A stretch of 64,000 nt of DNA from positions 124,001 through 188,000 of the forward strand of contig DF236991.1 in the NCBI GenBank assembly GCA_000708835.1. Direction: 5' to 3'. Below, piece after piece: positions 1-64,000 of this stretch (its first letter is position 1; each line of letters begins with the position of its first letter). The stretch comes from Klebsormidium nitens. Lineage: Eukaryota; Plantae; Klebsormidiophyceae. The notes beneath the pieces are model-generated. The model was given only the letters and a program-made list of their open reading frames with translations, was not told where the DNA came from and searched no databases. Position numbers and translations under genes: made by a program.

Positions 1-12
1 GGTTCTGCCAAG

Positions 13-611
13 TTGACTAGGCGGGCTTTGCGGACTTTCTGCATACACCACGTTTGCTACCGGAGTGAGGCCGGAGCTTGTCATGCAACCCCTTTCGTTC
101 TGGATGCGAGCGAAATGAAGGCTGCAAGAAAGACCTTGTTGCTACTCGCCTCCTGTCATTCTCTCAATCTCTTACGTTCTCTGCTCCTGCCCGCAGATGG
201 AGTTCTCCTGGATGGACAAGGAAGACTGGAACACGTTCGGCGATGGGTGGACACGTGGCACCCGGGGGTCCAAGCACTGGCCGCATTAGCGTCTTTAAAC
301 CCCACAGGTAAAGAGGTAGTCAGCGTAATGCAACGAGGGTTGATGATTAAAGCGAGGTGTTCTATGTGCGCAAAAACTTGTTCGAAACTGAGGAAGAGAC
401 ATCGAGGTACGAATGGCATTTGTCTCCAGATGACATTCAAGAATTTTTACGGGTCGGACTTGCGCGACCACTCTGGCGCAACGAGCTTGGTCCTGTGATA
501 AAGTGTCCTTTAGGGTATGCCTACCACTCAAACGAGAAGGGCGTTGACAGAATGATTGCTCCAAGGAGTTCAGTACGGAGAGATGGATTACCATCGTCCG
601 TGTTTCTATAG
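13..611 (+). CDS. Possible 3' part of a spliced gene of unknown function
   Basis: Two protein-like open frames (SEMKAARKTLLLLASCHSLNLL... and VFYVRKNLFETEEETSRYEW...) in different frames. The joining intron was not resolved and no family was recognised. Confidence 0.3.
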
Positions 612-640
612 AGAACATTACTTCGCACTGTCTGCGATGC

Positions 641-674
641 CACTTTCATTGAGATGTCACTTTCATTGAGATGT
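641..674. repeat. Perfect 17-bp tandem duplication (CACTTTCATTGAGATGT x2)
   Basis: Read directly from the sequence. Confidence 0.9.
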
Positions 675-3433
675 CCATCTGATGCGCTTTCTGCGGCAAC
701 AGGATCTTCCGTGCGTCGTTACTTAAATAGGCTGCTTTTATCCTCGTTGGCCATGATAGAGAACCCGGGCTTCTCTTGGCACAGGTAATGGTAGCCATTG
801 CTGGAGCAAAGCGAATACCAAGCAACTTAGGTGTCTGTTTCTTCTGATAAGTGCACCCCGGGACAGAATCGCAAGCAAACCACACACCTTATACACTTAG
901 TACGAAAGGCAATGTCGCTTTCAAAGCTTCCATTCACCACCCCTCGTATCGCCTGCCATCGCTGCGCACCGGCAAGTTGCACCAGTTACGCAACTCCTAG
1001 TCATCCTCAAAGCCTGCTCATGTGTAGTCCGCGCGCGTCAGGTCAAGTACGTTGGATGAATGTGACTCTCCGAAGCTTGCATCCTTGCACACGACGGTCC
1101 TTCGCTTCTGTATATTTTGTCAAGATCTACACGTGCACCGCTTCAGGTGGCAAGGACGACGGGCTGAGTTTTTAAAGCTTACAAGCAGGTATGGTACGTG
1201 CCGGTAGCCATCTACTTTTTTGTGTCTAGATTTGCTTCTGAATTCTTCGAAGTCTTGCCTCTTCTTCAGTTAACGCCTTTAGAGGCTTGCCCTTTGCGGA
1301 GTCAACTCGACTTGGCAGTTGTGCTCGATATCCAGATCGTTATGAACCATATTAATTTGGAGGGCTGTTAGAGCCCCAATTCTTGTTGCCAGTCGGGTAT
1401 CAGCTCGTACACTTCTCAAAATCAACCGTGACTACATAGACCATGCATGCTTCTGGGTTTGCTGCCACTTTCGTGGATCGGATTAGTCCAGGGTTATGAG
1501 TCTTGTGTTGAGTTGAATGCAGGTATCTTTTTGGATCTGCATGGTTGTTGTGACGTACCAGGCGGAAGTTCTCTCACTGGGTTGGGCATTAGTACGTTCT
1601 TATGAATCGCATGCTCAATTGTGTGACACCCAGCCCCTTGGAGTTGTTTTGTTTGGTGCTTCCCTAATGATGTGCTCGTCGGCAGTGCTAATCGGCTAGC
1701 ACTCGTGATTAGTTTTGATTACCGCGTGAGACGCTTGCTTTTCGAGGGCAGATGAGCAGGATCTAATCCTGCTTGGTCCACAAGCTCGCCGAGGCATGTT
1801 TCGAGTTCCGCAGCCCTCAAATCTGCTTCTGATGGTGTTGCCACAGAGCGTATTATCTAGTACTCGATGCTATCAACATCGCGGCCTTTGGACACAAGCC
1901 TTTAAATTGTGATTCGATTACATCTATCTCCGAGGGCTGATTATCGCCCGCTTTGGAGTATGGTAGCTTTCTGTGTCTGCATGCGCTCAATATTAATAGT
2001 CACAAAAATCTCGATTCAAAGCCGGTGTCACAAAAGAGATGTCATTAAAGCGCACTGGCGTTTCTGCAATAGAGCAATGTTCACGACCCCTTGTCTTCGA
2101 CGTTTTCCGAACCAAAGGAGAGTCTGCACGGCGATGATAAAGGAGAGAGCGACGTTTGCCAATCGTCACTGATCCTTGAACGTGTTTGATGCCCAAAAGC
2201 TTCGTGACAAAAGATGCAGGCGGGCGACCTGGTTGAAATCCACACTACGTTGCGTCTCAATTGCCTTGTTCTCTTTTCACAGTGAACCCACTTTACAAGC
2301 ACTGATTGAGCAACTTCGTGACCTTTGATCATGCACTGGTCGGTTCCTCAGCCTTGCATTGGCAACTTCAATCGAGCCTTGGTATGGACTTGCAGCTAGA
2401 CGCCTTGCCTTTGCGCACTTGCTTTCCCGTATTTGGGCTTGTGGGGCTGCTTTGCTGCCTCTTTGAGTTTATTGAGCGCTCGAAAGTGCTGCGTTGAAGC
2501 CACTAGTTCTGGGCTGATTGACGAATTTCGCGGAGAGCTTCAGAGCTCTTGGCTATTACTGGGCGCCCAACAGCGAACGTGTCTAAGATCGAGAAATGAT
2601 ATGAGTATGTGTGACCCATCTTGGCTATGATGACGGTTCAAAAGGCGGGAAGCCCAGTGCTCGTCGTATGCGTATCTCGTGGCAGTCACTGTCCTTACGA
2701 TCCGCCTTCACTTATCTGCTGTTTTGGACTCTCAATCTGCGCGAGCCTCAGCAATTCTTATGTATACAAGTTGTCCTTGACGTCGGCCCTTGAGCTCGTG
2801 TTAGTCGCCGCTTCCATCCGCAGATCGTCCTTGGAGATGCGGAGCAGAGTTCTAGCCACTGCCTCCTCTGATCCACCGGCTGGGAACGGCTAAAACATCG
2901 ACTGTTGTGCTCTGTGGCTGCATACTATAGTTACCAGATTTTCAGTGATGCATGATTAGAGCTGTAAAATGGTCAGAGTTGGCGACCTTACAGCGTCCCC
3001 GCGATCTCTGACCCCGATTCAAATCCCAGTGCAGACGCGCAGGTCCAGACGTCTGTGATAATGTACCATGCGCGTCTTGTTACTGCCTAGCTGCCGCTCT
3101 ATCACGCATCTTTGAACATCAAACTGCATTCAAACAGCTTGTCGAGTCGGTAAGTTAAGGTAGCCGGCACCCAAGGTTAGTTTCTGTGGCAGCGATCGCA
3201 CTTGTTTGGGGTTTGTGTCCGCCCCAACGGTTGTCTTCCCCGACTTTTTCATGAGCCACTGGTCTCACAGCGTGCATTGTTCAACAAGCATTCATTTCTT
3301 GACAAGTGCAGTCTTTTAGTGTCCCTCTTTGCGAGGACTGCTTGTATTTAGTTCGTACAAGCAATTTTTTGATATCTTCTGTATGCACATCATCTCGCAG
3401 TTGTTCGATTATAAACCTTTATAAGTTGCCTTC

Positions 3434-3474
3434 ATATGTAGCCTTTATATGTAGCCTTTATATGTAGCCTTTAT
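3434..3474. repeat. 13-bp tandem repeat (ATATGTAGCCTTT x3)
   Basis: Read directly from the sequence. Confidence 0.9.
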
Positions 3475-4351
3475 CATAAAGCTTGAGCAGTATCAGAGTG
3501 CCTTTACGAGCTTGCTGGTTACAGTCTGATTGAAATCTTGCAGGGTCTATGTACCCGCTATAAGTGCGGCCCGCTTCGTCTCTTCGTTTGTACCGCCCTC
3601 CTTCTAGCTTGTAACCGCTTGTTTTCCGCTTTCCTAAAATTACTATCTTGCGAGATGCATCCTTTATGGAGGGTCGACTCCTAAAAGGTGCTTGGGACAA
3701 CAGCTTGAAATTCAAGATTAGTCTCGGCGGGTACGGGTACCCCAGCGTTGAAAGGACGACAGTAAAAGGTTCTTGAATCGGAATGTTACTATGGTTGGTA
3801 GTCGGTGAACGTTGTGTTGAAGGGTTTGCAACGATCTGGGCCTCGCAGTCTGCGCTTACACATGCTGCAGTGCGTACCAAGCATGGCTTGACCTTTGATT
3901 CTCTACAAGTAATCTCACTTTTGACGTCCAGCCTCAACCGAGGAGCTATAGCAGGCACCGGTTGGGTCGCTGAGTGGCGTTTCACAATTCTGGGCGCTTG
4001 AGAGTTTTTCCTCAAAGAACATGTCTTCTGGCGAAACCACATTCTCGGGGGTTTTATATATGAATCATTTGTTGCGTCCGTGGCGATGATTGCGGGTCTG
4101 GCAAGGTTTAATGCCATGATTGCTCCTACCATAGATTGATATGTTGCCCGGACAAAAGCTTCTGCATCCAGAACTCTCATCCGACTCAATGCCATGGCCT
4201 GGTACTGCCAAAATCTTAATTCCGCCACATAGCAACCTCTGCCAGACATTTCTCGCATACCATAGCGTTTAAGCATCGAAGAGTGGGTATGCGCACAACT
4301 CCAGGCTAACGAACCGAAAGTGGCTTGAGGTTTGTTTGGAAGGATCCTCAC
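3458..4351 (-). CDS. 297-codon open frame, unknown; may be a chance ORF or a remnant
   Basis: Longest ORF in the track. No recognisable motif, and an overlapping frame also looks protein-like but carries stops. Confidence 0.2.
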   Translation of the reverse strand: MRILPNKPQATFGSLAWSCAHTHSSMLKRYGMREMSGRGCYVAELRFWQYQAMALSRMRVLDAEAFVRATYQSMVGAIMALNLARPAIIATDATNDSYIKPPRMWFRQKTCSLRKNSQAPRIVKRHSATQPVPAIAPRLRLDVKSEITCRESKVKPCLVRTAACVSADCEAQIVANPSTQRSPTTNHSNIPIQEPFTVVLSTLGYPYPPRLILNFKLLSQAPFRSRPSIKDASRKIVILGKRKTSGYKLEGGRYKRRDEAGRTYSGYIDPARFQSDCNQQARKGTLILLKLYDKGYI

Positions 4352-5874
4352 TCTGGCACGCTGCGCGTTAAGCCAGCCATCGATTAAAGGTCCACGGCTT
4401 TAAACTCACACGAAATGTTTACCCCTGTCTCTCAGCCGCTTTGTCAGTATCCTTCGCTTGAGTCGCCCGTTTTGGTTGTCCTCAAGCATGGCAGGAAAGG
4501 CATTGAATCCTTAGCTAGGCGAATATCCTGCGGTCGCCAGACCCTATTATTTACCCCCTCTTCTAGCTGCTGCTCATGCAAAATGATCTGGAAACCTATG
4601 TCCGGCAGTGATACGAGCCGGCAATTGACTCTGAAGGGGTTATGACAACGTCCAGCTCTTGTGAGCCAGGCAGCGCAGCTGGGGTTGCAAAAAAGGAGAC
4701 ACACCAACGAACGCGTGTCTACGTTCTTCGTCCCCCGTCTTTCATCTCAAATCGTCTCTGTCACCCACGTCGCACTTGGTCTACGTCACCCTTCCGGTGT
4801 CACGAGTGCAGAAGCCAACGCCGTAATTGCTTACGATGGGACCGACATTCGGCTTAGGAAAACCGTGGTACTTCGCTTCGGTTTTGGCAGAGTGGGTTGT
4901 TGCAGCGTGGCTATGACAGGCACCTTTGTTAGCTCGCCATGCTCTTTTTGGCGACCACAGGGCGTTCGCTGACGCCAATCTCCTTCAGCGAGTTGATGAT
5001 TGCGCCTGTGCAAAATTCGCTAGCAGTGGATCGTAAAACTCTCTTTTCTCCTTAATTCACGTGCATGACTTTGAATCCGCTGTTGCTTTCAATCGTTCAG
5101 GCTCACAGTCGTTTAGCCGCAATCAAAGGCTGATCATAACTGAGCTTGCGAAGGCGTCTTTCAATACGGCTGATGAATTTTTTTCGTCTTGAGAAAATTC
5201 CCGCCACGTCCTCTTTTGCTGCTCAGGCTTTCCGAAAACGACCGCAATGACTGATTCTCGCTTTGCAAGTTGGCAACGCTCGCTCCGTGGGTGTTATCGG
5301 ATTGCGGTCCAATGGTGTTGTTTCGCGAAAAAAGTAGAGGCTTCGCTTCTTGTAAGGCTTCGTCAAAGTCGTTGGATTTTATTTGACCGTACGACCATCG
5401 ACCCTGAATCCCCTTACTTTTCGGGTTCTCGCGTCACTTGTCCACTTGCGCACAAGCTTGTTTGGCCGCTGAAGCAGTCGGATCAGCAGCATTCAACAAT
5501 CGGCCTTGCAACGGCCAACACTGCAACTGTTTTCAGTATCGCGACCACTCGTATCGTTGACCCTCTTAGCAATCTGAACTGGCAGATTAACTATCTTACA
5601 TAGCTGCTTCAGTTGATGGCACGCCCGCATCATTTATTTGCAGTTCAATGGTAGGAAGAACCGGCCGCGCGCGGAAGTGCTGGCCGCAAAAGCTTGTACA
5701 ATATGCCTCTTTCATTATTAGCCAGGGCAAGGACGAAAACTTGGGAACATTGTCGCCCACAGCAAGTATGATGATAGACTCCGACGCCCACATTGAGGTC
5801 TACAAGTGTCCGGTCGTTTCCGCTCCTTGTGCTGCAGCTATCTCAAACAGAGTGCACAGCTGTTCAAAGTAGTC

Positions 5875-6460
5875 TCACTTACGGGACTCGAGGTGGCGGT
5901 CACCATTTGATTCTCGCACCAGGCTGCCTCGAAGTTTCTGGAGAGCACTTCGACGATCAAATCCGCGGTATGCACTCACACGTGAAAGAAGTAGCTGTTC
6001 GAATTGCTTCCTGGATACATCAACTTTGCACGTCCCTTGACGCCGGACAGCGTGTGTTGGTACTTGTGGGCCGTGTCTTGGTAGCAAGAATGACGCATGA
6101 GGCGTTTTGCTGCGCACTATCGGTAAGGTCCAAAGCTGACCCTTCCTCTGAAGCCTTGCCGGGGTCTAGAGTGCTGACTGGTTGTGATTATGAAGTGGAG
6201 AAAGGGCTCATGGCCCAGCGCTTACTGGATCTTTGATGCAATCATCGCGTTGACCCCTTTTTAAGAGCTTGCTGGCTACGTCTCTTTGAAGCTTTTCAAG
6301 GACTGTTGGCAGCTTTTGCAGCCCTCGCGGCCGTCTCACCTCTTTCTCCCAAGTCAGTCTAGGGGCCGCCTCGCTGCGTAACCGTTCAAACTTCAGATAC
6401 TTATATTTTTCGAAACATACCACCGTTCTTCTGTAAGTCGATCCTGACTCGGACGTCAAA
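5875..6460 (-). pseudogene. Interrupted protein-like remnant inside the array
   Basis: Minus frame reads AKRLMRHSCYQDTAHKYQHTLSGVKGRAKLMYPGSNSNSYFFHV*VHTADLIVEVLSRNFEAAWCENQ, with an internal stop. Confidence 0.3.
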
Positions 6461-8869
6461 ATTACTTGGTTGGTTGTTCGCGTGGCCAGTTTTCGGAGCC
6501 CATAGAGAGGCTAACTCCGCAATGATACAGGCACCGGTCGGACTCTGACTCAAAGGGTCAACGCTGACCAGCCCTCAGCCCACTCTGAAGCCAGGCCGCA
6601 CAGCTCTATAGGGATGCATGGAGAGGCGTTTTGCAGCTAGAATCACTGCTCGCTTCATTAATATTGGTCGATGCATATTCCTCTCCAGTCGATTGTAATC
6701 CTGTACCTTAAAACGCTTGGCTGTCTTCGTTACCTTGTGCGTCGAAGCAAGACATCCCAAAGTCGTCTATGCGAAGCATTGAACCGTCAAGGTCATGAGC
6801 TTCACCATGACGCAAATGGTATGGCGCTAGCGTTGGTGTATACCATAATTACATGCTCGTCGATTGCTGCTGAGTGGCTATGATTGCATCTTGGGAGCCA
6901 CGGCTCCCAGTGGAAGTTGGAGGGTCTTGACGCCGCCGTGTTTTTCAGGTCCAATATCCACCGCGCTGTAGTAGCGGGTGGATTCATCAATTCAGTCCCC
7001 GTAGTTCGTACAACCTTTTGCGTATCACTCTAGATAAGAACTTGGTATGGCTCTGAGTACTTCCGGTTGCTACACCGAGAAGCAAATGGTTCAAGTTTTC
7101 AAAAAGCTTCCCCATTTAGAAATCTTAAAATGCTTTATCTCGTCTCGGACGTCGACGCGTAATCACATTGATCTGCTGTGCGGCCGGGTTCAAAAAACTG
7201 CAGCAACCTCATTAGAATTCTCTTTCGCTGGCAAGGACGGATGGCGTGGATCGTACGACCCAAGTATTCTTACCTTGTAAGATTATTCTGCCGCCCTCTG
7301 TGAGACCGTGCCAAGTCCTTTTGCTCAGGGGATGCGTCCGACTGGATTTTTCGGACTGCATAAAATCCACAATCTGCACTTTTTGACACGCTCGTCAATG
7401 TGCATCCCCGTACGTTTTGAATACTGGCCCAATGACGGTATGCGTGGCTGAAGCTCGTATCGAACTGGAAAGTTGCATACGGAAAAGAACTCCCTCTTAG
7501 AGTTTCTTCTGAAATATTTTGGCCGGCAACTATGCTGCAACTCGCTGTGCTTCGACAACTCTCCGATTGTGAATCAGTTATTCCGCATGGCAGGCGTCCC
7601 TACATATCTCAGATTCGGCCGTGACACGTCCTTCTGTTGGTGCCGTCTGTTTCTTTATGGAGCCTTGCCACGGATTGCACCGTCTTCTAAAGGTGCGTGC
7701 TGATGTGGGTTTAAGTTGTATCAGCGGGCAAAATTATAGCACGGTGGATCTTGATTGACTGTTTTCCATGAGTCCGTCTTCCCGTCACGTGCTTCTTGAG
7801 TTTGGTGCGCGTTTTTGGTTGAGGCTTTGTTTTTTTTCAAGGAACTCGAATCAATAGTCATGACTATCAACCAGATCCTTTCCGTCCCTTTGTGCGACCC
7901 CGCCACGTGTTTCAGCACCGGAACAGACCCGAAGAGTCTTCTGTGCGATGGCCGACCTAATCGAACAGCGCACTTGCAACTTCGGCTTGTCTTTTCGGAG
8001 CCTGCCGCCTCGTACATTCATGCCGGCTGTGAATAAGAAGTTGGGCGAGTGTGTCCCAAAAACGTTGTCTCACTCTGATGCCGTCCTTGTCTGTTTCTGC
8101 TCCTGACTTTTCATCCGCGGACCGCAGCACACCGGCCGTGTTCAAAACGTCCACGTGCCAGCTTCAGTCTTTCAAACCTCCTACTGCTACGAACCTGAAC
8201 TTCGCCTGGGGCTCGGCCCGTTCCAAGCCGTCAAGGAAACCTAATAATTCCATGCGAAATGTCAATTCGACCTGCGCCGGCCTACGGTTTGATCAAACTT
8301 TCCGGCTACGAACTTATCCTTTCTAATCTTGCCGATCCCTGCAAAGCAATCGTACTTGACATTTCTTAGATCTACAGCTATATACACGAACGGGATGCGA
8401 ACTAAAAGATCCGATGTCACCTACACGTAGGGCCGCTTCTCCTGTCTCTTGCATACGGTGTTTTAGCGCGGCAAGCCAGAAGCAGCAGCAGCTGTGGCGT
8501 CTTCTTTGTGTGCTGTTAACTTCTAACGAGCACGTCGTACTTACTTGGCATTGATCCAGCAACCCGCATGGGGCGTTCTGTCTTCGCCTCAACGCTCATG
8601 ATCCTCGTTCTTCTCTGCGAGCCACCTTGAGGCGTCCGAAAAAGCCAGAAGGTATTCATAATCCCCAGTACCTTGTAAAAGCAACGGAAATGCTGCCCGA
8701 CCCATCGTGATACTGCTTGGTGCAAGTCTAACACGCAGAAATGCATCTGAGCTTCGACGAACGTCGGATACCTCCTAAGCCACGAACTATCAATCCGTGC
8801 GGCAGCTTTAGCTGCCTACCCAAACAGATTGGAAGCTCCCGTCGACCGCTGCCAGTGAACATGGTCGTC

Positions 8870-9295
8870 TTACTTTTCTTTTGAGATCACCGCATGGCCG
8901 GGCGGCGCGCAGCCGCAAAAGGCAATGAAGGTGCCGTTTATGCTTTGATATGTCCCTAAGTCGAACAAATACCACAGGGTTTTGCCATTCTCCACCGTCG
9001 TTACGTGCAGAGGCGCTCGCTCGACCCGTTCACCGCGCACCCCCGCCGCCGGGACCTGTCCATGTTCATAGTCCGCGCGCGTCAGCCAGCTAGAGCCACT
9101 GAGAGCAACCCCTGGAGGCACCATGTCCACAGAAAGCTTCAGCCGGCGCTGAAGCAATTGTGAACTTGAATTCGTGTGCTTTACGTTTGTAATGGGCGCG
9201 GTGAGCTTTTGGGCAGCGATTGATCCGCCGGTCTGAGGTGTCCTTCGCCTCATCACTGGACGTGTTATACTGAGCCGTTCTAAATCTGGTTGCAA
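8870..9295 (-). pseudogene. Protein-like ORF fragment, unknown family
   Basis: Globular-looking stretch ADYEHGQVPAAGVRGERVERAPLHVTTVENGKTLWYLFDLGTYQSINGTFIAF. No start or splice context established. Confidence 0.25.
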
Positions 9296-11855
9296 ATTTT
9301 TACGAGGGCCGAGGGAAGGCGGCTTCTACCCGGCCCATAGCCTCTTATCCGCTTTCTTTGCTACTCGCTCGAAGTGGTCTGCCTAAGTTGTGTGGAAGCT
9401 TATATCATCGAGTTTTTGAATTTTGCGCCGTCTCGAGTCCACGACAGCCTCGTTGTTTGCCAGGCCACGAGTCAAAATGGTACCGGATCCTGTACAAACC
9501 TTCAAATGCACTTCGGAAGTCGAATGTACAGCACGTGTCTCAGGTTCTCTTCTTTTATCTTCTTTGAATCTTACTTCTGCTTCGTAGTCTGTGTATTATC
9601 ATGATGGTCGAAGCTTTGTTCCTTCCGGCATGCCATTCTAGGGTCAAGCCGGGAAGCGGGATGACCTTGACTCTATACTGAACACAGGCCTTTCCTCTGC
9701 TTCTAACATCGCCGTTCCAATACGAATCAATTGCAGTGAGACGACCGATTTAGCAGCAGATCTACCGCCTCGTTTTGCGGCACGCGCCCCTTGAACTCTT
9801 TCTCGCCGTCCGTGATCTGAGCTCATAAATTGGGAGAATGTCCCAAAGGACGAGTGCTATTGTGATGCCATGCTTATCACTAGCTCATCCTGCCCTCTGA
9901 TTTGTGTTGCCCATGAACTGCTTTTGATCGGATCGCTTAAATACTGTGCCATGATGCGGTCAGTTGACTAGTTCTTCTGCAGCCCCTTTTTTTTGGATAA
10001 AGGGTTTGCTTCTAGCTTTCCCGGCTCTTGTTCAAGGAATTTGTATGTTAACCAGTATGCCAGGATCCGTCTTTGATCTGGAACTTTTTTTCATCTTTTC
10101 TATCTTGGTATTTTCTAATTCTCCGGCTCCCTGCTAAACGATCTTCCAATGGACGTTTCGCTGCGGAGGAAAACGAGTGTCGATCACTAAATCAACGAAG
10201 CCCGGTGCAACCGATTGGCTTGGTCAAGCTAGACACAGGATGGAAGGCGCACGTGGCCAGGGGCTGCTGCCGCCGGCCGGCCAGACATCAATTGCAATTG
10301 TCCCTTTTGATGCCGTACTCACTTGAGTCGATTGCTGCTGAGTGGCTAAGATTCTAGTCGTGGGAGCCACGCCTCTCAGAATTTTGCGGCAATACTGAAG
10401 CCACCTTGGTGACCAGAACACACGCGGGTCCGCACCCCTTGTGATAACTGTCTAGTAGTGAATCCTGTCATATGATTAACATGCTACAAGATTGATAACT
10501 AGTCTCTGTATCTGTATACAGAGATATCTGATGACCAATCTCTTTATGTGTATACAGAGATTTCTGTATCTTTAAATCTCCGGAAGTTCTGTCCATATGC
10601 ATCTCCCACGAAATGAAACGTGCTGTTGCTGTTAGTTCTTTGGTTGTTAAAGTCCTGAAAGCAGATGACTTGGCCTGTAAGAGACTTTCCTTTTTCCAAA
10701 GTCGGGTGCTGTTTCCCTCTCGTCGAAATCTTGGACGTCTGTTGCGACAGCACTCTGCTTTGCTGAAGCGGTTCCAAACGCCGCAGGAGACCTCGTTGCT
10801 ATCTTTACTCGCTGGCAATGATGGCTTGCTTGGGCTGCACGGCCCAACTACTTGCTCGGATGTTACCATCTGACACCGTTTATCCGCTTGTGTATGCTCC
10901 ATTTTTCAAACGATTGCTTCTCAATCTGCTCTGGACTACATTGAATACTACTGTTTGGCACGCGCATGCCCAGTACGCAATTCCAATACAGGCCCGTACG
11001 TTGACAATACACATGGCGATGAGTCTGTGCCGAGGCCCCGAAGCTTGTACCGAATTGGGAATGGGCAAGAGGTCTGACGTCATCGGAACTTTCTTCTGCG
11101 ATTTTGATCTGATAGGGCAGCCCTGCTAAACTTGTGCTTCGACCAATGTCCGGTTCTCAATGACGCACTTTCTCTCATCGCGGCCATGCTTATCTTTAGA
11201 AACCAGCTTCAAGTTCACCAAAACGTTCTTTGTCATGTCTTTTGCTTTTAGTGCCGTCCTGATCTACCGCTCAAAAGACTGAGGGTCTTGACTCTGTCGT
11301 GCGTCGCACATTGGTAGCTACCGTGCAAAGCTTGGGCGATCTACTCGGCCCGTTTTCTCTAGTCCATTAGCGTATCAGTCAAGTTTTCGGGGCTGGCGCC
11401 CAGTGCAGGCAATCCAAAACAGCATGGTTATGTCGAAGAAGTATCTGTGTTTTTCGCAGTAGTTCTACAATGTCCCGGGAATTTAGGGAGATGGACGTTT
11501 GATGCGCTGTTGGACATTGAATGATCAGCACGGGCATGCCTGGGGCATTTTCCGCCTCAATAAGTGCCGTCCTCAAAAAACTGAGCCTTCAATTCTTTGC
11601 AAGGACTTTGAAGCCAAGGCACGTGTCACTACCCGTTCCACCAGTTTCAGTGCTCTTATAAATGTTTTGAATCGCTCGAGCTCTGAGAATGTCGTTCACA
11701 TGAGGAATAGAAGTTGTGACCAACGAAGAATATTGAAGAGCGTTTGCGGAAGGTGACAAGATGACCTGATAAATTGATTGCCCTACCAGAATCTGCCCTG
11801 CCTTGTCAGCTTGCATGCAAGTCTACGACCGTACGTTATTTGAACGGTCAGAGTA

Positions 11856-12585
11856 TCAGCATGCGTGTCTTTCTCTGCTTCCTCCATCCGCCTTAAAAGG
11901 TGCTGCTTCCGGTGCAAATCGATCAGGGTTTTCTGTCTGCAGCTTTGTAACCTCCGACGATGATAAGAACGACCTTGGGGCTTTCACACTGAGTTTTCGT
12001 GCTACTTCTAAGGTCGCCACTCCGTCATAAAATAGCACCGGTACGGTACGGTGAACTGCTGAATCCTTGTTGCGATGGCCCACTGCCGACTTTGCTTGGG
12101 TTCTGCAGTGTGCACGGGTACAGCCTTGTACCTTGCTGGTGGTGATGACGTAGATATTGGGCAAATGTCCCAAATGTCTTTACGGCTCTGACGCCCCCTT
12201 TGGCTCTCTTTGCTCCTAAATCTGCCACCCGTTGGCAGCTGTGCAAGTTCCGCGATTGCGTCGACCAACTGTGCTCCGTTATTACTTCCCCGAGCCAGCC
12301 TTTGAGTTTTCCAACACTAGCTTCTTCAATAGTGGGCGTTATCAGCCCTTCGCCAACAGGTGGACGGTCGGCCCCTTTCCATAGCAGGCCAAGGGACCTC
12401 TCCAGCGCGCGCCTGTAATAAAGCCTACGGCTAGTTACAATCTGTTCGTTATTTTCACCTATAGACCTGTTTTCTTCCATATCCAGTGCCTTCGCAAACA
12501 CAATCTTAGAATCAGCCGGGACAAATTCACGGCTGTTTTTCTTTGTGGAGAATAAGCAACGTCGAAGAGCTGTGGACATTGCCAT
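11856..12585 (-). pseudogene. Frameshifted protein-like remnant, unknown family
   Basis: Two overlapping minus ORFs (186 and 105 aa) that read as one frameshifted coding remnant. Confidence 0.25.
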
Positions 12586-15500
12586 GCCAGAATCAACTTA
12601 ACCTTCTTGACAGCTTGAGTACATTCGAATTGGTACATTCGGCGGTCGTATAGAAGTGCAGCACATGCCCGATATACTACTCCTACATTTGAGTGCTGCT
12701 TCCTAGATTCAATAGAGACGAAGCTTCGGTATCTCTTTGATATTGCACACTGACAAAGATGACATTGGGTGTGGTACCAAGAACCTCTCCTGAACACCGA
12801 GGCTAAATTTCAAAGTTTCAGAATCCTCGTTCGATACGCAGAACACAGTCAGCAAAGTCATTCCTCCGTTTGCTGGCAAGGATGACAGCGCGGTCTGGGA
12901 GGGAAAATGGCCCATGCACGCGATGGTTTGCTGGTCTGAAGTCACAAACTGCTCAAATACCTCTTCAAAGCCCCACCTTCAAGTTGTGGGCTGATATATG
13001 CTTCGAAAGAACTCTCTGTCTGAGTACCGCGGCAATTTAAGTTTAATTAGGGGTTCGAGCTTTGGAACAGATTTGCCCCAAAGTGGGTGTTTTTCCGCGG
13101 CGAACTGAAACCCGCGCGCTTGTGGCTCACATACGCGTTTGGAACCCACTTGTCGGAAAATGCTGTCAATTTTGAAGTGCGCGCAGTAACATATCCCTTG
13201 CGAGAACTTAAAGCATTGCGGCTTGCGCTGTGCGACGAAACTGTGCTCGGCGCGACACGCGCACAGACCCGTCGCTTGCCGGTGCGGCCGCATTTGCAAT
13301 ACTTGCGATTCGACTCGCCCGTTCGTGTCTTCTTTCAAGTATGCCAGAGTAGCCTGGCCCAGCAATTCACCGGAAGAAGCGGTCTACTCTAGCTCTGTCT
13401 GCCTTCTTATCGTCGTTGCCTCATCATTCTTCGGACCACTGTCTGTTTTCTTTCTCTGTTTGTGCACATATTCCGGAGCCCTCCAAACATTCTAGCGTTT
13501 AACGGCAGTGATCAATACCGCCAACGAATGACTCCTAAGGTGTCATGACGATGACGTGGTCCAAGGTTCTGAAGCCAGACAGCGCAGCCTCTGGGGCTAC
13601 ACGGAAGGACGAGCGACCTGTCCTAAGAACGTGTGAGTAGTATTCGTCTGTTGGGCAATTCTTTCCCACCGTTTACGTCGGCGCTGGCAGTGATCGAGGA
13701 CCCTGCCGGAGGCGTTCCTTGCCTCAGAAGCACTTGACTGAAGGTTTTCGGAGCCTTGCCACTTTTTGCACAGTCTGGTACCAAGATTAGTAAGATCTTA
13801 CCTGCCCAGCTTTTCGTTTGTTAGCTTCCTTTGAACAACCTGTATCATTAAGCGATGGCCGACCTTGCAGCGCACTGTCGCTTGGCCTATCTCAAGCGCC
13901 CCTCCCTCGTAGTTGCCTGGCCGTGATTAAGTAGAGGCTGGGCAAATGTCCCAAGGAACCGTCCTTCTCATAGGCTGATGCCAAGTTAACCCCGGCTTAA
14001 CTTCGTATCCTACCGGCTGTGCCCTGGCATGATTCAGGTGCCAGGACTTCTTTTGGTCATGCATTGTGGTACTGCCCTTCCACGTCCGCCGGATTGACGT
14101 CCCTTCGTGGAAGTGTCACTCGTTGCGGCCTCGTGCTTCTTTGTTCCAAGCGAAGCGGCCAAATTAATCAACCTCCTCCTCAGCCAACCCAATTCGATCC
14201 AATCCGCATAACGGGAGCCGCAGGCTGGTGCTGCCGCCTAGCTCACCTATCCCTTCTGATGGCAAGGACGAACAACACTTTTCTGGGAAGGACTTTCGCA
14301 ACACCGGTGGACCCCTTGACGGTCTGAAGCCACACTTGACTTGCCAAACACAGAGTTCCTATCTCGGGTGATGTCATCTCGTTCGGATGTACATTTTTGT
14401 TTATCGTAGCAGCTGACCGTTACTAATTTCATTCGGGCTGTGCTTTGTATACGCCTTTCATCGCAAGTGTACTGCTGGCCAAGATCCATATCCTGGGCTT
14501 GTGCGCATAGACTGTGCTAGCCCTTTTCTGCTTAGAGATGCCAACAGTGCTTCGACGCCTGAAACATATAATAAGGTTGGTTTGTTGGCTCCCCCATACT
14601 TATATTCCCATATAGGATACCTGCTGGGCCGGAACCTTGGCGCGAGTATACGATTCCGCGCGAATCAAATCCGCTTTGGTACTCTGATTTATTTGGCATC
14701 GGCCGGTTGCCTGAGCTGTCATCTCGCATTTAAAGTACAAAAGTTGGAGACGGCAATGGAGTGCAGAACCGGAGGGCTCCTCTTGATCATAACTGCTTAC
14801 GTTTGCATCCGGTTCCCTGCTTCACATCATCTTTCGATACTAACGGATGCGACTAGTCAGGGACGTTCGGCAACTGCCCGGCGATGATTGTGCATATGCA
14901 CTTAGGACTAAATTTTGCTTGAAGTCACAAAGGCTGCAGTGGTGTGCTGAAGCCAGGATTGCTTTGATTGAGGAAGAGCTAGATCGACGAGTGAGTACTC
15001 TACGTCTTGGCCTGTCCGACGCTTCTTTGTCAATATACTGAAATTCTGCTTGGATTTCACCAGCGTTATGAAGTGCATGGGCCTAGGCTCTTCGCGGTCA
15101 ATGTTTTCCAGTGTTGCCAACGAGACGTCCTTTGGGTTCGCAAAGGAGATGCTCTTCCTCCTCTTTTTTGTTTACTGAGGAGTTTCTGTCATCTTGTACG
15201 TCGGCGCTGCCCATGTCGCGTCCATCCGTAAAGAGAGTTGATTCGTGTGTTTACTTCAAAGACTCATGAAAACTGCAGGTTGTCTGGATACACCTCCTTC
15301 ACTTCTGTCTTGCACTGCTCTTTATTTTGAATGTACCTCTTTCCTGGCGCTCTTATTTGTACTCCGTAATATAGGGGGCGATGATCTGCGGGTTGGGGAG
15401 CAGTCCCAACCTTCATTCTGTCCAACTTGGTATGAAGCCTTTTAGCATTTGGACATCTTATCCGGCTTGATCGCGCCGTTTAGCCACCCCTGCTTTGCAA

Positions 15501-18500
15501 CTTAATCGGCTCATTTTGCTCGTACGTGGACTTCTTTGAGGCTGCCGGTCGCGGTTTTCTCACGTGCACCGGACTGCCCACTGTTTTGGACAGCCAGGAG
15601 CAGACTCATTCTGGGCATGACTTGCACAGACTTCTGACTGTACCGTGCAGCGCGCTTGCATGGTCAGCTCAGGGTGACAAGGACGACTGGTTTCTGCCCC
15701 TTCACTCAGCGGTCATTTTGCCGGTTCTGATGTCGCCATCCCGCAACGATCGATGTAAGGCCGAAGTTGATCCGTGGACTGAGCATTGGCTGCTCCAAAG
15801 TACGAAAAAGGGTGACAAAGATGACTTCGCCTTTTCCCAACTACCGATATGCCGCTGTTTCTGACGTCGCCAGCGGCCCGAAACTGTAGAACGCAGACCG
15901 AAGTGAGCTGTTTGATTGCACTACGTATCAACCTTCAATTTGAGCACTTTATGTTCTAGCTTCTGCACGGGTCCCATGCTGTACTTCGCTGGCTGTGATC
16001 CAAAAATATTTGGGCGGTGGAATCCCAGATCTCTAGTTTCGCTCTGATGCCAACCCTGGCTAAGTTCGTTGCTCCTTCTCATGCCATTCTTTGATTCTGC
16101 ATCCGCACGCATTCTCCGCTCCCAAGACGTTACTCGCTTGTGTTCTGCTTCGTCCGCGACGTATTTGAGTACGACAAATACAGCACTTGTCGAACGGTCG
16201 ATAATATAATACCAAGCGTCGTCGGCATGACCCGCTGCGAGTAGCTACCGCTTTGCTGCTTGCCGAGCTTTCAAATCATCCTTTTTGGGATTGCCTCCTG
16301 CAAACATTCTGGTAGGTACAGATCGTCGTGCGTCTTGCTGGTTGGGACAAATGTATGGAGGCTGAGGACTTTACGATCCTCTGTCACCTCCTTAGAAAGA
16401 TCCGTTGGTACACCCTGAAAGATGAAGCAGCTTGGAGCTACGGATAAGCCCAGTTATTTATTTTTGTGGCAAGGACGTACGCCAGTCCGGAAGGTCCTTC
16501 AACCAGGACACCGTGCATTATCACGTTGCTTGATCTGGAGCCGCACTTTCTTGGGCAGTGAATCTAAGCCCGCTAGCCGATCGAAACAATACACTGTGTG
16601 GCGGATTGCAATGTGATTAAACGTTGCAGTTTTCTATCGTTTTTGTCTTGTTCTTTGACGGATGTTTGGGCTTCGCAGAGTGCGTAGCACGTACCGGCCG
16701 AGATCGGAAACGTACTTGGGCCTGCGGCTCATTGGTGTAGCTAGACGTCCTGGTGGTGACGCCTTCAGTGCTGCGCGCACGAGTTGCTTAAAAACGTCTA
16801 TTGCGACAACTTCGACACGCGATACCTCTGGTTCTGAATCGCAATCTGTTGGGCCGTAATCATCTGACTTTGGCGCGCATCAAAGCATTTCGCACGCTGG
16901 CCGTGAAACAAAGTTTGGGCGAAAGTCCCAGAACTTCTGCATGCGTTCCTGATGCCACCTGTGTTTCCGTACCGCCTCGCTTCAACATCCAAGCTTTGCT
17001 TAAGTTTGAGTCCCACCCGGCGCCAGCCGATCCTAAGTTCCATCCCCGTGCTGGCTTTGAATGTACTTCTAATCCGTCTCTTACTAATCCTCTGCACATT
17101 CGGGTGGAAGCTCGTCCCTTTCCAAGCCGTCAAAAGAAGCCATACCCGAGCGCATCGACAAAGATTGTGCGCCCTTGGGCTATATTTGCAATTTGGTTGG
17201 ATCATCGATCGGGGCCACGAACTTGCGTTTTATGCATCGGATCTGTTGTAGCTGAGACTTTTGAGATTCCTCATTGATGATCTCAAGGATGAATGCGGGA
17301 GCTTTCACCAGAATCTCTTTATGCTTCTTAAGTTCAATCTGTGATGTAAAAGCCGACATTCAGACTCCACACAACTGGACTTGTCTGAGAGAAGATCTGC
17401 GTCCGACTTATCATTACGCGCCCCACCGTGACTTCACTCTCTGCTGGCCGTGATTGGGAGTTTATCTGGGCGAAAGTCCCATTGTGCTCAGTTCTGCCAT
17501 GATGCCAATGTTTTGGTTCCTCGTCTTGCCAGTTCTTAACTTCTAACCCGACCGCTGTGTTTGCTCCGAGTGTCTCGGTGCCCTGCGTTCAATCAGCCGC
17601 TTTGCAGTCCTCCTTTCCAGCTGTCTAATAGGACGGACGTCCTCTGGCTCAATCAAAGCCGTAAAACCAAACTGTTTCAGGACTCGTCTTGATCGTCCTG
17701 GTTGCTCGGTTTTCCCCAGACGAACTTGTCCTTTAATTGGCGTCCCACTCCAAGACTGTCTTTGTTTTTGGTTACCTTTTTCATGGACCTTTGTTGACGT
17801 CGGGTATACGAAGGTCATGAACGTGATGGCCCCCGCGAAACGCTCGGCTGATCGAGGCAAAGGGCAGAGCGGAGGCCGCAAAACTGCGAGGCGCTGCCGC
17901 GGTCCAGAGGTTCTACTCGTTCATCTCATGGCAAGGACGTAAGAGCATTCTGGGAAGAACAATGTCCCACAAAAGCACTCGACTGACGTTTTGAAGCCAC
18001 AATTGCTTCGGAAAACTCTAAATTTGTACTCAAGTCTCCGTGCCATTATTGACTGGATCAGTTGAGAACGTTTGACTGCGGGACTTTCTATTTCTTTTCC
18101 GGCTCATTTTTGGATGCGCCGCCCTTCAAATCATGTGGGCGGTACTGGCAGAAATCCCAGACTTGCGTGCGCTTGTGGCTGGCGGATGCCTGTTCAGCCT
18201 AGCTCGTCTCAAATTAAAGGTGATGCCGTTGGTGCTTCGCGCACGAAATAAACGGTAGGTGCTAAATTCATTGTGGATCTACTTGCACCTTCTGTTTCCT
18301 AATGGATCAAGGTGTCTGCTGGTCTGGATGAGCACCATGTTAATGCAAAGGGCAGAAGCGGAGGGGGTACCTCTCGATCATGACTGCAGTTTCCGTTCAC
18401 ATCCGGTTGCCTGCATCATTTTATTCCGTGATAACGATTGAGATTTGGCGGGAATGTACGGCAACTGTCCGGTGATGATCGTGCAAAACACTTTGCATTT

Positions 18501-21500
18501 CGACTTTCGGTCGAAGTCACCAACAATGCAGTGGTGGGCTGACGCCAGCTAGGATTGCTTTGATCGAGGAAGAACGAAATCGATGAGTGACTACTCTACG
18601 TCTTGGCCTGTCCGACAATTCTTGATCGGTGTACTAAAATCTACTTGATTGGTGCTCGAGGTTCTTCACGTGGGCCTCCGAGTCCCTTCGCGGTCAGTAC
18701 TCTTCTGTGATGCCGAAGAAGCTTCCTAGAGATTGGAACCCAGAAGAAGTTTCTTCCCCTCACTTTGAATTGTCGGAAGTTCTGGCAGCGTGTGGGCGCT
18801 GCCCATGTTGCGTTCAAGCCGTTATCGTTATGTTTGACTTGGACGTTTGATGGAAAAAGCTTTGTTGAGTAATGCAGATTGCAGCTCTTTGCGAGCAGCC
18901 TGCCGCTTTGAGTTAGAGAGGGAAGCTTAGAAAGTCGAATGACCAACTTAGTCGAGTCTGCGACCCTATAGCGTCAACTTAATTGACTAACTTTGAAGGT
19001 TCCCCCTCTGTTAAAACCGGCAGGTTGCTTGAAAAGAGCCGAAATACTTTCTGAAGCTCTTGATACGCTGCTCGCTACTGAGCCGCCACGCCGTCACGCA
19101 GTGATGTTGAGAAGTGCGAGAATAAGAAGCAATGTAGACGGGGTGCTAAGGACCACTTTACAGATGCTTGAAAGAAGGCATGCAGACATTCTGTTGTCAT
19201 TCGCCTCCCTCGCTTCATTGCTTAAATCAAACCTTCCGCTACTACTAGCTTTCTCAGTTTCAGTTCCTCAACGGTCACTGTGACGCCATTCATACGAGAT
19301 TGAGCTTAATGTTGCCAGTCACACGTTCTATTGAGAAATTTAGAGTTTCGCAGCTTAACCATGACCACGGTGCCGCGCAAACAGACTCGGAGAGGCGCAG
19401 GGAATCTGGCACCCGACCGAGACTCTCGGGCAGCTCCGGGCTCTCTATAATCCAAGGAGAGAATAAGATTCAAAGACTTCGGTTCAAACAAACTTTGTGT
19501 GCGTGTGGGGACATTTGAACGAACTTGATCCGGTTGGCCGCCGGCAGCGTTGTCACGAACTTAAAAGTGGAAGAAGGATACGGGTAGTCTGAAAGAGCTA
19601 CGCATAATCAGGCCGAGTGAACTTGATCGCTTGAGTCACAGATTGCCTCTCGTTTCAGCCAACTCGGGGCGCTGCATCTCAACCAGTGTTTTTAGGTTCA
19701 GAAATTGTACTTGCGTCAATCCAATCAGTACCTAGCTAAAGTTTTTGTAGTCCCTATTCATTTGCCCGACTGAACCAAGGCGTCTGGCTGCTTGAAGGAG
19801 AACATAGCGCGAACGTCGTTTCTTCTCCTTGAACGAAGTCGAGCACGGCGCGTTGCTACTTTTCTTGATGTGCGCTAGATGATCTTGTTGGTCGGATCGC
19901 TTTCTACAACGTCCTCTGCGCGCCACCGTTGCCTGTGACGAGAAACAACCTGGCGTCATTGCCACATCAGGTCCGAGTAAGAGTGCAGACGCCGACGTCC
20001 ACTGGCATTGAAGTTGCTTTCGTAAGCACGGGTCCTCCATTGCGCTTCACTCATTTGTTTATTCCGCTCTTCATTACTATCCCTAGAACGGGTGAACCGC
20101 GTGGTGAAACGATCACTTACTACGTCCATACCATGTCAAGTAGCCAAGTATAGTTTCGTGGATATGACGTTTACCCACTGTACTGAGACTGATAACGCTC
20201 AGAGAAGGCAACGCTAGCGTCTCCACTGAGCCTGAAAGCCATGGTTCAGAATCTCTCCTGTCACTGGCAAATCTCAATGTTTTGCGCCCAATCAAGCAGT
20301 TGTGATTCTCATGGCCACTGAAATCACCGCACCTCTCATATGCACCTGTGTCGCGCAATTGCTGTTTAGCTTCAAATCGCGCGATGCACTAGCAGCGCAG
20401 CACGTGAAATCCCTTCGAACAGCCTGCGTCTCATGGTTTTATCACGACCAATTGCACTTGTGTCGGGGGTTACTGCGTCTTCCCTGTGTTTTCGGGTCGT
20501 GATTGATTGGCAGAAGTCCCAGCAGCTTTTGGGCAGCTTTCATACTCGCGACACGCACAATCGCTGATCGAGGGCCAGAGAGCGGCACCGGGAAGATTGT
20601 ACATTCCCGTCTTTCAAGTTCTTCCTGCTCGTTGTTTGAGTTCACTGTTTTCAGTTGAGTAACTGATTTGAAGTGAAATTATTTGCATGTAGTCATTGTA
20701 CGGCCGGTCCACTGGGCGACAGTATGAGAAGTGGCAATGATAAGCTTAACCGCATGATCGGGATGCTCCTCATTCCAATCAGTCCTCCGGCGTAAATCAT
20801 GAAGCCGTGCTTTTCTTCAGTTCATCAATCAGATTCGGCTCACTCGATTATCAAAGTTGGAATTTCGCTTGAACGTGTCAAAACCGGGACAGATTCTCAA
20901 AGGCTTTTGAAGCGGCGATGTGGCTTATGAAGGGCGGCGCCCACTGGCACTCGTGGCTGCATGGGCTTGTTTAATCTTGGGGTTACGTTTCGCGCGCCTT
21001 TGGTCACATTTGCTCCTAGCTCCGGCTTCGGTTTCGCCTTCGTTCTTGACTGGAGAGGTCGGAGTGCGCACGCACGTTTCCAATCTTTGAAACGTACCTT
21101 GACTTCTGAATGCTTTTCGACTGGAAAGTTAGTTCATGTGTGCAACCCTAAGAATGACAACTGGACTGATGATGTGCTTCTTACGGGTTGCCTGGCGATG
21201 ATCGTTCCTTTGGGCGGTGGCTCTAAACCAAAGCCAAGCTGGATCTTGCCCATGGATGATGTCACAACCAGACACATTGGAGGAATCAGGATCATACGTC
21301 AAGTTTCATGGCACTTTGTAATCTGCCAGTATCAATCTTCGCATATCGTTCGATCTGCATATCCCACACGCTGCATGCATGAGCTGTTCAACGGCATGCA
21401 CCAGTAGTTTCATTTCGCCCAGTGCATTCAGAAATGCATTTTCTTTCCTTCCTCAAAGGTTCGATTCGCGGTCAGTACCCGAGGAGCTCTGGCAGTGCAT

Positions 21501-21942
21501 CGTGCTCTCGTAATCGTTCTGCTAGACCGCCGCATCACCGCCCTCGCTTCCATTTCCGTAGCGGCACTTCATGCAGATCGTTCCACTTGCAGCTTCGGCG
21601 GCACTCGCGGGACTCCCTGCGCAAGGACAGGCTCATAATATTTTCCAGCCAATATCAGTCACGGGGCAGACTAGGTCGACGCCGTGACTTTCCCGTGGGT
21701 TATCTTTTCGGAATCCTCGATGCTGATTGGCTGCCGCCGGACTTAGTTCAAGTCGACTTAAGTTAGTACGTACCTATATATGCAGCGGCGTTCTTGGAAA
21801 TTATCTATCATCTGTGAGTGGCAATGACAGCAGAGAGCCAGCTCTGGGTACTTTTCTGCCCAGTAGGTTTGATCGTCGAGAAAGCAAAAAACGTAAAAAC
21901 GTAATTGCGCTTGTTTCAATCAAGTCCAAATGTACTTTTTGT

Positions 21943-23095
21943 TCAGGCTGGTTGCTTTTCCGTTTGCAACCCTTCAGGGTTGATACTGAGCCACTGGCAG
22001 CCCCTTGCATTTGGAGCCGCTGCAACGAAAGGCCGACATTGGCTGACACTGAAGGTAAAAGCTCTAACGCGCGCGCGCGGGGAGTTGGGGTGGTTATGAC
22101 GAGAAACCCAGGCACTTGTCGCCAAGCAGAGCGACAATAATGCCTCCAAGGAAGAAACCGCTGAAGCCATGTCCTCCGCCCAGAAATAGTACCCCCACGT
22201 GATCACGTACAATCGAGAAGTCATATACAGGCGCACGTGGCATAAGCTGCGGGGCTCTGTTTCGCTTAATCTTACGTTTGCTTTCTGCGACTGGCTAGGT
22301 TCTTGGATTTCCTTAAGCGGCCGCTAGAAAAGACGGAGTGCTTCTCTTCGGCGTTAGGTTCTGTAGGGGGCGAATTGAAGAGTTGCTACCAGGAGATACT
22401 TTTTGTAGAATGAGTTGAGCCGCGTTTGCTATGTGCCTGTGCATTGTGTCAGAAAAAAACTAGGGTGGTGCACTCAACTCCGAGTACAGAAATCCTGAAG
22501 GTACCATGGAGACCGCTTTTAAATTTAACGTCGAAGCGGAACTGAACACCAGAGTCATCATACTTCGTTCATCATACTTCGTCCCAGCCTGAGTTCAGTT
22601 CAGGAGGGGTGCGAGTATTCTACGGAATGATTTGAATGACTCCTTGCCCGTCGTCATGAGAGCACATTCTGAAGTGGACGGGAATGCAAACACCTTGCAA
22701 AAAAGCCAGAATACAGCGCCGAACGAGTGCCCGGTACTTGCACAGGTGCTTCCATTCAGGCAATGATGTTTTTGTCACCGACTCTGGGAGCGTGAGTCTC
22801 AGTAGTGAGGGACTGAAATATGCCTCAAGCTCTCGTCAGAGAACAAGCTGAGCCATGTTTTGAGCCGCGGTTTCCTCTGGCGGATCAGCGGCTCTCACCT
22901 TTGGACTAACGCCAAAGCAAGACAATCGCGGCCGAAGCGGGAGTGGGTGCAGAAAGAATTGCGGCAAAGGAATAAACAAATTCCCGCCGGTAAGACGAAT
23001 CGGGGTGCCCAGCTTGAAGGACGACGTCTCGGTGCTGCTGACCCATAATGATGGAAAAAGTAGTAGGTCGCGATCAGGGCCGCCGCAGCCGTCAT
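21943..23095 (-). CDS. Putative two-exon hydrophobic protein, weakly TspO/MBR-like
   Basis: Exon 1 MTAAAALIATYYFFHHYGSAAPRRRPSSWAPRFVLPAG... ends at an AG|GTGAGA donor near 22897. A phase-compatible downstream exon reads LCHVRLYMTSRLYVITWGYYFWAEDMASAVSSLEALLSLCLATSAW. Resemblance to the TspO KPSWxP and helix 3-4 pattern is by eye only. Confidence 0.3.
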
Positions 23096-25092
23096 GTTGT
23101 TCGCAAGAAGTTGCAGATGAGTGTGTCCCCCGAGTGAAGGATTTGTCCGTCTTTCTGATCCTGAAAGCTCAGCAAAGTTAAAGCCCGGAGCCTGAGCGCA
23201 CCTGGCGGGTCGCCAGTAACTTACTCTTCCCGGCGTGAAATGATCTTTACTAGGCGTGCAGTCTCGGTCGTGCCCGATTGATCCTGATTCTTACACAGTT
23301 TTGCGCGCCGGCCTCGTACTGGATGCCGTCGCTTTTCGGCCGCCTTCGTCTCGCGTTCAGGTCCGAGATCGAGTGCTATTCTGGACACGTTGCAAGGGAG
23401 TTTGACGTGTGCTATTATAAGGAAATTTTGAAACGGACTCTTTTGCTATTTGCGTACTCTATGGCCGACCATGAATGACTACTGGTCGAAGATTAAATTG
23501 GAACGGACTGCTTTTACCCTTACATACGCTGTGGCAGGCCATGAAAGACGCTGTGGGCAGTAGCTCTTTGTGCCAAGACGACCCTCTGAGTATGCCACAT
23601 CTGATATCTGCACAGAAGGGCTTCAAAATCTAAATAGCACGTCCTTCACTGGGCGGTACGAGTTTACGCGTCTTCTTGAGTTGTGGGACTGATTATTCTC
23701 CGGCATGCCCAAGAGAATCTCGCATTTTGGGCAAAATGGTTTGCATACTTGTAAGTTCCTGAGAAGCCAGGACGGGTCAAGGCAGGCCCCCCACTTCATG
23801 TTGAAGGCGCCCAATGTTCCGCTGCATGACATTTGTTTCCGCTGCAGCTTCGGCGAAGTTGGCCCGTTTCAAGTGGTCGAGGGCTTCTAATGCATTTTTA
23901 GCAGTTCATCAATCAAGGGAGCCGATGATGCAGGGGCAGACGCGAACAAGTGGCCTGATACTTATGCCTGACGAGTTTGAAGCTAGTGGCCGTGATAACT
24001 CTGAGATCTCGGTTTCATCATTCGGTCATCGGCTGTTTCTTTACTGCTGTAAAGCATTGAGCCACGTATCACGCGTAAGGACGTGAAAGCATTTCTCGTA
24101 CCACCACTGAGGTACTGAGGGCAGAAAGCAGTAATCTATTTTGCAATTTTGTAAGGCTTCCTTCCTGCTTTGAAGTCTGGTTCGTCAGCGTTACCTCTAA
24201 AAGGTAGTACGTGATCTCGCACGCGAGTCACTGGGAGCGCCTTGCGGGCAAAGAAGCCTTCTGAAAGGAAGACATCCGCACAGAAACCAAAACTTAATTT
24301 GACATCGTCAGTCTGGTAGCTATGACTAGAACCTGCTCAAACTTCGTCGCCCACCACCGTGACAAAGCGAAGTAGTTGTCGAATGCTTTCCTTTTTAGCG
24401 ATAGATTTTCTCTGCTCGTTTCGAGGGTTTGTTGCGATGGAAGCAAGATTCTATCTAATGTTAAACAAACGCACTAAACGCCTTGGTAAAGCCTGTGGGT
24501 AGCGGAAACTTGAATGCTTTAACGATGAATAGTCTGGCATGTCAGATGACTCCCGTCCGAGGCGATGAATTCACAGGGCTTTTGGGCCCAGCTTTAACCC
24601 CAAACAAAAATTGACCACTTTCGAAGCTTTCTGCGAAAAGAGCTAGACAATTTAAACTTGCGCCTCTTGTGATGGTTTCGCCTCAACGGTTTCGGTTGCG
24701 AGCGGCCTTACATCCATTCCAATCCGTGGCCAGCAGTTGTCTGGCGCAATTTGTTCTCGGCTTCGTCCACAAGTCGAGACCATACTCGGCTTCTGCGCCC
24801 CCAGCTCCGGACGTTTCTTATCAGAGCCGGATCGAATGAGCCTGAGGAAGCGTAGATGGTGGAAATGTGTCCTCTTTGCAGCTGGTAATCAAGGCGCCCT
24901 AAGGAGAGAAACGTGTTTATCTCAGTTTCCTTTTTGCATCCAAGAAGCAGCCTGTGTCAGACTGCTCCCACAGTTGATCAGCGGCTCAGGTTTTTAAGAA
25001 CCCAGGATTGCTCAGACAAAATGCCGACGGCAGAAGCGAAAATTATGAGCTGGCGGGTCTTCAAGTTAATTCCGCCGGCTGGAAGACGTAGC

Positions 25093-27060
25093 ATGGCGCC
25101 CGACCAAGCAGCGCTGCTGACGTGTGATAACGTGAGCAGCAAGAAGGGGGCCGCGGCCGCGGCCGATGCGGCTGTCATGGTGGCCGCCCTACAAGAGGAT
25201 CCAAGTGGGTCCTCTTCACACTCGGTACAAACGAACCGTCCTAAAATCCTAAAGCTCGGGGACTTCGAAGTTCGAGGCTTGCTGCGCTTGGTGGGTCGCC
25301 CAAACGTGAGCTTGCACACGAATTCTATGTCAGCTTGGCGGATCTTTGAGTGATTCACGTCCTGTGATCTTTCCGCTCGGCGACTTTGAAGCTTGCAGCG
25401 CACCGGCGGGGTGGGTCGGCCAGACGTAGAAATAAAGTCGAAATATCGTTTTGTGATCAATTGGCGGATGCTGAGCAGCCGCCTGCAAACTACCGTATGC
25501 ACGCCTGGATGGGAGTCCGGGTGATGCAGATTAGCCAGCTTATGAAATGGTAAAGACGCCACGACTGGTCTTGTTGGTCGAGGCAAGTCGAAAGTCAGCC
25601 TCTTTTGGTACAGCCGACCAGCTCCGAGGATTTCGAGCCCGTTACGAATTTGGAAGCATGCATGGCTTTTTGAGGCCAAGACGGTGTCAAATAATGGTCT
25701 CGAAATGGGCTGTCGTTCAGACTGTCTGCGGCGCTTCTCAACTGGGAGCAAGCTTGGTTTATATCGTGTACGCGAAAATTCTCGACTGCGGGCTTCATGC
25801 TGGCCGGCAGCTTACTGCTCGACGTTCTGACTCAAACGCCTAAAGTGTTTGTCGAAGCTATTTGTCGAAGCTGTAAGTGATCCGTTATAAAATCATCTGT
25901 TCTGTACCTTACGGCCTGCAGCTTGACTCTCTGTTTGCTCGATTTTCTCAGCTCGGAAATATCAGTTGCACGTGAGTCGCTGACCGGACGGATGGCGCTA
26001 GCACCGGTTGTCTGGTTGAGTCATAGTATGAATTCTAGGCGCAAGTGGTGAACTAAATCTGTGACGTACAATCATTATGTGGGCACTGATAACGCGCAGT
26101 TTCGACCTTTCGTGGGCCAGGCTAGCTCAGGCCCAACGCTGCTGATGCCGAACCTATGACCGCAACGGATCGAATCTGACTTCGTCGTGACGACTCCCTC
26201 TGTAAGCTAAGTAGCTGAGTCTTGGTAATACACGCCAGTAGTAGATTCACGAGAGATGTATTTGTCCGCGAAAGTAGATGTTCTCGTGCATCTTAGGTGC
26301 TTTGTTTGAGGCGATGGAATTACGCCTTTGGGAGCACCTTCAAAACTCTCATGGATGTTGCCGGCCGTATATGAAGCCTGAAGCCTCTTCGGGTACAAAT
26401 CTAAAGCTTGCGACTCCTGAGATGCATTTTTTTGAGACGATTGAGATGCTGAATCGATTTCGATCTTGCTCCTTACAAATACTTATCCTGATCTGTGTCC
26501 ACCATGCGCTTCAATTCGACAATCGACTCTAGGCGGCGAGAGAAAGCCTTACACGGAAGACGGCGGAAGGGAGAACGAAGAAGAAGCGCGGCACGAGATG
26601 TAAACCCTCGACGCCGGCAAGACAACGCGGGGTCAAGTTTCCAAGGAAACAAACCTTTGTGTCTCAGCGGCTATATGGGGCAAAATTAAACCTTTGCTTA
26701 AGGGTCATCTTTCAATGCTTATGCCGACCTGCCTGCAGCCTTACATTACACACCTCAATTACATTAATGATTAAACTCGGGTCTCATCGCTTCTTACGAC
26801 GTTTGGATGGTGCCTGTTTCAGAAGGCATCCGTGGAAGTGTGGCGAAGACATCTCGAAGCTCTGGGACTGAAATATCAGCCCACCGCAACGTCCACGTTG
26901 CCCTCCTGCTGAGCACGACAACAGAAGCAATTGAGATTGTTGACCTATTTCTGGTGGCAAAGATGAGATGCTCAGAAAGCTGTCCTCCAGAACCGGGACA
27001 ACAGCATTTGGTGGCGGAGCGCTGAAGCCACGCACGGCGTTCCGGAGACACCGTACCCCG
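25093..27060 (+). pseudogene. Possible further diverged member of the array family, or an unresolved spliced gene
   Basis: Exon-like MAPDQAALLTCDNVSSKKGAAAAADAAVMV... at 25093. A GGKDE anchor followed by CTGAAGCCAC at about 26955-27030 resembles the 14260 and 17928 copies. Confidence 0.25.
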
Positions 27061-27818
27061 ACGGAACGAAAGTCGCACTATGGTTGCGGGGCTCGCTTTT
27101 TTTCACTCTGTGTCTGCCTAAATCCGTCGCGTCTTCCTGTAGCGGCTGACCGTTTTCTGGCTTGGTATGAGCCCAACCTGACCGGTTTCTGTACGTGTGA
27201 CGCAGAGGGAGCGGATATCATCCAAGAAAGATCAGGTCTTTATTTTCAGTGATAGATTGAACCGGCTTCCGTGATGTGCCTGCGTCGAAGCCTGGCTGGC
27301 GTCGAGAGCCGTCGTTCGTTATCTCCCGTGATTGGAGTCTGAAAGTCTAGTGTACATCTTATGAAATAATCTGCCCGCTTCCGGAGGCATCTCATGCAGT
27401 GGAAGAAACTTTGTCGGCACTGATATGAGACCAGCATAACCCAGAAAGCTCATTCAAATCCACTTAAGGTGGCACGTTTTAGAGGCGATGATGATTTCGC
27501 AACTTGGGATGTATGAGTATCCCATTGGCTCACAGTTCTCGTCTGAAGCCTGCGAGGACCGTTTATACCATTCCGTCTCCGACTGAGTCGGTTTTCATAA
27601 AACTGGGTGCTGAATGAATCTGATCAACATCGCTTCATCGTAGATATTTGAAAAAGTGCTTTTGCCTGATCGTGTCCAGTTGCTGTTTCCTGACAGCCAC
27701 TGAGCGACCCTCCGGTCACGGGTTGTAACCAAATTCTCGATAGATGGGAAAAGTAGGCAAGGAAAGGCGGCGCGCTGCCGACGCACAGCTAAAACGCGTC
27801 GCGGATCTACTTCTTAAT

Positions 27819-28770
27819 ATGTCTTTGCCCTCGGTGGCTAGACGAAGTGTTGCGCCAAGCCGAATCAGGGCGAATCAGCGCTGCCGACGCACGCGACGTG
27901 GACAAGAGGAAGCGGCCGCGGCGCCACCGTCGACATGGTGGGCGGCCAGCAAAAGAGCTGCAGGTGGGTTATCAAGAAACTTTCCTTCAACAAAGTTTTC
28001 TTGCAAATCTCTTTCTTGCAAATCTCTTTCTCTTTCTTGCTTTCCTGCGATTCTCGAAAATGACGTCTTGGGATCCACACATTCAGCGAATTCGACGCCC
28101 GCAGCGCGCTTGATGGACCGCCCGAGATTGTGAACACACGTTCAAAGCAGCAGACTTTGATGAGGCTGAGAAGAGAGGTAAGGTTAACCTTCGCAAACGC
28201 CGGATGGCAGATCGCGTCGAGCTCAATGCAGCCTTTTGCTGTTGGGAGGTTCGAATTGACTGTGACTGGTCTTGATGGATATTTTTGCATCCTTGACATT
28301 TTTGACGCAGAAGGCCATCACAGCCGCAGCTGACAGCAGCTTCGCAACCGTTCCGTTCCTCTAAGTGAAATGGAGGTTTCTGTATTGGGTGTGTTCTATT
28401 GTTGGCAAACACACTGCTTAGCTGGCAGTCAGGTCGGATGCTTCACGGAACATTTGCTTCCTACCCAAACCTGCGGCCTGCACAATCAGATCTTTAGCAC
28501 GTTTGTGCTAAGTCTTTCTTTTCTCTCTATTCAAACCGTTGTTGAAGTGCATACATTTTGTAGCGATTAGGCTTTGTCGGATTTGGCTTGGGATTCGCGG
28601 ATGGTAACTCGCTTCATTCGTCATTGGAAACGAACGCTATTTTCTTGATATACCTCTCCAGAATCATCTCTTAAGTTCTGCCTGCAGGGGCTTTGACGGT
28701 ACTTGGACGGAGCCGCAGCGGTAGAACGCAAGCTCCTGATTCCGGAGGACGGAAGGCGGGACGGAACTAG
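27819..28770 (+). CDS. Small two-exon Arg/Ser/Ala-rich protein (about 76 aa), unknown
   Basis: ATG 27819 to donor CAG|GTGGGT at 27963/27964. Acceptor CCTGCAG| at 28687. The phase-1 join stays open to TAG at 28768-28770. Confidence 0.35.
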
Positions 28771-29449
28771 AAGCCGGACGGAAAGTCCTTGCGGTCACAA
28801 GAATGCTTAAGGCAGGGCGCCCGCTCCGACCGAAACAGATGTAGACAACTTAGCGCATTCGAAATGGTTGTGCTTCAGCCTAGGCTAATTACTACTGCAG
28901 TTGGGTTAGAACGAAGTCATGTTTTTGTGTCAGTGCTGCCGAAGTTGTTGGCATCGATAATCGCAGATCCAAGAGCAAATGCTGCGAGCTTCGGGTGAAA
29001 CTTTCTTCGAAGTTTGGATCCACACAGTGAGTCCGTTCTTTCATTTCAAAGTGTGGGTTTTGACACCGCGCACCGCACGCCCAGCGCGTTGCGGCTCATT
29101 AAATATATCGCAATTACTAAATTGGGCCGGTATCATGGCTGTACTGACTCAGCGTGCTCTCAGAGAAATTGAGCATGGCGTATTGGTCGTTTCAGATCGA
29201 TCTTGCTGCTTGCAGAATGAACAATTGGCAAATCTGTAATACAGCACGTGATCGGAGTACACGGCTTTTTTTTTGCGTCCAATATACCTGCCGGCGCCCG
29301 TCTATCATGCATGGTGCTGCGCACGCGCATGCGGCGAAGTATCGCTGGCCGCAAATGCTTCGTACTAGCCATAATGACTTCCGGCGACGATGTCCAATTG
29401 CTGACTCGGTGACCGTCGTGACGTACAGCTAGTTGGCGGCAGCTTTCAA

Positions 29450-29930
29450 TCCGCAACCCTGCAGTGCCCGGCCCACCTTATTGCATATATGTATGAGGGC
29501 CGGGCCGGGGCCCGGGGGCGCTTCGTCCACCTGATATCCGCGTGACTTAGTACGCACATATGGCTACTTAAACCGGCGCGCTTTCACGCGGACTGACGTC
29601 TCTGCCAACGTGCGCTGAACAGCCCTGAGCGGCATGCACGGATTGCATCATTCGATGATTGTGACATTGCATTGACATGTCGAGTTGCAAGTGTCCAACC
29701 TTGAACGGAACGTGACGGACTGCACATTCAGATATCGAGGCTTACGTGCTATTCTCAGCGTTATTGAACGCACACATACGGCTCATCGAGCTCGCGTCGA
29801 GTCCATCGGACTCATAACACGTAAGCCTTTCCTAATCAGGCAGCTTCCTTCAGCCCGGCCGGCCAGCCGGGCCGTACGCGGCCGCCGCCGCCGCCCGGCT
29901 GAGCCCGGGGCTGCACCTATATATGCATCC
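29450..29930. other. Intergenic island with GC-rich CCGG/GGCC runs, bounded by short inverted TGCATATAT motifs
   Basis: TGCATATATG at about 29483 and TATATATGCA at about 29917 flank GGGCCGGGCCGGGGCCCGGG and CCCGGCCGGCCAGCCGGGCC tracts. Confidence 0.45.
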
Positions 29931-30225
29931 ATTGTGTTTTAAAGGATTTGTTATCTTCCAACTCTGAGACTTAATTTCAATATAAAGTAGATTCTGCAAA
30001 CTTGTTGGATATAATTGTCGTGCAGTACACGGACTCACTGTGAACTTGACTCACTTACTCGTGGACCTAGTGCTCTCAAATTTACTAGGACGCGTCTATC
30101 AGCGCTTGCTGCAACGGGTTCAAAAGAGGTCAAGTTGTGCGTATACCTATCAACATCAGACACTAAATGAGCAATCCTTATGCTCGTCATGTTAGCAACT
30201 CATAGCCTCGCCGCCAAACCTCAAT

Positions 30226-33200
30226 TTACAAGCTTGGCGGGACATAGCCGTTGGCCTTGCAATGGGGGAAGAAGTTGTCCGGTGGATTGAACCCGTCGCA
30301 GCCAGCGGAGTCGCAGCATACGTATCTGCCTTGCGAATCGTTGTTGTAGTAGCAGCGGACGGGGAAGGCCGCTGCGCCCCCGGTCCCACAGACGCCTGCA
30401 TTGATAACAAGTGTCAATCAAGGAGAGTGGCGCCCCTTTGAGGCTGTGACAATGCCCAACTGCTCTACTGCCGACTGCCAACTACCCCAATCACCAACGT
30501 TTTGACGCTTCAGATGACGTGAGTTCACGAGAAGCTCAGATGAAACAATGCGCCCAGTTTTTGTGGTCGATCGCCTCATGACTGTGCCTAGACACTGCTT
30601 TAGGCAATACCCTAGCGGATTCCGCAACGTATAGCTTGTCGAATGCAAGAGTGAAAAATACAAGAACAGAATTGTCAAAAATAAGAAGCAAAAGCGCTCG
30701 GTTGTGGGTAAGAACACTCAAAGAGTGTTATGAGCCCTCAGCGTCTTAGAGAAGATGAGAATCGAGAAAAGGGCTTGGCTTGCAGCCCACACCGCGCTCG
30801 CTTATTCCCAAAATGGAAGCTCTGTACCAGAACGACCAAAAGCAAATCCCCGTCAAGAGGGCCAATCTCTCCTGAGTACAAGGTATTGTATCAACATAAC
30901 CTCCTTGACCACAAAAGGTGGGGTTGTTGCTTGCCTTGCGATCCACTTGGGGGCCCCGAATTAGGGGGCGGGGAAGTTTCGGGGCTCCCGACGCCATAGC
31001 CGGGCGGCACATATCCGTTCGCCTTGCAGTGGGGGAAGAGATTGTCGGGCGGGTTGAAGCCGTCACAGCCGGCCGCGTCGCAGCAGACGTAGCGGCCCTG
31101 GGGGTCGCTGTTGAAGTAGCACCGGGTGGGGAAAGCGCCGGCGGCACCGGAGCCACAAATGCCTGCGGGTGGGAACGGGTTATCGCTTGGTTAATTAAGC
31201 CCGGACACTTGAACCCAAGTGCTATCTAGAACATCTTGTCCGAAGGGGCAGCAGCACTTGTAGCGCCCCTGGGGGTCGCTGTCACTTGAAGTAGCACCGG
31301 GTGGGGAAAGCGCCGGCGGCACCGGAGCGGCAAACGCCTGCGTTTAGGAACGGGTTATCGCTTGGTTAGTAAAGTGCATGCACTTGAACCCACTTGATAT
31401 TTGGAACGTTCTGTCCAACTAGGCAGCAGCAGACGTAGCGGCCCTGGGGGTCGTTGTTGAAGTAGCACCGGGTGGGGAAAGCGCCGGCGGGACCGGAGCC
31501 ACAAACGCCTGCGGTTAGGAACATTCGTTAGCGCAGATGGTTAATGAAACCCGTCCACCTGACCGAAATCGAACTTTGGAACGAAGGGGAAGCAGCAGAC
31601 GTAGCGCCCCTGTGACGTCAAAATTGTTGAAACAGCACCGAGTGGGGAAAGCGCCGGCGGCACCGGAGCCACATACGCCTGGACGGAGACACGGGTTAAT
31701 GCTCATTGGTTTACAGACCCGGCATTTGAAGGGCCATTCCGTCAGCTGCTAATAAGCGACAGAGGGTTTGATAAGAACGGGTTACTATACGGTCCGCCAA
31801 ATTTAGCTGTTTGACCGCCTTTCTGATCTGATCAAGCGCACAGATGGGCCGTCCGTTAAGGGCGGGGGAGCCACGAATGACGGCACTTTTGACAGGTTGT
31901 GGCCAAATTCGTACGAAACATTCGCCGATTAAAAGAATGTTTTGAGTCGGACGGATGCGACACGGGCCGTTCGATTGCATTAGCCTACCAATCGGACGGC
32001 TCGACTTCTCTGAGCAGCTCAGACACCAGACTTGGCCCGATTCAACGGTCCAAGAGACTCATGGAACTTCACCTTGTGACCCACTGGGGGGTACTGAAGG
32101 CGGGGCAGTTGCCGGGGGGGTAGAAGGACTCCCGACGCCATAGCCGGGGGGCGCGTATCCGTTGGCTTTGCAGTGGGGGATCAGGTTGTCAGGAGGGTTG
32201 AATCCGTTGCAGCCTGCCGAATCGCAGCACACGTAGCGCCCTTGGGGGTCGTTGTTGAAATAGCATCGGGTTGGGAACGGGCTCGCAGCGCCTGACCCGC
32301 ACACACCTGCACGAAGGATGAGGTTAGTGCCAATCTGGTCAACTTCAGCTTTTTAAATTTTGACTAGATTTTCACTCTAGCGCCTTTGGCGGTCGTTGTT
32401 TGGAATAGCACCGGGCGGGGAAAGCGCCAGCGGTTCTGGACCCACAATCGCCTGCACGTAGGAACGGGTTAGCGCTTTGTCAGTAAAGCGGCCACTTGTC
32501 CGAAATCGAGATTTGGAACTCTTGTCCGTAGTGGAAGCAGCACACGTCGAGCCCCTGTGAAGTCGTTGTTGAAGTAACACCGGGTGGAGAAAGCGTCAGC
32601 GGCACCAATGCTAAACGCCTACGGGTTAGAAATGGGTCAGTAGACAGTTTGATGAACCTGGTCGCTTGACCAGACTTGTGATGGACAACCGCAACACTGG
32701 GCCGTCAGTTAAGGGCACGGGTGTGACAAGAGCCTGCACGTAGGAACGGGGTAATGCAGACTTTGTCAATGGTGGCTGCTTGCTAGATTTCGGACCTGGA
32801 GAACTGCGAGAATGGGCAGGACCCACAATTGCCTACACGTAGAAACGGCTTAGTGCAGGATTCATCAAAGCTTGCCGCTGACAGATTTGAGATTTGACGG
32901 TTGCGAGGTGGGCCAATCGACTTTCCGGAACAATCCTCCGACCAGCTCAATCCGGCAATAAGCTCAAAGAAGAGCCCCAAATCATCAAGTAGTCCCCACT
33001 GGACTCTTTTGGAATCTGGAAAAAGAGCGATGGCGACGCGACTAGTGGCGGGGGCGTTCCCGCCGGGATGCATGGACATCTAGAAAAAGCTAAGGGATCG
33101 ATTCTTGGGTAGCCTCGAGCAAAATGGTGGACTTTAGTTGCTTTGACTTAATGCTTAGCCAGTGCGGAACGCGGGCCACCCAAAACTGCCGGATACAACG

Positions 33201-36200
33201 AATGGCTCAGCGAAAGTTGAGCTGACGGATCGCCTAGAAAGGCATATCGAGCAGATAAGAGATCGCTTTAAAAAATCCTCTTTAACGCGAACTTTTGCCC
33301 GGCGTACTGATTTACTTCCATCGGCTTCATTCTCGGCCCGTCATCCTGAAACGCTCCTCATCTCAATAGGGGTTCTTGCGGTAAACCTCTTTTCTTCAAT
33401 TTCGTAAATTCTTCGAATGCCTCAAATGCTCGAATCCAAAGATCCAGAAATCCAAGAAAACCAAAACGAGCCCCTCGTATGCAAACTGCTTTCTAGAAGC
33501 CGATTGCGCTCGCCCGGACCTGTTTGGATTCGACGGTTTCAAAGGACAGCATCTTGCGTATCGTGGCAGAGTAAGCAGTCGAGAAGGGCGGCTTCAAAGG
33601 ACGGCACTTTGCGTCACCAGTCGAAAAAGCTCAAACCTTGTGTAGAAGGTGGCTTGCCTGGCCAAGCCTGCAACTATGGCTACGTGCCGCGAAACACGAC
33701 TTAAAGTACAGGAATGGCAAACCGAGCAGTTGGACCTCACCTTGTGACCCACTGGGGGGCTCCGAAGGCGGGGAAGTCTGGGGGGGGTTAGGAGGGTTTC
33801 CAGAATCCGGGGTCACAATTAGTCCACCACTGGCCTTGCAATGAGGTTCCAAGTTGTCTGGAGGATTGAACCCGTCACACCCTTCCAGGTCGCAGCAAAC
33901 GTAGCGGCCCTGGGGGTCGTTGTTGAAATAGCATCGGATTGGGTACGGGCTCGCATAGCCGAGCCCGCAAAGACCTGCACATAGGATTAGGTTAGTGTCA
34001 GGTTTGCGAACCCAGGTATTTGGCTAGGTTTCTATAAGTAGCGCCCGAGGGGGTCGTTGTTGAAGTAGCATCGGATTGGGCACGGGCTCGCATTGCCGAG
34101 CCTGCAAAAACCTGCACGTGGGATCAGGTTAGTGCCAATTTTTCCAAACCCGGCTTTGACCAGGTTCCTTTCTATAGCGCCCGAGGGGGTCGCTTTGTTT
34201 AAATTACATCGGATTGGGTACGGACTCGCATTGCCGAGCCCGGCAAAGACTTGCACGAAGGATTGATTAAAGCCAAGTTTATCAAACCCAGCTATTTGAC
34301 GAGGTTTCCATTTGTGGCGCCCTGGGGTTCGTTGTTGAAATATCATCGGATTGGATACGGGCCTGCATTGCCGAGCCCTCAAAGACCTGCGACGCGAGAC
34401 CCGCCTTTGTTTTTAGCATCTATAGCTGGTGTTTCAGGAAACAAGTGAGGTTTCGGCTGCAGCCCAGATTGGTAGCTAGCTTTTGACAAGCGGGCCGGTT
34501 ACTAGGGACGCCACGCGCAACCAAAGTGTGACGCTCGGATCCTTTGGCTTATCTGCTTTCAATCTCCGGCGATTTGAGCGAATGGCCACTCGTGGATGGA
34601 GTGGCAGTGGTCATTAGGGTCCAGTGACGTGTTGCTTGCCAATTCTCTTACAAGTATGTCTGACTACCTGCTTGACGGATGGAGCAACAATGGTGAATCA
34701 GAAAGCTGGGGACATGATGGGGCCAAAACCAAGTTCATCAGCCGTACGACTCAAGCGGCCGGGTTCTTGCAGACTTGAACGAGCTCGGCTTTACATCGAG
34801 TTCCGGATCCAGAGGCTTCTTCTGCTTGCAGACCTGGTGACCTAGACAGATCCTCTTGGTCAAAAGTATGAGACCAGAGTCGTTGATTCGCCCTTGAATG
34901 CGGCGTGATTAAGATGGGTGACGTAGAATGCGGAAATGGCTGACACAGAAGTCAAAATGACTGGTAAGAGAAGTCGAACAATCAGCGCAAATCCGTTTCC
35001 GGAGGGGAGTTTCACCTTGAGGATTAGCGACTGGCGGCGGAAACGGAATTGGGGCCGGCGTCGGACCGGGGTTCGGAGGACCTGCGATTTGAAAAACCAG
35101 CAAATACGATCCTGATGTGGACTGCCTTGGGACGACCCAGGGACGTTCCGGTTTCCTGCCTTGTTTCGCTCTTAGGGAAGGAGTCAAGAGGAACCAAAGG
35201 GGTTCTGAAAAGCCTCACGTCGTCACGCACTTGCCGTTCATTTCCCGTCCTCCAACAACCAACTTGGTCAAAGTAGGGCTGAAGAAGCGCTGCCTCAATA
35301 TATAAACGCTGTTCCCGCTCAGATACACATCATTATTTTCAACGTCCATTCACCATATCCCCCAGGTTAAGAGGTCCCCGCCGTTTTGCAATGATTTAAC
35401 TCCTACCAGAAACAAATCTTCTTCGTCGCAATTGAACGGAATTCTGAAAACGTGACAACGAGAGGTCAATGCAGACCTGCCGGAATTTCGAAGTGATTTA
35501 AAGGGAACCGAGCTCCAAGAAACTCCCACAGGAGGCGCACGATAGAGGCCATTGGATCCCCCTTGGATGCAGAGTTTCTGGTCAATTCAGATTCTTAGAA
35601 ACTTAGAAACTTAAGAGTTGTTAATGCCCCAAGTGCCACAAAAAGGGCGTTTGAGCGCATGACTCTTCATTGAAGCGATTTACCGCAAACCGCAAAATTT
35701 ACTTGGGGCTATCGGATAGTCATTTGGGCTGGGCACAATCCCCGAGCCAACGCACAGTGGCGTCATTCCGTCTGGTCCAATCGGACCGCACAATCCGTCG
35801 CAGCACACGTAGTGTTTGCCATCAGCGTACAGGCACGCGCGGAAGAACGTATCGTCGTCGCAGAGACGTGAATCTGCAATTGTTTCCCAAGAGAAGCTTT
35901 GAATATCTCGGAATTCTTGTGTTTCGGGATGCCTTTGTTGTAGGAAAGTGCATTCTAGATTTAATCTTCCTCGTGCTCCATCCGCTTTTGTGGGCCTGTC
36001 AAAACGCAGATCGGCTGAAATGAATGAATGAAACAGGTTGTCGCTTGGGCTGAGAGACCTGTCGGGGTCGAGAAACCTCAGATCCCTCTTGCGGAAATGA
36101 AGGCCTCGCAGAAGATCGCGTCTAGCGTTCAATTTCCGTCGCAACAAAAGCTGGCAGGCTACAGTGCAGGTCGAAGTCGGATGGAAATAGAGTGCCCAGA

Positions 36201-39200
36201 CAACCAAACAACGGACGGAGCAATCGAACCTCAAGAAGAGTCTAGAGCAACCGCTAAAATGTCTTGAGTTTTCGGGTCTAAAAGATTGATAGCACGGGGG
36301 GGTCTTGATTAGAAACGCAACAAACACACCTCGAAACATGCAAAATCCACAACTGCGACCATATAATATGACGCACCAGGAATTGCCTTTAAATTTTAGG
36401 CACGAGATCGTTCGCAGATGATACAAACACCGTGTCCGTCGCTGACTTCAAGTCGATAACTTACCCCCGAAACCGACAGCCGCTAGCGGGCCCGAATAGC
36501 CTTGCGCCGTAGCAATCACTTCTGGAAATTGACCGTTCACGAGCCTGCAAAAAGTTTTTACCGCAGCTTTGCTTTGCTTCCGCGTCTAGTAGACGCGGTT
36601 AATCGTTCGTCGATCATTTAGCATTCGTTTCATTGGCATGAGCGAGGGTTCTTTTTGTAAGAACGTTCCACAAGCGATACCCTGTGACAACTTCTTGCTC
36701 TTTGGAACGCACAAGGAACGCGACGTGTGTACAGTCTGGATAGATTTTACTTTGCAGGGTACCAGCGGGTTGAGCTGTGCCATGCTGGGAAGAATGGCTT
36801 CCCAGGAAACTCAGCCGCTTTTCTGTCGAAGAGTATTCTGATTGCAAAGACTGACACGAAGTCGAACACGTGTCGTTCAACCTGGAGCAGATCAATCAAG
36901 TGCCTAATGCAAGAGGACGAGAAGCTTTCGTAGAATCGACTCAGCGTCCTCCAATCGAGGTACGTGTAATTTGACAAAACTTTTCGATGAAAGAAGGAAA
37001 ATCTGAGGCATAAGGAGACGAGTACCAAAGACCGTCTGGGAGACTGTCTTTCCATGCACGTCACACAGTGCAAAATTTCACAAAGGTACGAGAACAGATA
37101 TTCAGAAGGATGAACGGGGAAGAAGCAGCGCGAGTCGCTTCTTCGATCTCCTTTCAGATCATCAGATGTGCAGGAACGGTACATAGCCCTTGAGCTGACT
37201 GACAGTTGAGCTGCTTTTCCGACTGCCCTCGTAATTGGGCGACTGCAAAGTCCGTGGTTCTATTGCAAACCTCAGATTAAGCAGAGGACCTCTGAAGCCA
37301 TAAGACCTTAACATCCTCAACTTTCAAAACGATAGAGCAAATAACAACTTACGGAAGGGAGCACGTCCGTCCAGCAAATTCTTGGGGGCATGAGCAGCCA
37401 AAGTCGACAATGGTTCCGTTCGGGTCGTCCCAGGGCGGAGCCGACAACGTCTCCCGCTGCGGGAAGCATGTGCCTCCGTTCTGGCAAGGGTTGGGGTTGC
37501 ACACGTCATTACCTGAGGACGAGAAAAGCAGACGTTACTATAGCCAAACGAGATTTGTTTCTTTGGAGGCACGACGTGCTTCCATTCTGGCAAGGGTTGG
37601 GGTTGCAATCGTCAATACCTGAAAACAGATTCATCATGGCAAGCGAGATTCTAGCTTTGACAGCACGTGCTCCACTGTTGCAAAGGTGCACACGTCACGA
37701 CCTAAACAAGGAAATCCAGGCTTTAGAATTTTCTATTGTCCATCTCTTTTCTCGCGGGTGCATCCATCTCGGCAAGGGATGCGTCGCAGACCTCACAACT
37801 TTTACTCGGAGAAGCAGGTCTTGAAGGATCCCAGAAAAAACAGCCTGCAAATGTTGCAGCAACGGAGCATCTTGGGAGTTTAAAGACAGAAGACCTTTGA
37901 TTATTTTGCCCCCTCCAGCCTTTTGGCTCTAGTATCAAGGACAGGATTCGACGTTTCGTGTGAGCTCAGACTGCTATTGTAGGCAACTCAAGAGAGTTGC
38001 CAACTTCGGAGGTGCATCATGTATGTAAGAATAACACAGATGGTGGAATAGTTGGCATGCAACGAAGATGCTCGACAGGACGACTTGAACAAGGTCGCTG
38101 TTCGTGCTGGCCCTTCTTGGGGGGAACAAGAAGCTCTGCAAAACAAGTTCCTGGGTACAATCTCCAAAACCCCAGGTCTTCGGGTCAAAACCGATCGAGC
38201 TGAACGTCCTCAGCGAAACTTGACCAAGACTTTCCAAGACAAAAGTTGGGTTATTTTCTCTTTCTTTTGCGCTCTCTGCAGCTTGCCATTGCCATTGCCA
38301 TTGCAGCTAATCGCGTTAACTGCGTCAGCTTTTCAAGATGAGTTTTGACATGATTGGGTTCGTGGTGAAAAGCTGACAGTAGGTGACTGACTTTAGTCCC
38401 TGGTACCAGCTTCTGTTCGACCAAATCAGCTTTTACTCTGAGAAAGTATACTTCTGGAAGCCGCATAGGTGGTTCAAGCGCTTCTAGCTTCTGTGACACG
38501 ACCCATCCTATTGTTGCCTGGTCGATTGAATTGAAAGAGGAAGGTAAAACATGGTTCACAGTTACGTCTACGCATTCTGGTTTCTGCTTGCATCTACAAA
38601 CAGGAGGTTTTAGCTGCTTCCCAGGCCGTTTGCTGTTGGACCGTGTCCTATGGCTCTAACCTTCAAGGCTGGTACCGGTTAAGTCCAGTTGTTGAACATA
38701 TAACCACTTTCTAACCACCCCATAACCAGACTATGACCAGCCCTGATTATATAACCACTTTCTAACCAGCTTATAACCAGCCATGGTTAAGTGCCAAAAA
38801 ATTCCTGAGACTTCAGAGCATGATGACGGGCCTTACCTGGGATGTAGCAACTGGTGCGGTACGTGTAGTAGCCCTGCACGAGGCCCTGTACATATGGGGG
38901 CTTGCACTGACAGGAACGCTCGTAGAAATTCCCAAACGGCGAACTTGAGGACTTCTCACTACATGTGTTGCCTGCAAGGGCGCCGAAGGGGATGCGTCAG
39001 AATTATATGAGCACCCTTAACAGTTTTTCCGGTCAGCGATCAGGCTTTGGGATACGCGGTTTGTAAGTGTGAGGGCAGTCTATGCTTGATGACAAGAGGC
39101 AGGCAGGAATGAAGCACATGCTTCCTTTTTGAGGGAGAGCTTGAACGTTCGGGCCAAACAGCCAAACTGTCTTTGTGGATGGCAATGCAGGTCGCAATTT

Positions 39201-40081
39201 GCTCATGGGATGCCAGACCTAAAAACAACCGGTGGGAAAAACTTTTGTTCCAGGCAAGTTGATGCATTCAGCTGAGAACCTCTGACTCTGTCCTCTTGGT
39301 GTTGGGTTCGCAGCTTGGAGAATATTCAGCAGGCTAACTATCAGTAACTCCTGATCAGCTTCAGCTTAGGCTGAAGATACCAGAGTCTGGTCCAAGCACA
39401 GGTCCGCTTCAGCTTGCCAAGCGTGCTGGATTTTCGATAATAGTCAGCAATCCGCCTTTTGCAGCGGTGTGGCAGCTTCAAAGCGATGTAGTGGGCAGCA
39501 ATGCAAAGCCAGCGAAGCCGAAAATGTCTTTTAAGTCTGTGATTGTAAGTAAGCTCAGGGTATGCATGTTTGAGTGTGTTTTGCTGAGGAGAAAGGCGAC
39601 TCCGACACCTTTCAGAGCGCCGACACAAATCCGGGGATACATTCGAGGGCCCCCGCGTCAAAAATAACATAATAAACATAATAAACAGCGTCTGTACAGA
39701 CAATTGAAGGGTCTGAATCCAGTAGACTTATTTCGGAGAGGTAATTGAGCCGTTGATATCAAGCATTTGAGATTCCACGTTGGCAGGTGGCCTCCAATTC
39801 CAGACACAAGACCAGGCAGGTCTCAAAAGGGGTTCCAAATCAGACGTCCAATTACAGCACCTCAACGGGATATATCACTCACCAGGACCGCAACCGACGG
39901 CATCATTGTAGCATACGTCTTCAGTGCATGCATGGTAGGTGTCTCCTCTGAAGGTGCTGATTGGCGCAAAGGCAGGGGGACATGAGTACCCAGGATACGG
40001 ATTGAAACCTGATTGGCTCAATGCTAGCGAGGGGTAGAGGCAGAGCAATGCTAAAAGGAGGGCACGGTTAGTAGGCGCCAT
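30226..40081 (-). CDS. Secreted modular protein: signal peptide, two EGF-like modules, four or more 6-Cys repeat modules with Pro-rich linkers
   Basis: Exons: 40081-39883 (MAPTNRALLLALLCLYPSLALSQ... signal peptide), 38971-38837, 37512-37353 (CNPNPCQNGGTC...CSCPQEFAGRTC), 35873-35703, 35081-35016 (Pro linker), 33974-33741, 32306-32073, 31162-30935 (GC donor) and 30395-30226 (stop). All junctions are phase 1 except the 37353 donor (phase 2), so one exon is unlocated or the locus is two transcription units. Confidence 0.78.
31250..31690 (-). repeat. Three decoy copies of acceptor + first half of exon 31162
   Basis: Pseudo-exon starts at 31337, 31508 and 31678 (spacing 175/171/170 bp). Each encodes a CGSGAAGAFPTRC...YVCC-like half-module and then returns to intron sequence. 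Confidence 0.92.
32377..32850 (-). repeat. Four more decayed acceptor/half-exon copies upstream of exon 32306
   Basis: Pseudo-starts at 32451, 32618, 32733 and 32832, sharing a CCTRCACGTAG(G/A)AACGG-like context on the plus strand. Confidence 0.82.
34038..34395 (-). repeat. Three decoy copies of acceptor + start of exon 33974
   Basis: Pseudo-starts at 34111, 34250 (AG mutated to AA) and 34386, spaced 137/139/136 bp. Each encodes an ASPYPIRCYFNNDP-like stretch. Confidence 0.92.
37560..37632 (-). repeat. Single decoy copy of the EGF exon acceptor and start
   Basis: TTTTCAG|GTATTGACGATTGCAACCCCAACCCTTGCCAGAATGGA lies about 107 bp upstream of CTCAG|GTAATGACGTGTGCAACCCCAACCCTTGCCAGAACGGA. Confidence 0.92.
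38697..38782. repeat. Intronic imperfect TAACCA-rich repeat (ATAACCACTTTCTAACCA x2, about 51 bp apart)
   Basis: Read directly from the sequence. Confidence 0.75.
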
Positions 40082-40097
40082 TGTGAACTTGACACTG

Positions 40098-40601
40098 TTA
40101 GAAACAAGACTGGAATCCTGGCCTGCTTAGTAATCCATGAGGCTGCTGCTCTTGGGTGCCAAAGCTGATGCGGTCATCGGACGCTGCAAATATGTACACC
40201 GATGAGTTCCTTCGTTGTTGTTCCAGAAAGGCGCCCTCTGTATATACGTCAGCTAAGAGCTTGGTTTGCCTGAGCTGAGCTGAGCTTCTAGCGTTCGCAC
40301 AAAGAGTCAAAATGCAAGGGGCCTTCAATGTCTCCAAAGTCGCTCTCGGACTGGACTTCGAGTGCTCAAGAGAACTGCTACCATAGCTAGGATATAGGAC
40401 TAGCTCAACTTCTGCATTATGCACGCTTAATAGGTCACCGCCCTTCAAACATCGAATCAGAAGGTGCAACGTGATTGTGACGGTGATCCCTGCGTCGCCG
40501 GCCGCCGCCGCAAGTGGGCCGACTTCTCGGATTAAAGCATTGCGCAACGTCATAAACCCAAGTATTACCTTGTTAGCGAAAGGTTTACGTGCACGTTCCA
40601 T
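40098..40601 (-). CDS. 167-codon ORF ending 16 nt before the secreted-protein ATG; possible upstream ORF
   Basis: The ORF track shows a protein-like middle (ALIREVGPLAAAAGDAGITVTITLHLL). No family recognised. Confidence 0.25.
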   Translation of the reverse strand: MERARKPFANKVILGFMTLRNALIREVGPLAAAAGDAGITVTITLHLLIRCLKGGDLLSVHNAEVELVLYPSYGSSSLEHSKSSPRATLETLKAPCILTLCANARSSAQLRQTKLLADVYTEGAFLEQQRRNSSVYIFAASDDRISFGTQEQQPHGLLSRPGFQSCF

Positions 40602-40769
40602 ACCGAGCCTTTAACTACACATTTTAAAAGTGGGACATCATCGAAGACTAGACTTTAGAGAACATCAAACCAAACGCCGCCCGTCCAAGCAGATTCCCCA
40701 TGAAGCTACGGTAACCCTGTAGCTAACGCGGTAAGGCTTCGACGTTCGGTTCACGTAGGCAGAAGGCGC

Positions 40770-41260
40770 CGGCAGTTACGCTCCCGGCAGATTCTGTATG
40801 ACGGAAACAGCCTTGCGGCGCGCGGGCGGCGCGCCGGGCAGGAAGGCGGCCGCCCGCGCCGGGCGGCCACTGGGCGGCGGCCGCGCCGCGCCGGGCCAAC
40901 GACTGTGGCCATCATTGCCGTGACCGGGCCCGGACTAATTGAGTGATGCAACTTGAAGGCAATAACGCGGCTGCCGCAGTGCTAGCCGCGGCCGGCAATA
41001 GGTAATGCAGTTCAAATTTCATAGCTAGCCTCAGAGTCATGCAAGTTATTTGCAATGATGCTTGCATATATTGTAGACATCTTCATGAAACAAATGCACG
41101 TCGGAAGTTACAACCTGGTCATGTTGAGTTCGTATATGCAAGATGGGACGGTATTTGATACTTCGAATAGGCAAGCATGACGCCCTCATGACCCGGACAC
41201 ATTACAAGTATCATCAACCATGTAATATTACCATGGGCCCGGCTGCACATATGTCATAAA
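40770..41260. other. Intergenic GC-rich island followed by a CATG/TGCA-rich AT segment
   Basis: Tract GCGGCGCGCGGGCGGCGCGCCGGGC...GGGCCCGG at 40815-40935. GGGCCCGGCTGCACATAT at about 41236 resembles GCCCGGGGGCTGCACCTAT at about 29903. Confidence 0.45.
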
Positions 41261-41406
41261 GAAGAAACTTTTCGACCTAGCGAGTGATTGCGGTTGACGA
41301 AAAACTGAGCGGCTGCTCAACAAAAACCGAAATGATTGCTACCTTCCACAGTCAATGGTATGACGGGCGTTGACCATGCACCTCCCTTATGAAATGTATG
41401 GCCCAC

Positions 41407-44400
41407 TTATGCAACCTTTTCGAAGATTTGGGACCCTTCGGTTTGCGGTTGAGCTAGACGATGTGCACCTCCCCTGCTTGGCGAGGTGGTTGCTACACCT
41501 TGCTGCTCTCCTACACCTCGAGCTCCGTCTTTGTTTACAACCCCTACGCGCGCTGGCCTTTGTGACAAACCCTCCGTACCAACACTAGGCGAAGAGCTCG
41601 AGACCCTCTTCGATATAGCCGAATCCGTAGCAGCGGCCCCTAGACGCGGCCCAGATCCGGTACCTAAACTTCCGCCTTCCGAAGGCTTCCGGAAGCCCCC
41701 CCCGGCTCCATCCCCCCCTTTCAACCCTCCTTCTTGCCCCACAGTGCCACGTGGCGCCTCCTCTTGCGTCCCCCCCGCCTTCCGTGGTTCTGCAACGACG
41801 TCACGCTGACGTCTATGGTGGAAAGGCCACCCGGGGTTTGGCCGCCGTACCAAGAGGTGGGGCGGGGGGCGAGCCGGCCGATGGACTGTTTCCGTTTCTA
41901 TGCTAGGTTTCGATTCAGCGAACTGCGGCTGGGCTTGGCGAGCGGCTTGCAAATCTTCAAAGGACTTCTGCATCTCACAACCAGACAATCGTCAGGAGTA
42001 CGTAGGATGGAGCGACCGCAATGAGTCTTCTGGCACCACCTGCTGAGCCCAATACTAGGATAGGCTGAGTAAGAACTCGGTGCAGCATCTCGATTCTCCA
42101 GCTTGGTCTGATGGATGTGCGGAAAGGATAAGAGTCTTAACGAACAGACGAGCACAACCACGCTCGAACGGATACACGCAGAAAAGGGGACAGGGGACAT
42201 TTTACAATCCAATGCACCGGCCGTGTCATCCGACACTGGTCAGAAAAAATTGGCTGAAAACAGACCGACACCTTCAGACCTCAGCAGCTCAAGTGAGACA
42301 AGCCCCAGCATTTGGCTACTCCTGGACACAAGACATGACGCTAGAAACCAATCGTCGGGCTCGTCGACCCTTTGAATCGACCAGAATACTCTTTCAGCAT
42401 CTCGACCGAAAATTCTCCATCAGTCGGAGAGCATCAAACCTGCCCGAGGTCGCAGCAGTCAACCAATCCGCAAACATCAGATGGCGCCAAAGATGAAGCG
42501 AAGCTTTCGCAGTGTGCTTTGATAAGTGGGAACGACAGACAGTCATTAGCATGACGAGGAAACTGCTCCAGACGCCGACCCATCAAGGCCCACAATCTCC
42601 TTGACAGACTCTTACATGGAAGAAAAAGTTTCTTCAAAAAACCCCCGTTATGGCAAAATGCGAGACCCTGAAGCACGAAGACAGACAAGTGGGCTAGCAC
42701 GGCACGAAGTAGAGTAAACGCTCGTCTCCTCGTTGCAGAGTGAGGCTGCGGGTATCTTCCGACTTACCCCGGCGTTGTGGCGCCTCCACATCGACTCCCC
42801 GGCTTGGTCAATGAAGAGAAAGGCGCCCAGTCCAAGCCTGTACAGCAAAGGAACTTGCTGTCAAATCGGTGGACGGGAAGATGGTCATGGGGATTCTTGT
42901 GTATACGTGCACTTCTGGAAACTCCAATCTGTGGTTGGTAAATTCGATTTCTGGAGTCAACATCGATAACGGTAACCTGAAAACATACGCCTTGTCCGAC
43001 ACTGTTCTCTTTTCACTACACTCGAAGACTACAGCAAACGAAGTCAGAAAAGTGTTACCTCGGCCTCCGCACTTGCAATGGAGCTGGAGTAAGACTTGCA
43101 ATCACTATGTCGCACAAAAGAGCACCCGCAAGACCCGACCCTCATTTGGAACCCGCTCACGTAATCAGCAGAGGGAAGCGCAGTTGGTGCACCCTCGCAG
43201 CATACTCTGTGGATGCTGTCCTTCAACTCATGTCGCTCTACGTTTTAAAAATGCATTTTTGGCATTCCAAGTTTGTCAACGCAGGTAATGATAGGCCACT
43301 CAATAAAGAAGGGCACCAAAAAGCAAAGGCGCCAACAATTCTAGGTGCGCCAGCATAATCAAGTGCGCCACTCACAGCGTTATGAACGTCTGTATTCTGG
43401 CCAGCTTGAAGTAGAACCTCAACCGGGCTGCAGCCTCTTCCGGTGACATCTCTCTGAATCAAGAGCAGAGGAGACGGAAACGGAATCAGAAAAAAGTTGG
43501 AAGGATCTCGAAAGTGAAGAAGACTCGTTGCTTACAGCGCGATCGAGGCATGGAAGATGTAGTCCGTCCGACCGAAGCCCCGGAGGGGGGCACGCCACCA
43601 TGTGTCGAATCCCCTGTGGAAAACGCGGGAAACAGGAGATAAGCTATCTGGTTGTCTTAACCTACACGGTTGACATGAGCTGTCCGCCTCCGACAAACTG
43701 TCCGCTTAGAGTAGAGCAACATTATGGCGTTTGTGTCAAGGGAGCGGATGATATAGGAGCTCCCTGCTAATGATAAGCAGTCTGCCTGATGGACCGAAGC
43801 TGTGTGCTTGAGAATGGCGACCATGAAATCGATGGCACAATTCGGAGGGACGTGCTAAAAGCACCGACAGTGGGGAACTCAAATGTAAAGAGCCAAGACT
43901 CGCCAGGCGCTGAGCCTGCTAAAGCAGGCGAACAAGAAGGCGAACACGAGGAAGGACGAGACCAAGCGGGCTAGCAAAAACGACTCTGGCTATTTGACTG
44001 CTTTGGTTGCGAGCCCTGTTAAACGTTCAAAATAGATTACAACTCTTTTCTGAACTCGCATATGAGACACAGTGAAAGCCTTTTGCGGAGACAAAAGCAC
44101 GTCGGCAGACAACAAAAGTCTCGTCTCCGAATCCATTTCGACTGGTCAGACAATATTTGCTCCGTTGCTGCCAATAATCTAGAGCACCCGAATTCCTAAA
44201 AGACTACTATCAAAGCTCGATCATAGTGAATAGAAGAACCTTAGAGACAAAGCTTTAAAACATACTGGTGTGCGATGCCAGTTTTGATGTGAACCGCAAT
44301 CCTTGGAACCATTTTGTCCAATTATTTCAGGCGCAGGCATGCATGCCAAACCACGTTGTTGCCAACTCCGGAAGAAGCCATATTGAGGCGAGTAGAAGAG

Positions 44401-46471
44401 CAGGGAGACCCCGGTTGGTGAATAGACCAGTTTGGAAGGGCTCGCAAGCCAAACAGATGCTGGACAGGTGCAACGACTTTCACAGTCGTACTATCAGCAT
44501 GATTCACCTGGTGAAACCGAGGACCTCGGCAATTTGCACTTCTCACCTTGTCCGAAAAGACTGGTCGTACTGATATCCCGTGTACTGACTCCGGTGCGCC
44601 CCTCGGTATCTAGCGTACTGTTGGTATCCGGGTGCGCCCCCATAATGCAGCCCCGCCCGGCCCTCTCTATTGTACACCGCCCTCTTGGCGTCTGCACTCA
44701 AGAAGTCGGAGGAGAATATATAACCGCTTGGCTTTTCAAACGAGCTGAAGATCCAGGATTACCCTGGGCCGACCGAGCATTTGCAATGTGCACCTTGTCT
44801 CTTGAAGATAGGCACCCAATTCTGAGGAGACAGAATCGGACGTACTAACACAACTTAAACAGCTGATAATCTTCGAAACTCCAATCAGGAAGAGCGGGAC
44901 TCCTTTCTCAAGCGGCTTCCTCAACCTTAAACAGATTAGAAGGTACGAAATGATAGGGGCAGGAAGCAAGTCGACATCCTCTCGATCAACATAAATTCTC
45001 TCAACAATGGTCTACTCCCAAACGAGGCGGTTTTAGCGGAATGACCTTCCCTGAAGCCACATACATAATGATTTTGACCAGCATGTGTGAATGATCGGAC
45101 CGCTTCCAGTTTGGTAAACAATCCAAACTCGAGTCACTGGACGCGGCAAAATACAACACAAGGTGTGGTACCTAGTCGTTTGCCTCACGTAAGCCTTGCA
45201 ATTTTATGTGGTCATAACTTTTGTGTGCCAGCATCTTATATATGAGAGTGCGTAATGGTCAGGCAAACTGGATCGGCTCGAAACCGAGTGAAACCTGAAA
45301 AACTTTCACAAACCTTACAACTGTACCTCCATCCCCGAGGTTCCATTTCCAAATAAACGACATGATTGCCCGTAGCACGCAGAACTTCAGATAAGCGCCC
45401 AGACTAAAACATAAAGCTGAGGCTTGACAGCTCACCATTACTCAACACCTGATATGCTTCAGACACCTCCTTGAACTGTGCGCCTGCCTTGTCTTTTACA
45501 GCTGGATCACTCGTAGCATGTCTGCAAAAAGAACCATTGGCCAGGTATCAGGCTGACACTTCATTTCAGGTCTGTGAAGATCATAAAAACTCAGAATACA
45601 CACCAATTGTGACTTTGAAGACAGACAGTGCACCATGACTACCTACTACCTACGCGTGTTCAAGTTACTGTGCAAAACCATGCATAGCCACCCTCATGAA
45701 GATGAGCCACTGGCTACTTTGGTCAGCTTTCTTGGTCAGCTTCTTGACATAAGTACTAGTGTGCGTCAATATCCAGACGCCAAGATAAGTCACACATTGA
45801 TTCCCTTCATCTTATGAAGCAGATGAGCCAAAATCTCCTTTTGCGCACAACGCCCCTCTCACAAAGCAAATCTCCACACCCCGCATGGAAAAGCAGACGG
45901 GTCCACAGACTTTACTAGACTTGTGCCTCAAACCGAAGAACATCACCCTGAACATGGCAACTTAAAGGATCCATTGATTCAAACATCCGGCGCTTGAACC
46001 GCAACGCCTCAACTCAGCCAGAGATCTCACAAGCTTTCAAATGTTCTGCAATCTGAAAAGCACTGGTTCGATCTCCAGGCTTGACCAGCTGATTATGGTA
46101 GATACAATCACAATCGTCCGCGACGCTAGCATCCATTGGCAGTTCCATATTTCCTTCTTCTACACGCTTGACCACAGATTGACCACCGGTCAAAAAGAAC
46201 AGGGCGGAAAGGAGCTTGATACTTCTCCGTTCGAGGCCCGTCAGCACCAATCAGTTTGCTTGCCAATTCTGGAAATTTGGAAACACCATGTGTCAACGAC
46301 AAGCTAAACTTCACCTCGCACAGGAGAGATTGACGCATCTTATGCATGGGGTGGTCGCATAGACCTTGCTCACCTGTCCGGATGGAACTTGAGGGCCAGT
46401 GCTCGGAAGGCTGCTTTGATCTCATCCGCAGTAGCATCCCTCCTGATCCCCAGTGTCCGGTAGTAGTCCAT
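41407..46471 (-). CDS. ATJ72: J-domain protein, DnaJ72-like, with a long low-complexity C-terminal extension
   Basis: Six phase-consistent GT-AG exons: 46471-46374, 45521-45436, 44691-44547, 43613-43536, 42837-42768 and 41967-41407. Translation [34 protein letters not shown]...[19 protein letters not shown] has an intact HPD. The later GFD...[21 protein letters not shown] matches my recollection of the plant dnaJ72 C-terminal motif. Confidence 0.9.
43000..43350 (-). repeat. Highly decayed acceptor/exon-start copies upstream of DnaJ exon 42837
   Basis: TTTGCTGTAG at about 43030 vs true TTTGCTGTACAG. Plus-strand CAATAAAGAAGGGCACC and AAAGGCGCC at about 43301-43333 vs true CAATGAAGAGAAAGGCGCC. 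A weaker copy lies near 43170-43200. Confidence 0.5.
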
Positions 46472-46680
46472 CACTTAACAGTCCCCTCGACAGAGAGGAC
46501 ATTTCTCTGAAGCTGTATCAGACCAGTGCCAATATAATGGCTTTAGAGTTCTAAAGCCTTATAATAATGTTCAGATCAGTGCCACCTTTTGACGGCAGAG
46601 TACTCCCAACTTTGCCACCAGCTGTGTGTTACATTCACAAGATTGGTAGTCGTTTGAAAGCGATTTTAGTGCAGAGCTTC

Positions 46681-47350
46681 TCAGGAGAGTAGCATCAGAG
46701 TTGATGGACGTTGCTTTTTGTATTTGGCACATGGCAGACCAATGTAAACTTGGAGGCGCTGTTCCTGATATAGTCTTGCATGAAACGAGAAACCACGAGC
46801 GTGGTAGTAAAAACATTCCTTACTAGACATGCACGGATTCAACCATTTGAGTTTGTCAGAAACTCCTTTGCTGATTGTTCCGTACAAGCGGTATGACTTG
46901 TGCAATGCTGCCAGCTGCTCCTTGCGCCTCTGCAACCTAACATCAGCATCGGAATGCTGAAGAGCTGCTTGCCAGCCTAATAGTTTGGGACTACTTGGCA
47001 CCAAACGAGGGGGAAAACAATCGAAAGCATGCCACTGGTCCTGCTCAACTGTGCTGAACTTGTCTCTCCAGAGCTGCACTGCCACAAGAAGCTACAGCTA
47101 GACCTTTACACCGGCAAAGCTTAGGCAAACGTGGCATTCTTCCGAGCGTCGATGAAACAATCTTCTCTTTTGACGGCTGATGTGGCTTTCTGCTATTGGA
47201 AGGCTCTGCTTTCTGTGCCGTTCGATATCCTTTCGCAGAAATTGACCGCTTGTTGGTGGCGCTCCCTTTGAAGGAGAAGGAGAAGGCAGAAACTGAGCGA
47301 CTGGAGACTGGAGTTGACAGGGTTGACTGCAAAGGGAAAGGCGGCTTCAT
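46681..47350 (-). CDS. Candidate two-exon ORF (about 205 aa) squeezed between the DnaJ and RING start codons
   Basis: ATG 47350 gives a Ser-rich N-terminus. A phase-1 GT-AG intron 47130-47079 (52 nt) would join it to the 46681-47085 frame (QLWRDKFSTVEQDQWHAFDCFPP...). Confidence 0.35.
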
Positions 47351-47496
47351 TCAGAAGAAGCTCTGACAGGTTCAGAGCAAGGCTCTTCGCAAGACTGTAC
47401 AGAATTGACAGCCAGCTTGTTTGGTAGCGTCGCGAAAGTTGCTGGTTTTGTGAAGGTGTTCGTAGACATACTTTGCGTGTTGTGCCCTTGGTTCCA

Positions 47497-50400
47497 ATGA
47501 CCAGCAACGAGGATGGGGCTGCAGATGCGCTTCTTGGGGAGCCCTCCTCTGAGCACGGGGCACCGGCCGTTGCAATATCCAAGCCTGACATGGAATTGAA
47601 GCAGCAAGCAGGGGGGCAGGACAATGTTATCCAGGTTGAGGGACCAGATGAGAGTTTGAGTGAGGGTTTGGCAGATAAGGAGGTTACGACGGAAGAAGGG
47701 CTGGACGGAGAAAAAGGACCTCTTTTAGCGGAAAGTAGGTCGATGGAAGCTGGGAGGGGAAAGGTCGGGGAGTCTGAGTTGATTGAGTGCAGGATATGCC
47801 AGGAGGAGGATGAATTGGCAAACTTGGACACGCCGTGCGCGTGCACTGGAAGCGTCAAGGTATGCGTTTTTGAGTTTCTTGAGTGAGTGGTTAGAAAAGT
47901 TAGCATCAGTCATGTTTCCTGCATACTTGCCATCGCTTACTTACAGCTGTCCTTGACATTACAATGGCCAGTAAAGGAATAATGTGGATTACTTTCCACA
48001 GAATAGTGGCTGCCTTGAACAAAGGAGCATTGGCAGCTGGCATGAGCTCGTTGGCGGCTTAGTATAAGACCTTGACGCAGGTATTACTGCTTCTGGGTAA
48101 CATTGTTTCGAGATGTCGACATTCATCAACCCGTCAAACTTGCGGGCGTTGGGGGAGCTCTTCTACAGGGCTCCTTTTGCACTTTTCTGAAATTCCCTGC
48201 TCAAAACTTCTTTCGCCACATTCTTGTAGGTTCGATGATTTTGTTTGCTGAATTGGTCGGTAGGATTGCTGACATACTTTCCATCTAGGTCTGTTGCAAA
48301 GTGTGCTCAGTTTTGGGAGAATTTGAAGGCTGTCTTCTCATTTCTTTGGTCTTGAGCCCAACTCTCACAAAAATCTGTATGCCATCGTAAAGTTTCCGGG
48401 CCTCCTCTTACGCAGTATGCGCACCCAAAGTGCGTCCAGCGGTGGTCAAATGAGAAGGGGGATGCAGTGTGCGAAATCTGCCATCAGGTATGCTTTGCGA
48501 AGTCAGGAGTCCCAATTGACTTGGAATTTTGTCCTTTTTGATCTTTTGAGGCTTCATTTTGCGAGCTCATATGTGGTATGGCCTTCCGGCCCTCGCAGAA
48601 CCCATCACTTCAGTCATTAACCTTCAATCGCTTAGATAGGTTATCAGATGAATTTACTTCAGGTCAGGCCGGGCCGCAAACCCTAATCTCTTAAGCAAGG
48701 CTCCTTGGGTATGCCATTGCGAAGTAGGGCTTGGGGTGCCTCAGTGTGGAGAAACCAGGCAGATGAAAGAGTACTGAATGAGCCTTCATGAGATAACCTT
48801 CCAAAAGACAGTCCTGAAGCCCGCTTTTTCACTGTGAACACCCGTAGATTCATGACCTGAGTAATCCGCCTCCACGTGCGCAAATCCATTACTTTGTCAA
48901 GCCCCCGTTCTGCGCTTGTCTTCATGTCCAATTGCCAGTATTTTTCCCTTGAATGATCAAATTCTTCCTCTTTTCTCAGCTTCCAGGGCCTTTTGTGGAG
49001 CACTACACCCCCAATTCGAAAGGTCCTGTATCGCTAACTCTACCCCTCTTCTTGTTGCAGCCGTATAAGGGTTATACCGCGGTTCCCCGACCCCCTCCCC
49101 AGGTCTCCGTGGCTCTGCCACTTGAATTCGCGTAAGTTCTTATGGTCTAGTGCCTTTTCCAGCCCCCAACTCTGAAAAATGTGGCGTCCTAAGTGGAGTC
49201 TATTGCTTTGCTTTTGCCTCCCTGTAACTTGCCTGTTACGGTCAGACTTCCCCTGTCAGGTTTGCTTCGCATCTGACCCTCGGACCCTCGGACTATATTG
49301 GAGGTCAAACAATTTGGGAGGACTCCTGGCAGACTTCTGACTCGGGTGGTTTCTTGCGTTCATTTTAGACGACTTGGTCAGAGGGTCTCGGCCAGAATAC
49401 GGTATCAACAAGGCAGTGTAGGTGCCGTCCCCGAAAGGTTCGGAGAATATATTTGCAGTTGCGATCGTGGAGAGTGCTAGACGCAATTGTCCCTTCAGAG
49501 CAAGAGCGTCTCTCTGTGAAGTTTGCCAACACTTGGTGTAGGTGCAAATGATCTGGGTAGCATAGGCTGGTCAATGTTGCAGCTAATGAGGGGCTAGGAC
49601 GGTCAGTTGGTCCACCCCCTCGTCTGTAAGGTCAACCCGTAATCCTCTCCCTATTCAGCAGGTTGTTTGCTTGCTAACGCTACTGGGTTTGGCCGTGGGC
49701 ACAGGGTTGTTTGCATGCTAACCCTCTTGGGTTTGGCTCTACTCAGCGAGTTCTCTCCTCGCTGATCCTCTCCGGTCATCGACCCAGAAGTTGACTCTGC
49801 AATCTGCAGTGACGACTGGGCTATTGAGCACTTGGACAGTTGGCCACAACTGACGATTCACCAACTTGTCGCGTACGTATGTTTAACACGTAACCTGGCC
49901 CCCACTCAACGGGTCGTCTGCATGCGAACCCGGTCGTGCTCTTTAACTCAGATATCAAATTTGCAACGTGCAGTGACGACTGGGCGCTTGCGGGGCAGCG
50001 GTTGAGCGACCCCCGGTTGCTCCACCAGTACACTCTCGACGTAGACTACAACGAATATGAGGGGCATGCGAGCACGACTGCCTGGTGCAGATCGGCCGCT
50101 TTGATTGTGAGTTGATGGCCCCCCTCAGCTGTATCGTTTTGCCTTGCTTTTTGCTTTTTGTGTCCCTTGCCGATGTTCTGGTCTGCGGCTTTCCTATGGG
50201 CCCGTGAGTTGCAAGGTGAGAGGTCAGGTGCAGATAGGGCGCTCTGAACCCGTAATCAGCCACTTCTCATAGGTGGCTCTGAAATGTTTGATCTCACTCT
50301 CGGGTTGCTTTCTTGATACACCTTTGCTGCTGGCAAATGTTAGTTGTGAAGCCAATGACGAGGCAGAAGAGTCGTAACAGCGCTTTTCCAAAAACCGACT

Positions 50401-51450
50401 TCAATCCCTGACACCTAAACTGCACCGATTGCGTTTCTCGGGCTGACTCGTGGGAGTTCTGATACTTTGGGCGCAACAATCTTTGGCAGGAGCGTCCAAA
50501 GCCAAGTCAAAGAGTTTGACAACTCTTGCCTTAACTCCTGAAATACTTTGCGCGCACGTCGTTTCGCTGCCCCTGCACTGGGTGTACTGAGAACTGCGGA
50601 TTATTGGGACGGTTGTTTGATTTTGAAGATGAACATGATTTTGCAGTCCTGCTCTCGCGCTTGCGTTCTTGAAATCTGAAGGGGTGCCTCTTTGTGCTGC
50701 AGTTCATGGCGTTGCTTCTACTGCGCCACGCACTGGGAATGATTGCAGCGGGGGCGGACGACGACGATGAGACTCCAGCCATCTTCACGGTCTTCCTCTT
50801 AAAGGCGATCGGGTTTATCCTCCCGTGCTACATCATGGCACGCGCAATCAGTGTCGCACAGCAGAGGCGTCAGCAGCAGGTGAGATACTGATTCTGTATG
50901 CGAGTCGAGGTGTGCTTGTTTGACGTGTAGTGATAGTCTTCTCCTTGTAAAAGAAAAGCGGCCTGACTGAGGGTCAGTTGCCTTCCAGGCCTCAAGATGA
51001 GTGGATTGACGGCCCGTTTTTTTAAGAGGAGTTGCCTGTAAATCTTCCCGACGATGGGTGAAAGCAGGGGGTTTTGAGTCTGAAGGCAGAACGGCAGTAA
51101 GTCAACTTGGATTGTTTCGTTGTTTCGTTCATGGGTTTGTTCCTGACGAGCAGTGCTAAAAACGAACTGTAGTAAACCTTCTATCAGAGTCTTGACAGCT
51201 CTAGAAGAGTACGGGAGGCTTCCCAAACCAAGTCACATGCCTGATGCAAGCTCAACCATAGGACCCTCCTCCTAAAATTGGACCTAGGTGCTCCTTCGAT
51301 GTCGCACACTTGAGCTTGCCTGAGCTTCTAACCTCTGGTTTTTTGTGGCCTGTTATCCAGGATGCGATGGCTTACTTTGTACAGCAAGGACACGTGCGGG
51401 GAGTTCCGATCGTGGTGGCTCCGAGGAGGCTACCTGAAGGCGTTGTGTAA
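47497..51450 (+). CDS. RING-CH (C4HC3, MARCH-type) E3 ubiquitin ligase with DUF3675-like region and two TM helices
   Basis: Exons 47497-47859, 48416-48487, 49061-49131, 49974-50106, 50703-50879 and 51361-51450 are all phase-consistent. Motif CRICQEEDELANLDTPCACTGSVKYAHPKCVQRWSNEKGDAVCEIC is followed by DPRLL...WCRSAALIFMALLLLRHAL...GFILPCYIMARA, typical of this plant family. Confidence 0.93.
49795..49870 (+). repeat. Decoy copy of RING exon-4 acceptor and start
   Basis: TGCAATCTGCAG|TGACGACTGGGCT (pseudo-start 49810) vs true TGCAACGTGCAG|TGACGACTGGGCG (49974), 164 bp apart. Fainter copies lie near 49365 and 49575. Confidence 0.85.
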
Positions 51451-51509
51451 AGTATTTGTAAGTGTTAGGGTCTGCCGGGTGCTTCGCATGAAAAGTGTCA
51501 AATCTTGGA

Positions 51510-51582
51510 GAAAGAGTTGTCGGCTGAATGAAGTCTTTAGGTCTACTAGAGTTGTCGACCGAACGAAGTCTTTAGGTCTATG
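51510..51582. repeat. Approx. 35-bp tandem duplication in the RING 3' region
   Basis: GAGTTGTCG..GAA(T/C)GAAGTCTTTAGGTCTA occurs twice in tandem. Confidence 0.8.
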
Positions 51583-52915
51583 ATATTGTAGGACGAGTTG
51601 CTGTATGATGGGTCTCTTTGTAGTCCCAATCGTGTTGTCTGCACACTGCTGCCCAAAAACTGTCGTGATTTTGGGCATTGAGCCCGTGTATTTACTGATG
51701 CTGTTAAGCAAAATACCTGTATTGCGTGTTTGTCTTCCGGCCAGCCGCTAACCAATGGAAAAAAGTCTGGAGAAAGGGTCACCTTTTTGATCATGGTATA
51801 CCTTGCTAGCTGCCTTAATTGTACTGCCATTTACTCGTCAGAACGGCGCCGCGTGAGCTTATAGCCGGGGTGCACAGGCTGCCCGCTGATGCAAGGTATC
51901 TGGGCGATCATCCACTCCCAGTCAATCGGATCACTGAACATACCATTGTACCGCGTCACACTATACTGCCGGGCCTATAAAGTAGCATATGAGTCTGACC
52001 CGCGTGCCAAGCATGGATTCTGTAGGTGCGCTAGTTCAACTCTCAGCGTCGCATGTCCTGACGTACATGTACCGTCGATTGACGTATATATTGAGTCAGT
52101 GACTATATGGTATAATAGTATGTCAGGCTGCCGTAGTTCAGGCCCTAGGTATACTATATATATACTCGCTCATATATGATCATTGTATACAATAATGTGA
52201 TCCTCAATCATTGCTGGCATGTATGATGTACGAGACATTTTCATTCATCCTCGAGTCAGTCCGCCGGACCATTGAATGAACAGTCATAATTTGAGCACTG
52301 CAGCTATATACTAGCTAGCTATATAACATTGATTTGGCGATTCTACGCATACGGTTGCCAGGTTTTGCCAAATGCGACGGTCCAACTTTGTACTCGGAGA
52401 ATGCAATCCTTCCGCTTGACAAATCAGTCACTAAGGGACTACTACTAACTCTAGCCTGCCAGTTTTCTGAAACAGTTACACCAGACTGATTGAAAGCATG
52501 AGCCATTTTCCCCAACAACACACTACTCATTGCCCGCATGGCTGTCCAACACTCAGGAAAACGTGTATCAATGGAACTTCAACCAGATCTTTTATGGACA
52601 CATATCTAGACTGTACATGAGCCTAGCCCCAACGGCACAGCATACTGCTGTAGCATAGGGATGACATTGATACCTTACCCCCCAGGCTTCGTATCCAATG
52701 TATCTACGATTGAGCATGGCTCACTTTTCACTTCAAATATCTTTTCTCCTTCCTTTCCTCTCTTTGAGTCCGTCTAAACTGATGCCCGGAGGCAAGTGCT
52801 TGTACGGCGTCCCACCCTGAACGAAAGGATTAGATGATTGTTCAGAGTGTGCCAAAATACCATGTCAAAGAACTTGACAACTCGAACCTTGTGATTTTTG
52901 TGCATCTTGTGAGTG

Positions 52916-54481
52916 TCAATGGTCCAGAATAGCACCATGGTCAACTGCAAAATAAATCCTGCGGGAACAAGTTAAAGTTAAAAGAGATCCAAAGCAACAC
53001 CAGAACTTCCAGGTGAGTCCTGACGTGTTTCTTACCTGAGCAATCTCTTCGCTCCCAGCTTTGTCTATCAAGAAGATGTCGGTAAAATACTTCCAGGTAC
53101 AGCCAACGATCACCACCACAAGAAAGAGCAGATACCAACCCCAGTGCATACTATATCGTTCTTCGGCATACATGTTGGCACCGGTTGGACTTCTGAGGGT
53201 AGAAGTGCTGTTGGCCAGAATCTGCATGAAAAGTTTTGTTGTCGAAGGTCTTTCCTCAAACTCCACAATCACAATTCTATGCGAACCGGTGGTAGAAAGC
53301 CTAGTCAAGATCAAGCCACAAGCCCTTGATTATGCTAGCAGGTTGGTAGAGAATCGAAGTTAATGGTAACCCGCTAGGAGCGTAAGGTGAGGGATAAATG
53401 GGCCTCACAGAGAGTTTTTCAAGCTTGTCATAGCATTCCGGAAGTAACGAGAACTTTGTACTAATGTCCGTGGTCTGACTAATTCCTTTTATCATTCTCA
53501 TGTTCCAGTGCAACAACTCACAGTCTTTCGAGCGGTTTTAAGGATGCGGAGCCAACTGCAAAGCTTATCTTGTAGTAGTGATCCAAGTCAAGTTGAGGGC
53601 AGGACAGTACTCGAATGCAGGCAATGCGGACAGCAGAAAACTGCAGTGCAACCTGTCTGGTTAACCAACCCGTATGTCATCATCATCGTACTCACCAAGA
53701 GTATATGTCTACACTTCGATCATGTGAATGTATATGACAATGGAGTCAAGCATCTGAGTGCAGGAGGATCACCATTATTGATTGGTGAGACGGGTGCTCT
53801 CTCTGCCGGTGTTTTATCCTCCTTCGCTTCCAAGGTGACCAGAAGCACAATGGTCTCAGGGGTCGTCTAAACACCTCTGAAACATGCTTGGGAAGGCAAT
53901 CTTACCTGGGAAAAAAAAAGCTCAATGCACCGGCACTTTTTGCGAAGGACGTAGACCCCCGTTAAGTTGTCTCTACACTCCGTCTGACGTGCAGAACAAC
54001 CCCCCAGAATTTGATCAGGGTGGCTTGAATGGATTGAGGGAAAATTGTTTCCTCGAGGCCTTTCCTACCAACAGTGGCAATGGCAATGTGCCAGATGTCT
54101 AGAGAATGTGCATTGTGGACTAAAAATTGCAGTTTCTTCAACTTTCCAGGCCTGTAAGGAGGGATTCCGTTGGCGTTCCGTTCCTTGGTTTCCGGACCAC
54201 TGCCACTCACACACGTACAGCCCGCCTGATTCTCATCTGCGTGACCAAATATGTCGCCAAGTTGAGTGAGAATTGAGCTTCCGCTTCTGTTCCGGCCGCA
54301 TCCTTTCAAGTTTAAATTCCGTGGGGAAAATAGCAAACGGAATCAAGGCACCAACGGAACGACAGTGCCAGATGGCGGAATCTGCAGCATGCAGACTGAG
54401 AAAGGAGCCCTGCTGACGAGTGTTCAAGTTCAACTTCAATGTTTGCTGTGCAGAGCCTACTGCCTCGCTAGGTGGATCCAT
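52916..54481 (-). pseudogene. Interrupted multi-fragment coding remnant of unknown family, head-to-head with the SMP-30-like gene
   Basis: Protein-like ORF pieces at 53962-54336 and 52916-53314 (hydrophobic WGWYLLFLVVVIVGCTW), with intervening stops. Confidence 0.3.
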
Positions 54482-54561
54482 ACCGTCTCTCTGTTTGAAG
54501 AGAAGAGGTTGACCAGCTTTTGCAGACCCAAGCGTTCAGCATTGTCAGGAGCCTGCCCACA

Positions 54562-57500
54562 ATGGCGGCTTTTTCTGTGTCAAAATTCTCAGTCAGTGCG
54601 TTTGTAGTGCTGATCACCTTGTCGTCAATCCATGCAACGGCAGCCAAGAAGGGCCCTGTGAAGAGGATTTGGTACAAAGCACCCGACCTCTACCCTGAGG
54701 GGGTATCCTACGAAGCGAAGCATGATCAGTTCCTAGTCAGCTCGCTCCGAACCCCGTGCATAACGGCAGTCAAGGAAGATGGAAGCTTTAACACGTTTGT
54801 CTGTGACCCAGAGTTCGAGGGAAAGTTGGTCCTGGGGGTGAGAGTGGACGAGCCGAGAAACAGGGTGGTTGCAGCAGTTTCCTCGATGTCTCCAGATGAA
54901 ATCTACGCCGCTGTGGTCGGGTATGATCTGGACACTGCTGACAGGGTGCTGTTCACGAGGCTGGATGAGGTTACTCCGGAGCCCTTGGGAGACCCCGAAG
55001 ACTCGGATTATTTGAAGCCCCCGGCTGTGGCAAATGATGTTGCCATTGATGCAAAAGGTGGGGGATAGAATGGAAGGGGTAGAAAGTCACCCTCAGATGG
55101 ACCTGTGCATGGAAAGAAGGGAAGGATGTGCATGCACAGATGCATGCAGTCAGCATTTACCAATTGTGGTTCAAATGGACTTATTCACGAAGTTTTGATT
55201 GGTTTCAAGCATCAGCTTTCATAGCCAGCTTTCTTGGGTTAAAATGTGGTGAGCATTCTTGCAGTGCCTTTTCGTTGGCAGCACGCGCTGCATGATGGTT
55301 TCAGAATCAATCACAAGTTACTGGCTGGGGATTTGTTGCTACGAAGGGTTGGCAAACTTCAGGGGATCGCGATCGGTGGAGTCACATTGAGGATGTCATC
55401 AAGCTGTGGCAGTGTTTTCGATTCAATTGATGATGCATTCCTGGGGAGAATTACCTCCGCCTTAGTCTGGGACAATATTTTCAGTTGCAATGAGGGTGAT
55501 GCCACACACAAGGAGGTGCCATTTTTCTGAAACTAGCACAAAAAGCTCAACCCCTTTCAGCATGGGGTATCTTATGATCAAGTGGCCACGACTAGAGCTG
55601 CGCACTTTAAGAGGAACCAAAGTTCCTTCCTTGGAGGATGGTAATCAGAGCGGTCCAAATTGAGGCATCCCAGACTGATGTCTTCCAGTAGTGTTTGCAG
55701 TGCCGTTCACAGTCCATGGCTTGATTTTGTTTAACTAACATCTGGAATTGATATCACCATGACATAGATGTATTGGGACAAGAAAAATAGAGTTCCTTGG
55801 GAAGCGGGACTCATTGGTCCTTAATCACATGAAAACCCTAATAACCAAAAACCCTCGAATCTTAAACTGTCTGTGTACGGCCCATCCTGCAGGCAACCTC
55901 TATGTAACCAACACCCTGGGCAACTCAATCTGGAAAGTGGGAACGGACGGCGCAGCATCAGTCCTGACAGCGGACCCCTTGTTCTCATCCCTGCCCAACG
56001 TCTACCAGGTGAGCTGATCACTGAATCCGTTCTGAGCTTTTTTACCTTGCAAACAGGTTGACCGAGGCACTTTTTAGGAGAGCAGGGAACGTGTTGACCT
56101 AGCATTTTGCGCTGTGGTTGCTTTCAGAAGAAGAACCTTGTTTGGCGGGTCAAGCTCTTATCGAAGCCTTGCAATCAAGGCATGGGGCAAAATGCCAGTT
56201 GAGCGGCACAGCCTGTATTGAAAGGGCATATGCATTTGTATTGAACTCTGCATCCCAATGGAGATTTAGAGAAGAACTTCGTAAGAGTGCTATCTGCTAT
56301 TTCTGCAGGTCCCAGACCTTGGAGCAGTGGGTCTGAACGGCATCGAGTACCACCCCAAGGGATTCCTCCTGGTCGGTCACACGAGCGCAGGGGCCCTTTT
56401 TAAGGTATGTCTCTTGACCTTATCACTTCGTTCTGCTACACATCTCCCAATCTGGACCGCACGATGGAGTGAAACCTTTCTTCCTTGTTGCTTGGTTGTA
56501 CGCATGACCACTTTCCTTTCACTTCATAAAGAAGTGCCAAATCAGGCTTTGATCTGGTAAGATAAGAAGGTCTCTGACAAATCGGGTCACACTATGGTCC
56601 AAAAACCTGGGTTTTGGAAATCTCAACTCGTCCAAAATATTTTTTTCGAGGAGTTGGTGGTTTGGTTTGGCAATGCCTTCTAGGATCCCAACGATTGAGC
56701 ACGATGCCGGTAACAGCCTGTGATACCAATGCAAATGGGCGCAAGCTCATCAAAAAGACTTTTCCGCACGTCATGTCCCTTACCTGCTTCCATCAGTGCT
56801 CATTCGCCCCTCGCCGCCCCGTTGTGGAATCCTTTCTAAAAACCTCAAAATCTTGCTGGCCACTTAGCTGTACTTCATCACATTGGATTCCACTTTACTT
56901 TCCTCCACCTTCAGCAGCACTCGCTTCAGTTCTGGGTAAACTTTTATCACCCTTCGGTGGACGGCATTTTTAAGGGGATGAAGCTTCCCCTCAATTGCAT
57001 GCTCCAGTTCATGATGTCACTACAAACGACCTTCAAGGTAACCTTAATTGAACAAAGTCAATTCTTCGAAGTCACTTTCTCCTTCAGTTGCGCCGTCATT
57101 TTCTTGTGTGCAAACGAAGACAAAATGTTTCATTTCGGAATGGTGAAGACAGTCGCTTTCAAACGTGTTGCCCCAATCGAAAGAGGAACGAGTTCAAAGT
57201 CAACCCCTTTTTTCATCTCGCTTTCTCCCTCTTCAGTACCGGCGTCATCCCTCAATACTTGCTTTTGCGAGACTTACTACCGAAAGTCTTTGCAAGACCA
57301 TTGAAAATCTTTGCAAGACCAGTGCGGGAGCGGACATTTGTTCTGTTGAACCTTGTTTCGGATTTTGGTATGCAATCAACTTCGAACGACGTGATGTAAC
57401 TAACTTGAAATTTTCATTAGGGGTACTTTCTCCTTCTTCAGTGTGCTGTCATTGTCTTGGCGGTAAATCTCGACGAGATTATCCTAGTCGGACGGCTTTT

Positions 57501-59174
57501 TCTTGAGACAAGCAAATGCGTCTGATCTCTCACCTCCCAAGAATACTGGGTTCACTTTGACCCAAAAGCTCATTCCTCCAGGTTATTATCTTCTTTCGTG
57601 ATCAGCGCTGGTACATCTTTTTTCTTCATCAGCAGGTTCACATCTCCGTGGTATACCTCGACAAGACCATCCCAAAATGTTTACGGCGTTTTCTTGGGAC
57701 AGTATTTCTCTGTTGGATTTGGTGAAAGGACTCGAGTCCCAACGACACTGGGCTAACTGTAGGCCACACTCATCTTCGTTTCCCCAGGTGATTTTCTCCC
57801 TCTTCAGCACCGCTGTCACTGTCTCTCAGATGCGACCAACCCAGGAGTGGACGGGAGTCTCCCTCTTCGCAATTGTGAACGCATCGCCATCCTATATGTC
57901 CCCCTAGACGCCCATGTGTAACACCAAAAGTTATTCCCCTCTTTATTCCAGGTCACATTTTCCTTCTTCAGCACCGCCGTCACTGTTTCGGTAGTAAACT
58001 TTGACCACACCATACCGGGAGTCGACGGCTTTTCCCTTAGGACACATATCCTCTTTCAGACCTCGTAAAAAGACTCAATTCTTAATGACACTTTGAAGTT
58101 AAACCCAATTTCATTGCTCTTTCAGGTCACTTTCTCCCTCTTCAGCACCGCCGTTACTGTCTCGGTAGTAAACCTCGACGAGACCATTCCGGGAGTGGAC
58201 GGCATCGTCCTGCGGCCCGACGGAAAGCTCGTGGCCGCGAGCGTCTTTGGCATCCACCTCGTGGAAAGCAACGTGAGGGCCTCCTCTTATGTTTCTTCGG
58301 TTGGTTCTTTGTTGTGCTCGAGAAGTTTTCCTTGTCTATCATGTCTGTTCTTTGGAAAGTTGACTTACACATTCAACGGCAGACCAGTCGACGAATCTGC
58401 AAACAGGGGGCCTGTCCGGTTGGCGGTACGAGAATGATCGCCCGTGGCACTGACTTCAGTGTAGCGTTGATTATCAGAGTGTTGATCAGATTGCAATCTG
58501 GTGGGATACTCGTTTCTAAAGTGTCGGCCCCAAAGACCGCCAACAAGTCACAAGTCTTTGGAGTGTCTCAGATGCAGAGCTCTGGACTCAAAAGACTGCC
58601 GACAATTACAGGTTATGGAGTGTTTTCCGGATGCAAGAGTTTCGGACTGTGAGGTTGTGGAGTGGCCGCTGACGTAATGCTTGAGATATGCAGTCGTTTG
58701 CGCATTTCCAGACGTCAAATCCAAAAGTTGAGGTACAAACACTGCTCAGCGCAATTCAAGAGCTTCGGGTTACCTTAGTGAGTCGGTTAACTTCGTTAAC
58801 CTTCTGATTCTCTCGTTGACCTTGTTTTCTGCCAGGACAACTGGGCCTCGGCCAAGCTAGTCGAGACCGTCTCGCTCAAGTCCTCAGAGCCGGCAACTGC
58901 GATCACACTAAAAGACGGGCTCGTGTATGCGAACCTCGGCCAAGTCCACAAGCTCCGGGCGGGCAAGTCGAACAAGTGGTTCGAGCTCCGTTTGATCGAG
59001 TTCCAATCGGACGCCAAGAGTAAGCCTAAGAGTAAGCCCACCGCCGCAAGGGCTGCCAAGAAGGGTGCGAAAAGCACACAGAGCGCGGTTCCGGTGGTTT
59101 TGATCTCCGGGGGGTTGCTGGCGCTTCTGGCGCTCGCGCTGGCGAAGGACAAGAAGGGGGCGAAGCATCATTGA
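54562..59174 (+). CDS. SMP-30/gluconolactonase-NHL type beta-propeller (plant calcium-dependent phosphotriesterase superfamily), with signal peptide and C-terminal hydrophobic segment
   Basis: Exons 54562-55057, 55893-56008, 56309-56404, 58126-58272 and 58836-59174 are phase-consistent. Motifs include APDLYPEGVSY, VANDVAIDAKGNLYVTN, GLNGIEYHPKGFLLVGHT and GVDGIVLRPDG. Confidence 0.9.
56890..58125 (+). repeat. About seven decaying copies of acceptor + start of exon 58126
   Basis: Pseudo-starts at about 56895, 57071, 57217, 57421, 57582, 57788 and 57952 share a TTTCTCC(C/T)TCTTCAG-CACCGCCGT-like core. Similarity is highest next to the true exon. Confidence 0.88.
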
Positions 59175-59689
59175 TGCGGGGCGGGCATGTAGGTTATAGA
59201 GACTAACCTAGAGAGCGTAGACCGTTTTTGATGGTCAAGTCCCGATTTCGAGGACCGCGCATATTGCCATGCTTGATGACGTCATAGGCACGGGTAGGGG
59301 ACGCTCGAGAGTAGAAGAGTTAGTTGCAGTCCGGCATCTATGTGTATTGATGTACATACGTCGTCCTGAGAGCGTGCTTCACTCACAAAGTTTTTCTCGT
59401 TAGTCCCTCCACAACCATCTTTGATATCCGACTGAAGCAACCGGACCAACGGCTTGCAGTAGGGTGGCCTGCTCTTGGCGCATATGCATTGCCAGGCTGA
59501 GCGCGAGCCTCGGAGTTAGCGTTTTTTCGTGGCACGCAGTTCGTTGCACGTTTGAAGTTGGTCGGAATCATAGAGATACGGATCGTTAAGGGATGTTTAG
59601 CCGGGATGTTGATCCAGACATGTTCAAACTCAATCTCTGAATGGTAAGCTGTTCAATTCATTGAATCTGAGATAAGACGGTTTTATTAA

Positions 59690-60300
59690 TTGGTATATTT
59701 ACGTGTCATGTTTGCATGATGGCATAAAAATTGCCACTGCATCGGCGCGGTATACTACTAAACAATTGATTAGTCCCCCCTATGGCTGCCATGCACCGGC
59801 CATGCATGCAATGCCTGGCATGCCATCATTACGGTATGTAAGTTGGTACAAGAACGCGAGCGCACGTATATGCCATGTGTGGCCCAATTCAACTTGCATG
59901 ATGCAAGTTGAATTATTGGACTCGCGGTTAGTAAGTACCAGCTTGCACTGCAGATCTCTGTCAGTGCATCTAGCAGCAGCAGCAGCTTCTAGCTAGCTCT
60001 GTACGTACCGGCCGTCGCCGTCGCAGATCGAATACGCGGCGTCGCACCGCGAACTAGTAAAACTGCAACGTGATGCCGCCCAACTTATAGTGGCCGCGGA
60101 CCGGCCGGTTGCAATTGTGCCAGTGATGCCGGGACGGGCCGCGCGGCGCGCCGGGTTTGCCAGGGCGGCGACGGTGGCAGTGACGTCACTGCCACGCAGT
60201 ACTGCAGTCCACTTTTTTCGTACAGCAACATGCTCCGAACTGATGCAAGTATACATATGTACTATATTGCCATGATATGGAGGGATACGTTGCATAAGAC
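59690..60300. other. Intergenic island rich in CATG/TGCA/GTAC palindromes with a GC-rich core
   Basis: Includes GCCATGCACCGGCCATGCATGCAATGCC at about 59787 and GGCCGCGCGGCGCGCCGGG at about 60137. Confidence 0.4.
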
Positions 60301-61545
60301 TCGGATGACAATGAACTGCAACGACAGTGACATGCCCAAGAACATTTGAACTTGTCAGAAAGCGCCCTGTATACTCCAACTACTGAAAGGTAAGTTTGTG
60401 CAAAGTTAGAAAGTCTGACGGGGCTAGCAGGCTCAATGTTAACTTATCAAAGCTAAAAATAGAAAGCAGGCTCTTTGTTGGATCTTGCGAAGCGAAATAT
60501 GTTGTCTAATTGTAGCAAACTCTGATGCAATCATACCCGTGCTAGCTAGGCTGCTTGCCAGCCTGCCGCACTAGCTATTCAGGTTATGTAAAGGTCTTGG
60601 AGGTTTTCGACATGATCCCGAATACGCGGTGCAAACAACTTCAAAATCTGCGGCTCTAGCATCTTTGAAGCTGCGTATATCGTGGTTAAGACCTGCACCG
60701 GCACCTTCATCTGCATATTACAGTGTCGGCATCCGCATGTATGATTGTAAGATTACGTTCTTTGTTTCCGGGTTCCTCTAAGTGTGCACACGTCTTAAGG
60801 CTTGCCGGATGATGTTTTCAACCATCGGACTTTGGCGTGATACCCAAGCTCCTGTATGTGGTCAACCGAACTAGTAAGGGCCGCACTTTTTCTAAGTTTC
60901 CAGCTTATCATCCGAAAGACTCCCATGGAAGGCACGTACCGGAGCGGGGGACGGGGGCACTGATAGCGCTTCCACCGGGGAAAGGTAGACGGAGGGAGTG
61001 GGCGGTATCGACAAATGGTCCCCCGGGGTTTGATAGGCAAACCCTTCGCAAACCTGAAAGTCAAAAAGATGAATACCAATGGCTCGGAACGGAAATTCTG
61101 ATCGCCGATCAAATGAACCAGCCCCCAACAACCTCCAGAGAAGTTGAATTGCAAAATCTGGCTGGCACAAAGTTTCTTGACACTGTCTGGTTGACATACG
61201 GTCGACAGACTAACAGCTGACGCCAGCGTCCGCCAGCGTCGAAGCTTTGGCAGTGTTAACTTTGTCGGCAACGTAAAGCAGAAACCGGTGATCTGAGTCT
61301 GCCACATGAGACGGGGAATCCCAAGAGGGGCCCTTCTGTACAACGTCCTCAAAGCGTGCATCGACCCATTGGGTTCTTCAAGAATGAATAAGCTCATCGG
61401 CTGAATGCAGAATACGTAGGCGGTTGACAGGATCTAATGGCCACTTCCAAGGTCGGCATCGGTTTCGACAGACAGTCTGGAATTGCTTTCAAGGAACTTT
61501 CTGTAAAGTCAGTGATCCAAAACAAATTTAGGAAGGAGCGCGCAC

Positions 61546-63717
61546 CTCCAAAAGGGCTTCAATGGTCGGCTGGTCGCCGAAAGTCACTTCCCGGAATTGG
61601 TAGAGGACACCGTTGTCGCCAGGGCCTATTATGTACACGCCGCCCTTAACCCTGCAATAACCCCTAGTGATTAGGATAGTCACGGGCGAATCTGTGACTG
61701 TTCGCCCAGTTTTAACTGCTGGGCTTTAACTGCTCGGCGGGTTGAAGAGGACTTGACCCCACTGCTTCCCGCCCTTGACCCTGCAACAACCCCTGGTGAT
61801 CTGAATGAGTTTTGCCAAACGTGCGAGCGTTCGCCGAGACTCTGACGGCTGGGCAGGTGAAAGGGATTTGACCCCAAACTTAACCCCTGCAATAAACCCG
61901 GTTAATTAGGATGCGTTCTGCAAATTTGCGACTGTTGCCCAGCTTTGATGGTTGAGTGGAACATTCAAAGTTGACCCGCAACGCTCGCCCAAACCTTCTA
62001 GGCAGACGCCGCCCTTGACCCTGCAGTAAGGTTGATAGGTTGAATGAACGCGTCACTTTCGTTGCCTTTCATCACGCAGTTGACGGTTGGGTGGGTTAAG
62101 CAGAATCTTTTCTCTTTGCGCTCGCCTGCTTTTTCACGTACACGCAGCCCTTGTCCCTGTGGTGCTGGGTCAGCGAAAAGAAAATCCAGGCAAACCGCAG
62201 AAGCACGTAACTGCGTCGGAGGGACGGCATAACATCGCCCCCCATCGTCTGATATGGACACTCCAGATTCGTCATTGATTGGCGTTTTCCTGACCCTAGC
62301 TGGAACACCCCTGACCCTCTATCCTGACGTGGTCAAAAGGCTCGAGGGCTGAGTGTTGCAGATCGCACTTGGCACCTCAAGCCTCGCCTCCTCTGATGCA
62401 ACTTTCTCGGTGCAGATATTGCGCCTGTCTGGATCGCCTTTCTAACCCTGCACAAACCGCACCGGCAGACTAGAAGACATTCCTGTATCTGCCAGTTGAC
62501 CAGTGGCCTCGAGTGTTTACAAACAGATTTGGACGTCCTAAGACTCTCTAATCGACCTGATGATACCACAATTCTAATGCTGATACACGATGCTTCAACG
62601 AGCTTTTTGGTTGAGCTTGAGCGTGTGACATAAGAAGTATCTCCGACCGAGTCTCCCGCAGTGGCGTCAAACAAAGAGTATGAATGCTCGTCGATGTCAG
62701 CGTGACTGGATCTGAAATGAACGGCTCAGCATAATTGAGAGCGCCGCGAAATTTCGACTCACAGGCCATTCCCCACCAGGTTGCCTGGAACGCGGTTTCT
62801 CGTCATGGCCGTGAACTGGTGCGACAAAACCTGGGGAAGGCAAACCGGTGACGTCAGAGGTCCAGGCGGAGATGACGTCACGGGCGTCAACTACAAGTCG
62901 GCAAGTGAATCATGGGTTCGGCCTTTCCAGCGACAACATCGAAACCAAGTGACTATAGCCGTAAGGGCTCGTGACAAAGAAGTGACATCAGCGGGATCTG
63001 CCCATGATGACGTCAACCGATTGGGAAGCCTGCATAGCGGCGACGTCGCGAATGCTAAGGAAGAGGTGGCGACGAAAAATGCCCAATGAAAGCGCCACTT
63101 GGAAAGTGGCGGCAGGTTTGACGGCTTTCGAAAGAAGCGATGACAACAAGGAAAGTGTTCAGAAGAGATTCTGCATGCTCAGTGGCATTTCTTGCTAGTA
63201 CCCGCGGGTAGTAAGAAGAACTGTCTGGGAATAAGAATGGACGGAGCTGGTCTCCGTCAAAGCCCGGGCGGATAGGGATGTCATTGCGGCCGGCTGAAGT
63301 GTCCATGACGTGACATGCGGACAGAATCAGAAGTCTAAACAAGACTGAACGTCCAACAGCGGTCAGACAAACAAAAATCCGAGAAAAAACAACCCCTGGA
63401 TTTTCCAGTGCAAAGGAGGTTTCGAGAATTGAGCCACGTCTTCCAAAGGCTTTGCAATCGGACGTACACGAATGCTTGTGGATGCCGCGACCGACTTATG
63501 GTCTGGCGAGCCTGCTAAAGCGTCGCATGCAGATAATTGGACGAAACATGATCAAAATTGCAGATCTAAATTGCTGAATAAGGCATTTGAAATAATGGTG
63601 TTGAGGTTCCGCCGTTTCGACCATAAAGACTTACCCGGGGGTTGGCGACCAAGCCAACGAGGCCGCCCTTTGCGAGTCGCCCTCCCCACAACGCTTTGAA
63701 GAAGGACTTTCGCCCAT
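61546..63717 (-). CDS. PRXL2A: Peroxiredoxin-like 2A / AhpC-TSA-2 family protein, partial (5' and last exons not located)
   Basis: Exons 63717-63635, 62830-62763 and 61651-61546 join in phase to give (D)GRKSFFKALWGGRLAKGGLVGLVANPR-VLSHQFTAMTRNRVPGNLVGNGL-VKGGVYIIGPGDNGVLYQFREVTFGDQPTIEALLE. This matches my recollection of the PRXL2A C-terminal GN-x-x-G-x-G..GGV(F/Y)V.G.G..G.L...RE..FGD pattern. Confidence 0.82.
61652..62460 (-). repeat. Six decoy copies of acceptor + start of exon 61651
   Basis: Pseudo-starts at 61780, 61886, 62020, 62156, 62295 and 62447 (spacing about 106-152 bp). The core on the minus strand is YAG|GGT(T/C)AAGGGC. Confidence 0.88.
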
Positions 63718-64000
63718 CTGTGGAGGCACGACGGGGGGAATTACCCCTCACAATAGCGTGCTGGTGCCGTGAAACAATTTATAATCTACTATGAGCAGGA
63801 GAGAGCGGCTTTCTGAGAAAGAGTCGTTCTTTCAGTCTGAATCCTAGGCGCTTTGACACGACTTCAACGATGGAATCAGTGATCTGTTGCTCGGAGACCT
63901 CTACAGTACTGCATAGTGCTCAAAATCGTTTGGAGGTCGAGCTCCTATGAGAGTATCGAGAAACTAAACGCGCAGATTGAACCAGCTTTTGCGAGGGTCT

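Follow-up and report, generated by a model that had tools for sequence, protein, structure and literature searches.

Recursive splice sites and decoy exons, including the ratchet points of Drosophila, the RS-exons of vertebrates and the decoy exons that favor intron retention, are conserved intronic elements that are used by the spliceosome. Human minisatellites, in the 1994 work of Jeffreys et al., are said to grow by misaligned exchange or conversion, with new variants appearing preferentially at one array end; ongoing turnover of a minisatellite goes with copy numbers that vary among individuals or strains. Gao and Lynch in 2009 (PNAS 106:20818) reportedly found that partial gene-internal duplications, some of them covering splice sites, are frequent and that the extra copy can be intronised; these are said to be mostly single two-copy events across model genomes, and we know of no multi-copy, junction-anchored arrays with an acceptor bias in many genes of one genome being described there. 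The tandem genomic duplication model of intron gain is built on a duplicated AGGT: copying of a stretch of exon yields two AGGT sites, and the sequence between them becomes a new intron (review, PMC3443670; in vivo test, PMC3265369; potato RdRp case, PMC4974935). Introner elements are dispersed, mobile, near-identical and lineage-specific intron sequences found in many genes (PMC9860276). Introners and other transposon-derived intron sequences would be marked by terminal repeats or target-site duplications.

Many introns of the green alga Klebsormidium nitens contain their own splice junction together with the adjoining exon edge, copied head-to-tail. These junction copies lengthen their host introns, are skipped by the main transcripts and lie mostly, not exclusively, on the acceptor side. 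They are junction-spanning internal tandem duplications with intron and exon sequence in each unit, and the mRNA is unchanged for the Cys, SMP30-like and PRX-like genes. As in the AGGT model, a local tandem duplication within a gene adds splice signals and is spliced out; in K. nitens, however, the intron was already there, and the unit spans an existing boundary, is amplified to 2 to 7 copies and merely lengthens the intron. Nor does a duplicated exon segment make up the whole intron, which would give an intron start homologous to the head of the downstream exon and an intron end homologous to the tail of the upstream one, because in the window the arrays occupy only the 3′ part and the 5′ part is unrelated to the units. 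The arrays share partial within-gene duplication over splice sites with the events of Gao and Lynch, from which they seem to differ in being multi-copy and acceptor-biased. With minisatellites they have in common the head-to-tail order, a unit size of tens to hundreds of bp and, presumably, growth by misaligned exchange or conversion with new variants at one end, except that one end of each array is a functional, selected splice junction. Like recursive sites and decoy exons, they place repeats of the 3′ splice-site signal inside the intron, in some cases with GT immediately after it; unlike those elements, the decoys are unused in RNA contigs, most lack AG/GT, and old copies are decaying. Lineage-specific intron sequence is added to many genes, as by introners, whereas the units are made from the junction of the gene they sit in, and every match to them in the self-comparison of the window was local and gene-specific, with none dispersed. 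A full-text literature search found no published description of this pattern.

The window is the whole stretch of 64 kb analyzed here, and the junction screen was extended beyond it to 177 kb of other K. nitens DNA (seven loci), 241 kb in total. RNA contigs from four independent runs set the coordinates of nine introns in three genes (Table 1). Each intron was searched with its own acceptor (-30 to +90) and, as a control, with its own donor (-90 to +30), using shuffle-derived thresholds. Acceptor-side copies were found in five of the nine introns, with 2 to 6 upstream copies each, versus donor-side copies in none (one-sided Fisher p = 0.015). Together with two further loci in the window (the EGF-like exon and the exon starting at 49974), this confirmed the central claim of the preliminary description, acceptor-side copies before exons of unrelated genes, and the arrays are anchored on functional acceptors. 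It had assigned copies to four introns of the Cys gene, of which only three of the five verified introns carry them. Pfam returned no match on single-exon pieces, leaving its gene names (RING, SMP-30, PRXL2A and DnaJ) without confirmation.

Each copy in the five verified array-bearing introns contains the intron tail, AG and the first 14 to 87 nt of the next exon, and units align to junction coordinates such as -109 to +83 and -128 to +73. The unit lengths in the window (171 to 175, 136 to 139, 146 to 206 with a mean of about 176, and 106 to 136 bp) match the earlier values of about 172, 137, 176 and 133 bp. Tandem Repeats Finder reported two long-period arrays in the window, at 31080-31522 (period 175) and 33901-34390 (period 137), and the copies are regularly spaced in every array, in the window and at the other loci. 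A blind self-comparison of the 64 kb placed all significant near direct repeats at six array loci, with one exception, a 70-bp pair of marginal significance at 23428-23549; shuffled sequence returned 0 to 1 matches. The array-bearing verified introns measure 910 to 1,721 nt, much of each being array, and the four array-free ones 492 to 621 nt.

Table 1. Introns, decoy copies and control introns in the window (decoy, an upstream copy of the junction)
Feature	Position	Strand	Basis
Cys gene introns	30396-30934, 31163-32072, 32307-33740, 33975-35015, 35082-35702	-	RNA contigs
Three decoy units, period 171-175, in Cys intron 31163-32072	31163..31711	-	Spliced contigs, repeat analysis
Decoys in Cys intron 32307-33740	32307..32888	-	Acceptor search, self-comparison
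Three decoy units, period 136-139, in Cys intron 33975-35015	33975..34395	-	Repeat analysis, RNA contigs
Control intron of Cys gene, GC-AG boundary, without decoys	30396..30934	-	RNA-verified
SMP30-like gene introns	56405-58125, 58273-58835	+	RNA contigs
Six decoys in SMP30-like intron 56405-58125 (1721 nt)	57063..58125	+	Acceptor search, RNA contigs
Control intron of SMP30-like gene, without decoys	58273..58835	+	RNA-verified
PRXL2A-like gene introns	61054-61545, 61652-62762	-	RNA contigs
Four decoys and a far one near 62450, in PRXL2A-like intron 61652-62762	61652..62460	-	Acceptor search, RNA contigs
Acceptor of EGF-like exon with two decoys, about 106 and about 190 nt upstream	37513..37710	-	Predicted acceptor, sequence only
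Single decoy of the acceptor of the exon starting at 49974 (164-nt unit; -12 to +12 in junction coordinates)	49782..49990	+	Acceptor inferred from the DNA alone

In the Cys intron 31163-32072, contigs of four runs join 32073 to 31162, the first exon base after the real acceptor at 31163, and copies lie 175, 346 and 519 nt upstream, each unit consisting of about 85 nt of intron tail, AG and 83 to 87 nt of exon head. The intron 33975-35015 has copies at 137, 276 and 412 nt with an exon part of about 73 nt, and in one of them AG has become CAA. Two units with exon head (32378-32475 and 32537-32591) and two more copies of the 3′ splice-site region only (32720-32757 and 32819-32856) are present in the intron 32307-33740. 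In the SMP30-like gene, where the mRNA joins 56404 to 58126, copies lie 174 to 1,055 nt upstream with a spacing of 146 to 206 nt and an exon part of about 80 nt, fainter traces reach to about 56896, and AG is retained only in the two exon-nearest copies (lost in four of six). The four PRXL2A-like decoys, 129 to 505 nt upstream, all keep AG intact and include just 14 to 19 nt of exon; one minor RNA contig uses a cryptic donor inside this intron, about 80 nt past a far decoy acceptor. The EGF-like decoys comprise the acceptor and the first 34 to 43 nt of the exon, cag/GTAATGACGTGTGCAACCCC.

In all RNA-verified cases (Cys, SMP30-like and PRX-like genes), the AG used in spliced contigs is the most 3′ one. 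No spliced contig ending at a decoy AG was found in any of five runs, as read from assembled contigs, which drop rare forms; copy numbers in the RNA runs, which are probably from one strain, are the same as in the single DNA sample that contains the region. About 29 of 37 decoys, counted over the window and the other loci, retain AG, the loss being mainly in the oldest copies, and this retention is close to the neutral expectation at 15 to 25% divergence. Young decoy acceptors seem to be as strong as the real one, yet they are unused in spliced contigs.

Each array has one fixed exon-side breakpoint (+83 to +87, +73, +77 to +80 and +15 to +19 in the window; +48 to +53, +64 to +67 and -76 to -81 at other loci), and no decoy in the window arrays or at the other loci extends beyond it into the remaining exon. 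This argues for a single founder duplication whose unit was later amplified in a homology-driven way; independent serial events were rejected on the same ground, and the serial fresh duplication envisaged in the preliminary description is unlikely. Measured against the real copy, the decoys form a mostly star-like pattern, and their exon-derived part is far better preserved than the intron-derived part, which is what a constrained real copy and drifting decoys would produce; intronic sequence decays 2- to 4-fold faster. Decoy-to-decoy identity in the Cys array is 0.86 for the exon-derived and 0.64 for the intron-derived part, the former exceeding the prediction of simple neutral decay, which hints at gene conversion or selection. 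The freshest copy adjoins the real junction in the SMP30-like, GH3 donor, panB and DnaJ/Trx arrays. A consistent age gradient is roughly true for the SMP30-like and GH3 donor arrays but fails in three others, the most exon-like copy being a more distant one in the Cys introns 31163-32072 and 33975-35015 and in the PRX-like intron.

By applying the same screen to the seven other K. nitens loci, we found six further acceptor arrays and two clear mirror-image donor arrays. The donor array of L001 repeats a GH3 exon tail with CAGAG/GTGAG, in four extra repeats at 145- to 176-nt spacing, all four decoy donors retaining perfect splice dinucleotides, and that of L002 has an 89-nt unit. One GH3 gene carries both acceptor and donor arrays, and the public annotation splits a GH3 gene where arrays sit. 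The acceptor-to-donor ratio of arrays is 10:2 (p = 0.039). The preliminary description saw no comparable arrays across 5′ splice sites, and in the window there is none (zero of nine introns); the polarity that it proposed is a bias rather than a rule. Because two donor arrays exist, the array process is acceptor-biased, not acceptor-only. The sampled DNA contains roughly one junction-anchored array per 20 kb, in various stages of decay. In 241 kb, 12 arrays lie on junctions, and within called genes no array of 100 to 180 bp was seen anywhere else. Ordinary intergenic tandem arrays of similar unit size also occur in K. nitens DNA; the existence of these junction-free arrays and of the mirror-image donor arrays indicates that a general tandem-duplication tendency is present in the genome. 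A metagenome scan with the SMP30-like exon for orthologous loci found nothing, and three contigs of relatives reached via the Cys module (L008, L010 and L012; 51 kb, a small sample) contain no such arrays.

With moderate confidence, we propose that these are DNA-level tandem arrays with units of about 90 to 180 bp, in each of which the terminal unit serves as the functional splice junction, formed by founder duplication, amplification and neutral decay. A founder tandem duplication across the intron/exon boundary would leave a truncated exon edge and a complete splice signal inside the intron, and misaligned homologous exchange or replication slippage would then presumably have multiplied the unit. 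The gene would tolerate the array since splicing of the main transcripts goes solely through the junction that leads on into the intact exon (the last AG of acceptor arrays, as in the RNA contigs, and presumably the first GT of donor arrays) and the rest is removed as intron. Older units would decay neutrally, losing AG, with the intron-derived part the first to become unrecognisable, and the net result would be intron growth by hundreds of bases and a reserve of decoy splice sites. In K. nitens the process is common and affects either side of exons, acceptors more than donors; our best guess is that decoy donors, recognised by U1 with little context, are purged more often. The 10:2 ratio, which the model does not account for, counts against it. 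Moreover, founder duplication and amplification alone do not account for the concentration of arrays at junctions: with array-free intron sequence of about 500 to 600 nt per intron, uniform duplication is expected to make arrays about three times as frequent in intron interiors as at acceptors, the opposite of what was seen. Faster intronic decay lessens this junction excess but does not remove it.

The presence of every 100- to 180-bp array within called genes (241 kb) on a junction, the acceptor bias and the position of the freshest copy beside the real junction in four arrays would all suit a hot spot coupled to splicing or transcription, in which paused polymerase or spliceosome, or R-loops at 3′ splice sites, would cause stalled replication or breaks and repair would duplicate 100 to 180 bp, at acceptors more than at donors. 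However, the fixed breakpoints require just one founder event per array, the age gradient is inconsistent (two Cys introns and the PRX-like intron), and intergenic arrays of the same size arise without splicing. A version working through cDNA of lariat intermediates is contradicted by the units themselves, since reverse transcription would stop at the branch point and the units run 60 to 117 nt upstream of AG, well past the CTAAC-like sites (about -17 to -35). We consider the coupled hot spot unlikely, and it is similarly doubtful that a mutational process acting at active splice junctions, about five times commoner at acceptors and duplicating 100 to 180 bp, is a main route of intron growth in K. 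nitens and a standing source of decoys and new exons.

It is improbable that selection keeps the decoys as working RNA elements, be it decoy 3′ splice sites or decoy exons acting through recruitment of U2AF/U2 or on the speed of splicing or the level of intron retention, or recursive sites of long introns. Between about -35 and the end of the exon head, units are more conserved than elsewhere, also when decoys are compared with one another, and perfect splice dinucleotides are kept in four of four near PRX-like decoys and in all GH3 decoy donors, as selection would have it; however, a constrained real copy with occasional gene conversion can yield the same conservation pattern, and older copies lose AG at about the neutral rate, as in the SMP30-like array. 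The recursive-site form AG/GT is read only in the SMP30-like and EGF-like decoys, whereas the Cys (AG/GC), PRX-like (AG/GG) and 49974 (AG/TG) decoys lack it, so recursion cannot be general. The cryptic donor of the minor PRX-like contig is compatible with decoy use, against which stands the lack of spliced contigs ending at a decoy AG; stepwise removal would leave joints to decoys, and the contigs, in which rare forms are dropped, contain none.

Slightly less probable again is an origin not specific to junctions, in which the copies would be dead pseudo-exons left by duplication of whole exons or of exons plus introns, or remnants of a short ancestral intron duplicated entire with its two flanks. 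The Cys gene does consist of tandem paralogous exons, and part of an array was copied along with an exon, 30982-31521 aligning with 32126-32632 at 71%; the arrays of the introns 31163-32072 and 32307-33740 are thus not independent, being partly co-inherited through this block duplication. The other array genes, however, are not repeat proteins, and no decoy passes the fixed breakpoint. Duplication of a whole short intron, whose unit would include the upstream exon tail and donor, was rejected: when donor regions were compared with the intron-derived part of each of 19 units, one Cys unit gave a faint match (ACAAG..AGTTCCA, p about 0.05) and none of the others was significant. Assembly artefacts from collapsed or mis-joined reads are hardly credible: the genome is an older short-read draft, with one N-gap in L005 flanked by an identical 35-mer, but independently assembled contigs of RNA runs from other studies (2015-2024) span the full length of the Cys 33975-35015, SMP30-like and PRX-like arrays (X4 pre-mRNA contigs at 33947-34883 and 56750-58153; an unspliced X6 contig at 61622-62700) without a single difference.

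Intron growth and the origin of new splice sites and exons are old questions, and direct traces of the processes behind them are rare. In K. nitens, an age series, the breakpoints and both acceptor and donor versions can be read within one genome. In practical terms, the arrays are likely to mislead gene predictors. If the junction enrichment holds genome-wide, it would suggest that local duplication is tied to splicing or transcription in a way not yet described; if it fails, the arrays would still be a natural experiment in which the spliceosome ignores up to seven near-perfect decoy sites.

The arrays of the window share one organization: on reading the sequence, every array consists of copies of an intron tail, an AG and an exon head, and the last copy alone runs into the remaining exon, the others being decoys of the junction. 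Tandem Repeats Finder detected two long-period arrays (31080-31522, period 175; 33901-34390, period 137), and additional repeat families were found at 37.5, 49.8, 57-58 and 61.6-62 kb. When the full 64 kb was compared with itself by blind blastn, near direct repeats appeared in the Cys gene, at the EGF-like and 49.8-kb exons and in the SMP30-like and PRX-like introns, while a block-shuffled control sequence gave 0 to 1 self-matches. The sole repeat off these junction loci was a marginal 70-bp tandem duplicate (23428-23549, + strand, 75% identity) without an obvious exon link.

The window is eukaryotic, with a G+C content of about 50% and intron-rich genes. Assembled RNA contigs from runs of different studies were aligned to two 6-kb stretches of it; the Cys-rich gene gave an identical spliced contig in every run, and nine introns were verified. 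Each was searched for copies of its own acceptor region and, for control, of its own donor region, using the 99th percentile of shuffled introns as the threshold. This screen found 18 acceptor copies, distributed over five of the nine introns, and no donor copies in any of the nine (one-sided Fisher p = 0.015). Together with the blastn repeats and the RNA contigs, these data verified the acceptor-side arrays that the preliminary description had claimed for unrelated genes of the window, and the screen confirmed its claim that donor-side arrays are missing there. Spliced contigs joined only at the most 3' AG in 9/9 introns, in keeping with the earlier reading that this copy alone continues into the exon. 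Low-depth unspliced contigs traversed arrays with 0 differences (for example 33947-34883, 56750-57474 and 57467-58153 in RNA run X4, and 61622-62700 in run X6), so the arrays are present in the RNA of independent cultures, which ruled out an assembly artefact as their source.

Two splice sites deserve separate mention. The last Cys-gene intron (30396-30934, - strand) has a GC donor, caag/GCAAGC, supported by 4/4 RNA runs. One low-depth X4 contig joins a cryptic donor inside the PRX-like intron (ccaa/gtgcga, 62368, - strand) to the real acceptor; this donor lies about 80 nt past the far decoy acceptor tgtgcag/ggttagaaagg (about 62450), and the two may mark a cryptic exon derived from the decoy.

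Splice junctions, arrays and module genes in the window, in other K. nitens loci and in relatives
Feature	Location	Strand	Details	Basis
Cys-rich gene exons	30200-30395, 30935-31162, 32073-32306, 33741-33974, 35016-35081, then exon starting 35703	-		RNA contigs
SMP30-like mRNA joints	56404 to 58126; 58272 to 58836	+		RNA contigs
PRXL2A-like mRNA joints	62763 to 61651; 61546 to 61053	-		RNA contigs
Exon-side ends of units	Two related Cys arrays		+83..87	
	Third Cys array		+73	
	SMP30-like array		+77..80	
	PRX-like array		+15..19	
Acceptor arrays	GH3 gene		two	sequence and reading frame
Acceptor array	RING-domain gene		one	sequence and reading frame
Acceptor array	Protein kinase gene		one	sequence and reading frame
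Acceptor array	DnaJ/thioredoxin gene		one, four decoys	sequence and reading frame
Acceptor array	panB-like gene (Pfam Pantoate_transf)		one	sequence and reading frame
Donor array	GH3 gene		unit ~80 nt exon tail + CAGAG/GTGAG + ~85 nt intron start; four extra copies, spacing 145-176 nt	
Donor array	RING-domain gene		89-nt unit	
Intergenic tandem arrays	L001 3169-3890; L004 349-661 (K. nitens loci)		102-, 117-, 157-nt units	
Module genes in relatives	L008 8541-9509; L010 10001-10978; L012 10001-10576		uninterrupted ORFs of 191-325 residues	one Logan, one JGI, one ENA contig

Unit alignments and junction-coordinate alignments place the exon-side end at a fixed position within each array. On the intron side the unit covers 60-117 nt; CTAAC-like branch sites lie at about -17 to -35, so the unit reaches well past them. 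Preservation within decoys is much better in the exon-derived part, and over the ~35 nt leading up to the AG, than in the remainder of the unit: in the Cys arrays, identity to the real copy is 0.86-0.94 in exon-derived and 0.72-0.74 in intron-derived sequence, and in the SMP30-like array it is 0.84 and 0.58 (random baseline 0.58). About 29 of 37 decoys keep the AG, which is about the neutral expectation, and losses fall mainly among the oldest copies. Identity drops with distance from the real copy in the SMP30-like array (86, 75, 75, 76, 86 over a short stretch, and 73%), but not in Cys 31163-32072 (88, 95, 81%) or the PRX-like array (91, 82, 92, 86%). Two Cys arrays are not independent events, because they were partly copied along with their exon in a block duplication (30982-31521 and 32126-32632, 71% aligned identity). 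Roughly 400-1100 nt of each host intron consists of array; host introns measure 910-1721 nt, whereas the four verified array-free introns measure 492-621 nt.

Each exon of the Cys-rich gene (30226-35873, - strand) holds one six-cysteine module of roughly 76-78 residues, with introns placed after the first codon base, and the module has no match in Pfam. Out of 1.84 billion proteins, a profile-free search with one module exon retrieved no more than 24 representatives, and since these are mostly K. nitens paralogs or close relatives, the module represents a lineage-restricted family. K. nitens has introns of 0.5-1.4 kb between successive modules, whereas uninterrupted module ORFs were called in relatives, a contrast that gains or losses of introns in the family may explain. 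At least in contig L008 of one relative, a single stretch (8838-9014) of the 969-nt ORF is matched by several of the K. nitens exons that encode the module.

Seven other K. nitens loci of GCA_000708835.1 (177 kb, none overlapping the window) were traced from the 24 proteins and screened by the same blind self-comparison, then by reading and alignment, with arrays inside Cys-family genes excluded and junctions placed from sequence and reading frame. They contained six further acceptor arrays and two donor arrays, and the GH3 donor array and the acceptor array upstream of it in the same gene are only ~300 nt apart. The tally over 241 kb is 10 acceptor against 2 donor arrays (two-sided binomial p = 0.039); the acceptor-side polarity proposed earlier therefore holds as a bias, but the donor arrays in the GH3 and RING-domain genes contradict its exclusivity. 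Tandem arrays also occur off any junction, as intergenic arrays and short minisatellites (45, 65 nt), and the 102- to 157-nt intergenic units demonstrate that duplications of this size class are not restricted to splice junctions. The blind screen found no 100-180 bp arrays elsewhere in called genes of the 241 kb (Cys-family genes excluded outside the window). Three contigs from relatives, 51 kb in total and with module exons at 70-81% identity, contained no such arrays, which hints only weakly that the array density is peculiar to K. nitens.

Public annotation divides the GH3 gene into two genes (L001 19225-22987 and 23065-26238), and the split falls exactly in the stretch with the acceptor array on one side and the donor array on the other. 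Within this array-flanked stretch (L001 22872-23185, - strand) the GH3-like frame changes, owing to an unrecognised short intron, a frameshift or an error in the sequence. At another locus, an identical 35-mer on both sides of an N run (L005 1546-1580 and 2243-2277) looks like an assembly-gap artefact and not a biological repeat.

Breakpoints are fixed, the period is regular and young arrays are homologous over the whole unit, all of which argues for a single founder event followed by amplification. Judging from the sequences, the arrays most likely began as one tandem duplication across a splice junction, whose unit would have been amplified through misaligned exchange or slippage and would have decayed afterwards. 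Because the RNA contigs are spliced at the junction that leads on to the intact exon, the array is merely part of the intron. Selection on the real copy while decoys drift explains, at least in part, why the exon-derived part is better kept, and gene conversion from the real exon may occasionally contribute. That donor arrays and similarly sized intergenic arrays also exist shows a general tendency of the alga toward such duplications.

The preliminary description proposed a duplication process possibly coupled to splicing or transcription; we consider such a mutational hot spot rather unlikely but a live rival. Array-free sequence amounts to about 500-600 nt per intron, so a 150-bp duplication has about three times more sites inside the intron than across the acceptor, yet no duplication arrays were seen inside introns away from junctions. 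Intronic sequence becomes unrecognisable 2-4 times sooner than exon-derived sequence, and by our estimate this accounts for part of the junction excess, not all; the leftover excess and the acceptor bias keep the hot spot in contention. For the bias, our guess is that decoy donors are purged more strongly. That decoys serve as functional elements is less likely, given that old copies decay and that the AG/GT of recursive sites is missing from most decoys.

It is accepted that new introns can arise through tandem duplication of an exonic AGGT inside a gene (PMC3443670, PMC3265369, PMC4974935). Gao and Lynch reportedly surveyed internal duplications in 2009, including ones covering splice sites. 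Both the AGGT route and the surveyed duplications differ from the K. nitens case, in which the intron was there beforehand, the unit extends across an existing junction and has multiplied to several copies, and a single genome shows the pattern, with an acceptor bias, in many genes unrelated to one another. Full-text literature searches did not find it described in Klebsormidium or elsewhere, although this does not prove that no description exists. Duplication within genes is familiar; what appears to be new is the lengthening of existing introns by multi-copy, junction-spanning, acceptor-biased arrays.
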